DNA of 64,000 bases. It comes from Psammoneis japonica. Lineage: Eukaryota. Every line of letters starts with the position of its first letter. Positions within the stretch are counted from its first letter, which is position 1. The stretch spans positions 124,001-188,000 of the forward strand of contig QPGO01000123.1 of the NCBI GenBank assembly GCA_008632985.1. Reading direction: 5' to 3'. The notes beneath the pieces were generated by a model. That model was not told where the DNA came from and made no database searches. It saw only the letters and a program-made list of their open reading frames with translations. Of the stretch, positions 1 through 64,000 are shown one piece after another. Made by a program: the position numbers and the translations under genes.

Positions 1-430
1 TGTCAAAATCTCCATGTCAAGCAGCAAGTGCTGGCCAGCTCCATGCACAGCCACCACCAGTGTCACCTGGGCTCGTGCTGTGCAGCCCAGTGCCACGAGA
101 GCACCCCGCACTGCCATCGCGCCACGGTCGTGTGACACGTGCCTGCCACTGCGGTGCACCATGACGTGTGCCGCAGCCAATTCAACTCCCCATGCCCAAC
201 TCCCCACTGCAGCAACCAGGAGGGTGCTGCGGTGCTGTGCATGGGGGTTGCACCCACAGATCCACTAACTTGGACACACAGCAGAGTGGATCATCATCTG
301 GGTTCTCCACCAGCAGATTGCACGTTGCCGCGCACCACGTGGTGAAGACCTCCCCACAGGCTGTGGGGAGAACCCAGGCAGTGATTGCCACTGTCTGGAA
401 CAAGTTGAACAAGTTAGAAAAGACGGCGTT
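1..430. other. TpA-depleted hypermutated relic (truncated by window start), original identity unrecognisable
   Basis: Almost no TA dinucleotides, excess TG/CA, overlapping His/Cys-rich junk ORFs; boundaries approximate. Confidence 0.65.
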
Positions 431-624
431 GGCATGATGATTATGCCACGGTTGGAGAAATTCAAATTTTGTTTCGTGTCTTGTACCAAGTTCCCAGTAG
501 CTTCTACACACCGGCCCAAAATTGTCGAGATGATGAATGTGACTTTTTCGTACACAGCCTACGCGCTCGCTCGCGCCCGTTTTTCGATCTGTGCACTCGA
601 AAATCGAAAAGCATCGCGTTGACC

Positions 625-3248
625 ATGGCAACTAGCAGCCGCCCCCGTAGCACTGACAACGATGGTGACAGAGGGCAACCAACCAAGAAGAAGAGGACCG
701 ATTAGGCTCGTTCTCCAGGTGCTAGTGACCCAGTGATCTCACTGTCACAAGTTGCTGTCAGTCCTTCGAATGTAGCGACGTCACCTCATGATGCAGCTGC
801 TCCGGAGTCGCTTGAAGCAGTTCTGAAATATGCTCGCGACGTCGTTACAGCCAATTTCACAGAGGCTGACTTTGTGGTGGAACTCATCGAATTGGTCCTA
901 AGAAAATGGTATGACAAGTGCTCGAACGGCCAGGATACGGACGAACAGAAAAGATTCGTAAAGTCTCTAGCGGGATTCGAAGACACAAAAATCCAAGAGT
1001 CGATAAGAAAATCAATGCTTTGGTGGAGTATGAAAAGGGCCGCGTCGAAGTGGACAAATGCGAATTGCTGCATAAGTTGAGGACGTGGCACCTCGGCGAT
1101 GGTAGGTGCTCGCATGGTCCACCATTTCACTGCGGATTCTGTAACTACTTTATCGATTGTGCAGATACAGACAAAACAAACCGGAAAAAGATAAATGACG
1201 TTTGCCTGGAATATAAACACACATTGAATGAGAAGAGGAAAGTCTCGTTTCGTCACGTGCAAGCGGATGTTTCAGAAATGGTGAAATCAATATCCTCGAT
1301 CGTAACCCGTGACGATCTGATCAATTGAGAAACCCAGGGACTGAAAATCGTTGGTCCGTATTCGACAAGATTGTTACTGCGTATTTCGACACAGATAAGG
1401 CAAAAGCAATGAAGCCTGAATGGCGAGCATTTGCTCGCGAGTAAGTTTCCGTCTTGGTCGTTGTTGAAGTGAATTGGGACCAAACTGACTTATCCTTGTT
1501 TTCATCAGGTATCTTCGAACGCTTCGCAAATTCTGCAACCGTGATATTGTCCCAACTGAGAACGAAGGTAGTGAACGCGACATCGACCTTCACATTACTA
1601 CGATTTTGATACGGCACTAGAGCTATATGAAATGATGTTCCACTGTGGCGAATACAGTAGCTGTGCAAAGAAGGAGGTTGACCAAATGCGAAGAAACCTC
1701 GATGGCATCGTCAAGGCTGATAATAAGAATGATGTAGCGTTCTTTGAGAATAGTCTTCGAATGGATCCAAACACACAGATATATCATTCGAATGAAGATG
1801 ATGGAAAATTGCGACGTCAATGCATCGCTCGTGTCAAAGAGACTCGAAAGACGGGCGCTTCATTAGTAATTGATCCGGTTGCTGTGCAATTAGCCCGAGA
1901 GGAAAATGGCGAGGCCATCTCATCGGGATATTCCTTGAAGGTTCATCAAATGGTGGTCGGTCAAAGTGGCATTCTTGAATGGCACAAGCTTGCCGAGACC
2001 GAGTTGGTCTTTGGTATCTTCGAGAACGGGTCCCTGGATTCTTTCAATAACATGATTGTTCTTTTTGTGACAATTGCCAGGTACTTATCAGAGAAAACAA
2101 ACTGGACTTCGGAACGAGACGCCACGAAACTCACGAGCATCGCAAATAGCAAGACACCGAGCAAAAGCGCAAGCAAGAATGGAAACCCACCCAAGACGTG
2201 CGCACAAAGCGAGAGAGATGACAAGGAAAATACTGGTGATCGCGAAGTGAATTCGAACTGTCAGGATGGTCGACATGTGAGTCATATGCTCAACGCGTCG
2301 GGATTATCGATTGACAAAAACGTGAAGGGAGGCGGGTCATCAGGGTTTATCTTCTTTGGTACAGACAAAGCGCTCGGAGGTGTGAAGGTGGCAGTGAAGC
2401 GGTTCATGCAGGCCGATCGCTTCTGTGAGGAAGTGGCAGCTCTTCATCTACTTGCAAGGTTTGGCTGCGACCAGGTCTCGAAGATGTTTTATACCTTCAA
2501 GGACGCGCGCTTTTTCAACTTGGTGATGCCTCGCTACGTCGAGGTTGACTTTGCAGCCATCAAGGCTGATCCGGGACAAACCATTTCATTTATCCGTGAG
2601 GCGTGCAGGATTGTCGATACAATTCACAACAGTGCGGGCATTGCACACGGCGACATCAAGCCTGATGCTTTTATGCGAGATCCCTCTGGGCGACTGGTTT
2701 TGACAGACTTTGATCTATGGGGTCACATCGAGAAGCGAGTCGTTGATGGTGATTTTCACGGTACTCCTGGGTGGATATTCGACGGCAGTCCTGGTTCGTG
2801 CTTCCGTGACGGGGACCTTTTGTGTTTGGGAAGTTCCATTGGATGGTTGATCGGAGTGGAGGAATGCGGTTTCGATTTGTGCGATCATGCGGGACTTGTT
2901 TTGTCTGTTGACGAGTTCCTCGCAAAGCACACCGTCACAGGTGGGTACAGCGGCGAGAATGAGGACCTGATGTACCGTATCGGTCGCTTTGTTCGGGCTC
3001 TCATTCTACTTGAAGCGGCGACGGCAGTTGGCACGCTCCTGATTGGTTTCGAGAGATTCCTTTCTGTCGCCCCCCTGGCCTCATCTTTGTCCCAATCCCA
3101 GAAGGTCAAACCAGGTGATGCCGAAGCACCTGGAAACAAGAGATCATTTGATGATTCGTCCCATGTGTCCCAGGAGAAGAACGATCAAGTTTCAGGCACC
3201 ATCACCTCGGGCCTCCACCACATAAGAAAGGTGCCCATTCTCTTCTAG
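625..3248 (+). pseudogene. Disrupted large gene with C-terminal Ser/Thr protein-kinase-like domain
   Basis: ORF 1632-3248 has GGGSSG, VAVK, HGDIKP, TDFD and GTPGW kinase motifs. Upstream coding-like sequence from ATG 625 is broken by TAG 703, a frameshift near 1000 and TGA 1326. Confidence 0.7.
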
Positions 3249-3679
3249 ACGCAAAGAAGGTCAGGGAGAGGACGACCTTGTCTCAACAAAACTAAGTTTG
3301 CAAGTGACAACAACCATCTGTCCTATGTGTTTGTCCTATCCTCAGTGCTGCTGTATTCGTACGGTAGGGATGGATTCATAACCGGCAAGAAATACAGCCT
3401 ATTCGTGGAAGCTGATAGTAAAACAATGCCGGGAAAAATATGTTATAACGCAGACCATTCTGGCAATGCCATTCATCCATTCCCTAGAATGCTACCTAGG
3501 ATTTGCAATGCTCGAGTCTTTGGGAGCATGCCTCCACTCAGTACGGTCGTTCGATCTACAGAGAAAATGCATCACTCTGTATTTGGGTCTTGTCGTCGTG
3601 TGTCATTATCACCGGATTTGAAGCTTTTGTTCTTTGTTTCAACACTGTCTTTAGCTTGATCGATTTTGCATGCACTTAG

Positions 3680-4540
3680 ATGCGCCCAGCCAGGCTCTAC
3701 TCTCTGGCTGGCTCTCTCCCTCTCTCAACTGTGAAGGTAGAGGGGAAAATGCAACTCGGGGAGCAACCATGTGGAGTCTCCAGCAACACTTCTCCCACGG
3801 AGCGGGATCAAAACTGGTGCCGTGCTCACAGCACTCAGCTTCAAGTTGAGGAGCTCTTTTGCACCTTGCGCCATGGCATCATCAATCGCCAATTTATCTT
3901 GCTGATGCCACCCTGTTTCCAATGCATCATTGCCCATCCTTCATTTGTTTGGAAGCAAGAAAGGCATTCTGCACTCAGCATTGAAGCAGCAGCCACTCCA
4001 TCGCAATGCAAATCAAACATCGCAACAGGTGCAAGAGTGCTGTGCTGAAGGGCACATTGGCTCCAATGATTCTGCCTGCTCAGAAGTGCAACATGTGACA
4101 GCAATGGTGCTGACAATGCAGACATCCTGCACGTGAATTGTTGCAATGAAATTTCATTTGTGACATGTTTCCTGGTGGTGCACAGCATTTGATGTTGAGA
4201 GGCATTGCACCCCTCCCCAAGGAAAGGCCATCAGTCCTCCACATCAGAAACATTTCCAGAGCATTGGAAGCAATGCACACATGCTTTGCATCAGTGGAGA
4301 AATCAAGACCAGTTGGGTCACCAGATGCATCAGTGTCCCCCCCAAACACAAAAAAATGAAAAAGATGCAACAAACCACGAGGCTTTCAGCACACTCAAAA
4401 GGGCGGCCCCAAGCCCCATGAAGTTGATGGGTTTCTCACCCTGTGTCCTCCAAGCGGGGTGTGCTGGAAGTGTGGGTTGGCCAGCGCCGGTGTTGCTGGG
4501 CAAAGGTGTGACAGCACTTAACAGTTTCCTCCCGAACGTG
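3680..4540. other. TpA/CpG-depleted hypermutated relic
   Basis: TA and CG nearly absent; abrupt return to TA-rich DNA at ~4545. Confidence 0.75.
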
Positions 4541-5159
4541 TTTTTTGTATTCAACGGAAATAATAATCTAAAATCATATAAGAAAATTGTGCTTTTATAT
4601 ACGCATAAATCTCCTATTCAATTAGTCCGTCTCTTCAATGACTGTGTCTACGAGCTGTTACAGCATGTGCTTGGTGGTTGTCTCTTATTGCTCTACATGT
4701 GGAGTAGACATTGTTGCTTCGTCTCCGATGATTGATCACTTAGGATGCAGACACTAGCCTACTCGTTCATTCCCCTAAATGTTGGCGCGAACTGGCGACA
4801 GAGAGACAAACACACACGGAGCTCTACGTACGTAGAGGACCAATTTTAGCGATGACTTTGCCCCCATTTAACTTCTGTCAAAATGGGTACCTTCCATAGC
4901 CATGGGCTATTCCGTAGGATCAATTAGGTTCTAACTCTACTGTTCGACACTAATGGCATGACCCTGCATCTACATCTGATGTGTCTACCGCCCTAAACTA
5001 GGCACTGTCATTTCGTATTTAATTTGGACATGCTTCAATACGAAATTGTTCATCTAAGAAATATATCTTTGAATAATGACTACAAGCTTTGTATACGTAA
5101 AATATAAAAATTAAATACAAAATGTAGTCATTTGTAGTCACTCGGGAGGAAACGGAATG

Positions 5160-5700
5160 ATTGATTTTGGTTTTTTTTATCGGGCTCTCTTTGTCAGCTG
5201 CCCTCTTTGTTGTTGAATGGCCCAAACATCTCATTGCATCTGTTTCAGTGTGGCAAGCAACATTGGAATCTTGCTGGTCATGCAAGCCACCCCATCACAA
5301 ATGTCCACTCCTTCTGTTCCCTCATGACATGCCTTTTTTGCATTGAGCTGAGCTGCCCCAAACTCATCTGTCCAAGAAAAGCTCCCAACTGCACCACCCA
5401 ACAGGCCATCAAGGTCATCAGATTGCAACAAAAGCGGGAACTCTCTGTGAGAAAAAAGTGCTGTTTTTCTTGCACAGCAAGTTTGTGCAGCCCCCAGTGC
5501 TCAGCGCTTCTGTGTGACCGCTTCTGCATCTGGAGCATGTTGAGCTGCTGCTGGTCCATGCAACCGATCTGTCGTCGTGCGCAAAACTTTGGATCACTGG
5601 CATTTCCACTGCTGTGTGCAGCATGCCCAAGGAATTCACCAGCTTTTTCACCCAAATGTGTTGGCCTTGGAGGCAGCTGATGGTTTTTGAATTCTGACCT
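5160..5700. other. TpA/CpG-depleted hypermutated relic
   Basis: TA and CG nearly absent between a TA-rich 3' region and the CpG-rich YKT6 promoter. Confidence 0.7.
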
Positions 5701-6018
5701 CGTCGTTGGAAAAGCACCAGAAGCAGCGCAATCGGTTAGCGATTGATTTTGGGTGGATGGGCCGCTATGCGCATTCGCGCAAAGCAACCCAGATTTTGAA
5801 AGGCACGAAGTCCAATTGGCTAAAAGTTGCGTGAAAGCGAATGCGCGACTGCGCGCGAGACCAGCCATGGAAGGAACGTGCGTCCGCCCATCCGTCCATC
5901 GACGGTCCGACGTCAGCAGATTTTTCAGAACGTCGTCAGTGCAGTCTCGCGGGACACAGACGACACACTGTTTTTTCGATCGACGACCCACAAAGCAAGA
6001 ACAAACTCCACAACAACC

Positions 6019-6812
6019 ATGAAGGTTGTCGGAATCTCCATTCTTCGCACAGGTCCAGACCTTAATGAACCGATTCCCTTGACGTCGGCGTGTGATTTGT
6101 CTTCGTATGGCTTTTTTCAGCGACAGGTGAGAAAATCAACAACAAATAATTATTTTCGGAACCGCTGCGTGCATTGGCCCTACGTTGTTTCTACGTAGAC
6201 ACTGGTACACGCGCTTGCGCAGCGTGATTCCGAAAATGCCTTTTTTTTCTGACAATGCCGTTTCTTCTATCTCTCTCTCTCTCTTCCAACACAATACTAT
6301 ATCACTCACACTCTCACAGACGGTCAAGGAGACTCTACGTTTCTGTCTAAAACCTTTAGTAAACGCACGGAACCCGGTCAGAGGCAGTCCATTACACACG
6401 AGGGACATGTCGTTCACTGTTATGTTCGATCGGACGGCTTGGGCGGGACCGTCACGACGGATTTGGAATACCCCGCCCGCGTTGCCTTTGTCTTGTTGGG
6501 CAATTGTTGGATGAATTCACAACGACGATTGGTGATTCGTGGAAGACCGTCACGACACCGGACAGTGTTGCCTTTCCGCCGATTGAAGAGTATTTGCAGA
6601 AATACCAAAACCCGGCGGAAGCCGATAAGGTGACCAAGATTCAGAATGATTTGGATGAAACGACAAGTATATTGCACAAGACTATAGATAGTGTGTTGGA
6701 ACGAGGTGTCAAGCTGGATAATTTGGTGGAGAGGAGTGATGACTTGTCGAGGCAATCCAAAATGTTTTACAAACAAGCAAAGAAGACAAACAGTTGTTGT
6801 GTGGTGTCTTAG
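6019..6812 (+). CDS. YKT6: R-SNARE Ykt6 (longin + SNARE + CCxxS prenylation motif); intron 6127-6319; two apparent 1-nt frameshifts
   Basis: DLSSYGFFQRQ, EYPARVAF, YQNPAEADK, LERGVKLDNLVERSDDLS, FYKQAKKTNSCCVVS. GT..AG intron. Frame restored by +1 nt near 6343 and near 6500. Confidence 0.93.
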
Positions 6813-6890
6813 AGGTTGCTATAGAGCGATGCAGCTGTTTTTTTTTTAATTATGGTTCTTTCAATTTTATGAATTATCGAATCGATTTTG

Positions 6891-8555
6891 CTATTTTCCG
6901 ATGGGGAGGAAACTGTGTGAGCACATTGCTTCAGCGGCAATGTCGGCTTTTGTGAGTGCACTATCTCGTGCACGAGATCCTCCCGCTCTTTCTACATCGT
7001 TGGTTGTAGCTTTGTCTACATCTTGTCTTGATAGATTCTGTTTTGTGCTGTATGAAATGATTCTGGGCTCGCCTACATTGCGGAGCTCTTGTAGCTTTGT
7101 TTTTCCATTCTTGCTCAGAAACACGCGTCTCTGAAACGGAACAAACAGAAATCCGTCCTCTGTAGTCTCTCTGCAAACTCCATCAAGATGTTGAGCCAGA
7201 TTCATCGGTACACCCACACCCAATTCATTCTGTGCTGATACAACATTGTTTTGTACCATCCACTCCAACGTGTTTGCGATACTGCAGAGTCGTCCGTGAA
7301 TCGTATGAACGTATTCCACACTCGTCATACCGCCGTCGCCTCTACCACACTTTGTTTTGCATCCCCGAGAAACATAATCCAAGAGGTTGGACACAAAGCC
7401 CAACTCTAAAAATGATTTAGAAACGGGCAAATATCCCTCAATTACGATACGACTGGCTTCATACGGCAAGAGCCAATCGGGTGGGATGGCTTTGCATCGC
7501 AGCAACAACAACGGATTCGTCGTCGTCGTGATGTTGCCTGCTTGATGCAGCAAGTAGTCGTTGCACTTTATTGAATCAAGAAGCAGTGATTGATGAAATG
7601 TCATGATTTTCTGCACCATGTCGTTTTGGACTTTGCGAGACATGATAATGTTGGAAACCGCAAGGCTGAACACTTCCACTTGGTTGAGATCGCGAGCTCG
7701 ATCTATCCACAGTGAAGCTTTCTTTTTCTTTTTGGGTTGTTGTTGCTTGGAGGCACTATTAACCCTTGTCGTACAGACAAAGGAGAGTGGCAATTGCCTG
7801 TCAAAATACGTCTTGTTTCTGTGCAAGAGCGAAAATATTAAAAGAGGTGGAGCCTTGACTGCTGCATCTTTATCAGTTTTGCAAACGTTGCAATCCCGCG
7901 GAGGACAGCCCAACAGAGAGTGTGCCAGTGATTTCGAAATGTCGACAGAATAGGGCAAGCTGACGAGCTGACATGCTGAATTCTGGTTCTCAGCCTTTGG
8001 TTTCAATAAATAAGCGGTGCTGGCAATCGATATTGCTCTGGATAGAGCTGCGCCAATGCCCGTCAAAACAGCGACTCTACCACCGAGCTCCAAGTTTTCA
8101 TATCCCCCAATGCAGTACAGAGGGTCTAAAACAACTTCACTGCTTTCATCTTTTTCTTGATGTGATGCTTCAATTTCAAAACCGTGATCTAACGCTTTGC
8201 TGTCAACGTAGTTTGCTATTCTGGGCAAGGAAACATCAGTTTCATCCACAATTTCATTCAGTTGTCGCTCCAACTCAGGAATTACTTTTGACCGGAGTTC
8301 CTTGATTTCTCTTTTATCGTCTTCTTTACTATTGGTGTCTGTTTTGTCTGGCGCCAAGGAACGTTGCAACGACTTTAGTCGAGCTCGAGCATGATTGAGC
8401 TGGAACAAGACCCTCCGTCGTTCCGTATCCAGCGTTTGAAGCCGAACGAGGAGTTCGTGATCGCTGCTTCTGTACCGAAGTTCTTGCCATTGTTTCACTT
8501 CTTCCAAGATGCCGCCTTCCTCAGAAGGTCTGAGCAGCTCCAGGTCCAAGGGCAT
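6891..8555 (-). CDS. Seryl-tRNA-synthetase-like protein with degenerate catalytic motifs
   Basis: MPLDLELLR start, coiled-coil arm, IEGYLP..ELGFVSNLLDYVSR and YVHTIHGRLC match SerRS layout; motif 2 and motif 3 arginines not recognisable. Confidence 0.75.
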   Translation of the reverse strand: MPLDLELLRPSEEGGILEEVKQWQELRYRSSDHELLVRLQTLDTERRRVLFQLNHARARLKSLQRSLAPDKTDTNSKEDDKREIKELRSKVIPELERQLNEIVDETDVSLPRIANYVDSKALDHGFEIEASHQEKDESSEVVLDPLYCIGGYENLELGGRVAVLTGIGAALSRAISIASTAYLLKPKAENQNSACQLVSLPYSVDISKSLAHSLLGCPPRDCNVCKTDKDAAVKAPPLLIFSLLHRNKTYFDRQLPLSFVCTTRVNSASKQQQPKKKKKASLWIDRARDLNQVEVFSLAVSNIIMSRKVQNDMVQKIMTFHQSLLLDSIKCNDYLLHQAGNITTTTNPLLLLRCKAIPPDWLLPYEASRIVIEGYLPVSKSFLELGFVSNLLDYVSRGCKTKCGRGDGGMTSVEYVHTIHGRLCSIANTLEWMVQNNVVSAQNELGVGVPMNLAQHLDGVCRETTEDGFLFVPFQRRVFLSKNGKTKLQELRNVGEPRIISYSTKQNLSRQDVDKATTNDVERAGGSRARDSALTKADIAAEAMCSHSFLPIGK

Positions 8556-8759
8556 GGTTGATGGTTGGTTGCATTGGCGCGGATGCCTTGCGATGGCTTG
8601 ATGACGATTGGCGAGATACAGTAGCAAGAATCTTTTCGAAAACAGCCAGAAAAGCAAGTTTTTGCTCATTTTCATTACCATTTTTTTAGAAATAGAGGAA
8701 AATCGACCATCTTGAGAAAAAAGCCTAAATTTTTACAAGAACAACGTGTTTACGTACGT

Positions 8760-10200
8760 TTTCTGTGCCATGCCGGTGTCTGTCAGTCCTCGACACTGGA
8801 GAAACACCAAGCTCGCAGCCAGCACCAATCACACCGCCTCTCTCCCCAATGGGCCATCCAAACACTTGGCTACAACATCGTTCATCATCTCTCCATGCAC
8901 ACCCATTGATTTGCTTCCTTTCTCCACACTTCTTGACTCATCTTCTTCCACTCCCTCGTCCTCCACCCAAACACCCCACATCCTGCCTGCACCGCCAGTT
9001 CTGCTCCCCCGCTGGCAAAAGATGCCATGTTTGTGCCCAAGAAGACTGGCTCAAGCAAGCGTGTCAGAAAGGCAGAGACCCACTTTCTCACAAGGGCTGC
9101 CAAACTGGGGCCAAGCATGGAGATGATGGCGTTCACATCCAACCCATTGATGCCAGTGCAAGCTTCCACTTTTGTCATGCTCTTGCCAGATTTGGGAGAG
9201 CTGCCCCGGCCAAAAGCTGATGTGCTGAACCATGTTGTCAGCAAAGCTTGCACTGTTGGCACATTCTGCTTGTCTGAAGCAGATGTGAACAAGATTGTGA
9301 AATGAGCAATCATGGAGATGTTCTGGAATCTTCAGGTGCCCAAAAGGTGGCGACACTTTTGCCAAGTGCAAGCAACCTGTCATGTGTGGTGAGGACCAGC
9401 AGTGTGCACATGTGCACCATTTCCAGAGTTTGCACTCCATTTGCCATGTTGATGCACTTGTGAAAGGGGTGGCAGATTTGCTGGTTGAACAACAAGGCAA
9501 GCAAAACAGCTGAGAAAACTTTTCAGCACATGATGTGTGCGCCATTCCAGCAAAGCAAAGTCACAATTCAGGGAGCACACCAGAGGGTGCAGCAGGAGCT
9601 GTGGGTGTGGAAGATTTGAACAAGCCTCCTCTCTGCTGCTGCCTCTCCCTCCTGGCCAGGGTCAAGCTCTTGCGCACTTGCAAGAAAGTGCTGACAATGT
9701 GGCATCAGATGTGGGTGCGGGAAATTGGACAAGATGATTTGTGAATTTCATGGCATGACCATCATGGAATGGGGGATGACAAGCCACTTCCTCCTTGGCA
9801 CTGGAGTCCATGAATGAGAAGATGGTGCTTGCTGAGCAAGGTGCGCTGAAGAAGCCTCGTTCTGCATTGAGCCCAAACTGCCTCTGCTTGGAAAATTGTC
9901 CACCATTTGACAGCTTGCAATTTGATCTGTCCATCGCTTGTGCCCTTTAGAATTGTGTTTGTGGGAAGATCTTGGACATGGTGCTGAGACAAAACATTCC
10001 ATGTTTCTGGTGGTGCAAAACGAGCTGTCAGCGTGTTGAAGTTTTATTTTTTGCGGACCCTCAACATGAAGTTTGTAACATGAAGAGCAGATGTGAAAAA
10101 AAGTGCACTTGCACCTTCCCCTGGTGGCCGAGGCCATTTGCACTGTGCAAGTCATGGGTCAAAAAGCCTCACTGATGCCATGTTTTCAAACTCAAAAAAG
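8760..10200. other. TpA/CpG-depleted hypermutated relic (probable decayed TE or gene copy)
   Basis: ~1.4 kb with essentially no TA and few CG; ORFs end in TGA. Confidence 0.8.
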
Positions 10201-10547
10201 AACGTATTCAGATTTGAAGGCAGCATAGCAGACACTGAGGAATGACTACATGGCTAAAGGAATTCGCCATGGCGATGCAGCATGGCAGAACGTCGGTGCA
10301 CATTGTGACAAGGGCCAAACAAAAGCTGCTGTATTCAACATGCAGAGAGTAGAGTGTGTTGAGAAGCAAGAAGACTTGGTAACACCTGCGATAGAGTCTC
10401 TTCAACAAAAATTGACTGACGAAGGAAAGTAAGGCATTGGAAGGGCGAAGGGCCTTGTGATTATTGTGTCTCTCATATAGCTAGCTAGAGTGTCGTCTTC
10501 ACTTAAACTGGCATTCCCTTTTTCTCCCCCATCATCCACTTGCGCCC

Positions 10548-11420
10548 CTACGCCCTTGTTTGTTCTTGCAATCGAACATAAGCTTGTAAGGTACACCACG
10601 CATCCAACGCAGCGTATTGTCTGTCCTGCAGTGTCAGGTCATAAATCGATCGTAAAGGCGGTGCCTTGCCCTGTTCAATTCTAACAAAGCGTCCCACGTC
10701 TTTTAATCTCTTGTTTGATGACCGCGATGGTTTGACGATGCGAACCTTTAATTCAGGCATGACAAGGGTGACGATGCGCGAGACGCCTCTTGCCACCTTG
10801 ACGGGTCCCATAAATTTAGCACAAATGACTTCCAAATCAACAATGTGGCCAATGGTCAAGTCATTTGGGATTTCTGTAATCCCCAAGCAGATCTTGTCCT
10901 TGTGAGAAAAGTTGTCACAAAATACCTTTGCAATGCTCGAGTCCGACAAGAGTCGTTTTAAATCGTTGGAGAGCCGACCATTTCTTGGTGCTTCCAGAAT
11001 AGAATACTCACAAGTTGCAATCTGCACCAAGACTGGTGGAGATATGTTGTTCCCTTCAGTGTCAATTCCAACAGCGACAGGTTTATGTTTCCAAAAATAG
11101 TCCCAGTTTTCCTTGTTTGATTCGTACACGTCAATCGGCTGCGGAAAAACCTCGGTAAGTTCTTTGTTGGGTTTGGCTTCTTCTCTAGCAATGTCATCTC
11201 GTAAGCCTTCCAACGCCACTGCAGAGGCTGCGGCAATTCCTTTTTTGCGACCCGCCAATGAATCATCACTTTGGTCGTCCGAGACAAAACGTCGGTCATC
11301 GCCTAGTCCCACAATCATGGTGCACGTCCATTTGCCACCGTCTCTTTCATCCTTTGCAAACTCGGCACTCCATCCATAGCGTTGGCAAACCTTTTGAGCA
11401 AGCTCTTGTGTGGGACCCAT
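10548..11420 (-). CDS. DEDDy 3'-5' exonuclease (WRN/EXD-like) with N-terminal dsRBD-like domain
   Basis: ExoI VGIDTEG, LVQIAT, ExoIII YAALDAW; N-terminus CQRYGW..WTCTMIV..KKGIAAASAVALEGL resembles a dsRBD. Confidence 0.8.
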   Translation of the reverse strand: MGPTQELAQKVCQRYGWSAEFAKDERDGGKWTCTMIVGLGDDRRFVSDDQSDDSLAGRKKGIAAASAVALEGLRDDIAREEAKPNKELTEVFPQPIDVYESNKENWDYFWKHKPVAVGIDTEGNNISPPVLVQIATCEYSILEAPRNGRLSNDLKRLLSDSSIAKVFCDNFSHKDKICLGITEIPNDLTIGHIVDLEVICAKFMGPVKVARGVSRIVTLVMPELKVRIVKPSRSSNKRLKDVGRFVRIEQGKAPPLRSIYDLTLQDRQYAALDAWCTLQAYVRLQEQTRA

Positions 11421-11798
11421 AATACCGAGTGAATCACACCACGTGTATCAAGCGCCACACGGTCCCCGGTGGATCAAGGGGTAGCGATGTTTGGACAGGG
11501 ATCATTCATGCACTGCCGTTGGCCGTTGGAAACCAAAATTTGCCTCGCCCTGTTCAGTCGTGTCTTGGTCGTGTTGTTCTCACTGACATAATTGAATGTT
11601 GAAATTTTGTCGATTATTTTATGTATCTTTAAAAATAACATAAATATGTAGGGCTATACGTATCACGAATGATCGTGAGTGCGTGCGTATGGCCAACCCG
11701 CGAAACGAGTCGTCCTTTGAAAAGCGCGACCGCCATTTGAAAAATCGTTTCCAACCGACGACTCATCACCGGGTAACAAGAACCAAACCAAGCAATAT

Positions 11799-13094
11799 AT
11801 GTCATTGCACCAAAATTGCTCACCATCCATCATGCTTACTCAAAAGTACCGCATTGCTCCACTATGGATCCTCTTTGTTGTCACCCTTAATGCGATACAC
11901 CGAGATATCTATCACGTCTCGGTCCACCGTATTCAGAGTGAGGCACTCGAGGCATCAATTGGACCGCAACACAACCAAGACGAAAGAAAGCAACAAATGC
12001 GAAAGACTACAGCATTAACACCAAATCTAGAAGAGACAGAGGAAAGAATATGTGCTGACTGGAACAAGAACATGGATCTGTGGTGGACGAATCATCCTGA
12101 CTGGGAGATTTCAGACGAGAACGAGACCGGCTATTGCTTTTCTCCAATGAAGGACAAGAAAAAGGCTGAATTCTTTCGCGAACTCTATCATGTACAATAC
12201 AATAGTGATTGCAACAACGTCAGAACAGTCGAGTTGGAATCTAACGGTTGGGGAGAGTCCCTAAATGTGGTTGACAAGTCGCTTCTGTGGGCTCTTGAAA
12301 ACCACGTACCCATTGCGGTCCATCCACGAAAGGGCCGGTGGCACTATGCCGCCAAGAAGGACGCAAGTAGTCCTGTCTGTCCTCGCAAGGACATGTCGTG
12401 CTACTTTCTCAACGTCACGTCATGTACGGCCGATCCTAACAGGATTGAAAAGCTCAAACCCAAGGAGGATTACACTGTCAATTCGAGACGCGGCCGATGG
12501 GCCTATCAGTTCGCAACTCGAGGTCAAACATGGTTGAGACACGAAGTGTACAAGCTGTCTTCCACCACCAAGCTGGTAACTCCCTGTACCGTCATGCATG
12601 TTCGTCGAACGGACGCTGTCCTTGAAAAGGGGAAGCACCGAAAATATCACACTATCCAGGAGTACGTGGATGGAGCCGGAAAGGATCTTACCAATAACAT
12701 TTTTCTTCTCACAGACGATCAGAATGCCATCGAAGAAGCTATTGTCGAATTCCCTCAATACAACTGGATGTACATGGACCGACCTCGGCATAGAGGGACA
12801 GAGGGAGGTTTCGAATCTCACATTCCCTCGGACGATCCTAAGTACGAGGTTACCGTCATTCTAGCAACCTTTGGCTTGGTGAGACAGTGCCAGACCTTTG
12901 TCTATGCACGGAGCAGGTTTGCTACACAGATTCGTAGCAACATGCTCAATGCCACCATGATTAATCTCGACGAGGGAAAGCAAATTTACAAAGATTCCAA
13001 TGACCAGACTGTGAACATTTCGAAATCATACAAAATGGTGACCGAGAAGATTAAAATTCAGGAAACTTTGCCCTCTTCACATAATTCAAGTTGA
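11799..13094 (+). CDS. Alpha-1,6-fucosyltransferase-like (GT23/FUT8-like) type II membrane protein
   Basis: N-terminal TM segment, MHVRRTD and IFLLTDD fucosyltransferase motifs, intact 431-aa ORF. Confidence 0.8.
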   Translation: MSLHQNCSPSIMLTQKYRIAPLWILFVVTLNAIHRDIYHVSVHRIQSEALEASIGPQHNQDERKQQMRKTTALTPNLEETEERICADWNKNMDLWWTNHPDWEISDENETGYCFSPMKDKKKAEFFRELYHVQYNSDCNNVRTVELESNGWGESLNVVDKSLLWALENHVPIAVHPRKGRWHYAAKKDASSPVCPRKDMSCYFLNVTSCTADPNRIEKLKPKEDYTVNSRRGRWAYQFATRGQTWLRHEVYKLSSTTKLVTPCTVMHVRRTDAVLEKGKHRKYHTIQEYVDGAGKDLTNNIFLLTDDQNAIEEAIVEFPQYNWMYMDRPRHRGTEGGFESHIPSDDPKYEVTVILATFGLVRQCQTFVYARSRFATQIRSNMLNATMINLDEGKQIYKDSNDQTVNISKSYKMVTEKIKIQETLPSSHNSS

Positions 13095-14365
13095 TGCATC
13101 TTGAATCCTCGGACTTCTGATGACTACATTTGCAGCCGAAACTGTGGCTGTCGCCAAGTTTTTTTTTTTAAATAGTAGACGATATAAGATTTTGCATAAA
13201 ATCGGAATATTACAACGGTTAGTTTTCAAGTCTCCACCCGTCGTACTGTCTTGATGGTGGCATGTCTGCGTCCTGCCTTTTACATAAGTCAGTGGAGAGT
13301 TAAATCTTCTCGTCCAAGTTGCATTGCGGTCGAGGCATCTAGATTGTCACACAACCAACTCTACCTACCGTACAAGATACTTATAGAGGGACGATGGCTC
13401 GGTGGTACCCTCTATCATGCACACAGAGTGCTGTAGCTCTGGTTTTAGCAAGCCTTTTCTCTACTCTCTATGCACGGTGAGATTGCAAGCTGAACAGAAG
13501 ATTCAACCCTCGAGACGACCAAGAAGAGTTAGCATGAAACAGAAATACCCCAAGCAACCAACAAGTTCACTCCAATCTGCAATGTGCTACGTTTCTCCCC
13601 GAACCTCACTCGAGCATGCACTTTTTGCAACTCGTGCGCTGTTCAGGACACGGATCACGACTCGGCAAAATACTAAGCTTGAAACGAGAAGGTTCTACGA
13701 GTAAGAGTTCCAAAATCGTGTCGAGTACCGAATGTTTTTGCCCAACGGCTCAAGTGCAAATGGGTGCCAAGTCTTGATGTTTCATGGTGAGCAACTCGGG
13801 AAAAGCCTGAACAAGATCTCTGAAACCGTCATCCCAAACCTTACTGTAAAACCAAGACAGACCACATGCTTCATCATCTTCTCCCAATGCAAGCTATGCA
13901 ACAATGGTACAAACAAGCTGTTTTCTTTTAGGAGGATTTTCCGTACCGGTAATATATAGTGACTGCACTATGAACAAATCTCACCGTTGACTATGTGCGC
14001 GTGTGGATTGGTTTCGTTCCACGGAGTCGAGGCACTGCCTATTTGACACTTTTTGTTGGCCTTTCGTTTGCTTTCAGGAGCGCTCTGATACCTTCGGATT
14101 TCAGATTTCAGACAAGCTTGAATTTGTGAGAACGTGAGAACAGCAACTCGAAACTGAAAACTGTGGTTGTTGGTGTTTCGAGTCGTGAGCGCGAACGACA
14201 ACCGCGATATCTGAGTCGTGATTCTGGACTAATACACGACTCACTCACAAGCCTTCGACGACGGTGTCAGCCATCTAAAGAGTAGAGTTCTCGTTTCATT
14301 TTGCAGCACTAAAACAGCACAACAAACAGAAGAATCAAGGCCATATATAAACAAACTAGCAAACA

Positions 14366-16042
14366 ATGCGCATCCTTCATGTCTTTTTGTTTATTAGCAG
14401 CCTCACGACTCTTGGTCAGGCCCAGGTTTGCGACAACGACAGAGAGAGTCTCTTTGAAATAGGCTTTGATGTGACCAGCGACGACTTTAGCCAACTTGGA
14501 TCCTTTTCTTGGGAACTTCAGCATGATAATGGCACTATGCTTCACGAAGATTGGTACGTTTCTTTCTTTGACGTGCCTAAAACAACAGTACAGCTGTGCA
14601 TACCCAAGGAAGACTGCATCATGCTCCACGTCGAGGATCTGCAGACAAACCAGTTCACCATTCAGGTAGATGGTGAAGCAATCACTCCTGGTTTGCCCAT
14701 TTTTCACGAAAAGCACGGCAGCGACTCAATATCCACAACGGAGCTAGGAGGTGACAGCTGCATCCCGACTTGCCAAAGTGATGAAGCTTTGTTGGATGTG
14801 GCAGCTTTCCATGTCTACCAGAGTGCCTTTGAGTGGCGAATAGAAGACGCAACGAACGGAGAGGAGCTCCTAGCATGTCAGCGTGTTGAGTATGATCATT
14901 TTTATTGCGGCAAGTTTCTGTACTCTTTCGGCCTTTATCACTCGCGTCGCTGCTTACCGATCGACGGCTGCTACAGGGTGGTCCTGAGCGACAAGCATTG
15001 GCGAGAGGGTGCCGAGTATGTTGATCCGACGTGGCTCTTCTTCAACATTACCTTCAACGATGAGAAAGTCGAGAGTGTAGTTGATGACTTTAAGTTTCGT
15101 GTGATGTACTTTGGGCAGTGCAGCAGTGAAGTATCATCTTGTAAAAAGGAGGAAGCTATCGTGGAGCTCTTTGTGTGGCGACAGGTGTTTTTCGATTCAT
15201 ATCCCGACCTTTCATGGGAATTCAAGCATTCTAGTAATGAAACGACGCTCTTGGACGGAGTCATTCCATGGAATGGTACAACTTTACTGTATGTGCATGA
15301 GTGCGTCCCTTCAGACGCTTGTCTCACATTTTCCATTTCGGTACCGGAGACGAACGTTATCTCGAGAGATGAAATGGGCAACACGACATACGATGAACAG
15401 GCTCCCTATCGTCTAACAGTCGATGGCGTGCTCTTTGTCGACGGTGACTATCGATTTGATGCCGACGACAGCTACTTTCTTGAAACCACCGCCATTGGTC
15501 ATTGCGTCGCTGCAGATTTGTGCGACACTGGGATTGAATCCCTGTTTGACCTTCAGCTCGAAACCGGCAGTGTTGATCCTCACCATGTGAGTTGGCGATT
15601 GCTGTTTGACGTTGATGAAAGAGATTTTCCAAGTGACCATGTTGCTTGGAGCAGACAGTGGTTCGATGACTTCAGTTCCGAGTCACTGTACCGCACGTAC
15701 TACTGCATCCCAAAAAAACAGAGTATCTATTTCAAGATTCAGGCATACTCCATTCACTCCGGCAATCAAGTGTCCAGGTATACTATTTCTGTAGACGGAG
15801 AGATTCTTGAAGATTGCAGAGAAGAGAGCTGTGAGGGAGACATGATTACTCGCTTGAGTGGTGGAGACTCGCAGTTGTCGGCGGGAGCCATTGCTGGAAT
15901 AGTTGTTGGAAGCGTCGTGGCGCTTGTCCTTGTCGCTCTTGTTGGCTACAAATTATATGCCAAAAAGAAGGCATCCACGATGAGCCCATCCTCTCCCGAT
16001 TCTCCACGGGACGAAGAGGAGGCTGCCAGAGAAAGCAAGTAG
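14366..16042 (+). CDS. Type I membrane protein with Cys-containing repeated extracellular modules, function unknown
   Basis: Signal peptide; about four modules (..SW.L....C.P...C....VDG); TM LSAGAIAGIVVGSVVALVLVALVGY followed by a basic tail. Confidence 0.85.
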   Translation: MRILHVFLFISSLTTLGQAQVCDNDRESLFEIGFDVTSDDFSQLGSFSWELQHDNGTMLHEDWYVSFFDVPKTTVQLCIPKEDCIMLHVEDLQTNQFTIQVDGEAITPGLPIFHEKHGSDSISTTELGGDSCIPTCQSDEALLDVAAFHVYQSAFEWRIEDATNGEELLACQRVEYDHFYCGKFLYSFGLYHSRRCLPIDGCYRVVLSDKHWREGAEYVDPTWLFFNITFNDEKVESVVDDFKFRVMYFGQCSSEVSSCKKEEAIVELFVWRQVFFDSYPDLSWEFKHSSNETTLLDGVIPWNGTTLLYVHECVPSDACLTFSISVPETNVISRDEMGNTTYDEQAPYRLTVDGVLFVDGDYRFDADDSYFLETTAIGHCVAADLCDTGIESLFDLQLETGSVDPHHVSWRLLFDVDERDFPSDHVAWSRQWFDDFSSESLYRTYYCIPKKQSIYFKIQAYSIHSGNQVSRYTISVDGEILEDCREESCEGDMITRLSGGDSQLSAGAIAGIVVGSVVALVLVALVGYKLYAKKKASTMSPSSPDSPRDEEEAARESK

Positions 16043-16163
16043 ATTCCGCCGGCGCCGATTTGTGTATTCAGAGTGGCCATCACTAGAGAGAGCGCGATTG
16101 CTTGGTGGTAGGCCTCCATATCCAAAACCTACGTTTAATTCGTAAAAGTTAGAATAGTCATTT

Positions 16164-17946
16164 TCAAGGAAGAAACACATCATCGTTCGGTTCATCGTCG
16201 AGCTTGACAATATGATTCCCACACCCATAGTTTGATTCGTCAGGACGTGAGGTAACTCCCATTAGATAGAGAAAATGCTTAAAAGACCAAGCCGGTCGAA
16301 ACGCCTCTCCATATGGCATTTTCCAAGACCACCAAAAGAGTTCCACATTGGCCGTTTCTGCTGCTTGTACTTGCGCCTCGTACGATGCTCGTAGTGTATC
16401 CAAATCATTGCAGGCTTGTCGAACGCGATGATGAGTAGAGGCGGAAAATTCGGCCGATGCGAGCCGTGCTCCCGGACCACATTCCTCGTCCACGGCACGT
16501 CGATAGACATTTGTCGCCCAAGAGGTGCATCGTCGTAACGTATCGGCTCTGGCGTCCACATCACCACAGGTATAGTTGCCCTGTATGCCGTCGGATGTAC
16601 CGGTACAAGCCGGTTCCCATGCATGATAGTGATGCATATCAAGAATGGCCCAAGTCTTGCGTTCTTGCGCCGTAGTGGCGGTTCTCCACCACGATGCAAT
16701 GATTCGTGTCGCTCCCGGGTGACGACCACCCAAATCCTCTCCATCACCCTTGGGCAAGACGGTTGGACGAAAAATAGACTCGTGAATGTTGACATGCAAC
16801 TCTTTTCCAAGGGAAGCAAGCGACGATGCACGAAAGGTGGCAACCGCGTCCTTGAGCCACAAGAGAACACGGAGATGGGGTCCATCCGGAATGTTTGTCA
16901 ATGCCGAGTCGATTGTATCCGTGTTGAGTTCGTCCAGGAAAGCCTTTGCAACATCGGGAGGCAGATCGGGAGAAACGCCTTGTCGTCATTGGGTCCAAAC
17001 AGTCCGGCCAAGTGCGCTGGTTCATTCATGGGACTCAGCCCCCTCAGCCCCTTGAAAGCCAGTGGATCGGTCTTTGCTAAAGATTCCACCCACTGAATAA
17101 AGTCTTTTAGGAGCTTGCGACCAATGTCATTTTCGGGATCTTTAGGCTCATCATGAATCCAGAAGCGCGGTGCCCGAGGCCATAAACCCGAAAAGGTGCC
17201 AATGCTGGTAGCTCCTGGATAGGTGTGTATATCCAACACGGCCGTAATATCGTGTGCGGCGCACTTTTGCAAAAAGTCCACAAGCAAACTTCGAGGAATC
17301 GCTGGCCACAAGACGTGTTTGTAAAACGGATCCTGACACGTAAATTTGGCAGTCAGCGTCGCCTCGTCCTCCTTCTCATTTAATCTTGTCGGATCCTCAT
17401 TGGTAAGACACCATGACATTGGAACTCGGACATGTCGAATCCCGAGTTTTTGCAACGCAGCTAAATCATCTGTTCCCATAAAGGAAACTCGATGTGCATG
17501 AAAGATCCGGATCGCCTTGGCGAGACTACCCGTTGCCGAAATCAGACTCGCCAACAAGTCTGTTTCCGAGTCCCAACGTGGTTGTCCAGGACTTCCTGTA
17601 TGAAGCGGTGGTAGACACCTTCCCTGCGTTGCGTTGTAGGGCGTTGCCACCTCGACTGCGCCATTTCCGACATAAAAATAATCTTCCAGTGATAACCACG
17701 AACCAAAATTGACGCCCGATGGCAAACGAAAATCATCATTATATACGACTTGGTACTAGTACTACCCACAGCACTTGCTTTCAAGGGGAAAAAGGAGTTT
17801 GCACCCACCGCGGCTGCAATCAAGACAGCCAACGACCCGATTACCAAAAGCTTCTTCTTTTGCAACGAACTCTCCGCCACTTGTTGTTCGCCTTGAAGAA
17901 TCTCTGGGGATGCATTCTTGTCGATTGCACCGTAACTTGCCTTCAT
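16164..17946 (-). CDS. Glycoside hydrolase family 5 (exo-1,3-beta-glucanase-like), membrane anchored; two apparent frameshifts
   Basis: GVNFGSWL, VRVP, LDIH, MNEP (acid/base), DMHHYH, AEFS (nucleophile), WWSWK; frames join by 1-nt shifts near 17742 and 16968. Confidence 0.88.
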
Positions 17947-18168
17947 TCTGCTAAAAGCATAGAAAGACGTTGCGGACGAATCGTTTAAAGATTGTTGCTT
18001 TATTTCTCGTGTTTATTGCAGTGGCTTTAGCTTCAGGCCTGTTTTCAGCTTTACTTGCGTTGCGTTGGGTTGGATCTTTGTCTTCGTCACAGATCTTTTC
18101 GCACGACGGTGGCGCGCGCAACTGTTTTTCAGCTTTGGAGCTTTGACGACGTCGGATCTTTGTCTTCG

Positions 18169-18341
18169 GTTCCCTAGAGTGCAACTCCAACTTGTCAAAG
18201 GATGGTGGTGGCTATAATGTCTCCACCCACACTAGGCGCTAAGGTGCCTATAGAATACACACTCTAGTGTCAAGGGCTAACCGAGTCTAGTAGTTCAGGG
18301 TTTAAACTCTTAAACCCCAAATTGCTGGACTCGAGCTGGTC
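18169..18341 (-). repeat. Split direct repeat B2 (terminal, retains TpA)
   Basis: Aligns with 18672-18846. Confidence 0.92.
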
Positions 18342-18388
18342 CTTGTGGTCGAGCGGCTCGGTCGACACCTCCGGGCGGGTGGGCAGGA

Positions 18389-18671
18389 AAAAAGAAAATT
18401 TGTGCACCATCTAGCGTGTCGGCTGGTTGGTGCTCCAAATTGTGAGCTGTTGTGAACCATTGGTGGCGAAGCCAATCTTCGTGTCTTTTTCCAAATCCTG
18501 GTGTTGAATCAACGTGGGGGGCCACTTGATTGTTTGCATTGGCAGCGTTCCCATTGAGGTCGAGTGCCCGAGATCACTTTTTAATCCAACACCTGGTCCG
18601 GATCTGTCAAAGAACATCCGTTCTCAATTCATCATTTGTCCGAGAACCCGTCAATTGGGGCAAGTGATGAG
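18389..18671 (-). repeat. Split direct repeat A2
   Basis: Aligns with 25993-26276. Confidence 0.92.
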
Positions 18672-18846
18672 GTTCCCCAGAGTGCAACTCCAACTCATCA
18701 AAGGATGGGGTGGTGGCCACAATGTCTCCACCCACACTGGGTGCCAAGGCGCCCACAGAACACACAAACTGGTGTCAAGGGCTAACCGAGTCTAGTGGTT
18801 CAGGGTTTAAACTCTCAAACCCCAAATTGCTAGACTCGAGCTGGTC
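18672..18846 (-). repeat. Split direct repeat B1 (directly abutting A2)
   Basis: Aligns with 18169-18341; differences are mainly TA->CA/TG. Confidence 0.92.
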
Positions 18847-19800
18847 ACATCCGCCGGCAAATCGCGCCGTCCCTTCATTTCCAACCCCAGGTCCAAGGTG
18901 AGAACACCACAGCCCCGCGGCAAGTCCGCGGAGAGGGCCCTGGAAGGTGGAATGACAGTCGCATCCTCAAAGGATCATCCAAAGAGCTCACCGGAGCAAA
19001 GCCATCCGAGCCAGAAGACAGTGTTAGCAAGCCCTGCTTGGGCCAATTCACGCTGAAGCGCCGGAGAGGTAGAGGCACAGCAACGGCGGTCCAGGTCGTG
19101 GTCGAGCCACACAACGTGCCGCTCGAGAAGGGCCACGGAGGGTTTGGTCTCGTTGCCCAAACAAGCACTCATGCCAGTGGCAAACAATTGAGTGCTGAGG
19201 TCATCGGTGGTCCTGCACGGAATGTGCAGGAGCCGATTTTTGTCCATGACAGCAGCGCCGGGGCGTGCGATCATCATGTCCCACGCGAAGAACTGCGAAG
19301 CTGCACTGTGCAATTGTCACACCGTCCCAAAGGAGACGGGCTCCCCTTTCTTCCCTGGGCAGAGGCTGTGCTGTTCCTGAGCCCATGGCAAGGTCACCTT
19401 GGGCCCATTGGGGGGCCGGGATGGCGGAGTCGTCTTCAAAATGGGGACTTGAAACATGGACTCGAATTTGCGTGGAGCATTGAGTTTTTGTTGGCACTGG
19501 GCGTGTGTCCCAGATGACCAGGCATGAGCCATGTCTAGAACCTGCATCCGTTCTAATGCCATGAGCCACCAATCTCTAGACAAAGTGAGTTCTCAATCCA
19601 AAACGCTCCGGACCGTGCACTTCTCGCAAATGAAATGTGCCCATTGCCGGATCTTGGAGGGCAGCGTGAGCCCACCGGCATGCTTCCGTTGTGTTGCAAA
19701 CGGTGGCCCAGCCTTGAAACACCCAGGGTGGCAGCACACCCCACACGGTGAACATTGTGTGCCGGAGCTGAACAAAAAGCCGGTCCCCGCAAAAGAACAC
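18847..19800 (-). pseudogene. Tyrosine recombinase remnant, C-terminally deleted
   Basis: FWLGWLCSGELFG (GWLRxGE first catalytic box with R->C) and LEMKG, then runs into B1; HxxR and Tyr boxes not found. Confidence 0.65.
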
Positions 19801-19812
19801 ATCACCAACGGG

Positions 19813-21972
19813 TCACGAGTGGAGGCACCGCAGTGGCAGCCCGTGCAGTGTGTCAGCCTGTTTCTCATGCCACCGAGCCATTCCTGCTGGGGCATGTGGC
19901 TCCACCCTGTGAGTTGGAACAGACGGCAAGGTGCAATGGTGAGGGCCAAGACACAGGACAACAATGGGGATTTGCAAGTGCGGTGGATGTGCGAGGGGCG
20001 TCCACGGGTCTTGGGGAAATGTCGTCGGCAGCTCTTGGATGCACCGCAACAGCCCATGCCAGAAGGCGGGAATGACCCGCGGCACAAAGAGCAGCGTGGA
20101 CGTGGTGAGAGGGCGCTCGGCACACGCCGTGAGGAGGAAAGTGAGCAGCTGTCGTGCAATTTTTGGAGGCAGAAACCACACAGTGAGCCGGTCGAACACA
20201 TGCCGGGCTGTCCATGCGGCACTCCATTCCTGAAAATGCCAAGAGTCGTGCCGGAGGGCACTGGCAAACTCGCTTGCCAAGGCAGGGTCAGGGATCAAGG
20301 GTTCAAAAATCACCGCATTGAGCTGGCTCTGGTCCTCAAGTTCATGTGGGACACTGGCCCACACCCCGCGGCTCAACCCATCCGTCATCTGCCTGATCAT
20401 GACAACCCCCGGCACATGCACCACTTGAAGGCTGCAGCCCAATTCAAGCTCAATGATCCAAATCTGCTCAATCAGGGTGTGCAGCCCCGGTGATGATGAT
20501 GAGCTGGATGCTGCCACCCAGCACGTCACAAGGTTGTCAGTGAAGTAGAAAATGGTCACGCCCTGGACGTCCCGAGATGGCAACGTACGCAGGTGTGTGA
20601 GGGCAAGGAGGAGCATCTTCAGCTCCTTCCAGTTGGATGAGAAATGGTGCACTGCAGGGCTCCACTGACTCATCCACATGCGCAGGGACTGGTCCCTGGG
20701 CCCCAGTGTCCCGCCAGCTCTGGTGCCGCTTCCGTCACCCCACGTTGGGAGCAGGGTTGCAGAGTGCACCGAACGGGCTGTCCGCCCCTGACCACCATGC
20801 AGGTGCGCTTCCCACCAGCTCAGATCTCGGAACATGTCTGGAGTCAGTCGGGCTCTCGTACAGTGCAGATCAGCACCAGTCCCTGACCCCGGGGGATGCA
20901 CCAACGAGTGCAGTCTCCGAAGGTGTGTGTGTCCTAGTCGGAGTGGAGTGGCATCCAACAGGGATTCCAAGGTCCCAGAGAGCACCAACAGGGCAAGTCA
21001 AGAATGCTCCCAAGTCGGTCCGAGAGGCAGGACGTGCTGTGTCACAGCCAACCCCTGCTCTCGTTTATCCCTCGGAATCACCAACGTGGGGATTCCTGTT
21101 GTGTCAAACAGGAATCCGCAGTGCTTCGCCACTTGGGATGGCGGGTGACATTTCAGTGGATGGCACAACAGGCCAACATCCACTGCCACATCAAAGAAGA
21201 AGCTACGAGCCTCGCAGGCGCTCTCGTGCGTCGGTCCATGAATCGCAAAGTTGTCCACAAAGACCCACATCTTGATTCCCGGGAGGCCGTCACATCGCAT
21301 CAGGACCAGACCATGTCCCAACTTCGGGTCGTAGGTCTCAGCGCATGACAGCTCGGTCCACCAACTGTTGACCCGGGGAGTGTCACCAAAGAGCCGGGAC
21401 GCGCTTTCTCTGAGCTTCCTCACAAAGGCGTTCCCATGCCGTCCACCCAGGGCGGGACAATTCCCGCCCCCCACAGGCAGACCTAGCCAATCCAGCAATT
21501 CTTGGCTCAACGGATGCATCAACCCAAGCCATGGTCTGTCGTTAGGGTGCGTGGTGAACTGATGGAAAAAGTTGGAAGCATCGACCACCGCTGTGTAGCC
21601 ACCCTGGTGCATTTCATCCAGAATGTGCGTAACCCGGGGAAGGAATGCTGGATCGTTCCCCACCACTTCATTTTGACCACCACTTCGCATGTCGGCAATC
21701 ACTCTCCATTCACCAGGTTGCCCTGGTTTGGGGACGCAGAATGAGGGTGTTGTCGCCAGAACTGCTGAAGGATCGGGCACAACCCCCAAGGCACCGATGT
21801 CGGTTAACTCATCCACGAATTGCGTGGTGATCTGTAGCTGCTCTTCATCCATTGGCGCATTCGGCATCATCTTGGATTCCGGCGGTTGTGGGAAGTTCAT
21901 CCGGATCCCCTCTTGCAGATCGTCCCAATGTTCGGGGGGGAATTCCCACCACAGCACCTGCAAGTGGTGCAA
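19813..21972 (-). pseudogene. DIRS-type reverse transcriptase and RNase H
   Basis: VPKPGQPGEWRVIADM, VVDASNFFHQF, GLPVG, WVFVDNF, KHCGFLFDT; RNase H WGDGSG, SSNWKEL, FTDNLV, HVPG, TDGLSRG. Confidence 0.9.
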
Positions 21973-22193
21973 GTCGGTGCCCCCACATCGTCACAGTTGT
22001 TTCTGTGTCTCTCCAGGGCAACCACCCCTTGACTGATCATGTCTTCGCGTCTCTCACGCGGGTGCCGTTCCACCGCACAGAGTGGGTTCTCCAGTCGCTG
22101 CAGGTGCCAAACCCCGCCCTCAGAGAGATCCGGCGGCGTCCATTTGAATTCACCATGACCCGCATCATCCGACCCATTCTCCGATTCCTGGGG

Positions 22194-23330
22194 TCAAGCT
22201 GAGATGGGCTCGTTAGGTTTTGCAAGCCGGAGGGTGGGCCATCGTTCCGATTCCGGTTCCAACGTGAAGCTCCTTCCCACATGCTCCCAGTGGAACACGC
22301 TTGTGGTCGATCCAGCATCCATGCGGGCCTCAGGGATGTGCCAGTCCTTGGGAACTCCCAGTCCTCGCCCAAGCTCCTCCTGAGTGAGATGTCGAACCCG
22401 CTTGGCAGCACGAATCCAGGCCCCCGCCTTTGCAGGCATGGGCTCTGTTGCCGCTTCATGGATCCGGGCCCCGCGTGGGATCTCACCTTTCACACGTCGG
22501 ACGAGGCCCTTGGGCATGAGTGGGTTGCTCACAGCCCGGGGTCAGGTGCCTCTGTGCAGCGCATCCCAGGTCCAGCGAGTCGCACACGGCTTGGCTGCTC
22601 GTGCGACTGGGAGCCGGCTCTGGTCGATGGCGCCACCCACTTCGGCCACCGCTGCTCGCCGGAACCAAGATTCATAACCCAGCCTTGCCCAGCATGTGCG
22701 GGCGGCTTTTCCCGTGGGTCCGTTTTCCCAGGTGATTGCATGTGCTTGCCAGCTCTCTAAGACTACCTTCGGGCAAGAGTCTGGGGTGGTGGTGTCCACT
22801 GGTTCTTCCCAACGTTCAGCACAAGGCAGTTTCCTTGGTGTGTGGATAAACCCCCACTCCACCACCAGCAAGTCCACTGGATTCTGCGCCAAGAGGCGCG
22901 TCTTGACCCTGGGGCCGGTGACTGTCACCACCGCATCTGACTTGGGTCCAACGGGATTGCCTTGCCGGCGGACACACAGCTTCTGCTCCAGCCTTGGCCA
23001 CGCGACCTTCATGGTCTCAGCACCACACTCGAAGGTGCCGCACGACTTGATCCACGCAAGTGCTTCCCTGGGTGGAGGCACACTCTGCATCTCCATTCCC
23101 TCTACAGTCGGGTCCTCAACATCCTGGACACTCTCAGTGTGGACACCTCGAGGTCTGGTTCCATCGTCGCTTGTTTCCAGGGCTGACGGACAGTGGATCC
23201 AGTCGCGCCCGGCTCCCAGCAATCCCTCCTCCAGTGCCATCGTGTGGGATCTGTCCACCGCGATTACAAGAGTCCGCACACCAATCGTAAGCTTGCCCAG
23301 TGTGCAGGAGGTTAAGCAGGGAGTGAGCAA
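22194..23330 (-). pseudogene. Degenerate C5 cytosine-methyltransferase-like domain upstream of RT
   Basis: Ordered motif-like blocks FECGAETM (I), VDLLVVEWG (IV), PKVVLESW (VI), LGYES..GGAIDQSR (VIII), RHLTQEELGRGLGVPKDW (IX), TSVFHWEHVG (X); in-frame TGA at 22542. Confidence 0.55.
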
Positions 23331-25948
23331 TTGGGGTGCCTAATGTGATGTACACTGTGCGACGCGAGGAGGAGCGGTGCGGCTTGACAATTGGTTCTTG
23401 GGCCGGATGATCCAGGCCCAGTGTTCGCTCCGACTCCGGAGCCCATTCCATGTTCAGCTTGGAGGTGCGCATCTCGGAGATGAAGGTCTCAAGATCACCG
23501 TCAGGGTCCTCCTCAAGGTGCTTGGTGAGCTCGGCACACGCGGCCTTGACCTTGTCGAGGGTGCAGTTGGTCTTTGTCACCCCCCTCAGAAGCTTTCTGG
23601 CTTGTGATGCCGGGAGATCCTTGGCGGGGCAGTTGGCGCGTCCCTCACCGTGAAGATTGGTTCGGTGACACACGGCGCACCTGCGGGAGGAGCCCGTGGC
23701 CGTGCTGTTGTGGGATCCAGATTGGTTGACCACCGCACAGAGATTCTGCATCTGATCAAACAGGTCGTCACAGATTTCCTCATGGCGGAAGCGGTGTTGA
23801 TGAAACGCTTCACGGAGACAAACATGGCACAACAGGATGTGGGACCGGAAATTGGGTGCAAGCATTCAAGTGAGCCTGAGTCTTTTGGCATGGTGTTTGA
23901 CCATGCTCTCGGCCCACCCGTCCTTGCACTCCACCTCCCCCTCTTCAGAGTGTAGGGATTCCTGGGCCAGAGACAACAGAGCCAGATGGCATTCGCATGT
24001 CTTCTGAAGGACTCGAGGCAGAAGCCCGTGCCGCAAGCAGTCCTCAATGAACCGGGGCGAGCATCGTCGCTCGTAAAGAAAGGCCTGGAACCGGTCATTC
24101 TGAACCGGCCAGAGCTTCTCCCATGCTTTGGAGACTTCCTTCATGATCCGCATGAGGTCTGACCGGTTCTTGATCAATCCCAGAGTGTTTGAACGCTTGG
24201 TCTGCCAGGCACTGTCATGTCCGGTCCGGCTCCGCTCGAGCGCACCCAGATGTTTCAAGAGAGCTGCCACAAGCTCCTCCTTGCTGGGTGTGTTTTCAAA
24301 GAAATCGGCACCACACACACCTGGTGACGCCGTCACATCCACACTCTGATTCAGAAACTCCGCCCAATCTCTCGCATCCAGCCCCGGTGGGCACAGCAGC
24401 TGTTCCACTGCCGTCGCATTCAAAACCGCTTCGCCAAAGATCTTGGTGGCATCTCCAATCAATGGGTTGTTGCCCCAATGTTCCAAATTGAGCCGGCGTG
24501 TCTCCGCAATGCCGTCCTCATCCGTGAGAATGGGAGCGGCGGCCGAGGGTGCGGCAGGCGTGCCCACCGCCGAGCAGGGGGGAGGGCCAGTTGCTCTCAC
24601 CCCTGAAACTCCCGCGGATGGTGCAGGTGCAATCGGTCTGGCCATGGGAGGCACTGGTGACGGAACTCGGGGCACCAGGGGAGGCACTTCCTCCCGCCAC
24701 CGTGTAGCCTCGTCAAGAGTGGCGAAGGTTCGCACATGTCGGAACCCCCGGCTCAAAGCCAGGGCCACATTCGCATCAGAGGTGCAGACATGCTGCTCAT
24801 GTGAACCACGAACGAAGCCATGCCACCGTTCCCCCGGCATTGTGGGTTGACGACGATGCCACTCTTCTGCTTCTCGCTGAGTGGGGAATGTGGCGCGCAA
24901 GATGGCACCCACTCCAAGCCAGCATTCCAAGTCCTCACGAGCATTGCAAATGCGCCGAGTCTCGTCTGGTTCACTCAACCCATGCCAAAGGGGTTCGGGC
25001 CCCGGCAGCGACGGTCGAGATGCCATTGGAGGAGGTGATGGATTGGCAGCAACAGGAGTGGTGCCTGGCCCTGGGAAAGGGATCCTGGGGCCAGCAGCCC
25101 CCTGACCAGAGAGGTCATTCCGAGCTTCAACTGGACGTGTCCCAGTTGAAGTCGAGTGTCCCAGTTGAAGTCGAAACTGTGACAGGGTCCGCTGCCTGTT
25201 GTGACAGATTGTCTGTCTGCGGAGTGACCGGTGACAGCAGGCACTCAGTCGTGATCGGCGGGTCGTGCAATTCAGTCCCGCCGAAGGTCACCTGCCTCTG
25301 TTCTCGGTGGTCTTCTCCCCCTCGGATCTCATTGAGCTCCTGCTGAAGATTCCGGTCCAGATCCGCCATTGCTTGACGGAGCGGAGTGGCGCCGGTGAAT
25401 GACTCATCGTTGGTGGTTGCAACTGATTCTTCGTCCGGCTCTTGATCGTCCAGGAGAGCCTCAGCCACGCGTGACATCTCGTCGTTTTCGGCCGAGACCC
25501 GCGCGTCTCGCTCTTCGCAGGTCAATCCCATCCGGAGCCGGTCCAGTCGGCCGTCAACCACGTCCCTGTGCCGTCCGCTGGCATTGGGGAACCTCTCATA
25601 GAATCGAGGAGGGGCCCGGTGGGCTGTCTCTTGTGACTTCTTATGGTGCCCACGATGGGTACACCCGTCGCGGGTTGCCCCGCATGCGCAGTGAATCGTC
25701 TGCCCACACTCCTTGCGGGTCATGCAGACCCGGCACAGGTTGTCTGGAGTGAGGTCGACCAGGTCAGAGGGGGCCACCAGATCATCTTGGAGAGTCACAC
25801 TTCCCACTGACGAGGTCTCGGAGAGTTGTTTGTCCTTGACAGTGCCGTCATCCGCGTCGTCCGTGTCCAATGTGACGGTTTCAGGCCCAGAGACTAAGAC
25901 ACCGGTCGTGGTGGAAGAGTCCGGTGGACTGCCGTCGATGCGTGTCAT
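23134..25948 (-). pseudogene. gag-like ORF1 with N-terminal Cys cluster, two RNase H1 N-terminal (viroplasmin)-like repeats and a C-terminal zinc knuckle
   Basis: ORFs 25127-25948, 23866-25026 and 23134-23865; WHG..IC/VC..TF.T..EA..W twice; CAVCHRTNLH..CP. Confidence 0.65.
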
Positions 25949-25992
25949 GGCGTTGTAGCCGTCAGGTAGACAGCAGTCCAGTTCCCCCCTGC

Positions 25993-26276
25993 AAAAAGAA
26001 AATTTTTTGCACTGTCTAGCGTGTCAGCTCGTTGGTGCTCCAAATTGTGAGCTGTTGTGAACTGTTGGCGGCGAAGCCAATCTTCGTGTCTTTTTCCAAA
26101 TCCTGGTGTTGAAAATCAACGTGGGGCCACTTGATTGTTCGCATTAGCAGCGTTCCCATTGAGGTCGAGTGCCCGAGATCACTTTTTAATCCAACACCTA
26201 GTCCGGATCTGTCGAAGAACATCCGTTCTCAATTCGTCGTTTGTCCGAGAACCTGTCAATTAGGGCAAGTGATGAG
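25993..26276 (-). repeat. Split direct repeat A1 (5' terminus of element)
   Basis: Aligns with 18389-18671 and retains more TA/CG. Confidence 0.92.
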
Positions 26277-26439
26277 TCACAGGATCTTTTCGCACGGTGG
26301 CGCGCGAAATGACTGCGATGATCGCGCGCACGCGCGTATCGACGATTGCGGAAAACGCCACCACAAAAAAAAAAAACCGTACTGTAGCGAGCGACACGAT
26401 GGGAACAGAAACAGAAGGAGCGACTAATACCATTAGCGG

Positions 26440-27365
26440 AAGCCGAATCGACGAGGAGAAGAGCACTGCGGGGGGTGCCTTGATGACACGTGGTTTCAAT
26501 CGAGACGAAAAAAATGGCAAAGACGAGGAGATTTCTTGCCACACGGACAAAACGACCGTTCGTGCCGGGAACGTGACGGTACGCATGAAATTCTCAAATC
26601 TCTGCTGTCCTACGTTTGTTTTGCAAAGCGTTTCGAAACTAGAAATTTGAAGCACGTTTCGAAATTTTTCAAATGATGATTGTCTTGTTGCCGCTCTTCT
26701 CACCTTTCCTCGCGTTCTGAACGAACCTCATGCTGCAGAGTTCTAGACGACGCATGTCAACTCGTCGCGAAATCGCAGGTAAGGTCACTTTGCCGTGTAC
26801 TTGAACGTAGAGCACCTCCCCCTTTTCGTTTGGACTTTTTCATTCACTCCCTATTCTATTCCTTGCTGTTTTTTCGAAATGCAGCGGATGCTCGGACTGT
26901 CGTCGAGCTCACACTTCGTCCCATCCGCAACACCGACGATCGCAGCATCGTTCTACTCGCTCTCCCAAAGTTCTTTGACATGAAGCAGAGGCGTGCTTTT
27001 GTTGGGATTTATGAGATATTGGCAAACGGAAAGACTGTACCTGAAGAGCTTGGGCGATTCCCCATTGAGCGAAGGGATGAATTGATCCAAGCATTTCGTG
27101 ACACTGTCCATTCTATCAATGCTAGCTTTTGGCCGTAGCATATAGGCGTGCCAAACGTTTCCGCCACGACATTTGCTGCTGTATCGAGATTCATCGTCAT
27201 AGAACATGCCAATTGATCCATGTATATTGTTGTCATACTTGGCAATGCTAGAGGTAATTGGAGAAGTGCTGCAACTTGCCAAGGTGTAGCCACACAAAAT
27301 TTGGTTTGTAATCATTGGGTCCAATTCATCTGCCCGTGAGTAACTAGGTCGGTACAGGATCAAAA
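26440..27365. repeat. Segmental duplication copy 1 (copy 2 is 33490-33583 plus 39419-40300, split by the Copia element)
   Basis: Shared blocks gacgaggagaagagcactg..gccttgatgac, gggaacgtgacggtacgcatgaaattctcaaatctct and gaattgatccaagcatttcgtga. Confidence 0.88.
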
Positions 27366-29768
27366 TGTTATTAGTTTTCTCTACCGTCTTTACTGGATGA
27401 TATCATGGAATTCATCGAATCCAAATTAGCGTGAGGCATCGTCTGACTGGCAAGGTTGTTGTTGATTCAGAGAAAGAAGAAAGACACATCCATGACCAAA
27501 ATTTTTTGGGTGCCAAACGTGTCTTGTACTTGGAGACGGCTGACAACACTGTCCTGACTTGATCAAAATCAGAAGCGGTCAGCAAAGCGAGATTAACCTG
27601 TGTCCCTTTATCTTCCATGGCATTCTTGCTCACCACCAGAGAACAAACACAAGCTTCATGGCCTCCTTCTGCAGCAAATGTCAAAGCCGTCACGCCACAA
27701 AATGTGGAGTGATTTGGATTTGCACCACATTTGAGAAGAGTGTCCAAACATGAAAGCCATCCAGAATCAGATGCAGTCATTGACAGCTCTTGTTTTGACC
27801 TGCCCAGGTGACAAACACAGAGCAGAACAAAGTTGAGATCTCTCTTCCTCGTTGGATGTCACATTCCCCAGAGTCCCCAGACTGCATGCCAGCACACTCT
27901 CTTACATCATTTCGCTGATGCCTCACAAATCTCTGACATCCAGGTGAATGACCAAATTGAATTTCATCCACCATGGATCTAAATTTTGTTTGGCCCAACA
28001 CCAGCAAATAAATCTGCACAATGCAGATTTGCCACTCCCAGTGGGGCCATCAAGCAATGCAGACTCAGCTGAAGTCATCTTTTAAAAATTGGTCAACACA
28101 ACGCCAAGCTGCTGGCCCATGTCCTTGTTCTTGTTGCCTGTGGTGTGTGATGCCACCACTTGCTTGTTCACACAATTCAATGCAATCACCTGTTTGGTCC
28201 ATTCTGCTGCCAGCACCTTTGACCATGAACAAATCAACCGCACAGGTGAGGAACGTCTGTCACAGCTTCTCTGGCAACTCATTTTGCATGCTTGACATTG
28301 ATCAGTGATGTGACCCATGATCATTGTCTTGACACCCAAGATGTCCTCAAGTGGCTGCAATGCCACAATGAACTGCTCCAAGTTTTGTGCAAGCCAAGCA
28401 CACCACCTGATGAAGTGGAGAGATTTTGTTCAAGAAGCTGTTGCACTTTGCCCTGGCCCTCCTCCAAATTTTGCAGAGCCTCCTTCATTTCTCTTTGGCC
28501 TGTTTTGAGATCTTCTGGAGGCCTTCTGCCAGCTTTGACAACTTTTTGTCCAGTTCAGTGATTCATCCCTCCAAACCTGAGAAATCAAAAACCATTTTCA
28601 TTGTGTTTGCAGCGATCCTTTCAAGAAGCATCCTGTCACTTGTTGCACACAGTTTCTCCAGTTCCTTTGCATGGCTGTCAGCTCACTTTCCACAACTGTC
28701 TCACATTCTTGAGCACAGGGGGGCCTCATTGCTTGCACTGAGTTCTGTCCACATCCTTGAATGCAGTCAGCACAATTGGCATCTGAGGCTGCAAAAAGTC
28801 TGATCATCTTGGAGTCACCACCATCGGAGCTGTTCTGATCACCTTGAATGGCATCAACACATTTGAGCTTTTCAACTTCATGTGCTTGATGAGCCCAACT
28901 TCATCAAGATGGGGCATGATCCCACTCAGTCACTTGATCTGGCCTGCAATCTTTTTGACAATTGAAGTGTCCTGGCTGATCACTTGAAGTGCTGGCATGA
29001 GTGCCGCAAAGGCAACTCCAACAAATGGCGCACAGCTGAGCACCCCAGCCACTTCTTTCAATGTTTTGTTCATGGAAGTGACTGTCTCCCCATCAATTGC
29101 AAATGTTGTCACCAAGAAGCTGTCGTCAAAGCCTTTCAGCATACAACCAGTCAACCCAAGTTCATTGAGTGCAGTTGAAAGCTGGCTGAACACTTCATGT
29201 TTGTCACCTGCATTTTGTCTCACTTGTTCAGCACTGCTTTTTGCCTCTCTCACCTTGGTGGACAATTTGGCAAAGTCACAAATTGCCAATGTGCAACCAT
29301 CGATTGTTGTTGAGTTGGCTGCCACGGTGTTTGGTTTGTTTTCTCTTTCTGTCTGTTGCCCATTCTCTTGTAGAAAGACAACACCTTCAAAGCTGGGAAC
29401 ACTTTCAATTTTGCTTTTCCCTGGCACAGTGCGAACAGTTTCCAGCATGCAAGAGTTCCTGCCACCGACGGGTGTCGACTCAACATGCAACTCCGATCCA
29501 AGGGCGACACGAATGGAGGCGCGCAAGAGAATGCACTTGCTGCCACTGCTCAAAGCTTGTTTCACCTTTGTCATTTTTTCATCATCTGACAAAGCAAGAC
29601 ACTTGCTGTCGTCAGCCACAAACACATGCTCTTTGGGAAAACTGGGGCAGCTCGAGTTGTCAACACGACTTCGAAGATCCTCAGAACTTTAATTTCCTTC
29701 TTCAGATCATCGATCAACTCTTCCCAGTTGGCCCCAAACAGTTTTGCTTTCACTCCATGAGGAGCCAT
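26953..29768 (-). pseudogene. Hypermutated host-type gene: helical N-terminal region, ankyrin repeats, C-terminal domain
   Basis: LLKCGANPN..GVTALTFAAEGGHEACV ankyrin consensus (27412-27780); long coding-like frames at 28930-29768; TA-free from ~27450 to 29900. Confidence 0.6.
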
Positions 29769-30227
29769 GGGAATGATGTTGAAGCTGCTTTCACAGCACG
29801 CACCCCACGTCAAACAGATTCTGTCTCGCCTGTCCAAGATCCAAGCGATCGATCTTCAATCTCAACTCATCAAAAATCACATTAAGCACAAGAAGTGGAA
29901 GCATTTAATGCTGGCTAGCAGCAGCCATCATGCAGCATCTATTTTAGGTATGAACACCCCCTCACTCGAGCGAGCGAGGAGAATGAATTCAGAATCATCT
30001 CAGTGGCAGTGGCGATCTGTCTGTACGATGGTTTCTACGTACGCATGTTTTGTACTGTCCTCCGTCCGTGCCACCTCCAGCCCGATTCCCGTACCAATTA
30101 CAGACCTCCCAAGCCGGGAGTGCCCGATTCAAGACACGATTCAGAAATTCAGACGAGTAGCGACGAGCGACGACACGACACGACACACGACACAACACAC
30201 AACACATAAAATAAAATTGTACATACA

Positions 30228-32102
30228 ATGTTGCTATCAACTATCAACAGCATGACATCATTCTCGCTGGCATCACAACGTTCATTACCCTCAGTAGCAA
30301 GGGCTTTTCGTTTCCGATCAACAGAGGCCAGGCAGCAGAATGTGGTTGTGGTGGGCTGTGGACTATTCGGAAAGTTGATTGCCGAAAATCTGCAAAAAGA
30401 AAAGCGTGTAGTTGTCACGGTCACGTCTCGACGACTCGAGAAGGCCAAGGATATTGCCCAGAAGCTCAACTGTCGTGGAGAGTCATTTGATCTAGATGCC
30501 CCCGATGAATCCCTCTTGGAATCTGCTGATGTGGTGGTCAATACGGCAGGACCCTGGACGCAGCAGTCACTCCAGCTCGCAAAGCTAGCCTGCAGATCTA
30601 AAGCTCACTATATCGATATCGCTGATAACCGGTCGTTTGTCCGAGATTTTTCTGAACAAGTCAATTCCGAGGCCAAGGAGAATGGTGTATATGCGATCTC
30701 AGGCGCATCGACATGTCCTGCTGTGAGCATGGCTGTGATGCAACGCGCCCTCCAAGCTGTCAAGGAACACACTCAGACCGACACTGCTGTCCTCAAGAGC
30801 GCCAAGATTGTAGTATCAGGAGCCTTGCGTACGCCCTTTGGTCCGGGGACGATTCAATCTGTGCTTTCGTATGCTGGAGCAACTATCAAGCAACGTCAGG
30901 GAATGGACGACTCTGCGACAGTGGTTGGATGGCGCGATTGTTCCTTTGAGGCGATTCGTGGATTACCGGAACGGCGTCTAGTGGCAAATGTCGAGACGCC
31001 AGAACTCGACCTTTTGGTACAAGATTACAAAGAAATAGAAAGTGTGCGTGTTCAGGCAGGAATCGGGAATGTTCTGCCTACCCTGGGTACCGTGGCTCTT
31101 TCCTACATGCCAGAGACCTTGCGAAGCTGGTTGGTGTCCCCACGGCGTTCCTTGCTTCTATCGAAAGCCTTTGGATGGATTCATGCCTACATTCCATCTG
31201 GTGGAACCTTTGATGTCGGCGCCATGAAAGTATCTTGTATCGTTGGGTCAAAAGATGGAGACGGCAGTCTCGCTCCGTTTGTCTATGAATGGTCTCTACT
31301 CGGTGAGCGCGGTCATGGCATACAAGTTCCGGCAAGCCCAGCTACAATGTTGACGATGAAACTACTGAATGGTTTTCTGCAAGATACTCCTCCCGGCGCA
31401 TACTCTGCAAATGAACCTTTTTTGAGTTTGAATGAGCTGGAACAGCATTTTCAATCCCTGGGGAACATCAGAACCCATGAACACGTGCGTCCCTTTATCA
31501 GTCCCTTCACATGTGCAATCGGTTCACGAGACGCTGCTGAGATCTCGCCAATATTGCGAGCGGCTCATGCTGCAGGAGGTGTCTTTGAGGGGGAGCTAGA
31601 AGTCATTGGTCCTACTGGTTGGAAGCAACTACCTCTTTGGTTCCTTTGCACGTATGCTAGCTTGCCTCCATCTAGCAAGGGAAATTCCCTTCCGGTCAAG
31701 GTCACTGTTGAACCAAGACCATGCTGCGACGGCTCTGGAATGGACGAGATTTGGTTTGTTCGAACCTTTGGGGATAGGCCCTTTGTTTCCCAGTGGCGCA
31801 TGGCGAATGGAGTCGCAAAAGAAAAGTTTCGATTCGATCAACACTTTGCCATGGAAGTGGCCTTGCGACCACCTGATGGCTTTGACCTCATTGGTCGGGC
31901 AATGTTCCCGTTGCCCTTTCAACGCCATGCGCTGTCTCGAATGTCAGTTTCTTCTGAATCGACAGTCGATAAGGAGGCGGAGCATCCGACTACGAACCTT
32001 ACGGTTCATGCAATGTTTCCCTTGCTCAGCAAGGAGCCTTTCTTTGGATATCGAGGTAAGCTTCGAATTCTTCGAACCTGGTTCGGCCATGAGTACTTCT
32101 AA
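30228..32102 (+). CDS. Saccharopine dehydrogenase-like NAD(P)-binding oxidoreductase with C-terminal DUF4166-like domain and probable mitochondrial presequence
   Basis: VVVVGCGLFG, VVNTAGPW, HYIDIAD, SGAST.PA; C-terminal W.RTFG.RPF.S and FFGYRG.L; Ser/Arg-rich N-terminus. Confidence 0.8.
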   Translation: MLLSTINSMTSFSLASQRSLPSVARAFRFRSTEARQQNVVVVGCGLFGKLIAENLQKEKRVVVTVTSRRLEKAKDIAQKLNCRGESFDLDAPDESLLESADVVVNTAGPWTQQSLQLAKLACRSKAHYIDIADNRSFVRDFSEQVNSEAKENGVYAISGASTCPAVSMAVMQRALQAVKEHTQTDTAVLKSAKIVVSGALRTPFGPGTIQSVLSYAGATIKQRQGMDDSATVVGWRDCSFEAIRGLPERRLVANVETPELDLLVQDYKEIESVRVQAGIGNVLPTLGTVALSYMPETLRSWLVSPRRSLLLSKAFGWIHAYIPSGGTFDVGAMKVSCIVGSKDGDGSLAPFVYEWSLLGERGHGIQVPASPATMLTMKLLNGFLQDTPPGAYSANEPFLSLNELEQHFQSLGNIRTHEHVRPFISPFTCAIGSRDAAEISPILRAAHAAGGVFEGELEVIGPTGWKQLPLWFLCTYASLPPSSKGNSLPVKVTVEPRPCCDGSGMDEIWFVRTFGDRPFVSQWRMANGVAKEKFRFDQHFAMEVALRPPDGFDLIGRAMFPLPFQRHALSRMSVSSESTVDKEAEHPTTNLTVHAMFPLLSKEPFFGYRGKLRILRTWFGHEYF

Positions 32103-32279
32103 TCTGTAGTCGCAGCCACTTTTGAGAGCAACAAATGATATTTTAGAATAAAATGAAGAGTGCATCTAGACTAGAAACCCCGTTGATTTCTTTTATTGAC
32201 CGGATGTAGTGGGCAATTTTATGCGCGACTTAGTGTGAACGCAGATTATTTGAAGATAAGGTTACAAGTTCTGTCTCCC

Positions 32280-33578
32280 ATGAGAAGTTGGTTGCTGCTT
32301 TCAGGCAATGGATTCAAGATGCAGAAGTGACCAGGGTGCACCAAGCCATGTTTCTTCCCAACAAGCACTGAAACACCTTTGAACCAGCCAAACCCTCTGG
32401 TGTCAGTTGCGCCCTTTGCCCCTGGTCACCACAATCCTTGGCTCCACCCACAGATTTCTTCAAAAAGAATTTTCCACTTGATCCCTTTGAGCTGGTGGTG
32501 CCATGGCCCTTTTGTGTGCTCATGTCAATGCTGACATCATTCACCTCATGGGGTGTTGCTCTCAGTGAAATGCTCCATTGCCTTCGTGTCCAAGCTGGTC
32601 ATGTCATGCAAAATTGTTGTCCCAAATGCTCTCCAGGGGCAGGCTTGAAAGTGCAAGGCTGGGAGAATTTTAAAACAAATTGGGGAGTCTCCCAGACAAA
32701 AAAGGCCGGGGCCCAGGTTTGGGGGAGTGCTGCAGCACTGGCCTCTCTGCTCTCCTCCCAAACAACAAAAAATGCCCTGCAAGACTCTTTCCTCTCTCAA
32801 TGTGCTCTCCCCAGTGTCACTGGCCCACCTTTTGTCTTCCACAAAGTTGTCCAGGAGCTGGTGCTTGGCTGGCTCCTGGTGGGTGGTCTGGAGCTTGAGC
32901 TCTGAAAATGGACCTCGTCTGTGCCAACAGGTGTTTGGAGCTGGTGCCTCCTGCGTGTGCTGTTTGAAATGACAGCACCAGCCACCACAGAATGGGGAAG
33001 ATGATGCAAGGGCTGTTGATCAGCTCAAGTTTGTTCCCACCATGGACAGAGGTCTCAAGCCTGTCTGCACCAGAGACCACTCAACACAACCAAGGCTTGC
33101 GGCCATTCTTTGTCATTGTTGCAACAAGAACAACGTTGTGAACAGAAGAAGAGTTTTCTTGAAGGATCCTCCCGCTTGCCCCAGGAGCTGGCAAGAATGC
33201 TCAGCTGGCTCCCAGTGAGCAGTCTGGAGCTCAAGCTCTGCAACTGCCACCAACTGTTTGGAGCTGGAGTCAGCTGTGCTGTTCCTTGAAGTGGCGGTGG
33301 CCGCAATCTCTCCTCCCACGCTGTTGGGGCACATCAGTGCTGCCGTAGTTGTGGATTGAGTGCACGGACTGTTGCGATGATTTTGCCACATTGCGTGCAT
33401 GCATGCATGCCGGCAGGGCCCCACATCAACCCAACCATCAACCCCATGACATGACAAGCACAACAACAGAAGCAGTGCCTGCCACTGGCAGAAGCAGCAG
33501 AATTGACGAGGAGAAGAGCACTGTGGGAGGCGCCTTGATGACGCATGGTTTCAATCATGACGAAAATGACAACGATGA
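32280..33578. other. TpA/CpG-depleted relic adjoining the Copia 3' LTR
   Basis: TA nearly absent; includes the mutated left part of the segmental duplication. Confidence 0.75.
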
Positions 33579-33583
33579 GCTTT

Positions 33584-33985
33584 TGTGGGCACACGGCAGT
33601 TTACGCCGCAGAGATGGAAATGGTGGCAACAGACAACTTAGGAGGTGTGAATTGACCAGTCGCTAAATTGTGAGAACAAAAACTGCTCCACTCGACAACC
33701 AACAAGAATTTGTAAAGAACGAGAAGTGACCCACATTTGCGCTGAACTCAATGCAGATGAACACAGTGAAAAGACTTGGCAGGAATGAGAAGTTCTTGAT
33801 TGCACAAAAGAAAAGAAGAAGCGGGGCTCAATTCTTGATTTGAACCCAAGACCTCCGATCTCATTCGTTTCTCGAGCTGTGATTGGGTGAGTCGTTGATG
33901 GTGGTTGATGGCGGTTTCTGAGCGGTCATTGTCACACGCAGGACTTGATGGCACACTGATGCTTGAACATGTGTGTGTTCTCACA
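33584..33985 (-). repeat. 3' LTR (402 bp, heavily TpA-mutated)
   Basis: Aligns end to end with 39009-39413. Confidence 0.95.
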
Positions 33986-33992
33986 CTCCCTC
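33986..33992 (-). other. Polypurine tract GAGGGAG
   Basis: Immediately precedes the 3' LTR on the minus strand. Confidence 0.75.
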
Positions 33993-34012
33993 ACACCGAA
34001 ATGTCCAAGTTG

Positions 34013-37000
34013 TTGCCATCCCTGAAGCAAAAGACGATGGCGAGTGAATGTCGACAGGTCCGGCATTTTTGTCAGGAAGTCAGCCTGTTGGAGTTTGGTT
34101 CCAATGGCTTCTTCAATGAGCCTGGCAGAGAGGGCTGGAAGCTCCCTGGTGGTCACCACTTTCTTTGGTGTTCCATCCTCATTGACAAGTCCCAGATCAA
34201 CAAGAATGCTGTTGATGAGGTGAGGTTGGGCCAAGTGACATCGATCCTTCTCCCTCTGAATCTTGACTCCAAGGCATTCGTCAATGGTTCCTTCGTCCTC
34301 CACATCGAATGTGGTTTGCATCAACTTGATGACCTTGTCAATTTTTGCCGCAGACTCTTTGTCAAAGACAAGACAATCATCTGTGTAGACCAGGAGGACT
34401 GTGGTTCCTCTGTGGAAGACGCATTCATCGAACTCCGATGGAACAAAACCGAGTTGCAACAAACCGGCATGGAGATGTTTGCACCAGGTTCGTCCACTGT
34501 CATGTCTGCCGCAGATGTTCTTCTCAATGCAGAGACAAAATTTGTTGCGATCAATGCCAGGAAATGTCACTCCCTCAGGTGGCTCCATGAAGGTCGGTCG
34601 TGGAATGTCCACTTGTGGATGCGCAAGGACGAAATCAACTTGTCTTGAATGCCATCCATGCATGACACACAGATGCAGAAACAGACGGATCGTTGTCCAG
34701 GACAAAGCTGGTGCATGAGTCTGGTCACAGTGCTTTCCGGGAATCTGCTTGTGCCCTCCAAGATCAAGTCGACTCTTCCACTTGTAGACTTCTCGTGTGT
34801 GAATTCGGCGCTTGCGCTTCATTGACCACACTGCTGGCAGGATCGTCTCACGTCGGGTGCATCGGATTTCTCGCATGGTTCCCAGTGATCACGAGCAGTG
34901 TGGTCTTGAATTTCCTTCACCATGGCCTCTTTGAACTGCTCTGCATCTGGCTGCTTCATCGCTTTGTGCATGCACATGGTGTCAGGATCAGCAGAGGCCT
35001 TCAAGGAGCAAGCAACAGGATCGTCAAGATCTGCTTGAAAATCTTGCTCTGAGTGCATGTCTTGGTCCAGTGCTTCGAAGTCGGCTCAACATGAGACAAC
35101 ATTGGCCTGCCGTTGCAGTTCCGACTCGATCATGCATTGTGTTGGCTGAACAGTGCATCCAGACCGTGTTGTTTGCACTGCTGGTGGAGGCTCTGGTTCG
35201 GGCACTTCGGATTCCGGCAGTGATTCTGGGGTCTCAGAGGCTCCCTCATTTGTTGCATTTGGCGCATCTTCTTCGTCTTCCACCAGTTCATCCGGTGCGG
35301 TCGCCTCCACAGGTGTTTTGGGGGTTGGCACCATGGTGTGCATTTGACGTGGTTCACGTGGTCTTGATGCGTGCCGCTGTTCCGGTCTTCTTGGTGATTC
35401 ATGGTTGAAGTTTTGAGTCTTGGAGAAAGTGGCAGATCTGCTGCCAGCGGGACTCAGTCGCACGTTGGGATTTGAGCGTTTCGATGATCATCAAATCTCA
35501 CGTGATGTTGTGGTGAGACCATCCCCGTGGCGAGATTTAGAACCAGAGCAACTGAACGAGAGTGTCTTGGTGATGGTCCAAGGTGTGGACCAACTCGAGA
35601 GCGAGGGTCCCACTTGGGCACAGCGTTGTTGGCTTGCAATTTGCTGTTTAAAATGTAGACTGGGCAGGCGAATGGATGAAAGTGCCAAATTTTGGGTTTC
35701 ACTGGTGCTTTTGAGAAAAGTTCAATCGGCAACACTTGCTGACCAGTTCTTGGCACACAGTTGCGCACAGCATTCGCGTGTCGAATGGCGCAGGGCCACA
35801 GAGCCACCTCTGCTGCTGCTGGCCATCGATGTTTAGCATGCATGAGTTGTGTGCAGGCTGAATCTTGGAGGTCGGGGATTCTTTTCTCGCAAATGCCGTT
35901 TTGAAAGTGTGCATTGACTCCACAGAAGGACATTGTTTGGTTTGCATCCTTCACTGCCTCAAGGCATGCATTGTCCGCGAAACGGCCATTGTCGGCATGA
36001 CAGTGACGAATGTGAACTCCGAGGGATCGGGAGCATGCTTCAAACGCGAGTTTCGCTGCCACTGTCTCAGCTCCAGTCAATGTTGTTTGTAAATAGACAA
36101 AAGAGAAGTCACTGCAGTGGTCAACGAATGCAGGGCGTGTCTGCAGCGTTTTGTTGTTGCCCAGCCTTTCAATTGGACCATTGGACCTGGTGTTGTCGCG
36201 TCGAGTTGGTCCACCGACACGCACTGACCAGGCTCAGCAGCTTTGAATGTTTTGTTTTGTTTGTTGTCCCCTTTGACTTTCCAAGGTACTTTTGTCGCTT
36301 TTCCGAATCGACAGGCAGCACATTGAGGGACATGGCATGTTGATGGACGACGAGGCAGGTCTCCACTGCAAGCCACAGCTTGCATGCGCGAAAATGGGAG
36401 ATGACCGAGTCGACAGTGCCAAAGCAGCAGTTCGTGGGATGGATTCGCAGGCGTGATGATCTCTTCATTTTCGATGAATCGTTCACCCTCTGAACCGTCC
36501 TCTGACAGGTTGAATTCGACTGCATAGGGTCAGACGGAGGTGTTGATTGATCCGCATGGATGGCTTCCTCGTTCGGGCTAGTTGCATCATCGGGCACTTC
36601 GTCAACCGGAACATGAGTCGGAACAGCAGGTTGCTTGGCATGATCCGAGACCCCGTCGGGCGGAGGAGCATGATTGTGAGCAACAGCAGCGTCGGGTGTG
36701 TCGTCGTCAGGCGGAATGAGGTGTGCTTGGAATGCACAAAAAATTTTGTCACGACGACAGTCGCATGTTTCACATGGCGCCTGAAGGGACGTAAAAGAAG
36801 GGGCGGAGCGAAAGACACCGACATTGCTTTTGTTGAGGGGGACCGACTGCGTGCATTTTTGGTCCATCCACTCTAAAATGATGCGGTTGCTTGTGGTTGT
36901 AGCACGAGTCCCTTCTTGGGTGCGCTCTTGTGGCTTGAGAGCTTGAGCCAGGTGTTGCGGAGACAGGAGCCGAATCGGGAGGTCGGGCACACAGCAGATG

Positions 37001-38919
37001 CCGGGTGCATTCAAGTCATGTGTTCATCCGAGGTCGTCTTGGATGGGCCAACACACAGTGCCTTTGCATGAGGTTGACACATTGCCGGATGCACCCTTGA
37101 CGTTGACATTGACCTTTGTTGGTGTCTGGATGAAGTCTGACATCAAGTTGGTTAGACAGCAGGAGGCGTGGTCATCGATGCCAACAAGGAATGAGTTGGC
37201 ATTGCAGCCATGGTCGTTGCAGGTTGAGCGCCGTTCCGCATCGGTGGTGGAGGAGCATCCGACAACCAGTTCATGGGTCACGTGGACCTCGATGACCTTG
37301 TGCATGACCGCGCACCATGTTTGCATCAGACACATCGTCGGCGGCAAGCAGAGCCTTGCTTGCACCGACTCTGGGGTCTTCGGACTCTGGGCTTGGGTTT
37401 GAGGTTGAGGTGGAAGGGCTTGGCTGAGTCAGACAAGGAGTGCAATGGATCACATGCACTGCTGATCACATTGGCTGCGATGGGAACTGCTTTCATCAGA
37501 ATGGTGTCCACAATGATTTCATCAGTGCAAGCCAAGATCGCGAATGGTGCAACAAGTGGTGTGGTGCAGATCATCTCCAAACCTGACCGCCACTTTCATT
37601 TGCCTTGGGCCTGTCCAGTCATGTCGTTGACACCGACATTCGCCATGGAAGCGGTGAGAGCATCGGACGTCGGCTGGTTTGGGTTGCCGGTGTTCCGGTT
37701 GTCCGCTTTCTGCTTGGCACGACAGCCCTTGCTCAAGTGCTGTCCCCAGCACTTGTGGAAGTCGCAATGCTTCCATTCTTCTCCTTCAAAGGTCTTCACT
37801 TTGGGTTCTCCGGGCTGAGGTTCGACGCTGCGCCAAGTCCATTTTCCTTCAAATTTTGGTTTTTCACCTTTCTTGCATTTGGTGGCGTTTGAGGACTTCT
37901 TGGCCTGGCTGGCGTTGGAAGGTTTCTGGCCCAATGACCGCTGGGGTGATCTGCGCAAGCGTTGGTTCCAGAGGTCGTTCACTTTGGCACGAAGAGTGAC
38001 AATTTGTGCTTGTTCCTCGGTTGGTTCGTTCCACTTTTCATTGAGGACGAGGGCTTGACATTTCTTCTCAGCGCGAATCATGAGTTGCTCATGGGCAATG
38101 TTGACTCCATCATCATAGTCGTCGTTGATTTTCTCCATGCACTTTGTGAAGTTCTTGTCTGCGCATGCTGCATGTCCCTTGAACAGGTTCGTGATGAGAT
38201 CGTTGGATGTCTCTCCTCAGCTTGACAGGGATTTAATCCTGTCCCTCACGTGCTCGTTGAATGCCTTGACATCGTGGTTGGCTGTGTTGACCATGTGCTT
38301 GTCCAAGGATGCGAGCTCGGAACGGACATGGGAGGCTGCAGCGCGAGTGTCAATCTCGGCCTTCGAGAGCAGAATTTTGAGGTGCAATGCCCCGCAATCT
38401 GTGTCTCCGACGCGATGCTGCTTGGATTCGTTGGCCATGACTTGCTTGGCAGCTTCATCCACCAGAGTTGTGAAGGCACAGGTGCAGCTGATGGTTGTTC
38501 TGGGTTTCACGATTCTGCCCGTTTATGTGGGCAGCGGACACCGTGTGGATCTGTTCCGGTGTGATGTTTCCGCAGGATGTGAGCATGTTCCGGTTTTCAG
38601 CAGTGGTGCCAGCTGCTCCCTCATTGATGTTGATCGTTAGGATGTCGTTCCAACCAAAAGCTTTGGACCTTGTACGAAGTTCATTGAGCAATGCGCGGAT
38701 GTCAGGCTTCTGGGTGTTGAACGTGGTCGGCAGAGGTTCAGCAGATGTCTTGAATGCGTCGGCATCGCCTCGGCGACTGTGGTCAAGCAGTGCATCATGG
38801 GCTAAGGCTGGTGAGCGAGCAAAGTTGCCTGCTGGAGGGTTGTTCTGGGCATCGATAAGAGGTTGGATGGCGGCCGGAATGGCTGCAGCAATCGCGGCTG
38901 CGATCTGTTCGGCGTTCAT
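34013..38919 (-). pseudogene. Copia gag-pol remnant with frameshifts, Tyr->His/Cys changes and an RT/RNase H deletion
   Basis: PR GIDDHASCC; IN VSVDQL, HCHADNGRF, QNGICEKRI; RT VDFVLAHPQ, KNICG, LVYTDD, ECLGV; ends QQADFLTK..LQGW. Confidence 0.9.
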
Positions 38920-38992
38920 GATGTCGTCGTTTCGGCGTCCACGACGTTGGGCTCTGGTTTCTGCAACAATTTTGAACTAAGTCAGGTCTCTA

Positions 38993-39008
38993 TAGCGCAG
39001 AGGAAGCA
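38993..39008 (-). other. Putative primer-binding site complementary to the D-arm of initiator tRNA-Met
   Basis: Plus strand reads TAGCGCAGAGGAAGCA directly beside the 5' LTR, resembling the conserved eukaryotic tRNA-iMet TRGCGCAGCGGAAGCG. Confidence 0.6.
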
Positions 39009-39413
39009 TGTGGGTATACGGTGGTTTATGCCGTAGAGATAGAAATGGCAACAACAGACAACTTCTTGGGAGGTGCGAACTGACCAGTCGCCAAATTGTG
39101 AGAACAAAAACTGCTCTGCTCGACAACCAACAAGAATTTGTAAAGATCGAGAAGTGACCCATGTTTGTACCAAACTCAATACAGATGAACGCAGTGAAAA
39201 GACTTAGCAGGAACGAGAAGTTCTTGATTGCATAAAAGAAAAGAAGAAGCGGGGCTCAATTCTTGATTTGAACCCAAGACCTCCGATCTCATTCGTTTCT
39301 CGAGCTGTGATTGGGTGAGTCGTTGATGGTGGTTGATGGCGGTTTCTGAGCGGTCATTGTCACACGTAGGACTTGATGGTATACTGATACATGAATATAT
39401 GTATATTCTCACA
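39009..39413 (-). repeat. 5' LTR (405 bp, TpA largely retained)
   Basis: Aligns with 33584-33985. Confidence 0.95.
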
Positions 39414-39418
39414 GCTTT

Positions 39419-40300
39419 CTTGTCGCACAGACCAAACAACCGTTCGTGCCGCCGGGAACGTGACGGTACGCATGAAATTCTCAAATCTCTTTCGTTGTCA
39501 TGCGTTTGTTTTGCAAAGCGTTTCGAAACTAGAAATTTGTACCACTTTTCGAAAATTTCCAAATGATTGTGTTGTTGCCGCTGTTCTCACTTTTCCGCAT
39601 TCTGAACCTTGTGCTCCAGAGTTTTGAACGAAGCAAGTCGGCAGCGAAATCACAGGTAGAACACGTCACTTCTTTGCCGTGTACTTGAACGCAGAATATC
39701 TCCTCTTTTTCTTTTGGACTTCTCTTTCACTCACTATACTATTTCCTCTTGTTTTCCGATTTAGCTGACGCTCGTGCCGTCGTCGAGCTCACACTTCATC
39801 CCATCCTTGACGCCGACGGTCGCAACATTGTTCTACAATTCCTCCCTAAGTTTTTTGACATGAAATGCCCGACCGTATTTTGTTAAGATTTATGAGATTG
39901 TGACAAACGGAGGGACCGTACCTGAAGACCTCGGACGATTCTCCATTGAGCGAAGGGAGGAATTGATCCAAGCATTTCGTGAGATTGCTAGCGAAGCCAA
40001 GGAGACGGAGTCGTAGGGCCCTCACTAGGGATGTGTTCGTAGCTGGCATGACAAAAGTGCCCGCTGCGAGTTTCGCTGTTGTCTCGAGACTTGTTGTTCA
40101 TGAACATGCCAAACTGATCCATATAGGTATATTTTTGCCATGTTTGGCAATGCTAGAGGTAATTGGAGTAGTGCTGCAACTCATTTGTTCGGAGGCCAAC
40201 AAAATTTGGTATTAATCATTGGGTGCAATTCATCTGGCCCCGGAGAAAACAAGGCCTGCTTAAACTAAACTCCAGGATGCTTGGAGGCGCAGGATCAAAA
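39419..40300. repeat. Segmental duplication copy 2, right part (decayed paralog of ~26530-27365)
   Basis: Colinear similarity resuming immediately after the TSD. Confidence 0.85.
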
Positions 40301-41001
40301 CGCCCCTCGTTTTCTCCACTGGACGACATAGTGGGACTGATCGAATCCGTATTTGCGTTACGCGTGATGATCTTTTTTCAACAATAATATCTGGAACTCC
40401 ACAGGAACTTTTCAGCATTGATGCTTCGGTCCAACTCGAGTTGTAAAGCAGTCTTCAATGCAATCTGATGTAGACGACGAATCTGGGAGAGTGTGGTTCA
40501 GATCACGGAATATACAAAACTCGTATAGGTTGTCAGATCGAATCGGCGAGACAATGAAAGGAGGCACAAGGAAAATGCTCTGACTTCAAAAACGACTATT
40601 GCAAGGAGCTCATTTGCAATCAATCAAGCGAAAAGAAGTCACGGTAGAGATGGGAACGGGAGAGTACGACGACCAAGCAAGTAGAATGTACAGGTGAAAG
40701 CGACACAAACAGCACCGTTTAACCGTCTCGCCGTATCTCCAGGAACACCTTCGAGCCATCATGGCGGTCAGAGACGTCGTCAAGCAATAGTGGATATTAC
40801 CGAATGGTAAAAGAGAACTTCAATGCTAAACGACTAAAGAAATTGGGATCCAGGAATCAACTGATTTCTATAGAAGGGATTTAGACAGGTCTAAAGTCAA
40901 GAAGGGGATCCATTCGTACCATAGACGATGATCCAATCTCGCGATTCCAAGGTATACATGACATGTAAGCGACCAAAGAGAGCATTTGATCTGCATCATC
41001 T

Positions 41002-41515
41002 CTAGTTCTGGGTGGCACTAAAGTCAACAACTACGTCCGTGACGTCTTCGAAGTACGAGTAAGGTCCCTCGCGAAGAACAGCGGCCATGGTCTTCTCGAA
41101 ACGGCGGTGGAGCTCGGCGGTGTTACCGGGAATCACGGTCTCGAGCTCACGTTCCTCTCCTTCGAGCTTGCGGCCTCCATAGCATAGGAAGCAGTTGCCT
41201 CCATAGACTCCACCGCCCCAGTTCCTTCCCGGGAGCTCCCGGTGAACCGAGTCACTACCGCGGAGAGCACGGTTCGTAGGCTCCTGCTGAGTCTCGACGA
41301 TGAAGGAGGTGGCTTCAGTCTGCTCCCCAGTCGCATGGGAATGGACGAGGTTGTAGGTATCAACAAACATGTTCTGGAAGTACGTGGTCTCTTCAGGGGT
41401 CATCTCGCCGGACGCTAATGTCGAAGGTAGCGCACTCGTGGATGCTCTGAGTAGCATCGATGGACTTGGAGGAGACGGCAAGAGCCACGAGGAGGGAGAC
41501 AAGGGAGAGCTTCAT
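41002..41515 (-). CDS. Secreted RxL-motif protein, paralog of 42520-43053; frameshift near 41415
   Basis: Signal peptide MKLSLVSLLVALAV; colinear with the paralog except a ~5-nt deletion (pseudogene or assembly error). Confidence 0.75.
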
Positions 41516-42519
41516 GGTTTCGGCTGGTGAGTGTTTTCTGCTGTGAAAATGATCAAGAGAGAAAATTGTGAGCTGTTTTGAAGGCGAAAAGTGAAGCGAC
41601 GAGAATTGAGTGGTCGCGTAAACGAGTACCAAGACTTGTGTGGACTACGACTAGCACTCATACATTTCAACGCGAAACTCTGACAATCGATCTGCCGGAC
41701 ATTTGGTTTCGTTCAATTCTACAGGGACTTGGCAGACAAAGAAAGTCACTGAGAAATGATGGACCAAAACTCGGAGTCGATGGGCTGTTCTCTAAGTGTT
41801 GTATGTTGGTCGCATTTTGGTTCCCTAAAACAAAACGCGACAAGCGTTTATTCGCGATCACTATGGCTGACTTACTCAAGACATCTCTAAGTAAATTTTC
41901 CGCTAGAGGTACGTATTGCCTTCACTTAGATGAGATTATGATGGCAGATTTGAATTTGAATTCTTTGAATGAAGATTGTGAAAGCTAATTTGCTCGCATT
42001 CACGCCTATGTAAAAATTTAATTAGGCGGATCGTGAGTGTCCCAATGTCCTCTGCACACGCGAGCAACGGTATTTTAACTACTGGTGCCAAACCTGCAAC
42101 GTGACTGGTCGCGTTCTTTAAGCGAGAAATTTAATACCAAGGTCGAGGAATGTTACTTAGACGAAGTCGTGGAAAAAAATGGCGGGAAATTGAGGCTAGA
42201 ACGGACTCCACCATATTATTTTTGTCGGCGTGGCATCGATACGGCTTTGCCGAGTACCCTGGACCATTTTGGTCCTCTTTCAGCGGATGACTGTGTTCGA
42301 GAACCGGACTCTGTACAATTCCACAAGAAGGAATGCCAGTCTTCGCGACAATATGGAAGGGTACGACAAACTCCTGTACCTTACGTCACCTCTGGTAGGT
42401 GTTTTCGTTCATCAAAAGTTGCGTTGGACCGAATGAGCAGTCACTTTTTCGCCTCTCGAACTTCTCACAATTTTTCTCTTCTGTCTTCTGACAACAAGAA
42501 ATCACTCTCATTCGCAACC

Positions 42520-43053
42520 ATGAAGTTCTCCCTTACCTCCCTCCTCCCCATTGCGGCTCTCGCCTTCGCCAAGACTGCCGCTGCTACTCAGAGCATCCAT
42601 GAGTACACGACCTTTGACATCATCGGAGCGTCCGGTATCATGGCCTCCGAGGAGGTTTCCTACTTCGAAGCCATGCTTGTGGACACGTACAACCTCGTCC
42701 ACTCGCACGAAGAGGGTACTCAGACGGAAGCGACCTCCTTCACCGTCGAGACTCAGCAGGAGCCTACCAACCGTGCTCTCCGTGGTGAAACGACCGACGA
42801 ATCGGCTCACCGTATGCTTCCCGGAAGGAACTGGGGCGGCGGAGTCTATGGAGGCAACTGCTTCCTCTGCTATGGAGGCCGCAAGCTCGCTGATGGAGAG
42901 CAACGCGAGCTTGAAGATGCCATCCCAGGCGACAGTACCGAGCTTCACCGCCGATTCGAGTTGACTTTGGCCGCTGTTCTTCGTGAGGGACCCTTCAGCT
43001 ACTTCCACGATGTCTCGGACGTTGTCGTCGACTTTGGTGCCACCCAGAACTAG
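42520..43053 (+). CDS. Secreted protein with multiple RxL processing-like motifs flanking a conserved Gly/Cys peptide
   Basis: Signal peptide; RAL, RML, RKL and REL motifs; strongly biased codon usage; inverted paralog ~1 kb upstream. Confidence 0.85.
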   Translation: MKFSLTSLLPIAALAFAKTAAATQSIHEYTTFDIIGASGIMASEEVSYFEAMLVDTYNLVHSHEEGTQTEATSFTVETQQEPTNRALRGETTDESAHRMLPGRNWGGGVYGGNCFLCYGGRKLADGEQRELEDAIPGDSTELHRRFELTLAAVLREGPFSYFHDVSDVVVDFGATQN

Positions 43054-43759
43054 GTTCTCTTTGGTGAAACCGTTTCATTCCTCAAGCTACTTATTCATCT
43101 GGATGTGGTTCTGTTTTCGGTTTCTTGGGACTCCCGGGTCGCGAGAGACCATGTTTCTGTGTTGGGACTAGTGGTGTTTGCAATCATGATGCTTTGCTTT
43201 CGTCAGCCATTGAAGCAGCTTTAGAGTAAACCTGAGAGGGATAACTACTAGATTTGTTATCCTTACGGTCATATCTGATCCCCAGCCTATATATCAATTG
43301 CTGTTGCGTTCTTTGTTAACCTATAAGCGCCGCTTCTGTTGCGTTCTTCGAGCTCATCGTGAAACCCCACACCTCCCTCCGACACGGAAGGAGAGGGTAC
43401 CGGTACCGTAGAGCAGAGCATGGGCGCCGCGTCTGCGAGCTGACGCGTTGCTGGCCACACGATTGTTCATATTAATTTTTTCGCATTCTGTCATTTTTTT
43501 TAAGTAAAACTACGTCATCACAAGCGACCAAAAGCGCTGCGGCTAACGGACAGAGCGATCTTCTTCCCACTTGCTCTGCTCTATGCTGGAGCAGCTGCTC
43601 TCTCTCTCTACTCTAGCCAGAGAGAGAGAGAGAGAGAGAGAGAGCTGGCTGGCTGGCTGGCAGAGACTCTCTGCTCTCCAGCAGAGGACCATCACACTGC
43701 CAGCAGTGGAGGGAGCAAACTGCACAATTTGCTGGAAAAAAGAGACAAAGGCCACAACA

Positions 43760-44190
43760 TTGTTGTCGACTTTGGTGCCACACACAACTGGGTTCTCTTG
43801 GGTGAAACCGTTTCATTCCTCAAGCTGCTTGTTCATCTGGATGTGGTTCTGTTTTTGGTTTCTTGGGACCCTTGAGTTGTGAGGGACAATGTTTCTGTGT
43901 TGGGACTGGTGGTGTTTTTGCACCAATGGTGCACACACTGCTTGCGCCAGCCACTGAAGCAGCTGTTTGGAGCAAACCTGAGTGGGACAACTGCCATTTG
44001 TTGTTCATGCAGTCATGTCAGATCATGTCAGTTGCTGTTGCATTCTTTGTCAACCTGTTGGTGCAGATTCTGTTGCGCTCTGTTCAACCTCATCATGAAC
44101 CCCCCCCCCCCCCGATGCCACAAGCGCATGGCGGTGGCAGTCCACGAGCTGACGACTCTGCTGGTCACACGAGCAGTTCAGACCAATTTT
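43760..44190 (+). repeat. Hypermutated duplicate of the 3' end and UTR of the 42520-43053 gene (source 43022-43480)
   Basis: Colinear alignment; stop TAG->TGG and all alignable TA converted. Confidence 0.9.
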
Positions 44191-45721
44191 GTTGCACTTT
44201 GTCATGATCAACTGAGTTGGAGTGACATCAATCAACCGTGCATGATGGAGCACAATTGTGCGTCGTCTTGTGCAAATAAATTCGGGCTTGCATTGAACTC
44301 CCAAGGTGGTGCCGTGAGCTCCAAAGCATGGAAAAAAGAGTGACAACAGCACACAGCAGCAGTGCATGCTGCAGCAGGAGCAGCTGGTGCCAGCCAAAGG
44401 TGCAAAATGGCAGCCTGAGACTTTGTGAAATGAGACAAACCCACCATGTGTGCACACACAGCTGACAAACAAGTGTGTTCTGAGTGTGGTCAGTTTTGCA
44501 GGAAACCCATCAAAAGAAAATGGTGGCCTGCTTCTTGCATTTTTTGCACCATGGACAACAAGGAGCACACCAGGCATGGCTTGCAGGGATGGTGACTTGT
44601 TCTCTGTGGGCAAAGTTCATGTGTGCTTTTGACACCTTTGTTGTGGGCCAACAAAGCACTTCTTGGCTCTCCTGCCTTCTTGTTTGCACCATGGCTGACT
44701 GCCCGCCCTCACACACATGCCCCTTTTTGCACAAAAACACAAATGTTTTGTGTTTTCTTCAACATTGCTGCTTTCGTTTTGTCAGCAGAGTGATCACATT
44801 GATGGTTCACAAGCAAAACAGACTGATGAAATTCTCAGCAACCAACAGCCAAAATGGCCATGGCTTCCAACAGCCACGACAGCCTGCTTTTTTCAACCTT
44901 TTGGAAAATTGAACTGAGCAATGAGGATTGCTTGCTGTGTCACGAAATGAAAACAATGAAAATGCTTGTGTCATGGGCTGCAGTGCAGCACAAGAAGACA
45001 AATCTGGCAGCAACAACAATTGGGCCTCATTTCACTCACCATTTGCCCCTGTCACAGAGCAAATTTACACACAAGAAGATTGACCACATTTTTGTGTGCA
45101 TGTGTGCAGCATCACAAATCACTCATTGGAAAACCAAGCTCTCATTTTGTGGCACAGTCAAGTGATCAATGACTTTGTCCATCCTCAGTTTCAAATGCAT
45201 GGGCACACACATGAGACCTTTTTGCATGCACCCACAACACATTTGAGTGTTGTTGTGTTTGACCATTTGAAATTGTGCCAAAAGTTTGGATGGCATGTTT
45301 CATGCAAAAAGGGGCATTTTTTCGTGCTTGTGCACACCTGAGTCTGGAGTGAGTCTGCAACCCCTCTGCATTTCATGCTGTCCAGTTTTTCAACACTGGC
45401 AGCTCATTTCACATCAAAAAACTTGTTCAAAACCTGGTTTGAGTGGGGAAACTGCCCTCTCCATTTGGCCACATCAACTGCAGCTGCTGCAAAGTGCAGT
45501 GAGAGCTTTCCAAAAAATTTTGCTGGAGAGAGAGAGAGAGAGTTTGAAACAAAGCAGTGGAATTTTTGACAAATGCCATGAGGTGGAGTGTCAATGGGAA
45601 TCATTCGAAAATGTCGCAAGAGTCACAATTGGCATTTCACATGAGGAAAAATGCCAAATCGTGCGGAAATGTACACAATGTCATGCAAGAGGGTGATTGG
45701 GGCCACTGACTTTTCGGGAAC

Positions 45722-45804
45722 TCAATTGAAATGTTGTCTGACCAAGGGTGTTTTGATTTAGATGGTGAAGAGCAACACCCTTGGTCAGACAACATTTCAA
45801 TTGA
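45722..45804. repeat. Perfect inverted repeat, 31-bp arms, 21-nt loop
   Basis: tcaattgaaatgttgtctgaccaagggtgtt / aacacccttggtcagacaacatttcaattga. Confidence 0.92.
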
Positions 45805-46721
45805 TTTCCCCCGAGGAGTTGACATTCGAGTGCGGATGGGTGTGCAGACTGACAACAAACATTTCTGGTGCTCTTCTACACAATTTCTACGCAATGACTC
45901 TGAGAGCCGAATGATTCCTGTTGCTGCCACAATCACCATGGTTGGCGCTGCAGCTGGAAGCCAGAAGAGTTGTTGCAGCTGCTCAAGCACGGCGACTGCA
46001 GCTGTCATGATGTCTTTGAGGGCCATTGTCATCATTCAAGACAGTGGAAGGTTCAGGGTGGTGGAGTCAAACAAAAAATCTGGTCTGGGGCCAGGCGAGA
46101 CAGACATTTCTGGGGGTGGGCTCGAGACGTGCACGAAGCGCCAAGAAAGCCTGCACTCATTTCAGCTGCAGCTTTGCACAAAAATTTGCATTTTGACCTG
46201 ATTTTGCCCCTCTCACATGCAGAACCCTTGCTTGTCAAGTTGGCAAGATGACAACATCATGTGATGTGCAGAACTCTGTGAGTGTCCCGAAGAGTGTGAC
46301 ACTTGTCAGAGCGTGGCCACATGCATGTTGCCCACACCCCTCTGTGTGTCTGTGTGCTTTCACATTTTTTGAAAATGAATGTCTCACTTGTTGGGGTTGT
46401 TGCTGATTTGTTTCAGGGATGGCAGCAGCATTCAGCATGTCCCCTCTCTAGCAGAGAGAGTGCAGCATTCACCAGAATCTACACAATGCTTCGATGCGAA
46501 GAAACCCGGAAAACAGAAGCACGATTCAGTGACGTCAGATCGTGATGAGGACCCTCTCTCTTCCGCCACGCACAATAAAAACACGCAACACCGCAACACC
46601 GTCATCCCTCATTCCCTCATCCTTTCAGGCATCACACGAGAAGCGACGGAAATGGCGGCGTGTGCTCTACAGAGTGTGTCAACGACAAGGTTAACGGTCA
46701 GTCTCTTCTTTTCTTTTTAAC

Positions 46722-47330
46722 ATGCAGGTTTCAGCAGTGCCAGTGAAGATGCTACTACGAACCGCGGCAGCTTCATGTGCCATGTTCTCGTTCATATTCT
46801 CCGATCCTGCTCACGGCGACACAGGTTGGGATGGTTCTCGTTTGCAAGCTTGCCCATACGAAAGCAATTGCGTGTCCAGCAACTATCAAGAGCCTCCCAA
46901 TCGCTACGTTTCACCTCTTTTCACGTACAGAGATCAACAAACTGCTTTTGATCGCGCCGTTCGTGACTTGTCGTCGTCGTCATCCACCGGCAAGGCTACC
47001 ATTGCGGAGGTCATCCCCAAGGACTACTACATTCACGTGACGGTTCCAGGGACATCACCTGGATCTCTTGACGACATTGAGTTGCTCTTTGGAAACGAAC
47101 ACATTGTGAATTGGCGGTGTCAGGCTCGCGTGACGCTACCACCTCCGCCGTTTTGTGTCAAGAAGAACTGCATCAATGGCAACATGGATCAACGAGAACG
47201 AATAGAACATATTGGACAAGTCCTAGGATTGCCGCAAGCCAATCAAGATAGAATGACACAATCTGCAAAATGGAGTCCTATATTCTTTAATTCAGATCGA
47301 GTGCCGGGCTTTGACGATGATGACTATTGA
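46722..47330 (+). CDS. DUF1499-family protein (true start may lie upstream, near 46652)
   Basis: LQACPYESNCVSS, DYYIHV, DDIELLF and QRERIEHI match the DUF1499 pattern. Confidence 0.75.
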   Translation: MQVSAVPVKMLLRTAAASCAMFSFIFSDPAHGDTGWDGSRLQACPYESNCVSSNYQEPPNRYVSPLFTYRDQQTAFDRAVRDLSSSSSTGKATIAEVIPKDYYIHVTVPGTSPGSLDDIELLFGNEHIVNWRCQARVTLPPPPFCVKKNCINGNMDQRERIEHIGQVLGLPQANQDRMTQSAKWSPIFFNSDRVPGFDDDDY

Positions 47331-47901
47331 GTATACATCTGTCATCAACAGGCTCATGATTCAGCGACTGCGAGAAAATGGGATGTTTATGGAGATTTCC
47401 GAGCTTATCGTTTTGGATGTGTGTTGCCATTGCCTGTCCAACCAGTGGCTTTTATCAACCTTATGCCTTGTGAGTAGTTTGACCACAAGACGAAAGTGGG
47501 TCTGCATCCTCATAGTGCACCACTCGTCATCGATCTATGACATACGGCAACACTTAACTCTAAACACGCCTTTAAAAACAAAGGGACAATCCAACATGGA
47601 TAGAGTCTCATCACCAAAAACTCTTGAAAGTACCAAGGTAGGCTCAAGGTTCAACGCCACAAACTGAAGAATAGTGTTCAAGACTGTCATGTTGTTGAAG
47701 AAACAGCCAAATAGAACATCACTGCAACAAGTGAAAAGACTATGGGAGAGGAGGGGTGGTTTCTCATTTCATATTCGTGAGAGCCTACAAGATGCTCTTC
47801 GTTTTTCAAACTTCCTTGTTTTATCCCAGTTTATCCTTCAAGTAATATTTGGTTTTCGATAGTGCGATTGCTTTTCCCTGGTACTATTCGTTTTCTTGTC
47901 T

Positions 47902-48288
47902 CTACACGATCTGAGTTCCGGTGTATTGATGCCGGGCGTCAGTTTCGGAAGTTGCATATTCCGGTGTGAATCTCATTACATAGTCCCACGTCAATCCTCC
48001 GCAACCAATACCCATGACAAGGCCCGCCCAGTACCCAAGATTCACATGAGCTGCTTCATTCTCCGACCAACATGGACCATCATCAGGATACAAAGACCAA
48101 TGGTGCCGCGAGCAAAGAATGGTTAATGGTAAGTAGAGTAATAGAAACCCACCGAGAAAAATCACGCCAAAAATCAAACGGAGTAGCTTTCTGTGCTCCT
48201 CCGGCAGCAGCCTCCGTGTCGTCAGTGAAGCACAGCAGCCAATGGGCGCCCCAACTGGGCAAGCCATTGTGCAACAACACATTCCCAT
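47902..48288 (-). CDS. Small hypothetical membrane protein (two TM segments)
   Basis: 128-aa ORF with two hydrophobic helices, normal Tyr content, CpG-rich upstream region. Confidence 0.5.
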   Translation of the reverse strand: MGMCCCTMACPVGAPIGCCASLTTRRLLPEEHRKLLRLIFGVIFLGGFLLLYLPLTILCSRHHWSLYPDDGPCWSENEAAHVNLGYWAGLVMGIGCGGLTWDYVMRFTPEYATSETDARHQYTGTQIV

Positions 48289-48429
48289 GGTGATCTCACG
48301 TTTCTCAAAAGCAGAATTTGTTTCATGTGCACCCCTATGAGAATGCGAAGCGCTGAAGTTCAGTCGTGATTTGAAGTCGCGCTTGGTCGCGCAAACTCAA
48401 AACAAGCAAAGCGCGCGAAGCTAAATTCA

Positions 48430-50110
48430 TTGTGTGAGAGACAACAGATCAAAGAGAGCAATGATGTGTTTCACACCAACACTTACTTGAAGCGTTGCTG
48501 TGCGCGTGACAAGCCGAACTGGGAAAGTTCATCCATTTCGCAACACATGAACAAAACCTCCTCAGTTGATGCAAACACAAAGCGAAACTGCAAAAACTGC
48601 TGTGAGGTGACAGCAACAACACCTCAGATTTTTCTTTCTTCTTCCACCCGACAGGGCTCCAATGGAATCCATCGATCAAATCTCCTTTGTGCCATGACCA
48701 GGATTGTTGCAGGACCTGTCAGCAGCAACCTCATTGCTGTTCTCAGATGCAGCAAATGTGGCTCTTTTGATGAGACAGGCCCACCTGGCAATTTCATGCA
48801 TCGAGGCTGTCTTCGTGTCTTCTTCGCCAACCTGTGCCTGCACCCTGCTTTCGCAAATGTTTCCATCAAGCTTCCAGTGCCAACAAACAACACTGTCCTT
48901 AACTTTGGACTTGCATCAGAAGCTCCCAAGTGTCAGATCTGAAAAGAGATGACAGTGGTGTGGCGCGAGACATCCTTCGCTTTCTTTGTTGCACAAGCTC
49001 GCAACGATGCATCGCACCTGGTTGTCAAAAAAAAATGGCATCACCAGCATTGAGCAGAGCTGCCACTGGCACTGCAAAGCCAGACAAAGATGCTGCAAAA
49101 AGCAAAAACTGCTCTGCAATGACAACAGATTTCCAAAAACAAGCCAAAACATCAACTTTGCAACTGCAGCTGAAAGGAGAAGGGGGTGTGAGATGAGCAA
49201 ATCAGCTTTTGCAAACCAAGAAACTTTGCAAACACATGCCAGCCATGAAAGCAAGTGCTTTGGCAAAGAAAGCCCATCTGTTGCAAAAAAGCGCACCCCC
49301 CATTGAGCCCACTCTGTCAGCCAGCTGTGAAGTGGTGGTGTTTGTTGCTCAAAACTCTTCTTGTGGCTGTGCCAGCACATCTTGCGTGGGCAAATTCTCA
49401 GAAAGTTTGGCAGCTTTGTCTCACACTCATGAGGAAAAAAGTCACAGTGTTTGTCTCAGAGACAGTGGTCCAAAACACTTGAGTTTGGGCCATTGGTCAC
49501 TGATGGATTTTTTGACTCACCGGTTGAAACAAAAATTTCTGCCACCTTGCACGTGTGGTGGTCAGAGCAAGATTTCCAGAGACAGAGGACTTTCTGCAAG
49601 GTGTGCCTGACATGATTGGCTCCTCATCGACTGTGATTCCCTTGGGGGCTGAGCATTGGCCAGAGCTCAAGTGAGAGGTGTGCCGTCTTTTCAATCATGC
49701 ACAGTTTGTTGGTGGCCTGCTGTGATGGAGTCATGTGGGCATGGCATGCAAGAAAGTTTGCTTTGTGTGGTGCTCAAGTCACCCCATTTGCTGACATGTC
49801 TTTGCAACAATGACACAAATGCACCATCTTCTTCTTGATGGATGATTCTCCATGAAAAAGACTGCACTCAGAACAAACCTCAATGACATTGACTCTGTGC
49901 AAGGCAGTTCCAACACTCATTGGCATTGGTTGTCTCTTTTGTTTCAATGGAGTTCTCGGTGTCTTAGAAGGCTGGAAGAAACAGAGTGCTTGTGTTTGCA
50001 ATGGCCAATGCCACGGCAATTTGGATTGCAATGCATCAAAGATTTTTGGGGCAACACAGCACAGCAACATCTTAAAGTTGACACAGCAAACCGTTTGTGA
50101 CTTAGTTCGA
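48430..50110. other. TpA/CpG-depleted hypermutated relic
   Basis: TA nearly absent over ~1.7 kb. Confidence 0.8.
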
Positions 50111-50284
50111 TTGTGAAGACCAAACGTCTCTGTTTCTAGTTTTTTTTTTTTGGGGGGGGGGGGAGGGGGGATCTAAAAATTCCAAGACGAGATAGACTGT
50201 TGGAGGCCGAGTCTGAGACACTTTTCGTAGCAAAATTATGAAGCTCAATGCGAGCTTCCTAAAAACTAAAACTGAAAATGCATT

Positions 50285-51807
50285 CTAATGTGACTGACTG
50301 TTGTAATCCTCCATGAGCGCACCAATTGAATCAATAGATTCCATCTCATAGCATTCCTTTTGTTCATCATTGCAGAAGTGGTTTACTTTCCCGTCAGTGT
50401 CGTAACCATCAGGAACAGCAAACGGGGTGCTCTTCGTCATTTCTTCAACCGTAGCCTGCAAAGCATAAATGGCATCCGGCTCGCTGTCAACCACTACTCT
50501 CTCCCTGTTTTCATACACATTGCCATCGTGCTTCCAGTGCCTGCTGTAGGTGACAAACAACAAAGTTCTCAAATTTGGACTCTCGTTGGCTCCACCTCGA
50601 TGCCAGATCTGATTGTCCGAGAGACCTTATTTAGACGACATGCAATCATCATCACTATCATATCACGCACAATGATACATCATACCTGATTATCCCAGAA
50701 AATGACGTCCCCAACATTGAGCAGCACAGATCGAAACATGCTGTCTGGGCAAGTTTCGCTATCCTCAATCTCCATGATGTACTCATTATAGAGGGCGCCT
50801 TCCGCATAAAGAGATGGATCCTTCACTGGTGGATATTCGGGCATGCCATTCACATAAGAGGAACCAATACAAAACTCTGTTGGTCCCATGTCCTCGGTGA
50901 CATTCACTATGGGTGAGTACATCGAAATTTGAGTTGGTGGCAAGTCGTGGCCAGCGATTCCGTACAATGTCCGAAAAGCGTCGTCCTCCCCAAAGAGGTA
51001 TTCATCGTCGTGATGCCACTTTTGATACCCAGAGTGTGGGTTGGAGCTAACCACGCCCAATCCATCAATAATCATGTGTGGTCCGAGGATTCTGTTGTCA
51101 TCATCAGCGATTACTTCCAACACGTGGGGATTCAAGAGGAACTCGGGATTCGCCAAATGCCGAGGGAACAGAACTTCCCATCTTCCTGTTTGACGTTCTT
51201 CCATGAATCCTCCACCATATGATGGATTCGTCGTCCGCCCGGTTCGATTGATACGCCCCTCATGAAGACCCATCAAAAAGTCTGAAACCTCCTTTTTGTA
51301 CTTTTCAATGAATTTAGGATCAAACATGTTACGAACCACCATTACTCGACACTTCAAGAGAGTATGTCGAGCTTCCTCCGCACTGTAATGGGGATCACTC
51401 AAGTCATGTTCCCACTCCATACACTCGGGGTCACCTACAACGTCCATAAAGCCGCGAATATGGCGATCCGCAAACAACGGATCACCATCTTTGGTGACAT
51501 ACCCTTCCTCCATCCATCCCTCTATAAACTCCTTGTGCTCATCAGACCAGCCATCATAAAGGTCTTCTTTAAGAATTGTTTCTCTTTCGGAATTTACAAT
51601 CTGTTGAATCTCTTTCAGCTCCTCCGCAGAAAAAGCTCCTCGAAACAACGACAGCGTCTGCGCATCAGAATCGGGTTTCCCTTGCAAAAGAATCTTGATG
51701 GCCGCATCTATCTCCTCCCTCTTTGTAGCATCTTGTGCCTTGGCACAAGGAACAATCGCCAGAGCGACAGCCATGCACATGACGGCAAGCAGCAGCGTCT
51801 TTGTCAT
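50285..51807 (-). CDS. Secreted PhyH-like Fe(II)/2-oxoglutarate dioxygenase; intron 50609-50685
   Basis: Signal peptide, QKWHHD (HxD), GPTEFCIGS, GDVIFWDNQ|IWHRGGAN..R; the GT..AG intron restores frame. Confidence 0.88.
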
Positions 51808-52079
51808 TGTTGATTTAGCTCTCTCGTGAAGAGTGCGAGACGAAACCCGATTCGTGAGTTTCGTCATGGTGAATGGTGAGACCTTCGAGCTTCGAGCAGT
51901 AATCGCAAAAAATGGCGATAAAAGTTTCGGTCATAAAATAGATATTCAAGGTTATATGAATTTTGCGAACTCCAAGATGATATAATATTCATATATAAAT
52001 ATATATTATTACATAATGTCAGACACAACATTGGCAAATATGCATTACCGTAAAAAAATCTGTCGTCGACATGCAGCAA

Positions 52080-52800
<721 letters not shown>

Positions 52801-53020
52801 GCAAAAAGGGCGCCCAACTGGCGGCAACCGAAATTTGAAGTTCCACGCGCGAAGAATCATCAAAATCGGCGCGACGGTGCCGCCGACGATTTGGATATGA
52901 CTGCATGAGAGACTGACTGACTCGTCGGCATTAAGCGACGCACTTGATTGTGACTATCTTGCGTTGTATGAAAACACCTTATGAAGATCGTGTCACAATG
53001 GCATTACAGCAGTAACAGTC

Positions 53021-54193
53021 ATGACGGAGCAGTTGAAAGCGATCTTTCCAGCTCAATCAGCGGAAGAGTTGCGAGAGATTCTTTCTCGTCATGAAAATGA
53101 CGTTGCAGCTGCGGTAGAGGCCATTTTGCAAGAGCAAAGCGAGTCTTGCGATGACCAAACGACGACTACGACGACAAGAGAAGTCACAATACAACACAGT
53201 CCTGATGAAAGACAATCACCTGTTCAAACTGCTTGGTGGGAATCTCCAACCATTTGCACTCCACCACCGGATCGCCCCCAACAGAACGTCTCGAGCGAAC
53301 CATCCGCGGGACGTCATCAAAAACCAAGTGGAGGACCAAGAATTAGCCGAGTTACAAGAAGAAGAAGAAGCTCATGTCAAGGCGGCTCTGGAGGCATCCA
53401 TGAATCCATCGGATCGGGGAAGACTCGCGGGTCTTGGTGATTTAACGGCGGGTCAACCGATATCCGACGAGACACTCCGTGAGCTCATGAGAAACCCCGT
53501 GTTTGTGGCACAACTCGACAAGGATCTCAAGGCGGCGATTGAATTACAACAACAGCTTGATTCTGAAGAACGACAAGAACAAAGTAATGGTAGTGATGGG
53601 TGGTCGGATCGACCTGCCACGTCGTCGTCGGTGCGCGAACGGTTGTTTTCCATAGTTGGCGCATCCTTTTTGAAACGGCCAAGTCAAGACGAAAATGTTG
53701 TACAAGTAGAACACAATCGATTCAAGGAAGAACATCAAAAGACTATACAGGAACTGGAACGTGTCAAGAAAGAAGCAGAAGCCGCTTGTATGCAAGCCAT
53801 CAAGGATCATTTGGCTGCGTTTCTACAAGAACATCCAATGGGTACCTATGAGCAATGGATTGAAGAGTTGCACCCCGAAAAACGCCGAGAGCGGCGAACT
53901 CCTCGAGGGCTTATCCAAGACAATTGATTTTCGGTTTTATGTGGAAGATAGCGATCATCGTATCCTGTGGAACGATTCCATCATGGACTCGGGTCGCCGT
54001 TATGTACCTGCGAAACATTATTATGGCACCGACACGATTGACCTGCTTGCCGACACTAATGGCAATCAAGAAAATGTATCGCTGGCTCCACATCGACACG
54101 AAAAAACACTTGTTCTCTGCATCAGCAGCACAGAATGAGTCTTCCTCCTCGACTCCAGAGGGTGATGGAGATCTCATATCGTTTGATCACTGA
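53021..54193 (+). CDS. CUE- and UIM-like ubiquitin-binding protein; about three apparent frameshifts
   Basis: LKAIFP..LREILSRHENDVAAAVEAIL (CUE), EEAHVKAALEASM (UIM-like), coiled coil, YEQWIEELHPE..IDFRFY spread across successive frames. Confidence 0.7.
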
Positions 54194-54256
54194 TTACGAT
54201 GTTTGAGGATGGAAACATCATCTTTCAAACTGCCATGTTGAAACAAAAGACACAGT

Positions 54257-54625
54257 GATGCAATCTCTTGCGTTTTCCCTTTCCATATCGCAGACTGCGC
54301 AGTCAATCACACGTGTACTGTATTCCATTCGGTGGTGGCTCTTTTCGGAAGTAAACACGAGAAGATTGTTATAATTTTGAAAGCCACTTTGCGCCACTCC
54401 TCCTCGACTCGAGCGGGTGATGGAGAACTCATGAGGTTTGGTCATTAATCAGAATGCCTGACTTGTGTAACGGGATGCAATCTCTTGCATTTTCCTTTTC
54501 CAAATCGCAGACCGAGTCAATCACACCTCTACCGAATTCCATCCTTTTGCCCGGTGGTGGCTGTCAGCAGTATCCACTAACAGATTGTTCCAATTTGCAC
54601 CGGCCACCTTGCGCCACTCCTCGGA
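54257..54625. repeat. Diverged tandem duplication of a ~150-bp unit (54257-54408 and 54474-54625)
   Basis: gatgcaatctcttgc..cgcagac..gtcaatcacac..cggtggtggct..ttgcgccactcctc occurs in both copies. Confidence 0.8.
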
Positions 54626-55283
54626 CCGCTATTCATGACTTCATTGAAATATGGTTTACGGCAGACCTGAGTTTGCTCTCTTGCTACCGAGAAGGTGATG
54701 AACTCGCTGATTCAAGTCGTCCAGGCCCAACGCTGTACCAGTCATAAGGCTAGTACCGTTCGAGTCTCGGAAATACTGTCTCTTAGCAGTTCACCAAGAT
54801 GGCTTGAATTCTCGCTTTTGAACGTCAGTTCGATCCAGGTCTACAACATCTGCAAGGTCAACTCTTCATCGTTGATAGTACTGGAATCATGACATTGCCT
54901 CCAATGTTGTCTAGCAGAGCTCGCATTCTATCGTAGTGTACTGGGGATCTTGCTTGAACGACGACCCTGAAACACGGGTAAATCAATCATCTGGATACTC
55001 GGAATCTAGCGACAACTGAAATGGAAGCGCAGCAAAATATGAATTAGTTAAACTGGCCTGAACCATCTCCTTGCACAACATCCAGTGGATATATCCAACT
55101 CTTCTCTCCGTGCGTTTCCTCAGACGAGCCACAGGCCGTTCACACTTAATGGACCATCCTTTGAATCGCATCGATCTTTGCAAATGCTTTTGCCGGTCGA
55201 TCGAATCGTATTCGCCGAGGTAGCGACAAATATGAATAATTCAATAGGAGCAACCCTTGCTTCCGAGCTTGCCAAGGTCTCTA

Positions 55284-56735
55284 CTAATCATGTTTTGGAA
55301 TTTCACAGTGCAAGGGCGACCGAAAAGTGCCATCATTACCTCTCAATACATAGTGATTGTATTCATACAATTCACGGACGAGATCTGCAGACGAACACAT
55401 GGCCATAGGACCAGATCCAATGTAGCCACCATTGGCGTGAGCTGCCAGGGCCAGATCATGAAAGAAACCCTTTAATGCGAACGGACCATGCTCGTCAAAA
55501 AGCCCCTTCTCTTCCACATCATGTGTGGCAACAACTGGGCTGCATTTTGTGTTTTGAGGTATCCAGACCCTCAACTGTTCCAGAGTAGCGTTACGGTCTG
55601 ACAAAAGATATATTTTGCACTTTTCGAGGTTTGTGCCAATAACTTCATGTTGATGGATGATGTCTTGGATACATTGTTTCTCTTTCGATACGTCAGAGCC
55701 ATCGATATCACCCTGTATGTAGTTAGAATGAAAACAATTTGAGCAGAAAAGAAAGATTCGATACGTGGTGAAGCCGCGTTCGCGAAAAGTTCATTTACCC
55801 TGACATGTCTTGAATGGAGTGCTATAGAGATCTCGTCCTTGCCACCCACAACATCTGGCGATGGCTTGACGCTATCGAGAAATGGAAATATTTCATGAAA
55901 CAACATACCATACAAATAATAGATTCCCATCGAGTATAGCTCTTTCAATCGCGTAGCTGCCACCCTGTGCATGATTTGACGTTGTTGATAGAACAAAGGT
56001 AAAGCTATAAGTCTTGATACTGGCACCCAAACTTGATTGTTGTTGAGGAAGTGAAATGTTTTGTTCCTGTAATCCACCGTATCGATGCGAGAATGGAAAC
56101 CCTTCACCTGATCCCTGTGTCCAAAAGTTAAATTGAGTCTTCTGCCCCACTCATCATAGGAGGGAATCCACGGCGCTCTCTCGACTACTGCACCGCAATT
56201 GTCTAGAGCATTAATTTCATTGTTGCACCACAGGTCCGGTCGTCCATTTCCAAGGGCTCTACAAGTTTCCGCATCATGGAATTTCCAGGTGATGGTGTAG
56301 TTGTGAGCAATAGCTAGAATGATACTGTTGAAGAACTCGTGAAGACGATTGCCAGCCGCATTTGGGCAAGCATATAGTCCAATCACAAACGTCCTGTTGT
56401 GAATACCACCATTTTGATGTTCACTGTAAAGTACACTTTCGGAATGATGTTGTTGGTATTCTTTCAACATTTCAAGGGGGTTCGACGAACGCTTTGAGCC
56501 TGCATTCTGGCTCAACAAAGAGTCTTGATCTACTTTCAATGTGGCAAGAATTTCGTTGTCACTACTCCCCCTTCAATGAACCTTGTGTTTCAACATTGTT
56601 GGTGACGAATACAATTGCCATGCCCGACAGAATCAAAGTCAACTTCACAACTAAAGCAACTACTCTTCCGAGACGTCGGAAACATTTACGTTGCAGGATC
56701 ATCCTCCTGGTTGTGTTAGATGGGGATTGAATCAT
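55284..56735 (-). CDS. Fucosyltransferase-like (GT-B) type II membrane protein; intron 55713-55798; frameshift near 56570
   Basis: N-terminal TM, YACPNAAGNRLHEF, IALHSRH, IYLLSDR, EHGPF; splicing joins ORFs 55571-56539 and 55284-55604. Confidence 0.75.
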
Positions 56736-57198
56736 CGAGAGGAAAAGTTTCTTGCCGTCAATAAAAAGTAAAAAGTTGACCGAGTGTTACAAACCAGAGT
56801 CAGACCAAAAGATTACATTCCTGTGGTGAGCAATGGAGTTGGGGCTTTTCAATAAGAGATTAGATGTGCGAAAGGTTGCTTCCAAAGAGAGAAGAAGAGA
56901 AAGTGAATGATAAGGATAGTGTTGTAGGGCCTTGTACAGCACGTTCAACGGTTGACCCCAGAGAAACGCATGCTCAATGCGCGAGGTGTGCGCGAGAAAA
57001 CCACAGTGATCGCCAAGCAACATGGACTTTGTGCCTTTCAAAATCTCGGTTGCTTTTGCGCGCAGCGCACAAACGCAGCGGAACTGAAAAAAATTCTCTG
57101 CCGAAGACTCACTCCGACATGACGGAGTGAACAGCAACAGGCACCGGCAATCCATACGGACCATCCGAAGCTCACTGTCGCTACATAGTCTTTATAAG

Positions 57199-60100
57199 AT
57201 GGGTGTACAACTAGGCTCTAAGCTCCTGCATATGCTGGGAGGCCTGACGTTTTCGCAAATTGTCTCGTTGTGCTGCAAGAGGGCGGAAGATGCATGCCGC
57301 GTGGGTTCGCCGGCTGTTGCTGCGGACATGTCGTGGCTTTGTCACAAACTCCGCAAAACCACCATTGCCAATACAAGAACTTGCACATCAGAATTTGCAT
57401 TGAAGTTCATTGGTGAAGGTTTCGTCTTCTACGTGGCGTTTGATCCAGATTGTCGCCATCATGTGAAAAAGGCCTCCATGCGGCGTGAATTCGATCGTCA
57501 GCATAGTGTGGCCGACTGCATCGGTGCGAAGACTAAACTGCTTCAGATCTCTCGTATTCTTTGTGAAGAAACATGTCAAAATGAAGGGGAGAAGCACATC
57601 TTGAAGAGTCAGCTTGAAGATTTGGAAAAAAGGGTCAAGAAAGCAGAAAAGGCTGGTGCAGAAGCTCAGCGGCACCCAGAAATTATTGACAGTGCGCGAA
57701 GAGCCATGGAGGATCTGGCAGTGTTACACCCTGGAAAGGTTGTGATTGTTGCAGGGAAGTTTCAGGCTGACAGTTATGTTCAACATCTGTTGACAGCCAA
57801 GACCGTAGATCTGGCCATTGGGAATGACACCGACTTCTCAATCATTTCTGGAGAGGCATGTTTGCAACTGTCAAGCTTCAGCATTGCTGTTAAACAAAAC
57901 AGACGCCGCAATGAAGCAGAAATTAAAGAAGGAATGGTTGCAACTGGGTCGAGTTGCACAATCCAAAACGTCCGTGGGCATCTTGGCAACGCCGTTGGGA
58001 ATTGCAGGGCCGCGGACCTCCCTTCACTTGATGGCATCACTGATCTCCGAACTCGTTGTTTGATTGCGGCATTGTTTGGAAACGACACTTTCCCAAAAGA
58101 ATTAAAGAGTCTGACATTCTTTAAAAACATGGGGCCGGCTGCAGTGCGTGACATGATCCATCGCATTGGTCGAGACGCTGATGGCAATGTTCCTTTTGAG
58201 GAACTGCTGTCGGAAGCCTTGGGTGCGGCAACCCGCAAGAAAGACGCGTTGAATGCAGCGGCACAGAAAGAAGGTGCATCAGATGCTGCAGTGCTCAAAC
58301 AGCAGCAGCACGCAAGACTGGTCGAACTGACACGACCAGTCTTGAAAGCTCTTGTGGAAGCGATGGCGCATGAGCCAGCGACAGTCGCTCAGTCTGGAGA
58401 AATGCTGTGCTCTGTTTGTCCACCAATCGGGCCAGCAGATCACTGCATTGAAGACTTTGTCAGTGGAGATGACATTGGACCAGTCACACGTGAATGTGAG
58501 CTTGGAACTTGTCCTGGCCCCTGTCCCTCTCACGGCCACATTCACATGACGGGAGAGGGCAACCGAGAGTGTGGAAAATGCGGAAAGACGTTTTGCCCAA
58601 TGTGTGCAGTTACAAACGAAGACGAATCTGGAAGCACCGACGTGGTGTGCATCCCTTGTCTTGGAGCCACAACAGATTCTGTAGATCCTGCATCCAAGTT
58701 GTCAGAGAATGCATTGCGGGAGGCGCTGAGCGACAAAATTGAAGTGCCGGCTGACGTGCCGATGGCGGATCTCCAGGAACTGTACGTTGGCATTGTGGAG
58801 GGCGACTCAATGGACTCTTTGGATTCAAAAATGTTGGAGCAAGTGCGGCATCCATTGTGCCACCCAAGAGCACTAGATTCGAATGAGAAAGTGTTGGATT
58901 TTGTGGCTGATTTTGACTTTCGAGATGGCGCTCGCTTTCTTCGTGATCGTGATCTCACCTGCATGCAGCGTTGTGGTGTCATGAACCTGTTGGCAGACCT
59001 TGTCACATTTGGGAAGAACGAAAGCTTGCCAAAGCATGCAGAGGTGCTACCATCGCTTGTCTCAAAATTCGCAAGCGAAGCAAGAGTCGACAGCGGAGAG
59101 CGTTTGATGAAGCGCTGCGTGCAACACGCTCTTGACCCGAAATCGCCATCAATGCTCCATGCACATGGCAGCACAACAGAGCACAATGGAGAAATGGGCC
59201 TCACAACACATGACAAAATATCACCATCGTTCAAGGATGGCATGCACGCCGCATCATCGGTGTTTGCTGCATCCGATTTGTTGGCCAATGGATGCGAGTG
59301 TAAAGCTGGAGCGGAAAATCAGTCAGTGGTGGCAGAGGTTGGCGGGACCAGCACCGATGATGCGGGAAAGCACGTGTGCGCACACTGCCTTCCGGTGCCG
59401 TGTGAGGTCACAATTCTTTTGATGGACGGTCTAGCAGAACACGCTCTTGTTGAGTTCTCGTCGTGTTTTGGCTGTCACGAGGAAAACAGCCTAGATGTTT
59501 CGGACAAAGAAAAATTGAGAATGTCTGTTCTAACGCTGATGGATGCCGCTAGTTTTAAGAGTGCCGATTCTCTCCAATCGAAGTCGCCACATGAGCTGCT
59601 GCAAGCATTCACGGTTGGCACAGAGAGGGGCAAGAACAAGCCACCCGACCCACCTGACCCTGAAAAGTTGGGCCCAATGCGGAACTTCAAAAGAGTTTCA
59701 CCAGAGGAAAAGGCAAAAACAGCATTGAAGATGAAAGAAGAAAAGACGGCAGCATCAACCACGAATGTGGCAAATGAATCGGACACCTTGCCCGAACCAG
59801 ATCATCTGACAATGTCGCGGCTGTGCCGCACCTTCGCCAAAGTTCTTGCTGACAACAAAAGCTTGGATGAGACAATGATTGTCGGGCATCGTTTGCTTGA
59901 CCTGCGTGCAAAGAAAGTTGGTGCAACTGATGCTGCTGTTTCTTTGGTGGATGCTGGGCTAAGGCCGAGGGTCAAACAACTGTTCCAAGCAGCAAGAACC
60001 CGTGTGGATCCATGAACAAAAGCAGCAGAGGCAAAAAGGAAACTCGCAGCAGAACATTCGGAGGAATCAGAGTTGCAACTGGAGGCGCAACCAAATGATG

Positions 60101-61797
60101 CAACGGAATCATCAAACAAAACAAAGCGTCGGGTGTCGAAACGCCCGGCATCAAAAAGCACCCGTCGCTGCTGCTGCCAAAACTGCAACAACAACATCAC
60201 CACTGGTTCCAAGATCACACCGCCTGTTCCTGCCAAACCACCGGTGGGAGCCAGTCGCAACAGATGGATGACGCACTTCAAGAAACGGTTTGGTCGACGT
60301 GAATTTCTGCAACGAATCGGTGCAGATGAAAACAACTCACGCAAAGATCTCAGGATCTGCCTCTGCCACCCAGCAGAAACGACCACAAAATCTTTCACCG
60401 TGACGACACCAGCATTGACACCAGTTTCGTCACCACAAGGCGGAGAAGACGAGTCGGACCATGAAAATGGCAAGTTAGAAAAAGGAGACGGTGCAGATGG
60501 GGAGAAAAAACAGACAGCATTTTCCAAACGCACTGCATTCAAAGGCCTGCCTGTTCCTTTGGGCGCCAAAAGTAACCGATCCGAGGCATCCCCTGCCACA
60601 ACTTCTAAAGGGGCAGGAGAAGTGCGACAAATGGTGTGCTTTGCCACTTTGGATCATAAAGTTGGAGAAGAGGCTGTGCGAAATGAGTGTCTTGCTGTGC
60701 AGCAACGCACGGAAATTGAGCCGGGTGAACGAACCAAAATGACAGAAGAGGTCCATCCATGTCTCCAGCAGTCCGCAGGACTAGACCAGCACATCAAGTC
60801 GCCACCAAAGAAGAAGAGAGCCACCGAAATGACTAAACCTTCAAAGGGCAAACCGTCGACTGCCACTGTTCCGCCTGCAGTTGATCCTCATTCCATTTCG
60901 ACCACTGACGTTCAAACTCGCTGTGGGTTTGGATCCTTGTTGTTGCTGCTTTGTTTCATTGCGGTTGTTTGCAATGGTGATGTTTCTGCAATGATGAAAA
61001 CAACAACAAGATTGAGTTGGTTTGAAGAATGGTTTTTTTTCTTTGAATTGCTTTGGGGGCGGTCTCTGCATCGCTGGGTAGATGCAGAGCGTACGTGCAA
61101 AATACACCACAAATGTCTTCAGAGAATGTTCGAACAAAAGCTTGCTCTTGTTAAGTTGGCAGCAAATCGGTGGCTGCGATGCGTTTGTCACGAGGAGGAC
61201 GTGTCCCTGCGCTCTGAGAAATGGAAGGAACGGCACAGAAACAAGCGTGTTGTAATGTGGGACAATGCAAATGTTGATCTGATGGGGAAGCCTACAGATG
61301 CAGATTTGCAGCGACTCACGCACTCACTTCATTGCGGCGGGAACATTGTCAAAGGCGGCATCTTTCTGCAACTTTGTGGGTGGCTTGGCGGCTGGGAGCT
61401 TTGGCTGGGAGCAGTGTCAGACTCAGACTGTTTAGAGAAAAGTGGGCTGATGCAGTGCCAAGAACAATTTCAAAAGATAGACCCAACCTCCACGCTGTCT
61501 TTCACAAACATCTTGGACAAGGGATGCCGGTGTGTTTTGGCCGCGTGGCGAGGAGGGGGGCAGCTGCTGCTTCAGCCATTCTTTGCTAAAAGTGGTCGAA
61601 AGTTTACCAGCCGTGAGGTCCTTTTGTCAGGTGCAGTTGCCAGTGACAGGTCGGGGAATGAGCGAGCGGTCAAGCAGATGAAAATGAGCAACTTGATTGC
61701 TGGCGGCATTCATCAAAAACAAGATCTGAACAATTTTGCTGATGTCTGGATTGCCTGGGGTTTCCAATGCAATTTCATGCATGAGCCAGTGCTTTAA
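57199..61797 (+). mobile_element. DNA transposon ORF (~1530 codons, one in-frame TGA at 60013): XPG/PIN-like nuclease, zinc finger, SWIM, THAP-like and ISL2EU/Harbinger-type DDE transposase
   Basis: MGV..ADMSW..VAFDP..QADS..GNDTDF..GNDTF; CECKAG..CAH; CCCQNC..W..ICLCH; MWDNAN..GAVSD..LDKGCR..RSGNERAV; ORFs 57127-60015 and 60073-61797 share a frame; termini not found. Confidence 0.8.
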
Positions 61798-61949
61798 AAC
61801 AACTGCAGCATTTTCACTTTACCTTGTAGAAGCTAGATGTTTTGTTTTGTCTTGTTGTTCTAGACTCCACTGTGTCGTTTCTGTTGTTTCGTGCGGGGCA
61901 TGCTGACAGCCAAGTAACCCGGAAAGCAACCGAGAAATTCGAAAGGCAC

Positions 61950-64000
61950 AAAGTCCATTGCACTCCCAACTGGGGTGTTCCTTCCCTGGCGAGACTGCGA
62001 ATGGCGCCTCCAAGGGAACGAGGGGGTGCCATGTGACGTCGCCCACCCAAAACTCTCCATCAACAGCATTCAGCTGAAAGCCAGTGCAATTGGGTTGTTG
62101 GTGCACACGTGTTGGAAAACAATGACAACCTTGAAAGAAAGGGGGTCACAAAAGCAAGCCATCATCTCTCAGCAGCGGCCACGCAAAAAACATTAAAACA
62201 GCAAGCTCAAGCTCATGGAAAGCTCATGCTGCTGCAGAGCCAATGACAAAAACAATGGCTTCATCACAGCACAAGCCAACAAAGGGTGCTGTCTGCCAGC
62301 ACGGGTTTGTTGCCAGCTTTTGAAGAGCTGCTCCTGCACACAGCCCTGTGGCAAAAAAAACAAGTCACAAAACAGCAGCGCCAGAGTGATCTCAGCATGG
62401 CACTGTGCCACATTGAAATGATGTTGCAAGCTTTGGAGTTGTTGGCACCAGGGAAGGTGGCACATGAGTTGTCAGCATTGGAGCAGCAGCATGGCAGGCA
62501 GGTGGCAGGTGGTGCATCAGTGCATCAGCAGGTGGCATTTGAGTGCAGCGGGTGGCACCTCAGCTTGTGGCGGCATTTGGAGCAGTCTTTGTTGGAGCAG
62601 CTGGCCAAAAGGTTTTTTGCAGTGAGGTGACAAGCTCCACTTCTTTGTCATCAACCATGCTCACCTCACTGGCAATGAGAAAGCTGTCTGAGCACTCATC
62701 CACTGCTGGCAGGGATGTGCTCCAGGCAGCCCAGGGTGGAGCTCTCTCTGATGTGGGTCTGCAGAGAGCTCTGTGTGTGAGCTCTGCAGTTCACACACTG
62801 GGCAATGAATGTGTTTGTTTTCAAAATTTGAACAAACAACCACTCAACATTTTGGTGACATTTGTGCATGCTGGCGCACCCTGCAGACACATCAAAGAGC
62901 TGCTTCATGCAAAAACTGTGCAAAAAGTTGTTGAATGGATTGCCCAACAACTGTGCTACAAACTGACACAAAATGCCACCAAAGTCATGCAAAAAAATGC
63001 ATGTGCACAATGCACAACCTGTGGTGCACATGAAACAAAAACTCAAACTTGATTTCACTCAGTGGAGTCGCACCTTTGCCCAGCAACAGTGGCGCTGGCT
63101 GGCCCACACTTCCGCACACCCTCCTGGGGGTGAAGCAGAAGCTCATGCAGTCAGCCGGTCAATGTGCCACTTTGCAGGGATGCACACCAGAGACCACTGG
63201 TTGAGATGAAGCTCTGCACAAGAATGAGGACATTGCTTTCTTTTGGAGAGAACACAAGCACCCAAACTGCCACAGCAAAGGATGGTCACGTTGTTTAGAA
63301 GAGGATTCAAAGTTGGCACAAACTCTGAGAAAAAAACCTTGCTTCCAAGGATGGGTCTTGTCTTTAACAAAGACTGGCCAAGTTCCACATTTGCATGTGA
63401 TGGAGCAAAAGCAAACAGCTCACTGCTTGCTGGCAAGTGTGGAAGAGGGGCCATTCAGGACTTCATGCAGGTGTTTGAAACAGGGAGCCTTGGCAACATG
63501 ATGAGAAGGATGTTGGAAGAAACATTGCTCTCACACAGAATTGACAGCAAATCTTGCACAGAAATGCTGATCCTTGCAGCAAATGGATGATTGTCCAGTG
63601 GCGCCAATGGTTTGTCCAAACAAACACACACAAGCACCACAGCAGGGACAGTGCTTTCACCACATGAAGTGAAGAAATTGAGCAGCCAGCAGGAGAAAAG
63701 GAAATTGTTGAGGGCTGATGGGTGTGGATGGAAGTTCATTGCATGGGAAACATTGTGGTTGTCAGTTGGTGTTTCTGAAGTGTGCAGAATTTGCACCAGA
63801 TCCTGCACAGAAAATGCGCCCAATCTGCAAAAAATTGCCAAATGAGTTGACAAGCATGCAAACCACAAGACATCAATGCCAGTCATTTTCCATTGGAAAG
63901 TGCTGCATTTCATCCTGAAATGAGGGGGCACCAATGTCAGAAGTGGCCAAAAGGGTTTCAGGGGACCCAGTGAAACACCATCTGAGAACACATGCAGGGG
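61950..64000. other. TpA/CpG-depleted hypermutated relic (runs off window end)
   Basis: Only a handful of TA in 2 kb, mostly TTAA/TTAG. Confidence 0.8.

Follow-up and report, generated by a model that had tools for sequence, protein, structure and literature searches.

The DNA at positions 18169-18846 of the window, that is, of the whole 64-kb stretch analysed here, is the repeat block (B2-spacer-A2-B1) of a dead Ngaro-like tyrosine-recombinase retroelement on the minus strand (Table 1). Read in the direction of the element, B1-A2-spacer-B2 forms a terminal block of 678 bp. The pol gene is interrupted by a frameshift (near 21981) and by a TGA codon in frame (20998-21000) at a conserved Arg column. 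Pfam searches with the window's own ORFs of this element returned only a weak RVT_1 match (20998-21990, minus strand; E 5.8e-6, 26.6 bits, under the 29.6-bit cut-off). The best of 267 pol homologues is 64% identical, PF00078 is annotated on most of those listed, and a profile of 50 relatives matches the reverse transcriptases of Ty3, foamy virus and MMLV in the PDB. By these similarities, pol encoded the reverse transcriptase expected of a Ngaro-type element. A conserved GDGSG-type stretch in the pol alignment is at most suggestive of RNase H. ORF3 of relatives maps downstream of the reverse transcriptase (19988-18810, minus strand), and the window copy itself is broken. An AlphaFold model of one relative's ORF3 has a mean pLDDT of 56.6, with residues 310-500 mostly at 70-95. 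Foldseek returned 17 matches to it at E<=0.001; those listed are all Cre or its variant Tre, and XerH, XerD, an integrase, Flp and topoisomerase IB rank below them. By this predicted fold, the product encoded downstream of the reverse transcriptase is a tyrosine recombinase. Pfam searches with ORF1 and ORF3 of relatives gave nothing meaningful, and a sequence-profile search of the PDB with ORF3 gave chance matches only.

Table 1. Features of the window discussed in the text (coordinates are window positions).
Feature	Position	Strand	Remarks
Ngaro-like element, full span	18169-26276	-	8,108 bp
B2, outer (3'-terminal) split repeat	18168/18169-18341	-	TA-rich (14 TA per 174 bp); mostly spared
Spacer separating A2 from B2	18342-18388	-	47 bp; without counterpart beside A1
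A2, inner copy of A	18389-18671	-	Compared with A1, 3 TA (to TG) and 5 CpG fewer
B1, inner copy of B	18671-18846	-	Compared with B2, 11 TA fewer (plus strand: 8 to CA, 3 to TG)
ORF3, degenerate (tyrosine recombinase)	18810-19988	-	tblastn with ORF3 of six relatives, 35-46% identity
pol (N-terminal domain, RT, presumed RNase H)	19798-23120	-	Broken reading frame
ORF1 (gag-like) remnants	23461-25870	-	tblastn with ORF1 of relatives, 25-38% identity
A1, outer (5'-terminal) split repeat	25993-26276	-	5 TA retained versus 2 in A2
R2-left, flanking non-element DNA (repeat)	33362-33583		Bears the TA-loss signature
Ty1/copia LTR retroelement	33584-39413	-	5-bp target duplication GCTTT
copia 3' (left) LTR	33584-33985	-	Heavily mutated
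copia 5' (right) LTR	39009-39413	-	Outermost ~240 bp untouched
Giant ORF of DNA transposon	57199-61794	+	C-terminal DDE_Tnp_4 in relatives; TpA o/e 0.18

Split direct repeats in the order A1...B1-A2-B2 are present, the internal ones lying past the recombinase gene. The B1/A2 junction at 18671 corresponds to the joined element ends, and the repeats of the relative L043 are arranged in this way too. An intact copy of the target is found 81 bp upstream (junction 18087/18088), and the element is placed exactly between the same two target halves (18168/26277) without a target-site duplication. Its end is fixed by this intact paralogous junction together with a contig of run X1 that joins 18167 to 26276 with one ambiguous base, a joint of weak support as its shorter side comprises 20 bases. 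The accessible text of PMC4157794 describes Ngaro/PAT elements (order DIRS) as encoding a reverse transcriptase followed by a tyrosine recombinase, with split direct repeats A1...B1-A2-B2, internal repeats downstream of the recombinase and no target-site duplication. The window element shares this gene order, the split repeats and the absence of a duplication. It differs in its length of 8.1 kb, the long ORF1 (~770-810 aa in relatives), the spacer between A2 and B2 and an extra N-terminal pol domain of ~370 aa that faintly resembles the cytosine methyltransferase M.HhaI (E 0.027). The resemblance is found in the first ~110 positions of the pol profile, and none of six relatives has a methyltransferase match in Pfam at E<=1. 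Absence of a methyltransferase domain is what separates Ngaro from PAT; given the match at E 0.027-2, either assignment may apply. The C-terminal ~300 aa of pol carry no assigned domain. At the DNA level, 67 metagenome relatives include no close one (best 66-82% over short stretches).

The paired copies of the split repeats differ in a strongly directional manner. B2 (18168-18341) and B1 (18671-18846) show 18 mismatches over 174 aligned bases, 16 of them transitions. At 11 sites a TA of the outer copy is CA or TG in the inner copy, the reverse occurs once (18326 TG versus 18831 TA), and there are one TG/CA 'double' and two CpG-type differences. A1 (25993-26276) and A2 (18389-18671) show 16 mismatches over 281 aligned bases (14 transitions), comprising three sites with TA in the outer and TG in the inner copy, no reverse case, two TG/CA doubles and seven CpG-type differences (five lost in the inner, two in the outer copy). 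Pooled, this amounts to 14 inner TA losses versus one reverse (binomial p = 0.00098). CpG sites differ between the copies at 9 of 21 positions, and only 4 of 455 aligned bases differ in a manner that is neither TA-type nor CpG-type. A preliminary description of this DNA had listed pairs of outer and inner sequences as a sign that inner copies were mutated and terminal ones spared. The alignments reproduced every listed pair. They added a further site (ctctagtg versus actggtg), the one reverse case, and the differences classed as doubles or as CpG-type. The extreme termini of the element (18175, 26261) retain TA; the internal junction copies do not. The TpA-poor pattern around the split repeats is far beyond chance. 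None of the 40 variant places listed, out of 753 between reads and window, lies within 18169-18846.

The preliminary assignment of the inner copies as the mutated ones agrees with the outgroups. Of 13 Tyr columns in pol that are conserved in at least 70% of 60 aligned homologues (out of 267 found), 3 are kept, 7 have turned into His, 2 into Cys and 1 into Trp, whereas other residue classes are kept at 56-100%. The ORF of the DDE transposon, compared with 10 relatives, has changed at 11 of 11 conserved Tyr positions (6 Cys, 5 His). Loss of Tyr to His or Cys thus accounts for 9 of 10 changes in the former and for all 11 in the latter. Twelve full-length relatives have a TpA o/e of 0.62-0.88 with CpA and TpG near 1, compared with 0.05-0.19 and 1.2-1.6, respectively, in the element interior, where 38 TA remain in 7,146 bp versus 3.55 per 100 bp in the relatives. 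Together, the polarised Tyr changes and the TpA content of the relatives identify the process as loss rather than gain of TA. For the split repeats themselves, which stand without an outgroup, the direction follows by parsimony from the polarised interior. B2 contains 8.0 TA per 100 bp (o/e 1.21), above all 16 non-coding termini of relatives (1.9-7.4 per 100 bp, o/e 0.33-1.07). Since DIRS-type replication does not guarantee that A1 equals A2 and B1 equals B2 at insertion, some differences may have been inherited from an already mutated parent copy. The clean clock in the window is the copia LTR pair only and not the Ngaro split repeats.

The signature extends far beyond this element. TpA-poor islands, whose limits were roughly drawn for the counts, cover 31,060 bp of the window and hold 151 TA (0.49 per 100 bp), compared with 1,227 TA (3.72 per 100 bp) in the remaining 32,940 bp. 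Three islands were identified as mobile elements (Ngaro-like, copia and DDE transposon), and there are at least seven further ones. TpA depletion is near saturation (o/e 0.01-0.2), with a TpA/ApT ratio of 0.02-0.17 and a (CpA+TpG)/(ApC+GpT) ratio of 1.4-2.4. CpG is likewise lost to TpG/CpA, with an o/e of 0.09-0.3 in the strongest islands. Outside the islands are the ORFs that carry host-type Pfam domains; one ankyrin ORF (27415-27858) extends across an island edge. TpA is normal in the inverted repeats at 41002-43053. As loss of TpA removes TAA and TAG stops, long spurious ORFs arise; 39 ORFs of at least 100 aa overlap the 10.5-kb span containing the Ngaro-like element (17000-27500). For an ORF of 975 aa, weak protein Atlas leads (0.79) towards an XPG/MKT1-like protein were superseded by its identification as part of the DDE transposon.

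The preliminary description had further stated that the same signature occurs in an unrelated retroelement class, and the Ty1/copia element at 33584-39413 indeed bears it. Its two LTRs differ at 17 single TA sites and 5 doubles. The TA losses are distributed as 15 in the left LTR versus 2 in the spared right one (p = 0.0023), and 4 of 402 aligned bases differ neither in TA-type nor in CpG-type manner. A restriction of the signature to elements with an RNA intermediate had been named as the observation that would speak against a host process. The DNA transposon with DDE_Tnp_4 similarity (57199-61794) bears it as well, so that an RNA intermediate is not needed. Neither is the signature confined to the elements. 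R2-left, ~220 bp wedged between two islands, has lost 3 of 3 TA and 13 CpG compared with its paralogue R1 (26302-26527); unlike R2-left, R1 and the other flank, R2-right, are not mutated. In the stretch left of copia (32400-33362), CpG loss is much stronger than in copia itself. A transition-tolerant alignment of the island at 32300-33400 with the DNA left of the Ngaro-like element scored no better than shuffles.

At least 75% of the TA sites differ between repeat copies, compared with ~0.9-1% of other sites. The three repeat pairs have 71 mismatches in total: 32 are single exchanges between TA and CA/TG, 16 belong to eight TG/CA doubles, 13 are CpG-type and 8 are of other kinds, while the last 2 form one CG/TA double change in the copia LTRs. 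CpG rather than TpA could be the origin of the eight TG/CA doubles. On the plus strand the TA-derived products are 17 CA and 15 TG; both strands are thus affected. A runs test by hand for strand-coherent tracts in the left LTR was not significant (6 runs versus 8.5 expected). The +1 base on the edited strand is G at 15 of the 32 sites, T at 10, C at 6 and A at 1. In the younger elements TA disappears more quickly and more fully than CpG, as in the Ngaro-like element, where a CpG o/e of 0.55-0.83 is set against much lower TpA values.

The fate of a TA further depends on its distance from the element edge. Pooling of the three outer copies gives 1 changed TA among 27 sites no more than 150 bp from the edge and 10 among 20 deeper sites, a threshold set, like the other distances, after the data were seen (Mann-Whitney p = 0.0035 counting doubles, p = 0.039 for single changes only). 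A1 retains TA throughout its outer 131 bp, and its sole candidate changes lie 213 and 263 bp from the edge. Four edges were examined and three are spared; that of the left (3') copia LTR is not spared at all, because the mutated domain continues into the flanking DNA. The fading over the outermost 200-300 bp that had been proposed therefore holds at three of four edges, its extent being rather ~150-240 bp of full sparing followed by partial mutation. Outer copies within this distance of the edge are almost untouched, and the host process is set by position, not by sequence. That near-identical sequences meet a fate determined by their location argues for a regional process, and the data support a host process delimited by position.

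TpA-specific hypermutation of integrated viral DNA has been shown experimentally in Bigelowiella natans, where de novo events in mutation-accumulation lines occur at a rate ~1000-fold above background, according to the accessible text of the preprint (Mettrop et al., bioRxiv 2026, 10.64898/2026.01.13.699255). On this precedent, the phenomenon itself is not new; the signature described here matches the TpA-to-CpA/TpG hypermutation of B. natans, apparently in another organism. As far as that text goes, both cases share nearly exclusive A:T to G:C changes only at TpA, giving TpG or CpA by strand, and TpA-poor, CpA/TpG-rich clusters, which in B. natans are confined to foreign or mobile DNA. TpA-depleted coding sequences of B. 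natans are enriched in reverse transcriptase and 'DDE superfamily endonuclease' Pfam families, the kinds of elements also affected here. In contrast, background TpA amounts to 3.7% of dinucleotides in the window versus 6.0% reported there, and depletion reaches an o/e of 0.01-0.2 versus 0.45 in its NCLDV region. Two host ORFs of the window have only distant matches in the protein collection (30% and 41% identity), and the window contains long intronless ORFs. The Results and Discussion of the preprint contain nothing on element edges, paired-repeat controls, flanking-base preference or CpG decay alongside TpA loss. It was the only earlier report on TpA loss in transposons that was found, and its supplementary tables may hold context or boundary data.

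We consider it probable that a host process acted after insertion on integrated double-stranded DNA, converting TpA to TpG/CpA in three element classes, set by position and sparing the edges. It has removed ~85% or more of the TA steps from the element interiors. TpA would be converted to TpG directly, and to CpA when the opposite strand is the target. A TadA/ADAT2- or ADAR-like deaminase with a preference for TpA may convert adenine to inosine in DNA, the chemistry proposed for B. natans (10.64898/2026.01.13.699255). The deaminase might be drawn to a silenced chromatin domain with CpG methylation, which would nucleate within the element and stop about one nucleosome before the element's edge. 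Of the host chromatin-domain process advocated in the preliminary description, the regional and position-bound character was borne out, as the same sequence has different fates; chromatin itself was not singled out, since a transcription-unit limit fits the same four edges. Within the core reading, a chromatin-domain limit appears from the sequence pattern to have nearly, although not quite, an even chance.

Possible, if somewhat unlikely, is that the same DNA-level TpA hypermutation is bounded by the transcription unit of the element instead. Deamination of adenines would then occur on single strands laid open by transcription or at sites to which nascent RNA brings the enzyme. Promoter sequence of the 5' repeat that is not transcribed, and sequence past the polyadenylation site, would escape, and read-through would damage the downstream flank. 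Consistent with this, the minus strand carries both retroelements, and of the copia LTRs it is the 5' one that is spared, over a plausible U3 length; the unspared edge is the 3' LTR, with the mutated R2-left downstream of it. A1, as a 5' repeat unchanged in its outer part, fits as well. However, exposure of the non-template strand predicts a bias, whereas the strand products are balanced (17:15; Cys:His 6:5). Differing terminator efficiencies must be assumed, as B2 at the 3' end of the Ngaro-like element is spared and the copia 3' LTR is not. The stretch at 32400-33362, with its excess of CpG loss over copia, resembles an older separate island more than read-through, and the larger hypermutable viral region of B. 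natans is reported to be transcriptionally silent in the text available (10.64898/2026.01.13.699255). A homology trigger as in fungal RIP, by which copies pair and are mutated over the paired length with recognition fading near the homology ends, is improbable. Other Ngaro copies, ~9-10% diverged, do occur at similar depth in run X1, and the preprint itself draws the analogy to RIP. Yet B1 and B2 are repeated to the same degree, as are the two LTRs, with fates of 14:1 and 15:2; the repeat R, present in two copies in the window, is mutated only in the 220 bp between two islands; the inverted repeats at 41002-43053 escaped; and the same preprint reports that the NCLDV region hypermutable in B. 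natans is present in a single copy.

Taken by themselves, the paired data are symmetric, and the unusually high TA density of B2 compared with the termini of relatives would suit a reversed direction, in which the inner copies represent the original state and RIP-like C-to-T changes at CpA/TpG added TA to the terminal copies. This is very improbable in view of the Tyr to His/Cys changes polarised by outgroups in two elements and the TpA content of relatives versus that of the interior. Moreover, two opposite processes would be needed in one element, and the experiments in B. natans show TA loss (10.64898/2026.01.13.699255). We attach an equally small probability to a sequencing or assembly artefact, such as systematic miscalls at a modified base in silenced DNA. 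Contigs of run X1 match the Ngaro interior exactly over pieces of 504-583 bp at ~26x depth; the base calls gain no independent support from X1, the single run with the stretch, as it may be the assembly's own source. Two more runs derive from the same sample, and no RNA run is among those listed with the stretch. A frameshift, a stop and CpG decay are present in the elements too, and the B. natans signature was called from short reads, as the preprint states. Least probable of all is editing before integration, be it ADAR-type A-to-I conversion of element RNA, deamination of cDNA or reverse-transcriptase errors, although the TpA (UpA) context with its 3' G or T preference resembles ADAR. The copia LTRs, identical after reverse transcription, must have diverged after integration; both strands are equally damaged, the flank at 33362-33583 and a DNA transposon without RNA intermediate bear the signature, and the extreme termini of the Ngaro-like element keep the TA that its internal junction copies lack. 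The claim that no reverse-transcription error of one element is involved was thereby upheld.

RIP in ascomycete fungi is triggered by sequence duplication and converts CpA to TpA; TpA rises and the DNA turns AT-rich. The process described here likewise resembles a mutational genome defence with one transition type in one dinucleotide context on both strands that can leak into neighbouring DNA. It is the mirror image of RIP, however, as TpA is converted to CpA/TpG, TpA vanishes and GC rises, and equally repeated copies fare differently. Instead of the TpA excess and CpA/TpG deficit typical of fungal RIP, the islands show the opposite. In animals, ADAR hyper-editing and APOBEC3 hypermutation precede integration, have RNA or single-stranded cDNA as their substrate and leave changes on one strand; ADAR prefers a 5' U and a 3' G. 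Shared with these systems are deaminase-type clustered transitions in mobile or viral sequences and the two neighbour preferences of ADAR. In contrast, integrated DNA was changed here on both strands, including a DNA transposon and flanking DNA. As in the methylation-deamination decay of silenced transposons, CpG is lost to TpG/CpA in the islands as well, but CpG decay alone cannot remove TpA.

Tentatively, and with the odds rather against it as a whole, these observations may be read jointly as a DNA adenine-deaminase genome defence ('reverse RIP') that operates in marine protists well beyond chlorarachniophytes. Such a defence would be aimed by a chromatin or transcription-unit mark instead of sequence, with limits at approximately nucleosome resolution. 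The last ~150 bp of an insertion, including promoter-proximal and recombination termini, would escape, and short pieces of host DNA between two insertions would be destroyed. It would show a palindromic flank preference, RTAY being lost first and YTAR persisting, which hints at recognition of double-stranded DNA, and the domains concerned would also undergo faster CpG decay.

For A-to-G hypermutation directed at TpA in invading DNA there is to date a single description, the 2026 preprint on one alga. Our analysis adds a near-saturated signature in three transposon classes in an apparently different and poorly sampled organism. The duplicated termini serve as built-in controls, the same sequence being mutated or spared by location. 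With this paired-repeat control, targeting by position (chromatin or transcription unit) can be told apart from targeting by sequence (homology or small-RNA complementarity), and the question of how the enzyme is aimed becomes testable genome-wide via LTR pairs. For such genomes, TpA hypermutation inflates LTR divergence ~ten-fold and thus would make LTR-based insertion dating badly wrong.

Every outer/inner sequence pair quoted in the preliminary description was reproduced when the split repeats of the Ngaro-like element were aligned, which confirms the observation. The outer repeat B2 and its inner partner B1 (174 aligned positions) differ by 18 mismatches, 16 of them transitions. At 11 sites an outer TA faces CA or TG in the inner copy, the reverse occurs once, one site is a double (TG in one copy facing CA in the other) and two differences are CpG-type. 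Outer A1 and inner A2 (281 aligned positions) show 16 mismatches including 14 transitions, with three outer TA facing inner CA or TG, none in reverse, two doubles and seven CpG-type differences, the inner copy being the loser in five. Over both pairs, TA was retained in the outer copy 14 times against one reverse case (binomial p = 0.00098), the doubles being ambiguous as TA losses, and other kinds of difference account for just 4 of the 455 aligned bases. CpG is also hypermutable in or near the elements (18169-18846, 25993-26276 and the copia LTRs): of the 21 CpG sites in the Ngaro repeats, 9 are not the same in both copies, as against approx. 0.9% of other sites, the loss falling on the inner copy in six cases and on the outer in three.

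Features of the elements, in window coordinates
Feature	Position	Strand	Basis or remarks
B2, outer split repeat	18168-18341	element on -	repeat finding and alignment
Spacer between B2 and A2	after 18341, before A2		47 bp; repeat alignment
A2, inner split repeat	18389-18671	element on -	repeat finding and alignment
B1, inner split repeat	18671-18846	element on -	repeat finding and alignment
A1, outer partner of A2	25993-26276	element on -	repeat finding and alignment
Whole Ngaro-like element	18169-26276	-	8,108 bp
pol frame	23120-19798	-	weak RVT_1 match
pol N-terminal domain	21981-23120	-	profile positions 104-215 for M.HhaI match
ORF3	19988-18810	-	mapping of relatives' ORF3
Ty1/copia element	33584-39413	-	RVT_2, gag_pre-integrase, 402/405-bp LTRs, target duplication GCTTT
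Transposase frame	57199-61794	+	1,532 codons, single stop

Read on the minus strand, the repeats follow the order A1 ... B1-A2-B2, a split direct repeat arrangement. The ends of the element are fixed because its joined termini are identical to the B1/A2 junction, because the target is found uninterrupted 81 bp upstream (junction 18087|18088) and the element sits between the same halves at 18168|26277, and because a contig of X1, the only supporting run and possibly the source of the assembly itself, connects 18167 with 26276, its shorter side of 20 bases supporting the ends weakly. A target duplication is absent. The pol frame has 267 homologues (top identity 64%) and aligns with them over its full length, interrupted by a single frameshift near 21981 and a single in-frame TGA. 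Relatives were collected at 67 metagenome loci; the 12 full-length ones examined encode an ORF1 of ~770-810 aa, a pol of ~1,100 aa and an ORF3 of ~520-570 aa. The predicted structure of ORF3, confident over residues 310-500, resembles Cre, XerH, XerD, Flp and topoisomerase IB (17 structural matches at E<=0.001, those listed all being Cre or its variant Tre). With a reverse transcriptase followed by a tyrosine recombinase, split direct repeats beyond the latter and no target duplication, the element thus fits the structural definition of Ngaro/PAT-type elements in the excerpted text of PMC4157794. The N-terminal domain of pol (~370 aa) faintly matches the cytosine-5 DNA methyltransferase M.HhaI in a profile search of the PDB (E 0.027-2), and Pfam detected no methylase there at E<=1; it could be a retroelement-borne methyltransferase-like domain. 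The target site lies inside an 81-bp tandem duplication (18031-18168, 26277-26310). One X1 contig is without the element and without one 117-bp unit, which suggests that the insertion is heterozygous or polymorphic. X1 also contains further copies of the element, ~9-10% diverged and of similar depth.

Since paired copies cannot tell which one changed, outgroups were needed to establish the direction of change; the split repeats have none of their own, and DIRS-type replication may transmit inner/outer differences of earlier origin. Tyr is conserved at 13 columns in 70% or more of the 60 homologues aligned; of these columns the Ngaro pol kept 3, and 7 now read His, 2 Cys and 1 Trp. Other conserved residue classes are 56-100% retained. 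The interior of the element has a TpA o/e of 0.05-0.19, CpA/TpG of 1.2-1.6 and CpG of 0.55-0.83, compared with 0.62-0.88, CpA and TpG near 1 and CpG of 0.66-1.0 in the 12 full-length relatives. It holds 38 TA in 7,146 bp, the mean of the relatives being 3.55 per 100 bp. By these sequence comparisons, the change is a loss of TA to CA or TG. The high GC content of the element (58-61%) is in part native, as its relatives have 45-60% GC.

The LTRs of a copia element are identical upon integration. Those of the element studied here now differ at 37 of 402 positions, and thus the changes arose in place, on integrated DNA. TA was lost 15 times in the left and twice in the right LTR; the further differences are five doubles, four CpG-type, one CG/TA and only four others. 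Products on the plus strand were CA in 17 and TG in 15 cases, so both strands were targeted. Divergence after integration and the involvement of both strands exclude that the changes stem from an error of reverse transcriptase or from editing of RNA or cDNA, in line with the preliminary suggestion that no reverse-transcription error was at work. The transposase frame is related over its entire length to proteins of 1,500-1,750 aa ending in a DDE_Tnp_4 transposase (found at the C-terminus of 6 of 10 full-length relatives scanned, in one of them slightly below cut-off); its N-terminal ~1,300 aa matched no known family. All 11 conserved Tyr columns of the frame are changed, six to Cys and five to His; retained are Gly in 24 of 26 columns, Trp in 7 of 7 and Glu in 8 of 8. 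Judged by these columns, a cut-and-paste DNA transposon is also a target and an RNA intermediate is therefore not needed; confinement to elements with such an intermediate, which would have refuted the preliminary description, is not seen. TA retention is greater in the first ~800 bp of the frame (3-5 per 200 bp) than farther in.

A tally of TA in 200-bp bins over the window revealed at least 11 sharply bounded islands nearly without TA, with 151 TA in ~31 kb compared with 1,227 in the remaining 33 kb. Three were identified as the Ngaro-like element, the Ty1/copia element and the DDE_Tnp_4-related frame. In others (8800-10200, 27600-29800, 32400-33360, 43700-46400, 48200-50000, 52200-52800, 62000-64000) CpG is nearly gone too (TpA o/e 0.01-0.1, CpG o/e 0.09-0.3, CpA/TpG near 1.9), and their ORFs of at least 130 aa gave no Pfam match. 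The base 3′ of the edited A, on the edited strand, was G in 15, T in 10, C in 6 and A in 1 of 32 cases. TA surviving in islands is skewed to YTAR (TTAA 2.7-fold, CTAA/TTAG 2.4-fold, CTAG 1.9-fold) and is nearly devoid of ATAT (0.08-fold) and ATAC/GTAT (0.14-fold). The latter contexts account for 0 of 38 surviving TA in Ngaro, 0 of 25 in copia and 21% in the relatives; the shift in the Ngaro interior relative to the relatives is significant (chi-square p = 0.002). At 3760-5700, a TA-rich block of ~660 bp (4530-5190, ~7 TA per 100 bp) is flanked by TA-free, CpG-poor blocks, with switches within a few tens of bases; it would be a more recent insertion or else a stretch of the island that was protected. 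An ankyrin-repeat ORF (27415-27858, minus strand) spans the left boundary of island 27600-29800; it either belongs to a foreign element or is a host gene that is being eroded by spreading. Inverted repeats of ~500 bp, 72-90% complementary, around ~1 kb (41002-43053) have a TpA o/e of 0.6 and normal CpG, untouched by hypermutation.

Near-identical copies fared very differently: B1 lost 11 TA and B2 one, and ~83% of scorable TA sites were lost in the left LTR versus ~30-40% in the right. When the outer copies (B2, A1, right LTR) were pooled, 1 of 27 TA less than 150 bp from the edge was affected, an ambiguous double, versus 10 of 20 farther in, the distance thresholds of the Fisher tests having been picked post hoc with the data already seen. 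The depth of changes in the outer copies gave a Mann-Whitney p of 0.0035 (0.039 for single hits only), with only four edges covered. All scorable TA are intact to 142 bp from the edge in B2 (first change at 157 bp), to 131 bp in A1 (candidate changes at 213 and 263 bp) and to 233 bp in the right LTR (first change at 242 bp). Thus, the proposed fading toward element edges holds at these three but not at the fourth, where the copia left LTR is changed up to its final base and the depleted domain continues to ~32400. A repeat R of ~1.1 kb (26302-27437; 33362-33583 plus 39414-40363) occurs in two copies, R1 adjoining Ngaro and R2 split by copia; it opens with 100 bp of extreme CpG density (26300-26400, 18 CpG). 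Relative to R1 (26302-26527), the 220-bp flank R2-left beside the left LTR lost 3 of 3 TA and 13 CpG. R2-right shows no bias against R1: 17 TA are common to both and 6 versus 3 are changed, and 34 CpG are common and 7 versus 10 changed. Fate is set by position, not sequence, and a regional limit can accommodate the contrasts. A trigger by homology or small-RNA matching alone is insufficient, because near-identical copies and the R flanks fared differently.

The process is thus post-integration, both-strand, TpA-specific, A:T>G:C, acting on DNA and bounded by position, and to this extent the earlier interpretation stands. A TpA-preferring deaminase would deaminate adenine. It may be directed to a silenced, methylated domain ending about one nucleosome short of the insertion edge; we hold this chromatin-domain part tentatively, at slightly less than an even chance. 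That a transcription unit limits deamination appears rather less probable: as such a limit would have it, the copia LTR that escaped is the 5′ one, with the unspared edge and the mutated flank downstream, but strand products are balanced and the 3′ repeat of Ngaro escaped too.

A literature search for TpA loss in transposons gave one earlier description, a 2026 preprint on Bigelowiella natans (10.64898/2026.01.13.699255). According to the sections consulted, two integrated viral regions mutate ~1000-fold faster in mutation-accumulation lines, the changes, nearly all of them A>G or T>C, invariably fall on TpA, reverse-transcriptase and DDE domains are over-represented in TpA-poor clusters elsewhere in that genome, and the authors propose an ADAT2-like deaminase. 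As far as these sections go, the signature is the same as in the window, and the phenomenon as such is therefore already known; element edges, paired repeats, flanking-base preference and linked CpG decay are not treated in the abstract, Results and Discussion. The window seems to belong to a different organism on three indirect grounds, its background TpA (3.7% of dinucleotides versus 6.0% reported for B. natans in that preprint), the poor matches of two host ORFs (best identity 30% and 41% in the protein collection, no near-identical entry) and several intronless ORFs of 450-630 aa. The phenomenon in the window adds a new case, and new properties, to the single description of 2026. Among the 67 relative loci, one metagenome fragment with a Ngaro-like pol (L058, 1,307 bp), not close to the window element at the DNA level, has a TpA o/e of 0.06, CpA of 1.50, TpG of 1.55 and CpG of 0.44; L049 is intermediate (0.34) and the other 65 range from 0.50 to 0.97. 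The signature of L058 hints that the process operates in nature beyond this genome.

Follow-up and report, generated by a model that had tools for sequence, protein, structure and literature searches.

Strand choice in TA-depleted blocks of a diatom-like genome: adenines followed by adenine are the least favoured targets of a TpA mutator

Introduction

Dense, dinucleotide-specific mutation of repeats is familiar from RIP in Neurospora and other ascomycetes, in which C is changed to T mainly at CpA and TpA is thereby created. The WA hotspot of somatic hypermutation by Pol eta is a second point of reference; it includes AA, and no dependence on the 3' base is expected.

A mutator restricted to TpA is in print only for Bigelowiella natans, in one 2026 preprint on virophage and giant-virus sequences that hypermutate locally once integrated (Mettrop et al., bioRxiv 10.64898/2026.01.13.699255). 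According to that preprint, the rate in mutation-accumulation lines is approximately 1000-fold above background, and an adenine deaminase is proposed as a hypothesis, with amphioxus ADAT2 as the precedent cited (bioRxiv 10.64898/2026.01.13.699255). The mRNA targets described for Escherichia coli TadA carry the four-base sequence TACG in an RNA loop, and their editing recodes Tyr (TAC) to Cys (Bar-Yaacov et al. 2017, PMC5630033). In Fusarium, the mRNA editing that depends on ADAT2 and ADAT3 was reported to have U at position −1 in 86% of sites and, at +1, A (39%) about equal to G (37%), followed by U (17%) and C (7%), such that UAA and UAG are the best contexts (Liu et al. 2016, PMC4817773); human ADAR is quoted in the same paper as preferring G at +1. 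Amphioxus ADAT2, a tRNA deaminase of a eukaryote, deaminates A in DNA, with GAA given as its context in E. coli DNA and a preference for hairpin loops (PMC10354150).

We analysed a 64-kb stretch of DNA, referred to as the window, in which TA steps have been lost in blocks. An earlier note on this DNA had claimed that A in 5'-TAA is avoided by the mutator, and here we examine that claim against strand choice, surviving TAs and the systems above.

Results

TA-depleted blocks

Approximately half of the window (31,739 nt) lies in 11 sharply bounded blocks from which about 90% of the TA steps have gone (Table 1). These blocks retain 137 TAs compared to 1231 in the remaining 32,261 nt; rho TA is 0.00-0.13 inside and 0.44-0.91 outside, and never exceeds 1. 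TG and CA are over-represented in the depleted blocks, and the longest TA-free runs extend up to 1077 nt. Block contents include RVT_1, RVT_2 and transposon-like frames, some blocks being without recognisable retroelements, and kinase, dehydrogenase and other gene-like frames sit in the normal stretches. The read depth of the Copia element is about 10-20 times that of single-copy sequence. At 23774-24356, 53 of 583 positions hint at haplotype divergence.

Comparison with homologues revealed what the conserved Tyr codons have become. In the RVT_1 block, compared with homologues of 50-56% identity, Tyr columns were replaced by His (4), Cys (3) and Trp (2). The Copia block has Cys (9) or His (4) in 13 of 20 conserved Tyr columns. 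The transposon-like frame at the right end, which consists of 57088-60015 and 60016-61797 with a single stop between them, was compared with P0199 (57% identity), and 8 of 11 Tyr residues were Cys (5) or His (3).

Table 1. Depleted blocks and repeat copies in the window.
Feature	Coordinates	Strand	Remarks
TA-depleted block	18312..25894	- (coding strand)	RVT_1 retroelement; 41 TA in 7583 nt, rho TA 0.13, G+C 0.59
TA-depleted block	32264..38977	- (coding strand)	most of Copia (broken frames, RVT_2) and 1.3 kb to the left; 28 TA in 6714 nt, rho TA 0.07
TA-depleted block	57925..64000	+	long transposon-like frame; 41 TA in 6076 nt
TA- and CG-stripped older block	27610..29882	.	7 TA, rho TA 0.04, rho CG 0.27
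TA- and CG-stripped block	43615..46448	.	6 TA, rho TA 0.03, rho CG 0.25
TA- and CG-stripped block	8756..10204	.	contains 1077-nt TA-free run
TA- and CG-stripped block	48185..50072	.	contains 1065-nt TA-free run
Small TA-depleted block, window edge	1..414	.	by TA count
Small TA-depleted block	3739..4518	.	by TA count
Small TA-depleted block	5179..6062	.	by TA count
Small block, zero TA	52052..52895	.	by TA count
Outer copy, 175-nt split repeat of RVT_1 retroelement	18168..18341	+	TAs kept; normal block to 18311
Inner copy, 175-nt split repeat of RVT_1 retroelement	18671..18846	+	mutated
Terminal repeat inside depleted block	18389..18671	+	TTAG>TTGG twice and CTAG>CTGG relative to 25993..26276
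Terminal repeat outside depleted block	25993..26276	+	partner of 18389..18671
Copia LTR inside block, mutated	33584..33985	+	partner 39009..39413
Copia LTR outside block, mostly spared	39009..39413	+	partner 33584..33985
Spared copy, 360-nt direct repeat	43019..43377	+	partner 43757..44113
Mutated copy, 360-nt direct repeat	43757..44113	+	within depleted block 43615-46448

Strand choice in young repeat pairs

Four young repeat pairs were found by self-BLAST and aligned with MAFFT. Only one copy is mutated in each pair, and the block edges do not track the repeat edges. Identity at the R/Y level is 97.6-98.5% (a divergence of about 2%) compared to 88.6-92.7% for nucleotides. Eleven TAs of the outer copy of the split repeat are CA (8) or TG (3) in the inner copy, where YR steps hold 16 of 16 transitions (R/Y identity 97.7% versus nucleotide identity 88.6%). 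The mutated Copia LTR has CA (8) or TG (7) at 15 TAs of its partner, and YR steps account for 33 of its 35 transitions. The LTR pair of a single element thus differs, with both products represented, and a depleted-block edge falls inside this element, pointing to action after integration. In the 360-nt direct repeat, 14 TAs of the spared copy are TG (11) or CA (3) in the mutated copy and none has changed in the reverse direction. YR steps (TA or CG) hold 64 of the 67 transitions found in the youngest three pairs.

All columns with TA in one copy and TG or CA in the other were then listed, giving 46 sites in the four pairs. Conserved flanks and exactly one TAA half-site were present at 13 of these: ATAA>ACAA (3), CTAA>CCAA (2), GTAA>GCAA (1), TTAG>TTGG (5) and TTAT>TTGT (2). 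The earlier note had counted 13 such sites with the other strand's A changed in all of them, and our recount agreed exactly: the changed A was the one without a following A in 13 of 13 (p=0.00024, binomial test; TAA wins 0-0.25 at 95% confidence), in a small sample from four alignments in which polarity was assumed at two sites (33639, 33664) because TA is kept there by the otherwise mutated LTR. The strand-choice observation is therefore confirmed, and the test itself is new here. A 14th site at which the flank also differs (43264, TTAC>ATGC) agrees. Two poorly aligned sites that had been flagged as potential exceptions, TGG/CAA at 33624-33626 versus 39049-39051 and TATAAG/TGTTGG at about 43322, are both present, and each could be a hidden TAA change or CpG decay.

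The products over the 14 sites are mixed (8 TG, 6 CA), and runs tests for strand coordination, a check proposed earlier, detected none (P=0.53, 0.15, 0.42), so the 13:0 split is not an artefact of strand runs. As a control, we took from these alignments the CpG-type differences that share this flank geometry, and they split 3:7 (Fisher versus 13:0, p=0.0005). A dose trend was also observed within the pairs, sites with 0, 1 and 2 TAA half-sites having changed in 30 of 32, 14 of 17 and 2 of 4 cases (p=0.027).

TAA half-sites are nonetheless hit at times. TTAA>TCAA was seen twice (18311, 43317). Codon-level inference from homologues, limited to contests with both outcomes visible, gave TAA the win in two of four further cases, TTAT>TCAT (34717) and ATAA>ATGA (58981). 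Asn>Asp or Lys>Glu replacements after T at 37173, 58471 and 59404, which are likewise codon-inferred, represent at least three TAA>TGA events beside a better rival half-site. The codon-inferred wins differ from the direct 0 of 13 at p=0.044; when both sets were pooled, TAA lost 15 of 17 contests (p=0.0023). The claimed avoidance holds in a relative sense: TAA is favoured less than any other context, but it is not wholly spared.

Dependence on the 3' bases

Relative rates by the base at +1 of the A were estimated in two ways. A Bradley-Terry fit over 53 contests yielded T 1, C 1.31, G 0.45 and A 0.09. Maximum likelihood on the surviving TAs, with the contexts in unmutated sequence assumed to represent the ancestral mix, yielded T 1, C 0.55, G 0.31 and A 0.23, with equal rates rejected at p=8e-19. 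Survival depends on context (chi-square p=1.5e-13), and a model that sums the two half-sites accounts for all ten site classes. G lost 17 of 22 contests against C or T (p=0.017) and won 7 of 7 direct contests against A, while survivors did not separate G from A (p=0.23); together, the contest and survivor rates indicate that TAG is disfavoured too. At +2, A is 1.55-fold enriched and T 0.42-fold represented among survivors (p=1.2e-9), and hence A at this position protects as well. Because TTAA survives best and yet ATAA becomes ACAA, the effect maps to the +1 position relative to the A and not to −2.

The suggestion that survivors are rich in TTAA, TTAG, CTAA and CTAG held up. YTAR accounts for 63 of 137 TAs in depleted blocks and 230 of 1231 outside (odds ratio 3.6, p=3e-11), and a comparison with 15,558 TAs from 76 unmutated Copia loci gives the same enrichment (p=1.7e-16). 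A tetranucleotide gain analysis showed CTAA products without a clear shift. The earlier note had also reasoned from a TA(C/T/G) target to an enzyme. The flank rule and the TpA restriction are as expected of a base-specific enzyme, but the targets are uneven, with T and C about equal, then G, then A.

Discussion

A post-integration mutator

To account for the TpA restriction, block structure, strand choice and flank hierarchy observed in the window, we favour, as on balance the probable explanation, a post-integration, block-wise TpA mutator with a +1/+2 flank rule that is probably an adenine deaminase. Such a mutator would act on integrated chromosomal DNA one block at a time and convert TpA to TpG or CpA. 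Each TpA step would offer two separate targets, the adenine on either strand, and the hit rate of each would be set by the 3' bases on its own strand: T and C best at +1, G reaching about half their rate and A about a tenth to a quarter of it, with A at +2 protecting further. With rates set in this way, the strand with A-then-A would nearly always lose at ATAA or TTAG, and TTAA, with two poor half-sites, would be the best survivor and still change at times. The agent may be an enzyme that flips out the base and senses the target together with its two neighbours; the likeliest candidate is a DNA adenine deaminase (producing inosine, which is read as G) drawn to silenced repeat chromatin. No deaminase domain was detected in the 39 window frames scanned. 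The strand choice at TAA narrows the type of enzyme at work.

Alternatively, the altered base could be thymine, with the T of 5'-TpA oxidised or otherwise modified such that it mispairs with G and is changed to C. The data are symmetric in this respect, since choice and survival fix only the changed base pair and the relevant flank, and the flank rule can be restated as T being hit in the order ATA > GTA > CTA > TTA. 5-Formyluracil mispairs with G, and thymine hydroxylation with a TpA/TpC bias occurs in dinoflagellate DNA. We know of no thymine modification that acts as a repeat-confined mutator, however, and for the one TpA mutator described in print, adenine deamination is the mechanism preferred, although as a hypothesis only. 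We regard a thymine target as unlikely.

Error-prone patch synthesis of the Pol eta kind at repeat chromatin, in which G is placed opposite template T after W, was left open by the earlier note and is now less so. Change of A to G at TA belongs to the WA hotspot, and in this the polymerase resembles the pattern here, but AA is unaffected. Of the 67 transitions in the three youngest pairs, only 3 fall outside YR steps, two of them at indel edges, and the two LTR transitions previously said to fit AA>AG turned out to be a column at the edge of an indel and the TGG/CAA triple, which is ambiguous; the essential absence of AA-to-AG changes argues against Pol eta. Furthermore, the rate follows the +1 and +2 bases, which are not yet synthesised at misinsertion, and near-saturation over kilobases at approximately 2% R/Y divergence would require very many patches with almost no other errors. 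We therefore consider this mechanism quite unlikely.

A real TpA mutator might also have no TAA rule, the apparent rule being a chance outcome of few sites or an effect of how alignments and polarity were chosen, and the survivors reflecting ancestral composition. The 2:2 outcome of the codon-inferred contests and the lack of a clear shift for CTAA products in the gain analysis would suit this possibility. It is nevertheless made very unlikely by the 13 of 13 result set against its 3:7 CpG control, by a survivor bias that is equal on two independent baselines (p=1.5e-13 and 1.7e-16) and by the dose trend within repeat pairs.

Editing before integration, by ADAR- or ADAT-like enzymes on transcripts or on single-stranded cDNA and fixed by reverse transcription, would explain a 5' U preference, which is common to ADAR and fungal ADAT. 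We find it highly improbable because the LTRs of one element differ, the strands are about equally hit (8 CA, 7 TG), the non-LTR direct repeat at 43019/43757 and blocks without recognisable retroelements are affected, and the +1 preference is opposite to those reported for fungal ADAT (A~G > U > C) and ADAR (G first). Pair differences alone do not give direction, but a reversed polarity, in which RIP-like C-to-T change made TA from CA and TG in the "spared" copies, is barely credible given that it is the shortage of TA that is abnormal (rho TA nowhere above 1) and that conserved Tyr codons of homologues are Cys or His in the blocks.

Significance

To our knowledge, no natural enzyme has been described that defends a genome by deaminating the adenines of chromosomal DNA. 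The fingerprint T-A-Y > T-A-G > T-A-A, with A at +2 protective, offers a screen for candidate enzymes and argues that ADAT2/3-like, TadA-like and Pol eta candidates are unfit as they stand. Work on base editing would have an interest in a natural enzyme that edits DNA adenine at a defined motif. As TAA becomes CAA and TAG becomes TGG or CAG, stops are erased, not exchanged, and hypermutated elements thus keep long open frames. More tentatively, the T-A-pyrimidine pattern, worst with A at +1 and +2, may be the signature of an undescribed DNA-editing enzyme, either an adenine deaminase unlike TadA, ADAT and ADAR in specificity or a thymine modifier, that would serve a chromatin-targeted genome defence of diatoms and other algae. 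A transposon arms race would possibly follow, in which a live metagenomic Copia lineage (L066, L068, L071) purged TA from an intact, selected polyprotein gene, with about half of its conserved Tyr residues changed to Phe.

Comparison with known systems

Like RIP, the process described here leaves dense dinucleotide-specific transitions in repeated or foreign chromosomal DNA and disables transposons. Unlike RIP, it destroys TpA and raises G+C (0.59 in 18312-25894); the TpA excess and lower G+C that form the RIP signature were looked for in the blocks, and TpA was nearly absent with G+C up.

With the reported TadA targets, the window shares the T/U directly 5' of the target A, a C on its 3' side and the recoding of Tyr to Cys. 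It differs in that TAT is no worse a target than TAC and that chromosomal DNA is acted on. The earlier comparison with the UACG loop of TadA breaks down at +2: preferential loss of TACG was not seen, since 16 of the 64 TAC half-sites that survive carry G at +2, versus 151 of 687 outside. The strong T/U at −1 is also found for Fusarium ADAT2/3, whose reported +1 order (A and G best) is reversed here, A and G being worst; moreover, ADAT and ADAR editing acts on RNA. The GAA context given for amphioxus ADAT2 has neither a 5' T nor a 3' pyrimidine, unlike the rule here, and A/G differences after G showed no excess in the three youngest pairs. In its T-A-pyrimidine rule, the mutator thus matches none of the preferences reported for TadA (TACG), fungal ADAT (UAA/UAG), amphioxus ADAT2 (GAA) and ADAR.

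The closest likeness is to Bigelowiella, a chlorarachniophyte and hence of another supergroup than the diatom-like genome studied here. As the preprint describes them, the changes are nearly all A>G and T>C, all at TpA, with TpG and CpA as products; here, 46 TA>TG/CA sites were found in four pairs, and the transitions concentrate at YR steps (64 of 67). Foreign or repeat DNA alone is affected in both, neighbouring gene-like stretches being spared in the window, and the Bigelowiella clusters are likewise TpA-poor, rich in CpA and TpG, and enriched in reverse-transcriptase and DDE domains. The Bigelowiella process was measured live, whereas here it is known from its scar alone. The main text of the preprint does not carry the flank analysis past the dinucleotide; the present data provide a flank hierarchy. 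The depletion is also far deeper here, with rho TA of 0.00-0.13 compared to the 0.45 given for the Bigelowiella virus region.

Content of the window

The window is eukaryotic DNA of about 49% G+C in which transposon remains alternate with gene-like frames, including a protein kinase, a saccharopine dehydrogenase, a seryl-tRNA-synthetase-like N-terminus and others. The closest homologues of its Copia polyprotein bear diatom names (Nitzschia, Attheya, Aulacoseira). In a search of 5.8 billion proteins the nearest Copia match was only 64% identical and no unmutated copy of the same family was found; the homologues were used for codon-level inference only. The long transposon-like frame comprises 1568 codons with one internal stop. 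It has no Pfam match, its sole database relative is a protein of 545 amino acids (P0199; 57% identical across 58% of frame residues 1-975), and it represents an uncharacterised transposon-like protein family.

Mobile elements and young repeat pairs of the window, and almost TA-free Copia loci of metagenome contigs
Feature	Location	Strand	Coordinates
Retroelement, RVT_1 reverse transcriptase and split terminal repeats	window		18.2-26.3 kb
Copia element, RVT_2	window	minus	33.6-39.4 kb
Long transposon-like frame	window	plus	57.1-61.8 kb (57088-61797)
Young repeat pair	window		18168-18341/18671-18846
Young repeat pair	window		18389-18671/25993-26276
Young repeat pair	window		33584-33985/39009-39413
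Young repeat pair	window		43019-43377/43757-44113
Copia locus L066	metagenome contig		1-4098
Copia locus L068	metagenome contig
Copia locus L071	metagenome contig		948-4409

The sequences flanking the Copia element (33446-33575 and 39416-40239) are a diverged duplicate of 26391-27335, with an identity of about 75%, or 87-92% in a purine/pyrimidine code; the duplication is therefore older than the Copia insertion, which went into one of its copies. Two gene-like frames in inverted orientation, 76% identical to each other and without Pfam match, occupy a normal stretch at 41002-41594 (minus strand) and 42441-43053 (plus strand). The old duplicates 26529-27335/39413-40239 and 41002-41594/42441-43053 (75% identity, all in normal stretches) have ordinary substitution spectra and were excluded from every count. 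Repeats masked by transitions were sought with a self-search in the purine/pyrimidine code, which returned nothing beyond the pairs from the nucleotide self-search.

TA is erased in blocks of chromosomal DNA

In a two-state model of the window, 11 depleted blocks contain 137 TA in 31,739 nt and 10 normal stretches contain 1231 TA in 32,261 nt; the longest TA-free run is 1077 nt. The blocks have an excess of TG and CA, and the older ones are also depleted in CG. Tyr codons that are conserved in homologues read Cys or His inside blocks at 13 of 20 positions in Copia and 8 of 11 in the transposon-like frame; of 12 such codons in the RVT_1 element, 7 read Cys or His and another 2 read Trp. The direction of change is therefore TA to TG or CA. 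The two Copia LTRs differ from each other at 15 TA sites, with both product types, and a block edge falls within the element. The mutation thus affected chromosomal DNA after integration. A literature search on TpA hypermutation in Bigelowiella, diatoms and transposable elements found only one preprint, which describes the same kind of mutation in Bigelowiella natans, with 231 new mutations in its lines (Mettrop et al., bioRxiv 10.64898/2026.01.13.699255).

CG was lost along with TA at 8756-10204, 27610-29882, 43615-46448 and 48185-50072 (dinucleotide ratio, rho, of CG 0.25-0.38). The stretch 62000-64000 has likewise lost both (rho CG 0.12-0.19 per kb), and CG is mostly kept in the two retroelement blocks (0.64-0.68). 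This points either to two processes with separate timing or to two classes of silenced DNA. At a few places TA in one copy faces CG in the other (39168 vs 33740; 41124, 42637 and 42937; for example GTAC vs GCGC); here the two positions of one step are both altered, an outcome not accounted for by a hit on one strand and subsequent replication. At 23774-24356, two 583-nt contigs of sequencing run X1 are covered equally (27.5 and 27.7), at about half the depth of single-copy sequence; one matches the window exactly and the other has 53 differences. The two haplotypes of the hypermutated retroelement may differ by about 9%, a sign, if so, of recent or ongoing mutation.

The adenine followed by A is spared

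At a site xTAy, the 3' neighbour of the top-strand adenine is y and that of the bottom-strand adenine is the complement of x. The four young repeat pairs contain 46 alignment columns with TA in one copy and TG or CA in the other. The earlier note had claimed that where only one strand reads TAA, the adenine of the other strand is the one that changes; its 13 sites, with conserved flanks, were recovered exactly, and the other adenine was mutated in all of them (p=0.00024). The winning rivals of TAA were followed by G at seven sites, T at five and C at one. A 14th site, at which the flank has changed, agrees with the rule, and two sites that the note held doubtful do exist and remain ambiguous. 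Contigs of run X1 differ from 18847-38846 at 2207 variant places; among 40 of these that were listed, at which no covering contig agrees with the window, we found a concordant site at 23635 (TTAG in the contig, TTGG in the window) and an ambiguous TG/CA pair at 27809-27810, both kept outside the counts. The 79 metagenome Copia loci held no close mutated/unmutated pair and added no direct contests (changed TA sites scored for which adenine mutated), and L066 and L071 yielded few, owing to Phe in most of their Tyr columns.

TG and CA products are intermixed in every alignment, and the strand coordination for which the earlier note proposed a test was not seen (runs tests not significant); strand-wise runs therefore do not explain the 13 of 13. 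CpG decay in the same alignments and with the same geometry (xCGA, TCGy) was split 3:7, with xTGA freely made (Fisher p=0.0005 for the comparison). The bias is made neither by the alignment method nor by later loss of TGA. As TAA becomes CAA rather than TGA, and TAG becomes TGG or CAG, stop codons are erased. Such erasure is in keeping with the numerous long open frames that the blocks carry on both strands and with the single stop in the 1568 codons of the transposon-like frame.

Avoidance of TAA stood as a relative rule but is not absolute, as TTAA was changed to TCAA twice. The fraction of sites changed in the pairs was 30/32 with no TAA half-site (an adenine with A at +1), 14/17 with one and 2/4 with two (trend p=0.027). 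Further contests came from tblastn of homologues onto the coding elements (76 for Copia, 108 for the RVT_1 element, 1 for the transposon-like frame). Scoring was limited to codons in which a hit on either adenine changes the amino acid (Tyr gives Cys or His; Ile ATA gives Met or Thr), and it added 26 contests. TAA won at 34717 (TTAT, Tyr to His) and 58981 (ATAA, Ile to Met) and lost at 58003 and 59173; such calls are noisy and can be confused with natural Tyr/His or Ile/Met replacement, most of all with P0199 as the lone homologue. Pooled with the direct sample of 13 sites, TAA loses 15 of 17 contests (p=0.0023; 95% interval for a win 0.015-0.36). Change of TAA to TGA is also seen as Asn to Asp or Lys to Glu immediately after T (37173, 58471, 59404 and, in TTAA, 34765). 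These replacements and Leu TTA to TCA (58024, 21744) were not scored as contests, since only the outcome in which TAA is hit is visible; the opposite outcome is hidden in at most 27 columns of C before AAx, which puts the TAA share at roughly at least 0.1.

Flanking bases act in a graded order

A Bradley-Terry fit to 53 contests, with five others whose flank is itself a mutated TA set aside, gave relative rates of 0.09 for A at +1, 1.31 for C, 0.45 for G and 1 for T. A TA(C/T/G) target had been proposed; TAA is indeed worst, but the other three are not equal, as G loses to a pyrimidine in 17 of 22 contests (p=0.017). Survival, an independent estimate, differs among the ten site classes (chi-square p=1.5e-13), from TTAA (0.30), CTAA/TTAG (0.28) and CTAG (0.24), the classes in which the earlier note had seen survivors enriched, down to ATAC/GTAT (0.012) and ATAT (0.009). 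An additive model of two half-sites with one exposure per block fits the ten classes with rates of 0.23 (A), 0.55 (C), 0.31 (G) and 1 (T), under an assumed ancestral context mix. It rejects equal rates (p=8e-19) and leaves A and G unseparated (p=0.23). With unmutated metagenome Copia loci as the baseline (76 loci, 15,558 TAs), the survivor bias was unchanged (n=136, one boundary TA dropped; p=1.7e-16). In the most depleted blocks, no CTAG is left where about 22 were expected, while three TTAA and eight CTAA/TTAG stay, which agrees with A being worse than G. Choice and survival rank the bases alike (pyrimidine > G > A) but differ in how strongly A counts, with an effect of about tenfold in the contests and about fourfold among survivors. 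At +2, A is enriched 1.55-fold among survivors and T stands at 0.42-fold (p=1.2e-9). Gains of tetranucleotide products in blocks relative to normal stretches were given no weight; they do not balance the losses because transposons and genes differ in composition. In these gains the TAA-context products ATGA, GTGA and TTGA are lowest and CTGA is not.

At a single site, a loss by the adenine before A is indistinguishable from a win by the adenine after TT. If T at −2 favoured attack, TTAA would be erased first; instead TTAA survives best and ATAT worst, and the effect is therefore placed on the 3' side of the adenine (equivalently, when the opposite strand is read, on the 5' side of the thymine).

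A Copia lineage almost free of TA

The three almost TA-free metagenome loci have rho TA of 0.02-0.04 and rho CG of 0.11-0.19, and polyprotein frames that run unbroken for at least 1365 and 1154 codons; the remaining 76 Copia loci have rho TA of 0.34-0.89. L066 and L071 are 78% alike, with a dN/dS of 0.17 over 1122 codons. Conserved Tyr columns read Phe at 11 of 23 positions in L066 and 10 of 20 in L071, and Cys or His at only five and three. Judged by their sequences, the three loci look like a live transposon lineage from which the TA target was purged under selection; the rival reading is a host-wide compositional bias.

Mechanism and comparison with known enzymes

The mutation is restricted to TpA, acts on chromosomal DNA in blocks, treats half-sites independently and has a graded preference at +1 and +2. 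Such a pattern would fit an enzyme that reads the target base plus both neighbours, and on balance we favour a deaminase with a new specificity. Its main rival is a thymine-directed chemistry in place of adenine deamination; the substitutions point to the affected base pair rather than to the base that is chemically altered. DNA polymerase eta, which the earlier note had kept as a possibility, follows a WA rule by which AA would be hit, and all but 3 of the 67 transitions of the three youngest pairs sit at TA or CG steps.

E. coli TadA requires TACG (PMC5630033). The likeness to TadA drawn in the earlier note was not borne out, as the mutator described here has no preference for TACG, which is not preferentially lost, and TAT is as good a target as TAC. 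Amphioxus ADAT2, cited as the precedent for adenine deamination in DNA in the Bigelowiella preprint (bioRxiv 10.64898/2026.01.13.699255), prefers GAA (PMC10354150). In Fusarium, sites edited through ADAT2/3 carry U at −1, with A or G preferred at +1 (PMC4817773), and ADARs, as quoted in the same paper, prefer G at +1. These +1 preferences of Fusarium ADAT2/3 and the ADARs are the reverse of the order found here.

Follow-up and report, generated by a model that had tools for sequence, protein, structure and literature searches.

The minus strand of the window (the whole 64,000-nucleotide stretch of Psammoneis japonica DNA analysed here) carries, between 26276 and 18168, an 8.1-kb retrotransposon with split direct repeats, a probable tyrosine-recombinase (YR) element present as a single copy within these 64 kb. 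All of its features lie on the minus strand. The 5' split direct repeat A1 (25993..26276) is 93% identical to A2 (18388..18671), and B1 (18671..18846) is 89% identical to B2 (18168..18341), which forms the 3' end of the element; read along the minus strand the order is A1-internal-B1-A2-B2, as in Ngaro (DIRS order). The coding region begins with a decayed gag-like ORF1 (23134..26023) surviving as three open pieces (25127-26023, 23866-25287 and 23134-23865), to which the ORF1 of the intact relatives L003, L008, L013 and L001 matches at 25879-25598 and 24480-23461 in tblastn searches, and which matches no Pfam family. The piece 23134-23865 contains a Cys/His knuckle-like string. Next comes Pol, whose residues are numbered here from the ATG at 23096. 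It comprises a domain assigned a C5-cytosine-methyltransferase fold without Pro-Cys by AF2 modelling and structure and profile searches (residues 1-284, 22245..23096); a linker (21991..22244) with strings common to relatives (FxWxPPDLxxG...HRxNY...LWWEFPxEHW); a reverse transcriptase (RT) core (21145..21735; RVT_1, E 5.8e-06, 26.6 bits, below the curated 29.6); and an RNase H-like region followed by a C-terminal Pol domain with an FPPP motif (19813..20997), marked by the conserved strings FYFTDN...HVPG...DGLSRG and ending in a stop at 19815-19813. This Pol is 53% identical to that of L003 over 727 residues (tblastn). The last ORF, a tyrosine-recombinase-like ORF3 remnant with in-frame stops (18810..19961), covers residues 47-434 of 573 only; it shows 39-46% identity to ORF3 of L003, L008, L001 and L013 (tblastn), and its box-I Arg reads Cys (WLGWLC).

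The window copy is dead, having two TGA codons, one frameshift and a truncated recombinase. The first TGA is in frame at Pol residue 185 (22544-22542), inside the methyltransferase-fold domain, and the second (22196-22194) lies past the end of that domain in the linker, which also holds the frameshift, located between 22011 and 21981 where two tblastn pieces overlap in different frames. The domain of this copy keeps 47 of the 51 family-conserved positions. An insertion was considered as the cause of the frame changes around the domain and was rejected: the upper change marks the gag/Pol boundary, and the lower reflects a frameshift in a stretch that is collinear with intact relatives. The interval first proposed for the domain, 22194..23330, proved too wide, as the domain occupies 23096-22245. 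The 234 nucleotides of 23097-23330 continue this open frame yet precede the Pol start; full-length relatives begin at the position of M82 of the frame, and 23134 marks the end of the gag-like ORF.

Intact relatives of the element have three ORFs ordered gag, pol (RT/RNase H) and tyrosine recombinase, and the window matches all three. The pattern R...K...HxxR...W...Y is invariant in 11 ORF3 sequences of relatives, and the language-model neighbours of ORF3 include clusters with PF00589 or PF02899 in 11-40% of their members; searches with ORF3 gave no Pfam match and no relevant PDB profile match. The motif pattern and the language-model lead are thus what suggest a YR-like protein. A few members of these neighbour clusters are from Bacillariophyta, a weak hint in the direction of the 'diatom-like' label given to the element in the original prediction. 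That prediction also called it a Ngaro element. Absence of a Dam-like methyltransferase after RNase H separates Ngaro from DIRS and PAT, and Ngaro/PAT-like elements of the DIRS order were reportedly treated by Goodwin and Poulter in 2004. DIRS and PAT have a Dam-like enzyme, an adenine methyltransferase, downstream of RNase H in the account given in PMC3783388. In our family the C-termini after RNase H match PF05869 in none of 10 relatives (Pfam, E<=10), though a weak Rossmann-methyltransferase-like fold is present there. In the AF2 model of this C-terminal domain (pLDDT 81.3) it is seen as 50 of 50 methyltransferases among the matches listed by VIA-align, with Z of only 5.4-7.7 (6.4 for E. 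coli Dam). Because of this fold the choice between Ngaro and PAT-like is not settled. The A1-internal-B1-A2-B2 layout and the gag-pol-YR order expected of Ngaro are both present. The two features are shared with the Ngaro/PAT-like elements of DIRS order as outlined by Muszewska et al. (2013, PMC3783388), whose passages on these elements mention no C5-methyltransferase-fold domain ahead of the RT.

At the start of the RT-containing ORF, blocks resembling DNA methyltransferase (DNMT) motifs had been predicted to occur in canonical order, and each of them could be located on the minus strand, arranged as predicted. They are the motif I-like block CGTFECGAE (Pol residues 19-27, 23042-23016), the motif IV-like block VDLLVVEWG (residues 74-82, 22877-22851), the motif VI-like block LESW (residues 113-116, 22760-22749), the motif VIII-like block VGGAIDQSRLPV (residues 153-164, 22640-22605), the motif IX-like block RVRHLTQEELGRGLGVPK (residues 233-250, 22400-22347) and, at the motif X position, TTSVFHWEHV (residues 264-273, 22307-22278). 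The motif IV-like string, devoid of Pro-Cys, and LESW were both found in the sequence as they had been reported.

An AF2 model of the domain, built with no templates from a 150-row alignment, reached a pLDDT of 88.8 and a pTM of 0.86. Asked whether it matches the C5-methyltransferase fold, as the original prediction would have it, structure searches gave a clear answer: ranks 1-49 among the Foldseek matches listed are all C5 methyltransferases or DNMTs, and the best is M.HhaI (E 1.3e-11, TM 0.66/0.61). A VIA-align search of the model against 48,161 chains aligned 262 residues with M.HhaI (Z 21.7, rmsd 2.8, model 6-284 on chain 3-327), and its first 19 rows are all C5 methyltransferases, with a generic methyltransferase following at row 20 (Z 8.6). 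Z was 20.9 for M.MpeI, 20.1 for M.HaeIII, 19.8 for Dnmt2, 18.8 for a Dcm-like protein, 18.2 for DNMT1 and 15.3 for DNMT3B. The alignments extend over the Rossmann catalytic lobe as well as the small target-recognition lobe, and the two-lobe fold is shared with M.HhaI, M.HaeIII, M.MpeI and Dcm over 250-265 residues (Z 18.8-21.7).

At the sequence level the similarity is remote, with 9-13% identity to bacterial type II C5 methyltransferases. A profile of the family searched against the PDB (E<=10) recovered 11 distinct sequences, all variants of M.HhaI (E 0.0081-0.17), in an alignment collinear over motifs VI-VIII and IX-X. PF00145 was matched by 6 of 47 members at E<=10 in Pfam searches (best E 0.0016) and is the sole Pfam family matched by more than one of them, twelve others being matched by one member each; all 30 of the 30 language-model neighbours of the domain belong to the PF00145 set. 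The Pfam cut-off for PF00145 was reached by no member scanned, none of 19 relatives matched it at E<=0.1, and the window pieces did not match it at E<=1. Searched as a single sequence against the PDB, the domain found nothing but an unrelated membrane protein (E 0.18). Comparison of the family by hhalign with E. coli Dcm alone or with a 20-row Dcm alignment gave non-significant probabilities of 0.98% and 1.25%, a weak test because the Dcm rows are 74-99% identical (Neff 1.8), and one that still paired the same motif VI block. As the structure searches and the profile searches each single out C5 methyltransferases, the resemblance goes beyond chance, and model and profiles together identify the first ~284 residues of Pol as a predicted, divergent C5 cytosine DNA methyltransferase fold that includes the two lobes.

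Like the bacterial type II enzymes, the domain has its motif-like blocks in the same order and conserves the Pro and Glu of the motif VI-like block (P109 in 143/144, E114 in 135/142), the Gln and first Arg of the motif VIII-like block, canonically Gln-x-Arg-x-Arg (Q159 in 124/139, R161 in 120/139), and R235 (80/96) and E241 (84/91) of the motif IX-like block, which we take to correspond to the canonical Arg-Glu of motif IX. Unlike in those enzymes, motif VI reads ESW in place of ENV (Ser follows the Glu in 73 of 142 rows, and then Trp, W116, in 138 of 142; the HMMER and hhalign registers of this motif differ by one residue), Leu, Ile, Val or Met stands in place of the second Arg of motif VIII, TTSxFxWE occupies the motif X position, the domain is joined to an RT, and the Pro-Cys nucleophile is missing. 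Further conserved residues are N191 (116/124) and P221 (108/110), and a segment resembling the target-recognition domain (TRD), RPMSNLLTPxGL...DPMP, is strongly conserved.

The position of the canonical Cys, eight residues beyond the strand Asp (+8), could be scored in 117 of the 150 alignment rows. It is occupied by 18 different residues (H in 27 rows, S in 22, T in 11, D in 8, G and A in 7 each, Y in 6, and others) and by Cys in just 2, while a Cys stands somewhere at +6 to +9 in 17. Pro-Cys occurs in the motif IV loop of none of 22 scorable loci, and a shifted Pro-Cys in one of 135 homologues. Motif IV examined across family members thus has no conserved Pro-Cys, and since the catalytic position varies across the family, its absence characterizes the family instead of reflecting decay of the window copy; the earlier suspicion that mutation of this copy would not explain the missing residues was well founded. 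With no conserved catalytic Cys, canonical covalent C5 methyl transfer is not to be expected of the family. In a subclade of five loci (L003, L005, L006, L007 and L033) together with the representatives P0017 and P0080, Gly-Cys stands at exactly the canonical spacing, and these members might be active. In the SAM-motif region G20 (86/91) and G25 (88/96) are conserved with a spacing unlike FxGxG. C5 methyltransferases carry acidic residues after strands 2 and 3, the one after strand 2 being a ribose-binding Glu; here Arg takes the first of these columns in 65 of 89 rows and the second in 102 of 125. These sequence columns suggest that both activity and SAM binding have been lost.

The domain is not an oddity of one copy. 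Its family includes 329 representative proteins at E<=1e-3, of which 190 remain at E<=1e-10, and RVT_1 lies downstream of it in all 14 long relatives scanned. When 49 relatives were retrieved through RT motifs only, with an alignment of full Pols as query, 39 had the domain and the other 10 were contigs ending before it, so that it is present in 39 of the 39 that keep upstream sequence. Ratios of dN/dS for the domain and for the RT-RNase H region were 0.11 versus 0.043 (L003/L006), 0.146 versus 0.06 (L008/L009) and 0.142 versus 0.04 (L027/L032), and the values of 0.11-0.15 in three pairs indicate purifying selection on the domain. This makes it a constant component of Pol, maintained by selection, in a large gag-Pol-YR family with split direct repeats. 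The domain is also basic, with a median pI of 9.45 and a net positive charge in 12 of 15 near-complete domains.

The notion of a dead or repurposed DNMT fold in a YR element is upheld by the matched C5 fold, the lack of a conserved Pro-Cys and the repeat layout. Because relatives keep the Cys-less domain under selection, a non-enzymatic module is probable, and the reading we favor is that of a non-catalytic pseudo-methyltransferase in Pol that serves as a nucleic-acid-binding module during reverse transcription or integration. Such a pseudo-enzyme would bind a conserved nucleic-acid ligand through the DNA-facing elements that it retains, namely the motif VI Glu, the motif VIII Gln and first Arg, motif IX and the TRD-like segment. 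Candidates for that ligand are the RNA or cDNA of the element itself and target DNA, and reverse transcription or recombinase-mediated integration would be the stage at which it is bound; both the binding and the step of the cycle served are suggested by the conservation pattern and the charge of the domain. Observations that run counter to a pseudo-enzyme include the Gly-Cys subclade, the conservation of the motif VI Glu and the first motif VIII Arg, as an active enzyme needs, and the frequent His, Ser or Thr at the Cys position, where an unconventional nucleophile is conceivable.

An active DNA or RNA methyltransferase that relies on a relocated Cys or on some nucleophile other than the canonical one, and methylates element cDNA as proposed for SymbioDIRS-Dnmt3, could draw on the strong purifying selection, on the conserved E114, Q159 and R161, on the Cys at +6 to +9 in a minority of rows, on the Gly-Cys subclade, and on the active DNMT domains in YR elements documented in the sections of PMC5890265 on this subject. 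We consider it unlikely, as few positions of the core are less conserved than the catalytic one, Arg prevails after strands 2 and 3, including the place of the ribose-binding Glu, and the PF00145 cut-off is reached by no member.

DNMT3L is a catalytically inactive DNMT paralogue that partners an active enzyme. By analogy with it and with Dnmt3b3 and DRM3, the domain might be a counter-defence decoy, a role already raised in the original prediction, or a regulator that binds or titrates a host DNMT or silencing factor, or might shield cDNA from methylation. Inactive paralogues acting through partners are reported in the cases of DRM3 (PMC2965745) and Dnmt3b3 (PMC7608744), which like DNMT3L keep a C5-methyltransferase fold without catalytic competence in a non-enzymatic role; there, though, host proteins pair with active DNMT3 or DRM2, whereas here the predicted fold belongs to the polymerase of a transposon. 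CpG is somewhat depleted in the element (observed/expected 0.69), which would fit a methylating host. A dN/dS of 0.11-0.15 and a highly conserved TRD-like segment are unlike the usual arms-race interface, and among the structures compared, monomeric bacterial type II enzymes and Dnmt2 (Z 20-22) come closer than DNMT3 (Z 15), which leaves this proposal, too, rather improbable. That the block is an unrelated N-terminal Pol domain, its likeness owed to a generic Rossmann fold or to a modelling artefact, is hard to credit despite the empty Pfam and single-sequence PDB searches and the non-significant Dcm comparison, given the 13-unit Z gap between C5 methyltransferases and all other methyltransferases, the alignment of 262 of 300 residues over both lobes, the high-confidence template-free model and the recovery of the same family by three sequence-based methods (PDB profile, Pfam and language model).

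A close known parallel to the pseudo-methyltransferase favored above is SymbioDIRS-Dnmt3 of Symbiodinium, for which the pertinent sections of de Mendoza et al. (2018, PMC5890265) describe a Dnmt3-type domain, its conservation graded by hmmsearch e-value, and de novo CG methylation. Both are tyrosine-recombinase retrotransposons with A-coding-B-A-B repeats, and both have a C5-methyltransferase-fold domain in the Pol polyprotein alongside RT. Going by that description, the present domain is set apart in having neither a conserved Cys nor a Pfam-level match and in its place at the very N-terminus of Pol; it is also nearer in structure to the bacterial type II enzymes and Dnmt2 than to DNMT3.

A more speculative possibility, which we advance only tentatively, is that a large YR family, so far found mainly in metagenome assemblies, captured a bacterial-type C5 methyltransferase and made of it a base-flipping reader of DNA or RNA, without catalytic activity and joined to RT. 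Through its strongly conserved recognition lobe the reader would detect a particular sequence or a modified base and so guide integration or the handling of cDNA, perhaps directing it to methylated DNA or away from it. If true, such a protein would amount to an 'epigenetic reader' made out of a writer, unlike the active DNMTs that Symbiodinium and Klebsormidium elements are reported to carry. Retrotransposon-borne cytosine methyltransferases have so far been described as active, letting the element write its own epigenetic mark. In contrast, a large selection-maintained family here keeps what is predicted to be the whole fold without the nucleophile, in a domain that standard domain searches miss; surveys based on PF00145 would accordingly undercount methyltransferase-derived modules in mobile elements. 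The Cys-less members set against the rare Gly-Cys subclade offer a tractable test case, and the family as a whole suggests that a transposon may put the C5-methyltransferase fold to uses other than methylation.

The predicted structure of the N-terminal ~284 residues of a retroelement Pol protein (23096-22245, minus strand), taken together with its homologs, shows a C5-methyltransferase fold that is fixed at the Pol N-terminus and conserved, but without a conserved nucleophile. An AlphaFold2 model of 300 residues of the window copy, built without templates from a 150-row alignment, has a pLDDT of 88.8 and a pTM of 0.86, and ranks 1-49 among the Foldseek matches listed from the PDB are all C5-methyltransferases or DNMTs, led by M.HhaI (E 1.3e-11, TM 0.66/0.61). 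VIA-align, which is independent of Foldseek, placed only C5 methyltransferases in rows 1-19 of its search of 48,161 representative chains: M.HhaI was aligned over 262 residues (model 6-284 on chain 3-327, Z 21.7, rmsd 2.8 Å), with M.MpeI (Z 20.9), M.HaeIII (20.1), Dnmt2 (19.8) and a Dcm-like enzyme (18.8) alongside the eukaryotic DNMT1 (18.2), DNMT5 (16.3) and DNMT3B (15.3), and the first different fold was a generic Rossmann methyltransferase (Z 8.6). Therefore, the match extends over both lobes and singles out the C5 class, bearing out the fold that the original prediction had proposed from motif-like blocks.

Sequence comparisons support this identity weakly but consistently. At E<=10, a 47-row family profile retrieved nothing but M.HhaI variants from the PDB, 11 distinct sequences (E 0.0081-0.17), through two collinear pieces covering motifs VI-VIII and IX-X. 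When the 47 members were scanned singly at E<=10, PF00145 was the sole Pfam family matched by more than one (6/47, best E 0.0016), with twelve other families matched once each. All 30 language-model neighbors of one relative belong to the PF00145 set (scores 0.91-0.93). The window piece alone found nothing in Pfam or the PDB, and hhalign of the family against Dcm, whose profile is nearly uniform, fell short of significance, with probabilities of 0.98% and 1.25% and motif VI once more as the aligned piece.

A phmmer search of 1.84 billion representative proteins with the 382-residue read-through recovered 329 matches at E<=1e-3, of which 190 reach E<=1e-10 and 38 reach E<=1e-30; the matches span query residues ~75-360. 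Among 19 relatives scanned with Pfam, RVT_1 lies downstream of the block in all 14 long ones (697-1393 aa), and none matches PF00145 at E<=0.1. Two reverse transcriptase (RT) peptide patterns, derived by aligning nine full Pols, allowed retrieval independently of the block and yielded 49 related loci in metagenome contigs, besides two weak unrelated ones. A block HMM detects the domain in 39 of these loci; it is invisible in the remaining 10 because the contigs begin at or after Pol residue ~294, and no locus among the 49 has upstream sequence without the block.

The motif IV and VI segments quoted in the original prediction, VDLLVVEWG (22877-22851) and LESW (22760-22749), are present in the proposed order, with blocks resembling motifs I, VIII, IX and X around them. 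Of its interval, 22194-23330, the upper 234 nt lie outside the domain, upstream of the Pol start: full-length relatives start at the site corresponding to the Met at 23096, and the gag-like ORF runs as far as 23134. Across the family the motif IV strand is kept (P73 in 122/134, V74 in 124/137, D75 in 124/137); after it come Glu or Asp, then a variable position, then mostly Gly. At +8 from the Asp, the spacing of the catalytic Cys in M.HhaI and Dcm (Dcm consensus), only two of the 117 scorable rows have Cys; the rest carry H (27), S (22), T (11), D (8), G (7), A (7), Y (6), F (5) or further residues. Pro-Cys occurs in the motif IV loop of none of 22 scorable loci and, shifted, in one of 135 homologs; the "LPC" of the window copy sits ten residues beyond, within an insert that few rows populate. 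The absence of Pro-Cys is therefore a family trait and not damage to the window copy, which retains 47 of the 51 positions with at least 80% conservation. Motif VI preserves Pro (143/144) and Glu (135/142), then a near-invariant Trp (138/142), and motif VIII retains Gln (124/139) and the first Arg (120/139), with a hydrophobic residue at the second Arg position. Arg dominates the columns after strand 2 (65/89) and strand 3 (102/125), which we take to be where C5-methyltransferases carry acidic SAM-binding residues. The motif IX-like block keeps R235 (80/96) and E241 (84/91), and the TRD-like stretch RPMSNLLTPxGL...DPMP (N191 116/124, P221 108/110) is unusually conserved for a recognition lobe. 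One subclade (loci L003, L005, L006, L007 and L033; proteins P0017 and P0080) has Gly-Cys at the exact canonical spacing (VDKGC/VDRGC), and may have kept or regained the nucleophile.

The domain resides in a single minus-strand retroelement at 18168-26276, with a GC content of 0.55-0.60 versus 0.46-0.50 in the surroundings. Its minus-strand repeats are arranged as A1 (26276-25993), internal region, B1 (18846-18671), A2 (18671-18388) and B2 (18341-18168), the A copies being 93% and the B copies 89% identical; no further copies of the element were found within the 64-kb window. On the same strand, open-frame reading gives a gag-like ORF split into three pieces (26023-23134), the Pol ORF from the ATG at 23096 with RVT_1 (E 5.8e-06, under the curated Pfam cut-off) and an RNase H-like region, and a remnant of the third ORF, ORF3 (19961-18810). 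The window copy is dead because Pol has two TGA codons (22544-22542 and 22196-22194) and a frameshift between 22011 and 21981. Intact relatives encode a gag-like ORF of 640-810 aa, a Pol of 1090-1240 aa (stop to stop) and an ORF3 of 514-636 aa. Two metagenome contigs have identical 127-nt ends (L008, 1-127 and 10068-10194; L022, 1-127 and 10222-10348), as expected if the assembler circularised a repeat-flanked element, and L008 bears 11 copies of a 27-nt tandem repeat after ORF3 (8026-8436).

Long open frames encoding eukaryotic domains lie in the flanks, and a copia-type reverse transcriptase (33932-34888, minus strand; RVT_2, E 4.6e-28) shows a second, unrelated retroelement. Strong TpA depletion marks the element (observed/expected 0.18) and the domain (0.15), and TpA is also low in the flanks (0.47 and 0.30); CpA (1.49) and TpG (1.33) are in excess in the element. 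In sixteen related elements of other origin, TpA is 0.59-0.87. This skew fits a TpA-to-CpA/TpG mutational bias in the genome of the window, the "mutator" of the original prediction.

The order of repeats and of genes fits Ngaro, and PAT-like elements as well. The pattern R...K...HxxR...W...Y is invariant in 11 ORF3 sequences of relatives, which have no Pfam or PDB profile match; in their language-model neighbor clusters a minority of members carry integrase families, and the one hint of a host taxon is Bacillariophyta, from the few cluster members that have labels. The window remnant covers only residues 47-434 of 573, has Cys for the box-I Arg (WLGWLC) and lacks the half bearing HxxR and Tyr, with the B1 repeat beginning at the expected continuation. 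Towards its N-terminus, ORF3 shows invariant Cys and His residues (CxGC...C...YH..C...CE.C, alignment columns ~150-260), and 3 of the 11 members give faint PHD-type Pfam matches (best E 0.25); this part may be a zinc-finger module that precedes the recombinase core. Downstream of RNase H, Pol conserves WFPPPE...PLTT.ALF..PR (19813-20592, minus strand), also found in the Pol C-termini of relatives. The 120-residue model of this region (pLDDT 81.3) has as its 50 listed structural neighbors only Rossmann methyltransferases, including E. coli Dam, at Z of only 5.4-7.7, and PF05869 (Dam) matches none of 10 Pol C-termini. This Pol may contain two methyltransferase-derived domains.

Excerpts of one account describe SymbioDIRS-Dnmt3 as tyrosine recombinase (YR) elements with a Dnmt3 domain inside Pol, reportedly capable of de novo CG methylation, and with A-coding-B-A-B repeats, a layout common to the window element (de Mendoza et al. 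2018, PMC5890265). An excerpted 2026 preprint adds elements that possess a DAM domain together with a DNMT one, and gives all known transposon-borne DNMTs as methyltransferases (10.64898/2026.05.21.726589). Excerpts of PMC3783388, PMC12477816, PMC3145265 and PMC9998398 make no mention of any C5-type domain for Ngaro or DIRS elements, and full-text searches brought up no paper on YR retrotransposons with a C5-methyltransferase fold that lacks the Cys.

Nei-Gojobori dN/dS in three independent pairs of intact relatives is 0.11 for the domain and 0.043 for the RT-RNase H-C-terminus (L003/L006), 0.146 and 0.06 (L008/L009), and 0.142 and 0.04 (L027/L032; L028, near-identical to L027, contributes no further information). 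Selection therefore maintains the domain, somewhat less tightly than the RT. The original prediction had considered a decoy; a decoy against host methylation is less likely, not being favored by the steady purifying selection. Judging from its motifs, the domain is probably incapable of the canonical covalent mechanism. It is most plausibly a binding module for nucleic acid, because conservation is highest in the DNA-facing elements and in the recognition lobe, and the domain is basic (median pI 9.45; net positive in 12 of 15 near-complete domains). Such a module might act in template or cDNA handling, or in integration targeting.

Follow-up and report, generated by a model that had tools for sequence, protein, structure and literature searches.

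About half of the 64,000-bp window, the whole stretch of DNA analysed here, very probably consists of silent domains that have undergone hypermutation at TpA. The explanation that we favour, and regard as probable when taken as a whole, is that silent, transposon-rich chromatin domains would be hypermutated as DNA in situ, with TpA turned into TpG or CpA (A:T>G:C, on one strand or the other, since the step is palindromic), and that this would be superimposed on ordinary CpG>TpG/CpA decay. The combination would gradually move the domains towards DNA that is free of TA, poor in CpG, rich in CpA/TpG and higher in GC. A Ty1/copia retrotransposon records the process because a domain edge falls between its two long terminal repeats (LTRs): its 3' LTR and internal region, inside the domain, appear to have lost about 80% of their TpA, and its 5' LTR, beside a gene, to have kept TpA at a nearly normal level.

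Eleven TpA-depleted blocks together cover 31,957 of the 64,000 bp, with rho TpA 0.08, rho CpG 0.56 and rho CpA+TpG 1.60; the remainder of the window has rho TA 0.55, rho CG 0.98 and rho CA+TG 1.18. The longest TA-free runs extend up to 1077 bp, when a 1000-bp run at normal TA density would have P = 1e-17. The blocks lie at 1-414 (rho TA 0.06; cut by the window start), 3739-4518 (rho TA 0.02, rho CG 0.28), 5179-6062 (rho TA 0.06, rho CG 0.74), 8756-10204 (4 TA in 1449 bp, rho CG 0.26, rho CA+TG 1.76), 18312-25894 (over a second LTR element; rho TA 0.13, rho CG 0.68, GC 0.586), 27610-29882 (rho TA 0.04, rho CG 0.27), 32264-38977 (28 TA in 6714 bp, rho TA 0.07, rho CG 0.64, rho CA+TG 1.56), 43615-46667 (rho TA 0.04, rho CG 0.32), 48185-50072 (rho TA 0.04, rho CG 0.38), 52052-52895 (0 TA in 844 bp) and 57925-63999 (rho TA 0.11; reaching the window end). 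The domain at 32264-38977 spans the copia element's 3' LTR and internal region together with the left flank; the domain's left edge is razor sharp and its right edge is graded over about 450 bp.

All ORFs with a host-type Pfam domain fall in TA-normal segments. LTR retrotransposons are present in two of the 11 depleted domains; the blocks outside these two elements contain no TE domains recognisable with Pfam, and we assume that they are transposon relics. The ORF at 57088-60012, in the third large domain, obtained only Atlas scores below 0.8 and no Pfam match. Long spurious ORFs are found in TA-free blocks because TAA and TAG are absent. The host ORFs had no match among annotated proteomes: one protein matched the 630-aa saccharopine-dehydrogenase-like ORF (41% identity), none matched the 613-aa ORF at 6894-8732 at E 1e-40, and the Atlas search returned no usable match for the ORF at 14360-16039. 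CpG depletion, which would fit methylation, and position suggest a link between the domains and silencing. TA-free blocks may mark silenced foreign DNA.

The copia element (33584-39413, minus strand, 5830 bp) has direct LTRs with TG..CA ends, a 5-bp target-site duplication (GCTTT, at 33579-33583 and 39414-39418), RVT_2 (E 4.8e-28) and SH3_retrovirus domains, and the integrase before the reverse transcriptase (RT). The order gag-integrase-RT was obtained by tblastn of full-length homologues. The element is defective: alignment with 48 homologous polyproteins (tblastn) reveals frameshifts and a gap of about 211 residues, the RNase H region is deleted, and the aligned in-frame stops are TGA in 10 of 10 cases. 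Its coding frames lie on the minus strand, and the LTR at 33584-33985 (402 bp; 4 TA, rho TA 0.14), inside the depleted domain, is therefore the 3' LTR; the 5' LTR at 39009-39413 (405 bp; 18 TA, rho TA 0.55) lies just beyond the domain and adjoins a gene. A paralogue of the pre-insertion site is found at 26441-27335, where 26441-26511 matches 33496-33566 and 26529-27335 matches 39413-40239, with a single copy similar to GCTTT, as in an empty site. There are no further copia copies within the 64-kb window. Homologues with a named organism come from diatoms in seven of seven cases, and the Tyr content of 120 homologous proteins is normal (2.3-5.1%). ARAGORN and Rfam found nothing for a tRNA-like piece suspected in the LTR. 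The second LTR element, unrelated to copia, lies at 18389-26276 on the minus strand and encodes an RVT_1-type RT whose homologues are about 1050-1110 aa long; one of its LTRs (18389-18671, 2 TA) lies inside the domain and the other (25993-26276, 5 TA) outside it.

The two copia LTRs align with 90.1% identity, differing by 37 substitutions and one 3-bp indel. Of these substitutions, two are transversions and 35 are transitions; all but two of the transitions (33) occur at pyrimidine-purine steps, which account for 196 of 402 columns (binomial P = 3.7e-8). With the 33584 LTR given first, the sites at which it lacks a TA read CA/TA (8), TG/TA (7) and CG/TA (1); conversely, a TA in the 33584 LTR stands opposite TG at one site of the 39009 LTR and opposite CA at another. 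The remaining sites comprise four CG versus TG/CA, five reciprocal TG/CA and four other substitutions. This recount reproduces the tally of the first-pass annotation (18 TA sites, 4 CG, 5 reciprocal TG/CA and ~4 others), including its assignment of 16 of the 18 TA losses to the 3' LTR, which agrees with the minus-strand frames. Reciprocal TG/CA sites can derive from an ancestral TA or CG, and part of the LTR signal may therefore be CpG decay. Two control paralogue pairs, with all copies in TA-normal DNA, have transition/transversion counts of 78/73 and 65/57 and symmetric TA/TG/CA differences.

Since direction is not derivable from two sequences, the changes were polarised with homologues from other organisms. 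For copia, 263 codons, each conserved in at least 80% of 48 homologues, were used, and the element departs from the conserved residue at 32 of them. All 15 A>G/T>C changes lie in TpA, and five of six C>T/G>A changes lie in CpG. At 18 majority-Tyr codons the element encodes Cys (10), His (4), Tyr (3) or Phe (1), and a second test set gives Tyr to Cys/His at 16 of 19 conserved positions; conserved Cys (7/7), His (18/19), Trp (13/14) and Gln (15/16) are retained (Fisher P = 3.8e-9). In the second element the majority-Tyr codons have become His (5), Cys (2) and Trp (2) or remain Tyr (3), with seven of seven A>G/T>C changes in TpA and six of seven C>T/G>A changes in CpG. Pooling both unrelated elements, Tyr>Cys occurs 12 times and Tyr>His nine times, and TpA is the site of every A>G/T>C change at conserved codons (22 of 22; P = 3e-19, given that TpA holds only 14.5% of the A/T bases of normal DNA). 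Pooled C>T/G>A changes fall at CpG in 11 of 13 cases, alongside the low rho CG (0.26-0.74) of the domains; with CpG set aside, the 22 A>G/T>C changes compare with two C>T/G>A changes (AGA, GGG) and 10 transversions. No H>Y, C>Y, Q>stop or W>stop change was seen at the conserved codons of either element.

Thus, judged from the loss of Tyr and the confinement of 22 of 22 changes to TpA, TA is the ancestral state and TG/CA the derived one. Cys and His products are both found, and both strands are therefore affected; neither product prevails consistently relative to transcription (Cys 10/His 4 in copia, His 5/Cys 2 in the second element). This outgroup polarisation of two elements demonstrates, at the level of sequence, the direction, the TpA specificity and the use of both strands, and it bears out the initial claims that TpA is converted to TpG/CpA, the reverse of RIP, and that both strands are acted upon. 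The 3' neighbour also matters: in paralogue pairs the mutated A is followed by A in only two of 43 cases, and in 12 of 12 asymmetric steps the changed A is the one without a 3' A. Among codon-polarised events the fraction with a 3' A is 4/22, which makes the avoidance of 3' A a preference and not a rule. The statement that the A in TAA is spared is equivalent to the statement that the T in TTA is spared.

Duplicates straddling a domain edge provide a second type of comparison. The depleted member at 43757-44113 has 0 TA and 4 CG, and its partner at 43019-43377, outside the domain, has 18 TA and 16 CG; this pair displays TA>TG at 11 sites, TA>CA at three and CG>TG/CA at 11, with no change in the reverse direction. 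Likewise, the member at 18671-18846 has 4 TA and its partner at 18168-18341, mostly outside the domain, has 14; the depleted copy has lost a TA at 11 sites and its partner at one, with 16 transitions and two transversions. In all four straddling pairs only the inside copy is depleted (transition/transversion 35/2, 14/2, 16/2 and 39/19). In addition, the depleted flank at 32264-33017 corresponds, at the 31-mer level, to one contig in the public run X1, continuous with the neighbouring gene. This one-contig flank and the single depleted member per duplicate argue that targeting is not driven by homology. The first-pass annotation had proposed repeat- or heterochromatin-targeted mutation, which is supported with the limit that the targets are sharp-edged domains on the kilobase scale and that repeat homology is not the guide.

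In the depleted copia LTR, TA has been lost at about 0.8-0.9 events per base, against a neutral estimate of 0.0073 per site, so that TpA loss outpaces neutral change in the same LTR by a factor of roughly 110-126 (an indirect estimate from the LTR pair). TpA loss amounts to about 1.6-1.8 events per step, compared with CpG loss at 3 of about 17 steps, and is therefore several-fold faster than CpG loss. As far as sequence comparison reaches, these data establish that the domains have sharp edges, that targeting does not depend on homology and that the rate is about 100-fold the neutral one.

The closest known system is that of Bigelowiella natans, in which, according to the available text of a preprint, integrated viral DNA undergoes TpA-specific hypermutation (Mettrop et al., bioRxiv 10.64898/2026.01.13.699255). 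In its mutation-accumulation lines, two silent viral insertions acquired 231 de novo mutations, of which 230 were A>G/T>C, all at TpA; the long-term trace, seen in clustered 1-kb windows, is a shortage of TpA with a surplus of CpA+TpG, and TpA-depleted coding sequences are enriched in RT and DDE domains (10.64898/2026.01.13.699255). The present case resembles this portrayal in being nearly exclusively A:T>G:C at TpA, with TpG and CpA as products according to strand, and in affecting discrete regions of foreign DNA, which in B. natans is partly silent, with host-type ORFs here outside the domains. It differs in lineage and in its targets, which are LTR retrotransposons and kilobase-scale intergenic blocks and not giant-virus or virophage insertions. 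Depletion is also near saturation here (rho 0.02-0.13, versus 0.45 in the B. natans NCLDV region as given in the preprint) and covers half of the window, versus 124 clusters in about 95 Mb. Furthermore, CpG decay accompanies depletion here, and the term 'CpG' has 0 occurrences in the preprint text available; the 3'-neighbour preference likewise does not appear in its main text. Going by the sequence signature, we read the phenomenon in the window as the same recently described kind, with added CpG decay. The first-pass annotation knew of no such description in diatoms, and our literature search, whose coverage largely excluded subscription journals, found none either; the signature itself, however, had already been reported in B. 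natans.

Fungal RIP shares with this process dinucleotide-specific transitions on both strands, the targeting and inactivation of transposons and a strong compositional footprint. RIP changes C>T mostly at CpA, creating TpA and stop codons, and is triggered by sequence duplication, with both copies hit. In contrast, TpA is destroyed here and no stop-creating changes are seen; only the copy inside the domain is hit (4/4 pairs), and so is the one-contig flank at 32264-33017. Decay by deamination of methylated CpG operates in these domains too (rho CG 0.26-0.74); its products enter the CpA/TpG pool as well, but it cannot remove TpA. ADAR/ADAT and APOBEC3/AID editing would be comparable in the respect proposed here, enzymatic base deamination against repeats or viruses. 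These enzymes act on RNA or single-stranded cDNA and mark one strand, whereas integrated DNA is affected here on both strands; unlike in editing at a cDNA or RNA stage, the LTRs diverged after insertion (TA losses 16 versus 2).

As to the underlying chemistry, we propose that a deaminase, which would be recruited to silenced chromatin, could convert adenine enzymatically into hypoxanthine, a base read as G. Such editing would disable foreign DNA through the loss of Tyr codons and AT-rich motifs. Sequence alone cannot tell an adenine from a thymine target, and adenine deamination is our leading guess, held at somewhat less than even confidence. The natural ADAT/TadA target A34 follows U33. The B. 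natans preprint notes that ADAR prefers a U on the 5' side of the A that it edits, and itself advances an ADAT2/TadA-like adenine deaminase as a hypothesis (10.64898/2026.01.13.699255).

The same phenomenon could alternatively start from the thymine of TpA, oxidised in silenced DNA by a TET/JBP-type enzyme to 5-hydroxymethyl- or 5-formyl-uracil that mispairs with G, an origin that we consider unlikely. It would produce T>C on either strand, identical in sequence to A>G, and the sequence data are symmetric in this respect. It is worth noting that 5hmU in dinoflagellates lies preferentially at TpA/TpC and that 5-formyluracil mispairs with G. However, oxidised thymine mispairs inefficiently, and depletion here reaches rho 0.02-0.13, faster than CpG decay. 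The only experimental report, the B. natans preprint, proposes deamination, again as a hypothesis.

Less plausible still is that the elements were hypermutated at birth, by an APOBEC3-like deaminase acting on A in reverse-transcription intermediates, so that domain edges would be insertion edges. The depleted blocks are indeed largely TE bodies, the spared LTR is the 5' LTR in both elements, and family copies in run X1 differ by 474 transitions versus 67 transversions, with many TG/CA doublets, as copy-by-copy editing would produce. Yet editing of single-stranded cDNA should mark one strand, and the LTR has TA>CA at eight sites and TA>TG at seven, with both products also in the ORFs (Cys 10/His 4, His 5/Cys 2). 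Both LTRs derive from one template, which makes the asymmetry of 16 versus 2 losses hard to obtain at birth, and depletion extends 1.3 kb past the target-site duplication into the flank. In B. natans, moreover, the mutations described in the preprint arise de novo in integrated DNA.

An assembly or base-calling artefact, in which a modified base at TpA (with 5mC at CpG) in silenced DNA is misread as TG/CA, is very improbable; the first-pass annotation had itself pointed to this possibility. TpA and CpG are both plausible modification sites, and a sequencing platform is on record neither for the assembly nor for run X1. Nevertheless, misreading would be needed at ~100% of TAs over 32 kb and at 0% next door, the same site is TG in one family copy and CA in another, as expected of fixed sequence, and the same signature was obtained from Illumina NovaSeq data in the B. 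natans preprint. A Logan contig of X1 (2901 letters, word depth about 52) covers 30122-33017 with three other letters, only one of them within the depleted part, and contains the same normal-to-depleted transition. The X1 contigs confirm the TA-free sequence there, but X1 may be the assembly's own sample, so this confirmation is not independent. Finally, a classical RIP-like or 5mC-type C>T process, with CA/TG ancestral and the TA-rich LTR mutated, is equally parsimonious from the LTR pair alone and is the only repeat-directed hypermutation with a long record, but the codon spectrum, once polarised, refutes it: Tyr codons are changed and those for conserved His, Cys, Gln and Trp are kept, and C>T falls at CpG in 11 of 13 conserved-codon cases. 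In-frame TAA or TAG stops are also lacking, and the large blocks are TA-free, not TA-rich.

Returning to TpA hypermutation of silent domains, the published evidence that we found for such a process consists of one 2026 preprint, in the text available, on one chlorarachniophyte; the present case would be a second, in another lineage. Because the signature is at saturation over about half of a 64-kb window, such a process may occur widely in SAR algae and may be powerful enough to shape the composition of genomes. The LTR pair and the edge-straddling duplicates act as natural before-and-after controls for direction, rate, strands and 3' neighbour, and co-occurrence with CpG decay makes methylated chromatin a possible guide. 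More speculatively, and as a single joint reading that we put forward tentatively, a chromatin-guided double-stranded DNA adenine editor acting at 5'-T-A-(not A) might be common to distant SAR lineages, a diatom-type stramenopile and a chlorarachniophyte; as the partner of cytosine methylation in a homology-independent, RIP-like genome defence, it might erase every TpA from silenced DNA, and hence Tyr codons, TATA-like motifs and TAA/TAG stops. If this were true, it would be a major, overlooked shaper of algal genome composition. If the chemistry is DNA adenine deamination, the enzyme would be a natural A-to-G editor and, as such, of broader interest.

A search with two patterns in metagenomes (328 pattern matches) revealed no second depleted case among the best 80 of 223 relatives. 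This sample is biased against depleted copies, since Tyr was part of one of the two patterns and relatives beyond the best 80 of 223 were dropped. Among these best 80, whole-locus rho TA at loci with related RTs ranges from 0.32 to 1.01 (median 0.61), and the Tyr>Cys/His fraction is at most 0.17, versus 0.84 in the window element. Run X2, which lacks cover over 32406-39222 (a gap not used as evidence), may be RNA, given that it has a 109-bp GT..AG skip at 39654-39762.

The minus-strand element at 33584-39413 is a complete copia LTR retrotransposon, recognized by its LTRs, target-site duplication and coding frames. Its LTRs, of 402 bp (33584-33985) and 405 bp (39009-39413), each begin with TG and end with CA and are 90.1% identical; given the minus-strand coding frames, the former is the 3' LTR and the latter the 5' LTR. 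The same five bases, GCTTT, lie on both flanks (33579-33583 and 39414-39418), which marks one insertion event rather than the product of recombination between two elements. The empty site of this insertion is preserved in a paralogous stretch at 26441-27335, where the left-flank match passes directly into the right-flank match. On the minus strand, RVT_2 reverse transcriptase (E 4.8e-28) is accompanied by an SH3 domain of the integrase-associated type, and tblastn with 48 full-length homologous polyproteins reveals several frameshifts and a gap of ~211 residues at the expected RNase H, so that this is a dead Ty1/copia. The closest homologues are ~62% identical, and all seven that carry an organism name are from diatoms (Nitzschia, Fragilaria, Attheya, Aulacoseira). 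The ~1.7 kb from the 5' LTR to the first polyprotein match (~37250-39008; element ~406-2160) are without counterpart in the 48 homologues; they could represent captured sequence, or else a gag or leader region specific to the lineage.

The first-pass annotation had read this LTR pair as the trace of a hypermutation turning TpA into TpG or CpA. Its tally was reproduced exactly (18 sites with TA versus TG, CA or CG, 4 with CG versus TG or CA, 5 reciprocal TG/CA and 4 others), as was its placement of 16 of the 18 TA losses in the 3' LTR. In total, the alignment holds 37 substitutions, namely 35 transitions and 2 transversions, and one 3-bp indel. Pyrimidine-purine steps contain 33 of the 35 transitions but only 196 of the 402 columns (P 3.7e-8). 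Control paralogue pairs with both copies wholly in ordinary DNA differ symmetrically and are rich in transversions (ts/tv 78/73 and 65/57); the LTR pattern is therefore not the usual divergence in this genome. An inverted repeat of ~600 bp in TA-normal DNA (41002-41594 and 42441-43053, 75.8% identity) served as a control pair.

Because the LTR pair fits a C>T-only and an A>G-only model equally well, foreign homologues were taken as the outgroup. For copia, the comparison used 263 codons on which 80% or more of the 48 homologues agree, 32 of which deviate in the element. Every A>G or T>C change at these codons falls in TpA (15/15), and CpG holds 5/6 of the C>T or G>A changes. At 18 majority-Tyr codons the element has Cys 10 times, His 4 times, Tyr 3 times and Phe once, whereas at other conserved positions Cys survives in 7/7 cases, His in 18/19, Trp in 13/14 and Gln in 15/16 (Fisher P 3.8e-9). 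One of the three surviving Tyr codons encodes the Tyr of the reverse transcriptase motif, which reads Y-T-D-D in the minus-strand translation (33932-34876). A RIP-like C>T process would be expected to yield His>Tyr, Cys>Tyr and Gln or Trp to stop, none of which was seen in copia; this reading is contradicted by the loss of Tyr, by the intact His, Cys, Gln and Trp codons and by the aligned stops, which are all TGA (10/10). The result is not an alignment artefact, since the Tyr>Cys/His fraction is 0.84 (16/19) in the window copia and at most 0.17 in the best 80 of 223 metagenomic relatives. The direction first proposed, destruction of TpA as the inverse of RIP, is thus borne out by the polarised codons.

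A second, unrelated LTR element with an RVT_1-type reverse transcriptase (18389-26276, minus strand; LTRs 18389-18671 and 25993-26276) behaves alike when a separate set of 48 homologues of its own is used for polarisation. Where Tyr is the majority residue, it has His 5 times, Cys and Trp twice each and Tyr 3 times; TpA contains 7/7 of its A>G or T>C changes, and CpG 6/7 of those of the C>T or G>A type. For both elements combined, 22/22 A:T>G:C changes are in TpA (P 3e-19), a context that holds 14.5% of A/T bases in ordinary window DNA. A 174-bp segment is duplicated either side of its left LTR (18168-18341 and 18671-18846), unlike a normal target-site duplication, which suggests a nested or rearranged structure.

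The dinucleotide profile and a two-state segmentation resolve the window into 11 depleted blocks, half of its length (31,957 bp; rho(TpA) 0.08, rho(CpG) 0.56, rho(CpA+TpG) 1.60, GC 0.52), and the rest (32,042 bp; 0.55, 0.98, 1.18 and 0.47, respectively). The longest TA-free run is 1077 bp, and a 1000-bp run at normal TA density has P 1e-17. Some edges are razor sharp, with a TA each 5-20 bp until 32263 and 18311 and none for the next hundreds of bases. The copia domain (32264 to ~38977) starts 1.3 kb out in the left flank, runs through the 3' LTR and the element's interior, and ends just before the 5' LTR, which adjoins a gene; its right edge, falling between the two LTRs, explains why they differ. 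Open reading frames with host-type Pfam domains (kinase, synaptobrevin, saccharopine dehydrogenase, DUF1499, PhyH, CUE) are all in normal segments. The two large transposon domains have a CpG rho of 0.64-0.68, and the small blocks contain less of either dinucleotide (rho CG 0.26-0.38, rho TA 0.02-0.04), so TpA loss seems to saturate before CpG loss.

Pairs of duplicates straddling domain edges separate position from homology. The copy at 43757-44113 (0 TA, 4 CG) differs from its duplicate at 43019-43377 (18 TA, 16 CG) by 11 TA>TG, 3 TA>CA and 11 CG>TG/CA changes, with none in reverse; the copy at 18671-18846 has lost TA at 11 sites relative to 18168-18341, against 1 the opposite way. In every such pair the inside copy alone is affected, and the process therefore tracks position rather than homology. 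The earlier suggestion of targeting to repeats or heterochromatin stands insofar as transposon-rich domains are depleted, but not for repeat homology as the guide.

Public runs from one sample carry this stretch. In one of them, X1, contigs have a word depth of ~52 in unique parts, and a contig of 2901 letters covers 30122-33017, where normal DNA gives way to TA-free DNA, with 3 deviating letters. Base misreading would have to affect every TA, completely and within sharp bounds, and seems very unlikely; the agreement with X1 is supportive but not independent, since X1, whose platform is not on record, is possibly the assembly's own source. The stretch 32264-33017 is depleted, yet shares one X1 contig with the neighbouring gene. 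The copia region has ~8-14 times the unique depth in X1, and family copies differ by 474 transitions versus 67 transversions, with frequent adjacent TG/CA doublets. Another X1 contig (depth 45.6) links 33566 to 39412 via 16 other letters, one base off the paralogous empty site at 26511-26526; it is either a further paralogue or an allele lacking the copia insertion.

In the LTR pair, non-YpR columns differ at 3/206, or 0.0073 per site per lineage, which we use as the neutral figure. The depleted LTR retains 4 TA from an estimated 20-25 ancestral steps, corresponding to ~0.8-0.9 events per base. This is 110-126 times the neutral figure and outpaces the loss of CpG from that LTR several-fold. 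Among 43 polarised TA>TG/CA events from four pairs, the 3' neighbour of the mutated A is T 16, G 15, C 10 and A 2 times (P 0.004), and where TAA occurs on one strand only, the A of the other strand changed in 12/12 steps (P 0.0005). Where TA persists inside the domains, TTAA, CTAA and TTAG are accordingly over-represented, and ATAT, GTAT and ATAC nearly absent. By our own count 4/22 codon-polarised events have a 3' A; the neighbour effect is therefore a preference, not a rule.

These data support an in-situ, TpA-destroying A:T>G:C hypermutation of both strands in presumably silenced, transposon-rich domains, atop CpG decay, and with it the core inference of the first-pass annotation. Our literature search found no report of TpA-directed hypermutation in diatoms, in line with what that annotation had supposed. 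The close precedent is Bigelowiella natans. The window is unlikely to stem from that species: the named relatives of its transposon are all diatoms, and Bigelowiella natans genes are intron-rich, whereas host genes in this window are long uninterrupted open reading frames, their nearest annotated protein being 41% identical. In mutation-accumulation lines of that species, 231/302 nuclear mutations lie in two integrated viral regions, where TpA is the only step hit and 230/231 changes are A>G or T>C, the rate being ~6e-7 per site per generation; coding sequences poor in TpA show an excess of reverse transcriptase and DDE domains in its genome (Mettrop et al., bioRxiv 10.64898/2026.01.13.699255). 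The main text of this preprint makes no reference to CpG, diatoms or wider sequence context, and gives 124 depleted clusters in ~95 Mb, in contrast to a window that is half depleted. The process in the window appears to belong with that of Bigelowiella natans as a new instance, probably in a diatom genome, and brings saturation, sharp domain edges and natural internal controls. Adenine deamination is the leading idea for the chemistry, and the preprint's authors hypothetically propose an ADAT2-like DNA adenine deaminase (bioRxiv 10.64898/2026.01.13.699255). Thymine oxidation is the main alternative, an altered A and an altered paired T appearing identical in sequence. For adenine deamination or its alternative, methylation or another mark may guide the process to the domains.

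Both elements share one orientation, each immediately upstream of one of two paralogous gene segments (26529-27335 and 39413-40239, 75% identical over ~800 bp). In both, the gene-proximal 5' LTR is free of TA depletion, that of the second element likewise lying outside its domain; insertion preference for the promoter region, or an active gene shielding the LTR, could account for this. A plus-strand gene begins immediately to the right of the 5' LTR of copia. There, run X2, listed as 'DNA?', skips 109 bp with GT..AG ends (39654-39762) and thus looks like a transcript assembly. A TA-free domain holds long plus-strand open reading frames at 57088-60012 (975 aa) and 60016-61794 (593 aa), neither with a match in Pfam or Atlas. 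As TAA and TAG are impossible in TA-free DNA, long frames in several registers are expected from composition alone, and those in TA-free domains may get annotated as spurious genes.

Follow-up and report, generated by a model that had tools for sequence, protein, structure and literature searches.

What removes tyrosine from the protein of a mobile element and leaves its reading frame open? The question is raised by a 64,000-nucleotide stretch of Psammoneis japonica DNA (GCA_008632985.1, QPGO01000123.1:124001-188000), hereafter the window, in which positions are counted from the first letter. Between 57199 and 61797, only 3 Tyr remained in 1533 codons read from the ATG at 57199, compared to a median of 3.6% Tyr in 150 relatives of the encoded transposase. 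The probability of 3 or fewer Tyr in this frame would be 1e-16 if Tyr made up 3% of codons, and 7e-9 with 1.75%, which is the minimum among host ORFs in the window. Our data suggest, with high confidence, that a DNA-level, TpA-specific and domain-targeted hypermutation lies behind this loss.

The frame belongs to a DNA transposon with the following parts:

57022 to 61958, plus strand: DDE DNA transposon (probably DDE_Tnp_4 / PIF-Harbinger-type), 4937 bp including both TIRs
57199 to 60012, plus strand: N-terminal part of the transposase gene (ATG at 57199, 938 codons), with all 3 remaining Tyr
60013 to 60015, plus strand: sole in-frame stop (TGA), which splits the transposase gene
60016 to 61794, plus strand: C-terminal part, 593 codons and free of Tyr, bearing the DDE domain

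The complete open frame (57088-61797, plus strand) comprises 975 codons, the TGA at 60013-60015 and a further 593 codons, with 4 Tyr in 1570 codons (0.25%), 3.8% Cys and 3.4% His. The two halves are one gene broken by the single TGA. The original prediction had placed a Tyr-free transposase half of 574 aa here; the half is indeed Tyr-free, but it measures 593 codons from stop to stop. The N-terminal half aligned over its length with relatives of 1446-1977 aa. A phmmer search with the C-terminal part returned 1154 relatives (best E 4e-97), and PF13359 was present in 5 of the 6 relatives scanned; the window's own copy had no Pfam match at E ≤ 0.01.

We observed that Cys and His stand where relatives have Tyr. 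The C-terminal domain has 7 columns in which Tyr is conserved (in 36-41 of 41 relatives), and of these 5 carry Cys and 2 carry His. Aligned in full length to 11 long relatives, the protein has exchanged 13 of 14 conserved Tyr, 8 for Cys and 5 for His. Within the DDE domain 95 of 117 conserved columns were kept, including those that bear the D..D..E residues. The altered motifs quoted in the original prediction were located: LHCGGN (61327) and DKGCR (61516) replace the YY and DKGY of relatives.

Two retroelements in the window were affected as well:

33584 to 39413, minus strand: Copia LTR retrotransposon, LTRs at 33584-33985 (4 TpA) and 39009-39413 (18 TpA)
18168 to 26276, minus strand: Ngaro/DIRS-like retroelement, split direct repeats at 18168-18341, 18389-18671, 18671-18846 and 25993-26276

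The Copia element matched RVT_2 (E 4.6e-28), and its named relatives are from diatoms (Nitzschia inconspicua, Epithemia, Attheya, Aulacoseira), which point to a probable diatom host. Tyr persists in 3 of its 20 conserved Tyr columns; Cys or His has taken over in 15 (10 and 5, respectively) and Phe in 2. The Ngaro-like element had a weak RVT_1 match (E 5.8e-6, under the Pfam cut-off) and 7 Tyr in the 1760 codons of its five ORFs. The motifs quoted for both elements were again in place on the minus strand: HCHADNG (36005), LAHPQ (34627), NICG (34519) and ECLG (34279) in Copia, and FFHQF (21570) and KHCGF (21126) in Ngaro. Cys or His at these positions, or low Tyr content, was not a property of the homologues, since the median Tyr of 120 Copia relatives was 3.3% and that of the DDE relatives was given above. 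Host genes nearby had been noted as normal in Tyr content, and the eight host ORFs in the window were long and uninterrupted, with 30-60 TpA and 1.75-4.2% Tyr each. Protein-atlas matches of host proteins were of mixed or bacterial taxonomy, and a SerRS-like host protein had a single relative, with 30% identity.

By the genetic code, loss of TpA turns Tyr (TAY) into Cys or His and removes TAA and TAG, and a change from TA to TG or CA can make no in-frame stop except by TAA to TGA. We observed ten blocks with sharp edges in which TpA was almost absent; no strand is assigned to them:

57930 to 64000: TpA-erased block (followed as TpA per 500 bp), which takes in the bulk of the DDE element plus the repeat next to it
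61960 to 64000: TpA- and CpG-poor repeat adjoining the DDE element, within the preceding block, 4 TpA, 21 CpG
32270 to 38520: TpA-erased block, offset against the Copia element
18850 to 25990: TpA-erased block within the Ngaro-like element, with 38 TpA over 7.1 kb
43615 to 46445: unannotated TpA- and CpG-poor block, 6 TpA, 40 CpG, no Pfam domain
27610 to 29880: unannotated TpA- and CpG-poor block, 7 TpA, 33 CpG
48490 to 49960: unannotated TpA- and CpG-poor block, 1 TpA, 25 CpG
8875 to 9945: unannotated block, 0 TpA in 1071 bp, 14 CpG
3900 to 4515: short TpA-free block, 0 TpA, 8 CpG, with a 62-bp repeat common to 63061-63121
5180 to 5735: short TpA-free block, 0 TpA, 12 CpG
52055 to 52890: short TpA-free block, 0 TpA, 26 CpG

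The blocks cover 29,115 bp (29.1 of 64 kb) and, pooled, held 116 TpA, an observed/expected ratio (o/e) of 0.07 that is partly circular because block limits were set by hand from TpA gaps. TG (o/e 1.58) and CA (o/e 1.64) were in excess, and AA was not depleted (o/e 1.24). The remaining 34,885 bp held 1260 TpA (o/e 0.52), with TG and CA at 1.21 each. Run-length probabilities and pair comparisons are free of the circularity of the block limits: the longest TpA-free run was 1077 bp (P = 1.3e-17 at the background rate). Three blocks contain the annotated transposable elements (Copia, Ngaro-like, DDE) and seven are without annotation, unannotated repeats among them. A Pfam search of 85 block ORFs found no further transposable-element domain; it returned the known RVT_1, a few weak matches (E > 0.001) and an ankyrin match at the edge of one block.

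Erasure was strongest at TAT/ATA (ratio 0.03) and weakest at TAA/TAG (0.16-0.18), an order of removal that we take to be unlike the editing contexts of ADAR or fungal TAD. TAA and TAG together made up 155 of 1435 stop trinucleotides in the blocks compared to 1118 of 2505 elsewhere. Because the TpA change makes no new stops, the elements are disabled by missense, and true and spurious frames stay open in all six phases, in keeping with the earlier suggestion of missense inactivation with open frames.

A lineage may also have evolved without TpA, for example by evading a nuclease that cuts TpA or UpA. Avoidance of UpA/TpA is widespread, and even the host DNA here has an o/e of 0.52. However, the relatives' DNA had a median TpA o/e of 0.65, with none below 0.2 (80 metagenome loci), the replaced Tyr are strongly conserved in relatives, and the window's DDE copy has fallen under the Pfam threshold. 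Native composition or selection of this kind is contradicted by paralogous copies within the window, which differ exactly at TpA, and we give it almost no weight.

In these paired copies, TA stands in the less-mutated copy where the other has TG or CA. The two Copia LTRs (90% identity) differed by 35 transitions and 2 transversions, with 4 TpA in one and 18 in the other, and by CA in one and TG in the other at 5 sites. The Ngaro repeat pair had a transition:transversion ratio of 16:2; the terminal repeat at 18168-18341 keeps 14 TpA compared to 4 in the copy at 18671-18846. A 360-bp repeat had 0 TpA and 4 CpG in the copy inside block 43615 to 46445, and 18 TpA and 16 CpG in the copy outside it (43019-43377). 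Two control paralogue pairs outside the blocks gave ratios of 106:73 and 82:59. With four pairs pooled, 45 of the 100 A sites behind a T had changed to G, compared to 7 of 165 where A preceded and 6 of 150 where G preceded. A 138-bp island between two elements (33446-33583), itself not part of an element, had lost TpA and CpG compared to its paralogue at 26390-26528. Leftwards beyond 33446, a transition-tolerant alignment of this paralogy (R1/R2) did not score above shuffled sequences.

LTRs are identical at insertion, and those of this one Copia element now have 4 and 18 TpA; the change therefore took place in the chromosome after insertion. Both strands were altered, with 18 Tyr>Cys and 10 Tyr>His replacements. 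Transcript editing of the ADAR type, A to I, fixed by reverse transcription, would also give A>G beside a 5' U, and retroelements account for two of the three annotated elements. The original prediction had argued instead for a lesion at the DNA level, and the evidence agrees. Because the change came after insertion, affected both strands and reached a TIR-bounded DDE DNA transposon, RNA editing followed by reverse transcription is excluded as its source; the altered island outside any retroelement and the unaffected AA also speak against it, and we consider its probability negligible. A sense-strand preference for A>G was considered and rejected, as the TG/CA skew was inconsistent in sign and lay within the host range (Ngaro +0.06, Copia -0.125, DDE +0.04; host -0.19 to +0.13). 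The comparisons establish TpA specificity, the direction of change, action in situ and on both strands, and sharp domain edges. Together they point to a chromosomal, post-insertion process that would turn TpA into TpG or CpA (A:T>G:C, on either strand). Such hypermutation would be limited to transposon and repeat domains, and the Tyr loss would be its by-product.

We compared the window with Logan k-mer contigs (exact 31-mers) of sequencing run X1. The TpA-free sequence recurred in the X1 contigs, with 2-10 differences in every 300-500 bp. Word depth was 49 in unique DNA and 100-640 in elements (250-640 at 62.8-64 kb), so the affected elements are multi-copy by X1 depth. In other copies present in X1, TG<>CA double changes numbered 4 over 0.8 kb of the element and 0 over 1.6 kb of host DNA; like the CA/TG sites of the Copia LTRs, they point to separate hits on a single ancestral TpA. 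The X2 contigs matched 55.0-56.7 kb only, and those of X3 matched no part of the window. Runs X1-X3 come from one sample, possibly the source of the assembly, and do not count as independent biological support. An assembly or base-calling artefact would require long-read chemistry to misread modified TpA bases of silent DNA as G or C, and nanopore data do show systematic miscalls at modified motifs. The depth of exact 31-mers in X1 indicates accurate reads, and the TpA-free sequence shared by X1 contigs argues against a base-calling artefact. Moreover, one copy has TG and another CA at identical sites, a difference that would not arise consistently from an artefact. We regard this explanation as highly improbable.

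The affected domains did not coincide with element ends. In the DDE element, TpA was partly retained over the first ~0.9 kb and nearly gone from ~57930. Block 32270 to 38520 left ~0.9 kb at the Copia 5' end unhit and overran the 3' LTR by 1.3 kb. Two 75%-identical repeat pairs in the window were unaffected, and one LTR and one terminal repeat were largely spared; the targeting is therefore neither simply of repeats nor of the element. We infer that a chromatin or silencing domain, not repetition as such, is what the process targets.

The loss of CpG from the older blocks reveals a second process at work in the same domains. Error-prone repair in heavily methylated DNA by a polymerase of the eta type could join the two, if G were written opposite T after repeated T:G mismatch repair; polymerase eta favours A>G at WA motifs in somatic hypermutation, and CpG decay and TpA loss do occur in the same domains. 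However, WA covers AA, yet A>G was rare after A and AA was not depleted in the blocks. In young elements TpA was almost gone, yet CpG o/e was still 0.6-0.8. This origin is very unlikely.

The preferred TpA hypermutation may act by deaminating an adenine that follows T; the enzyme would be ADAT/TadA-like or another nucleic-acid deaminase working on DNA. We tentatively favour adenine deamination by a DNA-acting deaminase as the most likely chemistry. Attack on A and attack on T are not separable from sequence, as TpA is self-complementary. The T of TpA could instead be modified (e.g., oxidised to 5-hydroxymethyluracil) and be miscoded or misrepaired as C, and T>C on one strand would give exactly the observed pattern. 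In dinoflagellates, thymine is modified preferentially at TpA. We know of no thymine modification that yields clean, near-saturating T>C, and repair through abasic sites should add transversions, of which the LTR pair had 2 against 35 transitions. We consider thymine an unlikely target. ADAR hyper-editing of repeat-derived dsRNA and ADAT2/3 (TadA-type) enzymes share with the pattern seen here the A>G change and a preference for 5' U/T, but the change here is in DNA, on both strands and with a near-absolute need for 5' T.

TpA-specific hypermutation is not unprecedented. Our literature search for it found a single report, a 2026 preprint on the unrelated alga Bigelowiella natans, and no second paper. 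That preprint (Mettrop et al., bioRxiv 10.64898/2026.01.13.699255) describes hypermutation specific to TpA in the integrated DNA of NCLDV and virophages. Among 231 mutations that arose in two viral regions of mutation-accumulation lines, 230 changed A to G or T to C, each of them on TpA, and the de novo rate was ~1000-fold over background in growing lines. For a comparably raised rate in the window, the TG<>CA differences between copies in X1 are the only hint. The process hit a single-copy region in mitotic lines, and DDE endonuclease and RT domains were enriched among TpA-poor CDS. Its authors propose adenine deamination with an ADAT2-like candidate, and cite ADAT2 of Trypanosoma and amphioxus as reported to act on DNA (bioRxiv 10.64898/2026.01.13.699255).

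Compared with that account, the window agrees in its near-exclusive A>G/T>C transitions (35:2 and 16:2 here, with the controls at 106:73 and 82:59) and in changes on TpA to TpG or CpA according to strand. Restriction to foreign or silent DNA with neighbouring host DNA spared, and the long-term TpA-poor, CpA- and TpG-rich footprint, are also alike. In contrast, host TpA is 3.6% of dinucleotides here and 6.0% as reported there; the targets here are three classes of transposable element and unannotated repeats, near saturation with an o/e of 0.07 compared to a Rho of 0.45 in the NCLDV region. Our evidence comes from comparing LTR and paralogue pairs, theirs from de novo mutations. Relative to the account of B. 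natans, the Tyr>Cys/His replacement, the TAA/TAG loss, the offset of domains from element ends and the accompanying CpG decay are new. On these likenesses, the process in the window appears to be of the same kind as the TpA-only hypermutation of silent foreign DNA in B. natans.

Fungal RIP in ascomycetes resembles this process in its DNA-level, dinucleotide-specific transitions on both strands, its disabling of transposons in place and its leakage into flanks. The products are opposite: RIP is C:G>T:A, mostly CpA>TpA, so that TpA is enriched and many stops arise, whereas in the blocks TpA is depleted, CpA and TpG stand at an o/e of ~1.6, TG/CA is the derived state, GC rises and no stops are made. 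RIP also targets duplicated DNA above a threshold of length and identity, at a premeiotic stage; here multi-copy elements were hit, yet one LTR and one terminal repeat were spared and a short island was hit.

A second independent lineage with the TpA-only signature turns a single-species observation into a candidate general algal defence against mobile DNA. The LTR and paralogue pairs further show what mutation accumulation could not: action in place after insertion, with ~90% of TpA sites reachable, in domains offset from element ends and faster than CpG decay. It is possible, though somewhat short of probable, that TpA hypermutation is no oddity of a single chlorarachniophyte but a genome defence common to SAR algae, the probable diatom here included, in which silencing chromatin or small RNAs, not repetition, would steer a dedicated DNA deaminase. 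It would then be fast enough to saturate a polymorphic transposon insertion, and would be a hidden source of Tyr-free, Cys/His-rich 'orphan' algal gene models. Because TAA and TAG are removed, no stops are made and long frames run in six phases, gene finders will call mutated elements as proteins. Such spurious models are recognisable by Tyr below 1% and raised Cys and His, and TpA o/e per 1-kb window offers an easy way to screen for silenced foreign DNA. Base-editing research would also have an interest in a natural A:T-to-G:C editor that works on duplex or transcribed DNA and strictly requires a 5' T.

The DDE element itself resembles the PIF/Harbinger type (DDE_Tnp_4) in the C-terminal PF13359 of its relatives and in its TIRs (57022-57042 / 61938-61958, 21 nt, 95%), which extend to ~35 nt by reading of the sequence. 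It differs in a protein of ~1570 aa in one frame with a long N-terminal part, as classical Harbingers encode a protein of ~400 aa and a separate Myb-like ORF; the element may also resemble the 'Academ' superfamily. The N-terminal domain had a weak XPG_I match (E 0.035) in 1 of 6 relatives. One X1 contig links 57020 to 61956, a weak link with 27 letters on the shorter side, and the empty-site joint of this single contig shares 3 letters. CAT was present at both element junctions and is possibly a 3-bp target duplication.

The tyrosine shortage of the DDE transposon is one symptom of a wider loss of TpA. TpA fell from ~15-25 per 500 bp to 0-5 within sharply bounded blocks, and the longest TpA-free runs reached 1077 bp (P ~1e-17 at the background rate). 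Ten blocks, whose limits we set from TpA gaps, total 29,115 bp and hold 116 TpA (observed/expected, o/e, 0.07; CpG 0.54, TpG 1.58, CpA 1.64), compared with 1260 in the other 34,885 bp (o/e 0.52; CpG 0.95, TpG 1.21, CpA 1.21). Depletion occurred in every context, with ratios of 0.03 for TAT/ATA (the strongest), 0.11 for TAC/GTA, 0.16 for TAG/CTA and 0.18 for TAA/TTA. Three blocks contain annotated elements, the DDE element, a Copia and a Ngaro/DIRS-like element; no domain was recognisable in the remaining seven.

Features of the three elements
57022-57042 / 61938-61958: inverted repeats bounding the DDE element
57088-61797, + strand: transposase gene, a single gene of 975 codons, TGA at 60013-60015, then 593 codons
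33584-39413, - strand: Copia (RVT_2, E 4.6e-28)
18168-26276, - strand: Ngaro/DIRS-like element with split direct repeats (RVT_1 match weak only)

The seven unannotated blocks are mostly CpG-poor as well, strongly so at 27610-29880, 43615-46445, 48490-49960, 61960-64000, 8875-9945 and 3900-4515 (e.g. 21 CpG in 2041 bp), whereas the annotated elements retain a CpG o/e of ~0.6-0.8. TpA loss therefore seems to have been saturated well before CpG decay. TpG and CpA are end products of both. Sequence at 62.8-64 kb is multi-copy by depth. Host DNA is itself low in TpA and raised in TpG and CpA; this could reflect either ordinary TpA avoidance or the same process acting weakly across the genome. An ankyrin-repeat ORF (27415-27858, - strand; Ank_2, E 2.2e-6) straddles the edge of a TpA-free block and could be a host gene partly inside the mutated domain or a captured fragment.

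Tyrosine accounts for 4 of the 1570 codons of frame 57088-61797. From the ATG at 57199 we counted 3 in 1533 (P = 1e-16 for three or fewer, assuming 3% Tyr), in agreement with the original prediction of three in ~1530. Its claim that the C-terminal half is Tyr-free also held, although that half has 593 codons and not 574 residues, and all eight peptide strings it quoted were located in the three elements it named. Of 1760 codons in the Ngaro-like ORFs, 7 encode Tyr. Tyr content is 1.75-4.2% in eight host ORFs of the window, normal as had been stated for nearby host genes, and 1.9-3.7% in the nine closest transposase relatives (46-60% identity).

Alignment to homologues, proposed with the prediction as a check, gave the direction of change. 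For the C-terminal domain we used those of the 150 listed relatives that cover query residues 290-593 (42, or 41 without the protein-cluster representative P0054). Among 117 columns with at least 60% conservation, the window copy was identical at 95, and all seven conserved Tyr columns now read Cys (5) or His (2). Against 11 long relatives, the full-length transposase was identical at 205 of 275 conserved columns; its 14 conserved Tyr columns read Cys (8), His (5) and Tyr (1). The Copia, aligned to the 60 of 120 listed relatives with at least 1100 aa, was identical at 339 of 412 conserved columns, and its 20 conserved Tyr columns read Cys (10), His (5), Phe (2) and Tyr (3). Cys or His thus stands at most positions that are normally Tyr, as predicted.

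Copies paired within the window show the same change in situ. The two LTRs of one Copia are identical when inserted. We observed that this pair now differs by 35 transitions and 2 transversions, with 4 TpA in one LTR and 18 in the other; TA faces CA at 9 sites, TA faces TG at 8 and CA faces TG at 5. The Ngaro repeat has 14 TpA in the copy outside the block and 4 in the copy inside (transitions:transversions 16:2), and for a 360-bp repeat the counts are 18 TpA and 16 CpG outside versus 0 and 4 inside. Two control paralogue pairs outside the blocks gave transition:transversion counts of 106:73 and 82:59. With four pairs pooled, 45 of 100 A sites after T had changed to G, equivalent to ~45 of 50 TpA steps, compared with 7 of 165 where A precedes and 6 of 150 where G precedes; at CpG, 23 of 94 sites had undergone C>T. 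Tyr>Cys and Tyr>His changes stand at 18:10 and the TG/CA skew is inconsistent in sign, so both strands were affected about equally. Compared with its paralogue, a 138-bp island between two elements has lost TpA as well as CpG.

RNA editing fixed by reverse transcription and a natively TpA-free composition are both excluded by the paired copies, the island and the both-strand changes, which bears out the earlier placement of the lesion at the DNA level rather than in ADAR editing. TpA in 80 metagenome loci of relatives (median o/e 0.65, none <0.2) is consistent with the exclusion of a native composition. TpA-specific hypermutation of mobile DNA, acting at the DNA level, is thus real: the original observation is confirmed and its interpretation supported.

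The island belongs to a ~950-bp sequence present in two copies of 75-87% identity (26390-27335 versus 33446-33583 plus 39414-40239). The Copia insertion has split one of them, which therefore serves as an empty-site control; of the two pieces, the 138-bp one to the left of the Copia is mutated and the 826-bp one to the right is not. A 600-bp inverted repeat (41002-41594 versus 42441-43053, 76% identity), which overlaps an ORF at 42079-43050 and has normal TpA and CpG, served only as a control pair.

Block limits are offset from element limits. At the 5' end of the Copia, ~0.9 kb that includes the entire 5' LTR lies outside its block (32270-38520), which at the opposite end extends 1.3 kb beyond the 3' LTR. 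The Ngaro terminal repeat is spared, and the DDE element retains about half of its TpA in the first 0.9 kb. Two repeat pairs of 75% identity were unaffected. From the offset limits and these pairs, targeting appears to follow regions (chromatin or silencing domains) and not to be strictly repeat-induced. The attacked base may be adenine or thymine.

The sequencing runs with matches to the window (X1 and X2 among them) come from one sample. As a possible source of the assembly itself, they bear on read chemistry and not on independent biology. Word depth in X1 k-mer contigs was 49 in unique DNA and 100-640 in elements. These contigs reproduced the TpA-free sequence, differing from it 2-10 times per 300-500 bp, and 191 of 213 variant places were transitions. 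Among 40 variants listed from both runs, 21 lie inside the element and include four TG<>CA double changes, versus none among the 19 listed in host DNA; such changes are expected if copies were independently mutated at one ancestral TpA. One X1 contig connects 57020 to 61956 with three shared letters (CAT), its shorter side being only 27 letters; this hints at an empty-site allele, or a strain lacking the insertion, with a 3-bp duplication. If the joint is real, the TpA-saturated DDE insertion is polymorphic and hence fairly recent. Across 1.6 kb of host DNA at 55176-56756, an X1 contig showed 18 letter differences and 23 gap positions relative to the window.

Under the genetic code, TA>TG/CA replaces Tyr with Cys or His and eliminates TAA and TAG, and the only in-frame stop that it can create comes from TAA>TGA. 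TAA and TAG make up 155 of 1435 stop trinucleotides in the blocks versus 1118 of 2505 elsewhere. This explains why just one TGA interrupts the 1570 codons of the transposase gene and why 26 frames of at least 100 aa overlap 55-64 kb. The data accord with the predicted missense inactivation that leaves frames open; open frames in these blocks are no evidence of selection.

Such a process was described only in 2026; our search for literature on TpA-specific hypermutation found nothing beyond one preprint (Mettrop et al., bioRxiv 10.64898/2026.01.13.699255). There, mutation-accumulation lines of Bigelowiella natans yielded 302 nuclear mutations, of which one integrated NCLDV region and one virophage region together took 231; 230 of the 231 were A>G or T>C, all on TpA, at rates ~1000-fold over background in some lines only. 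The NCLDV region exists as a single copy and is transcriptionally silent, 324 TpA-poor CDS are enriched for DDE endonuclease and RT domains, and an ADAT2-like adenine deaminase is proposed; diatoms, tyrosine and stop codons go unmentioned in the available text. The window does not come from B. natans. Its host DNA has TpA at 3.6% of dinucleotides versus the 6.0% reported there, its host ORFs run uninterrupted for 416-630 codons, one of its host proteins had no close relative in the protein collection, and the named relatives of its Copia are diatoms. Fungal RIP follows a similar logic with opposite chemistry. Many diatoms have DNMT4 enzymes related to fungal RID, their function described as unknown (PMC9998398), and stramenopile-specific deaminase-SAM-Tudor proteins are listed in PMC3239186; we regard both as leads only.

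Two further public copies look to have been mutated by the same process. P0054, one of the 150 listed relatives, has 0.9% Tyr and 9.7% Cys+His. L043:500-5000, on a metagenome contig and one of the 80 loci (TpA o/e 0.28), shows an o/e of ~0.2-0.3 across a sharply bounded 4.5 kb. In both, CC stands at the relatives' conserved YY.

Used as query in a full HMMER search, the 593-codon part gave 1154 relatives at E<=0.001, including proteins of 1446-1977 aa that carry this domain at their end. PF13359 (DDE_Tnp_4) was present in five of six relatives scanned; the window copy no longer reaches any Pfam threshold. The transposase N-terminus (57199-58200 region) begins MGVQLGSK, and its relative P0001 likewise begins MGVKDGSK. 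One relative (P0001 and P0013 were noted alongside) has a weak XPG_I match (E 0.035). A 5'-nuclease-like N-terminal domain joined to DDE_Tnp_4 would be an unusual transposase architecture.
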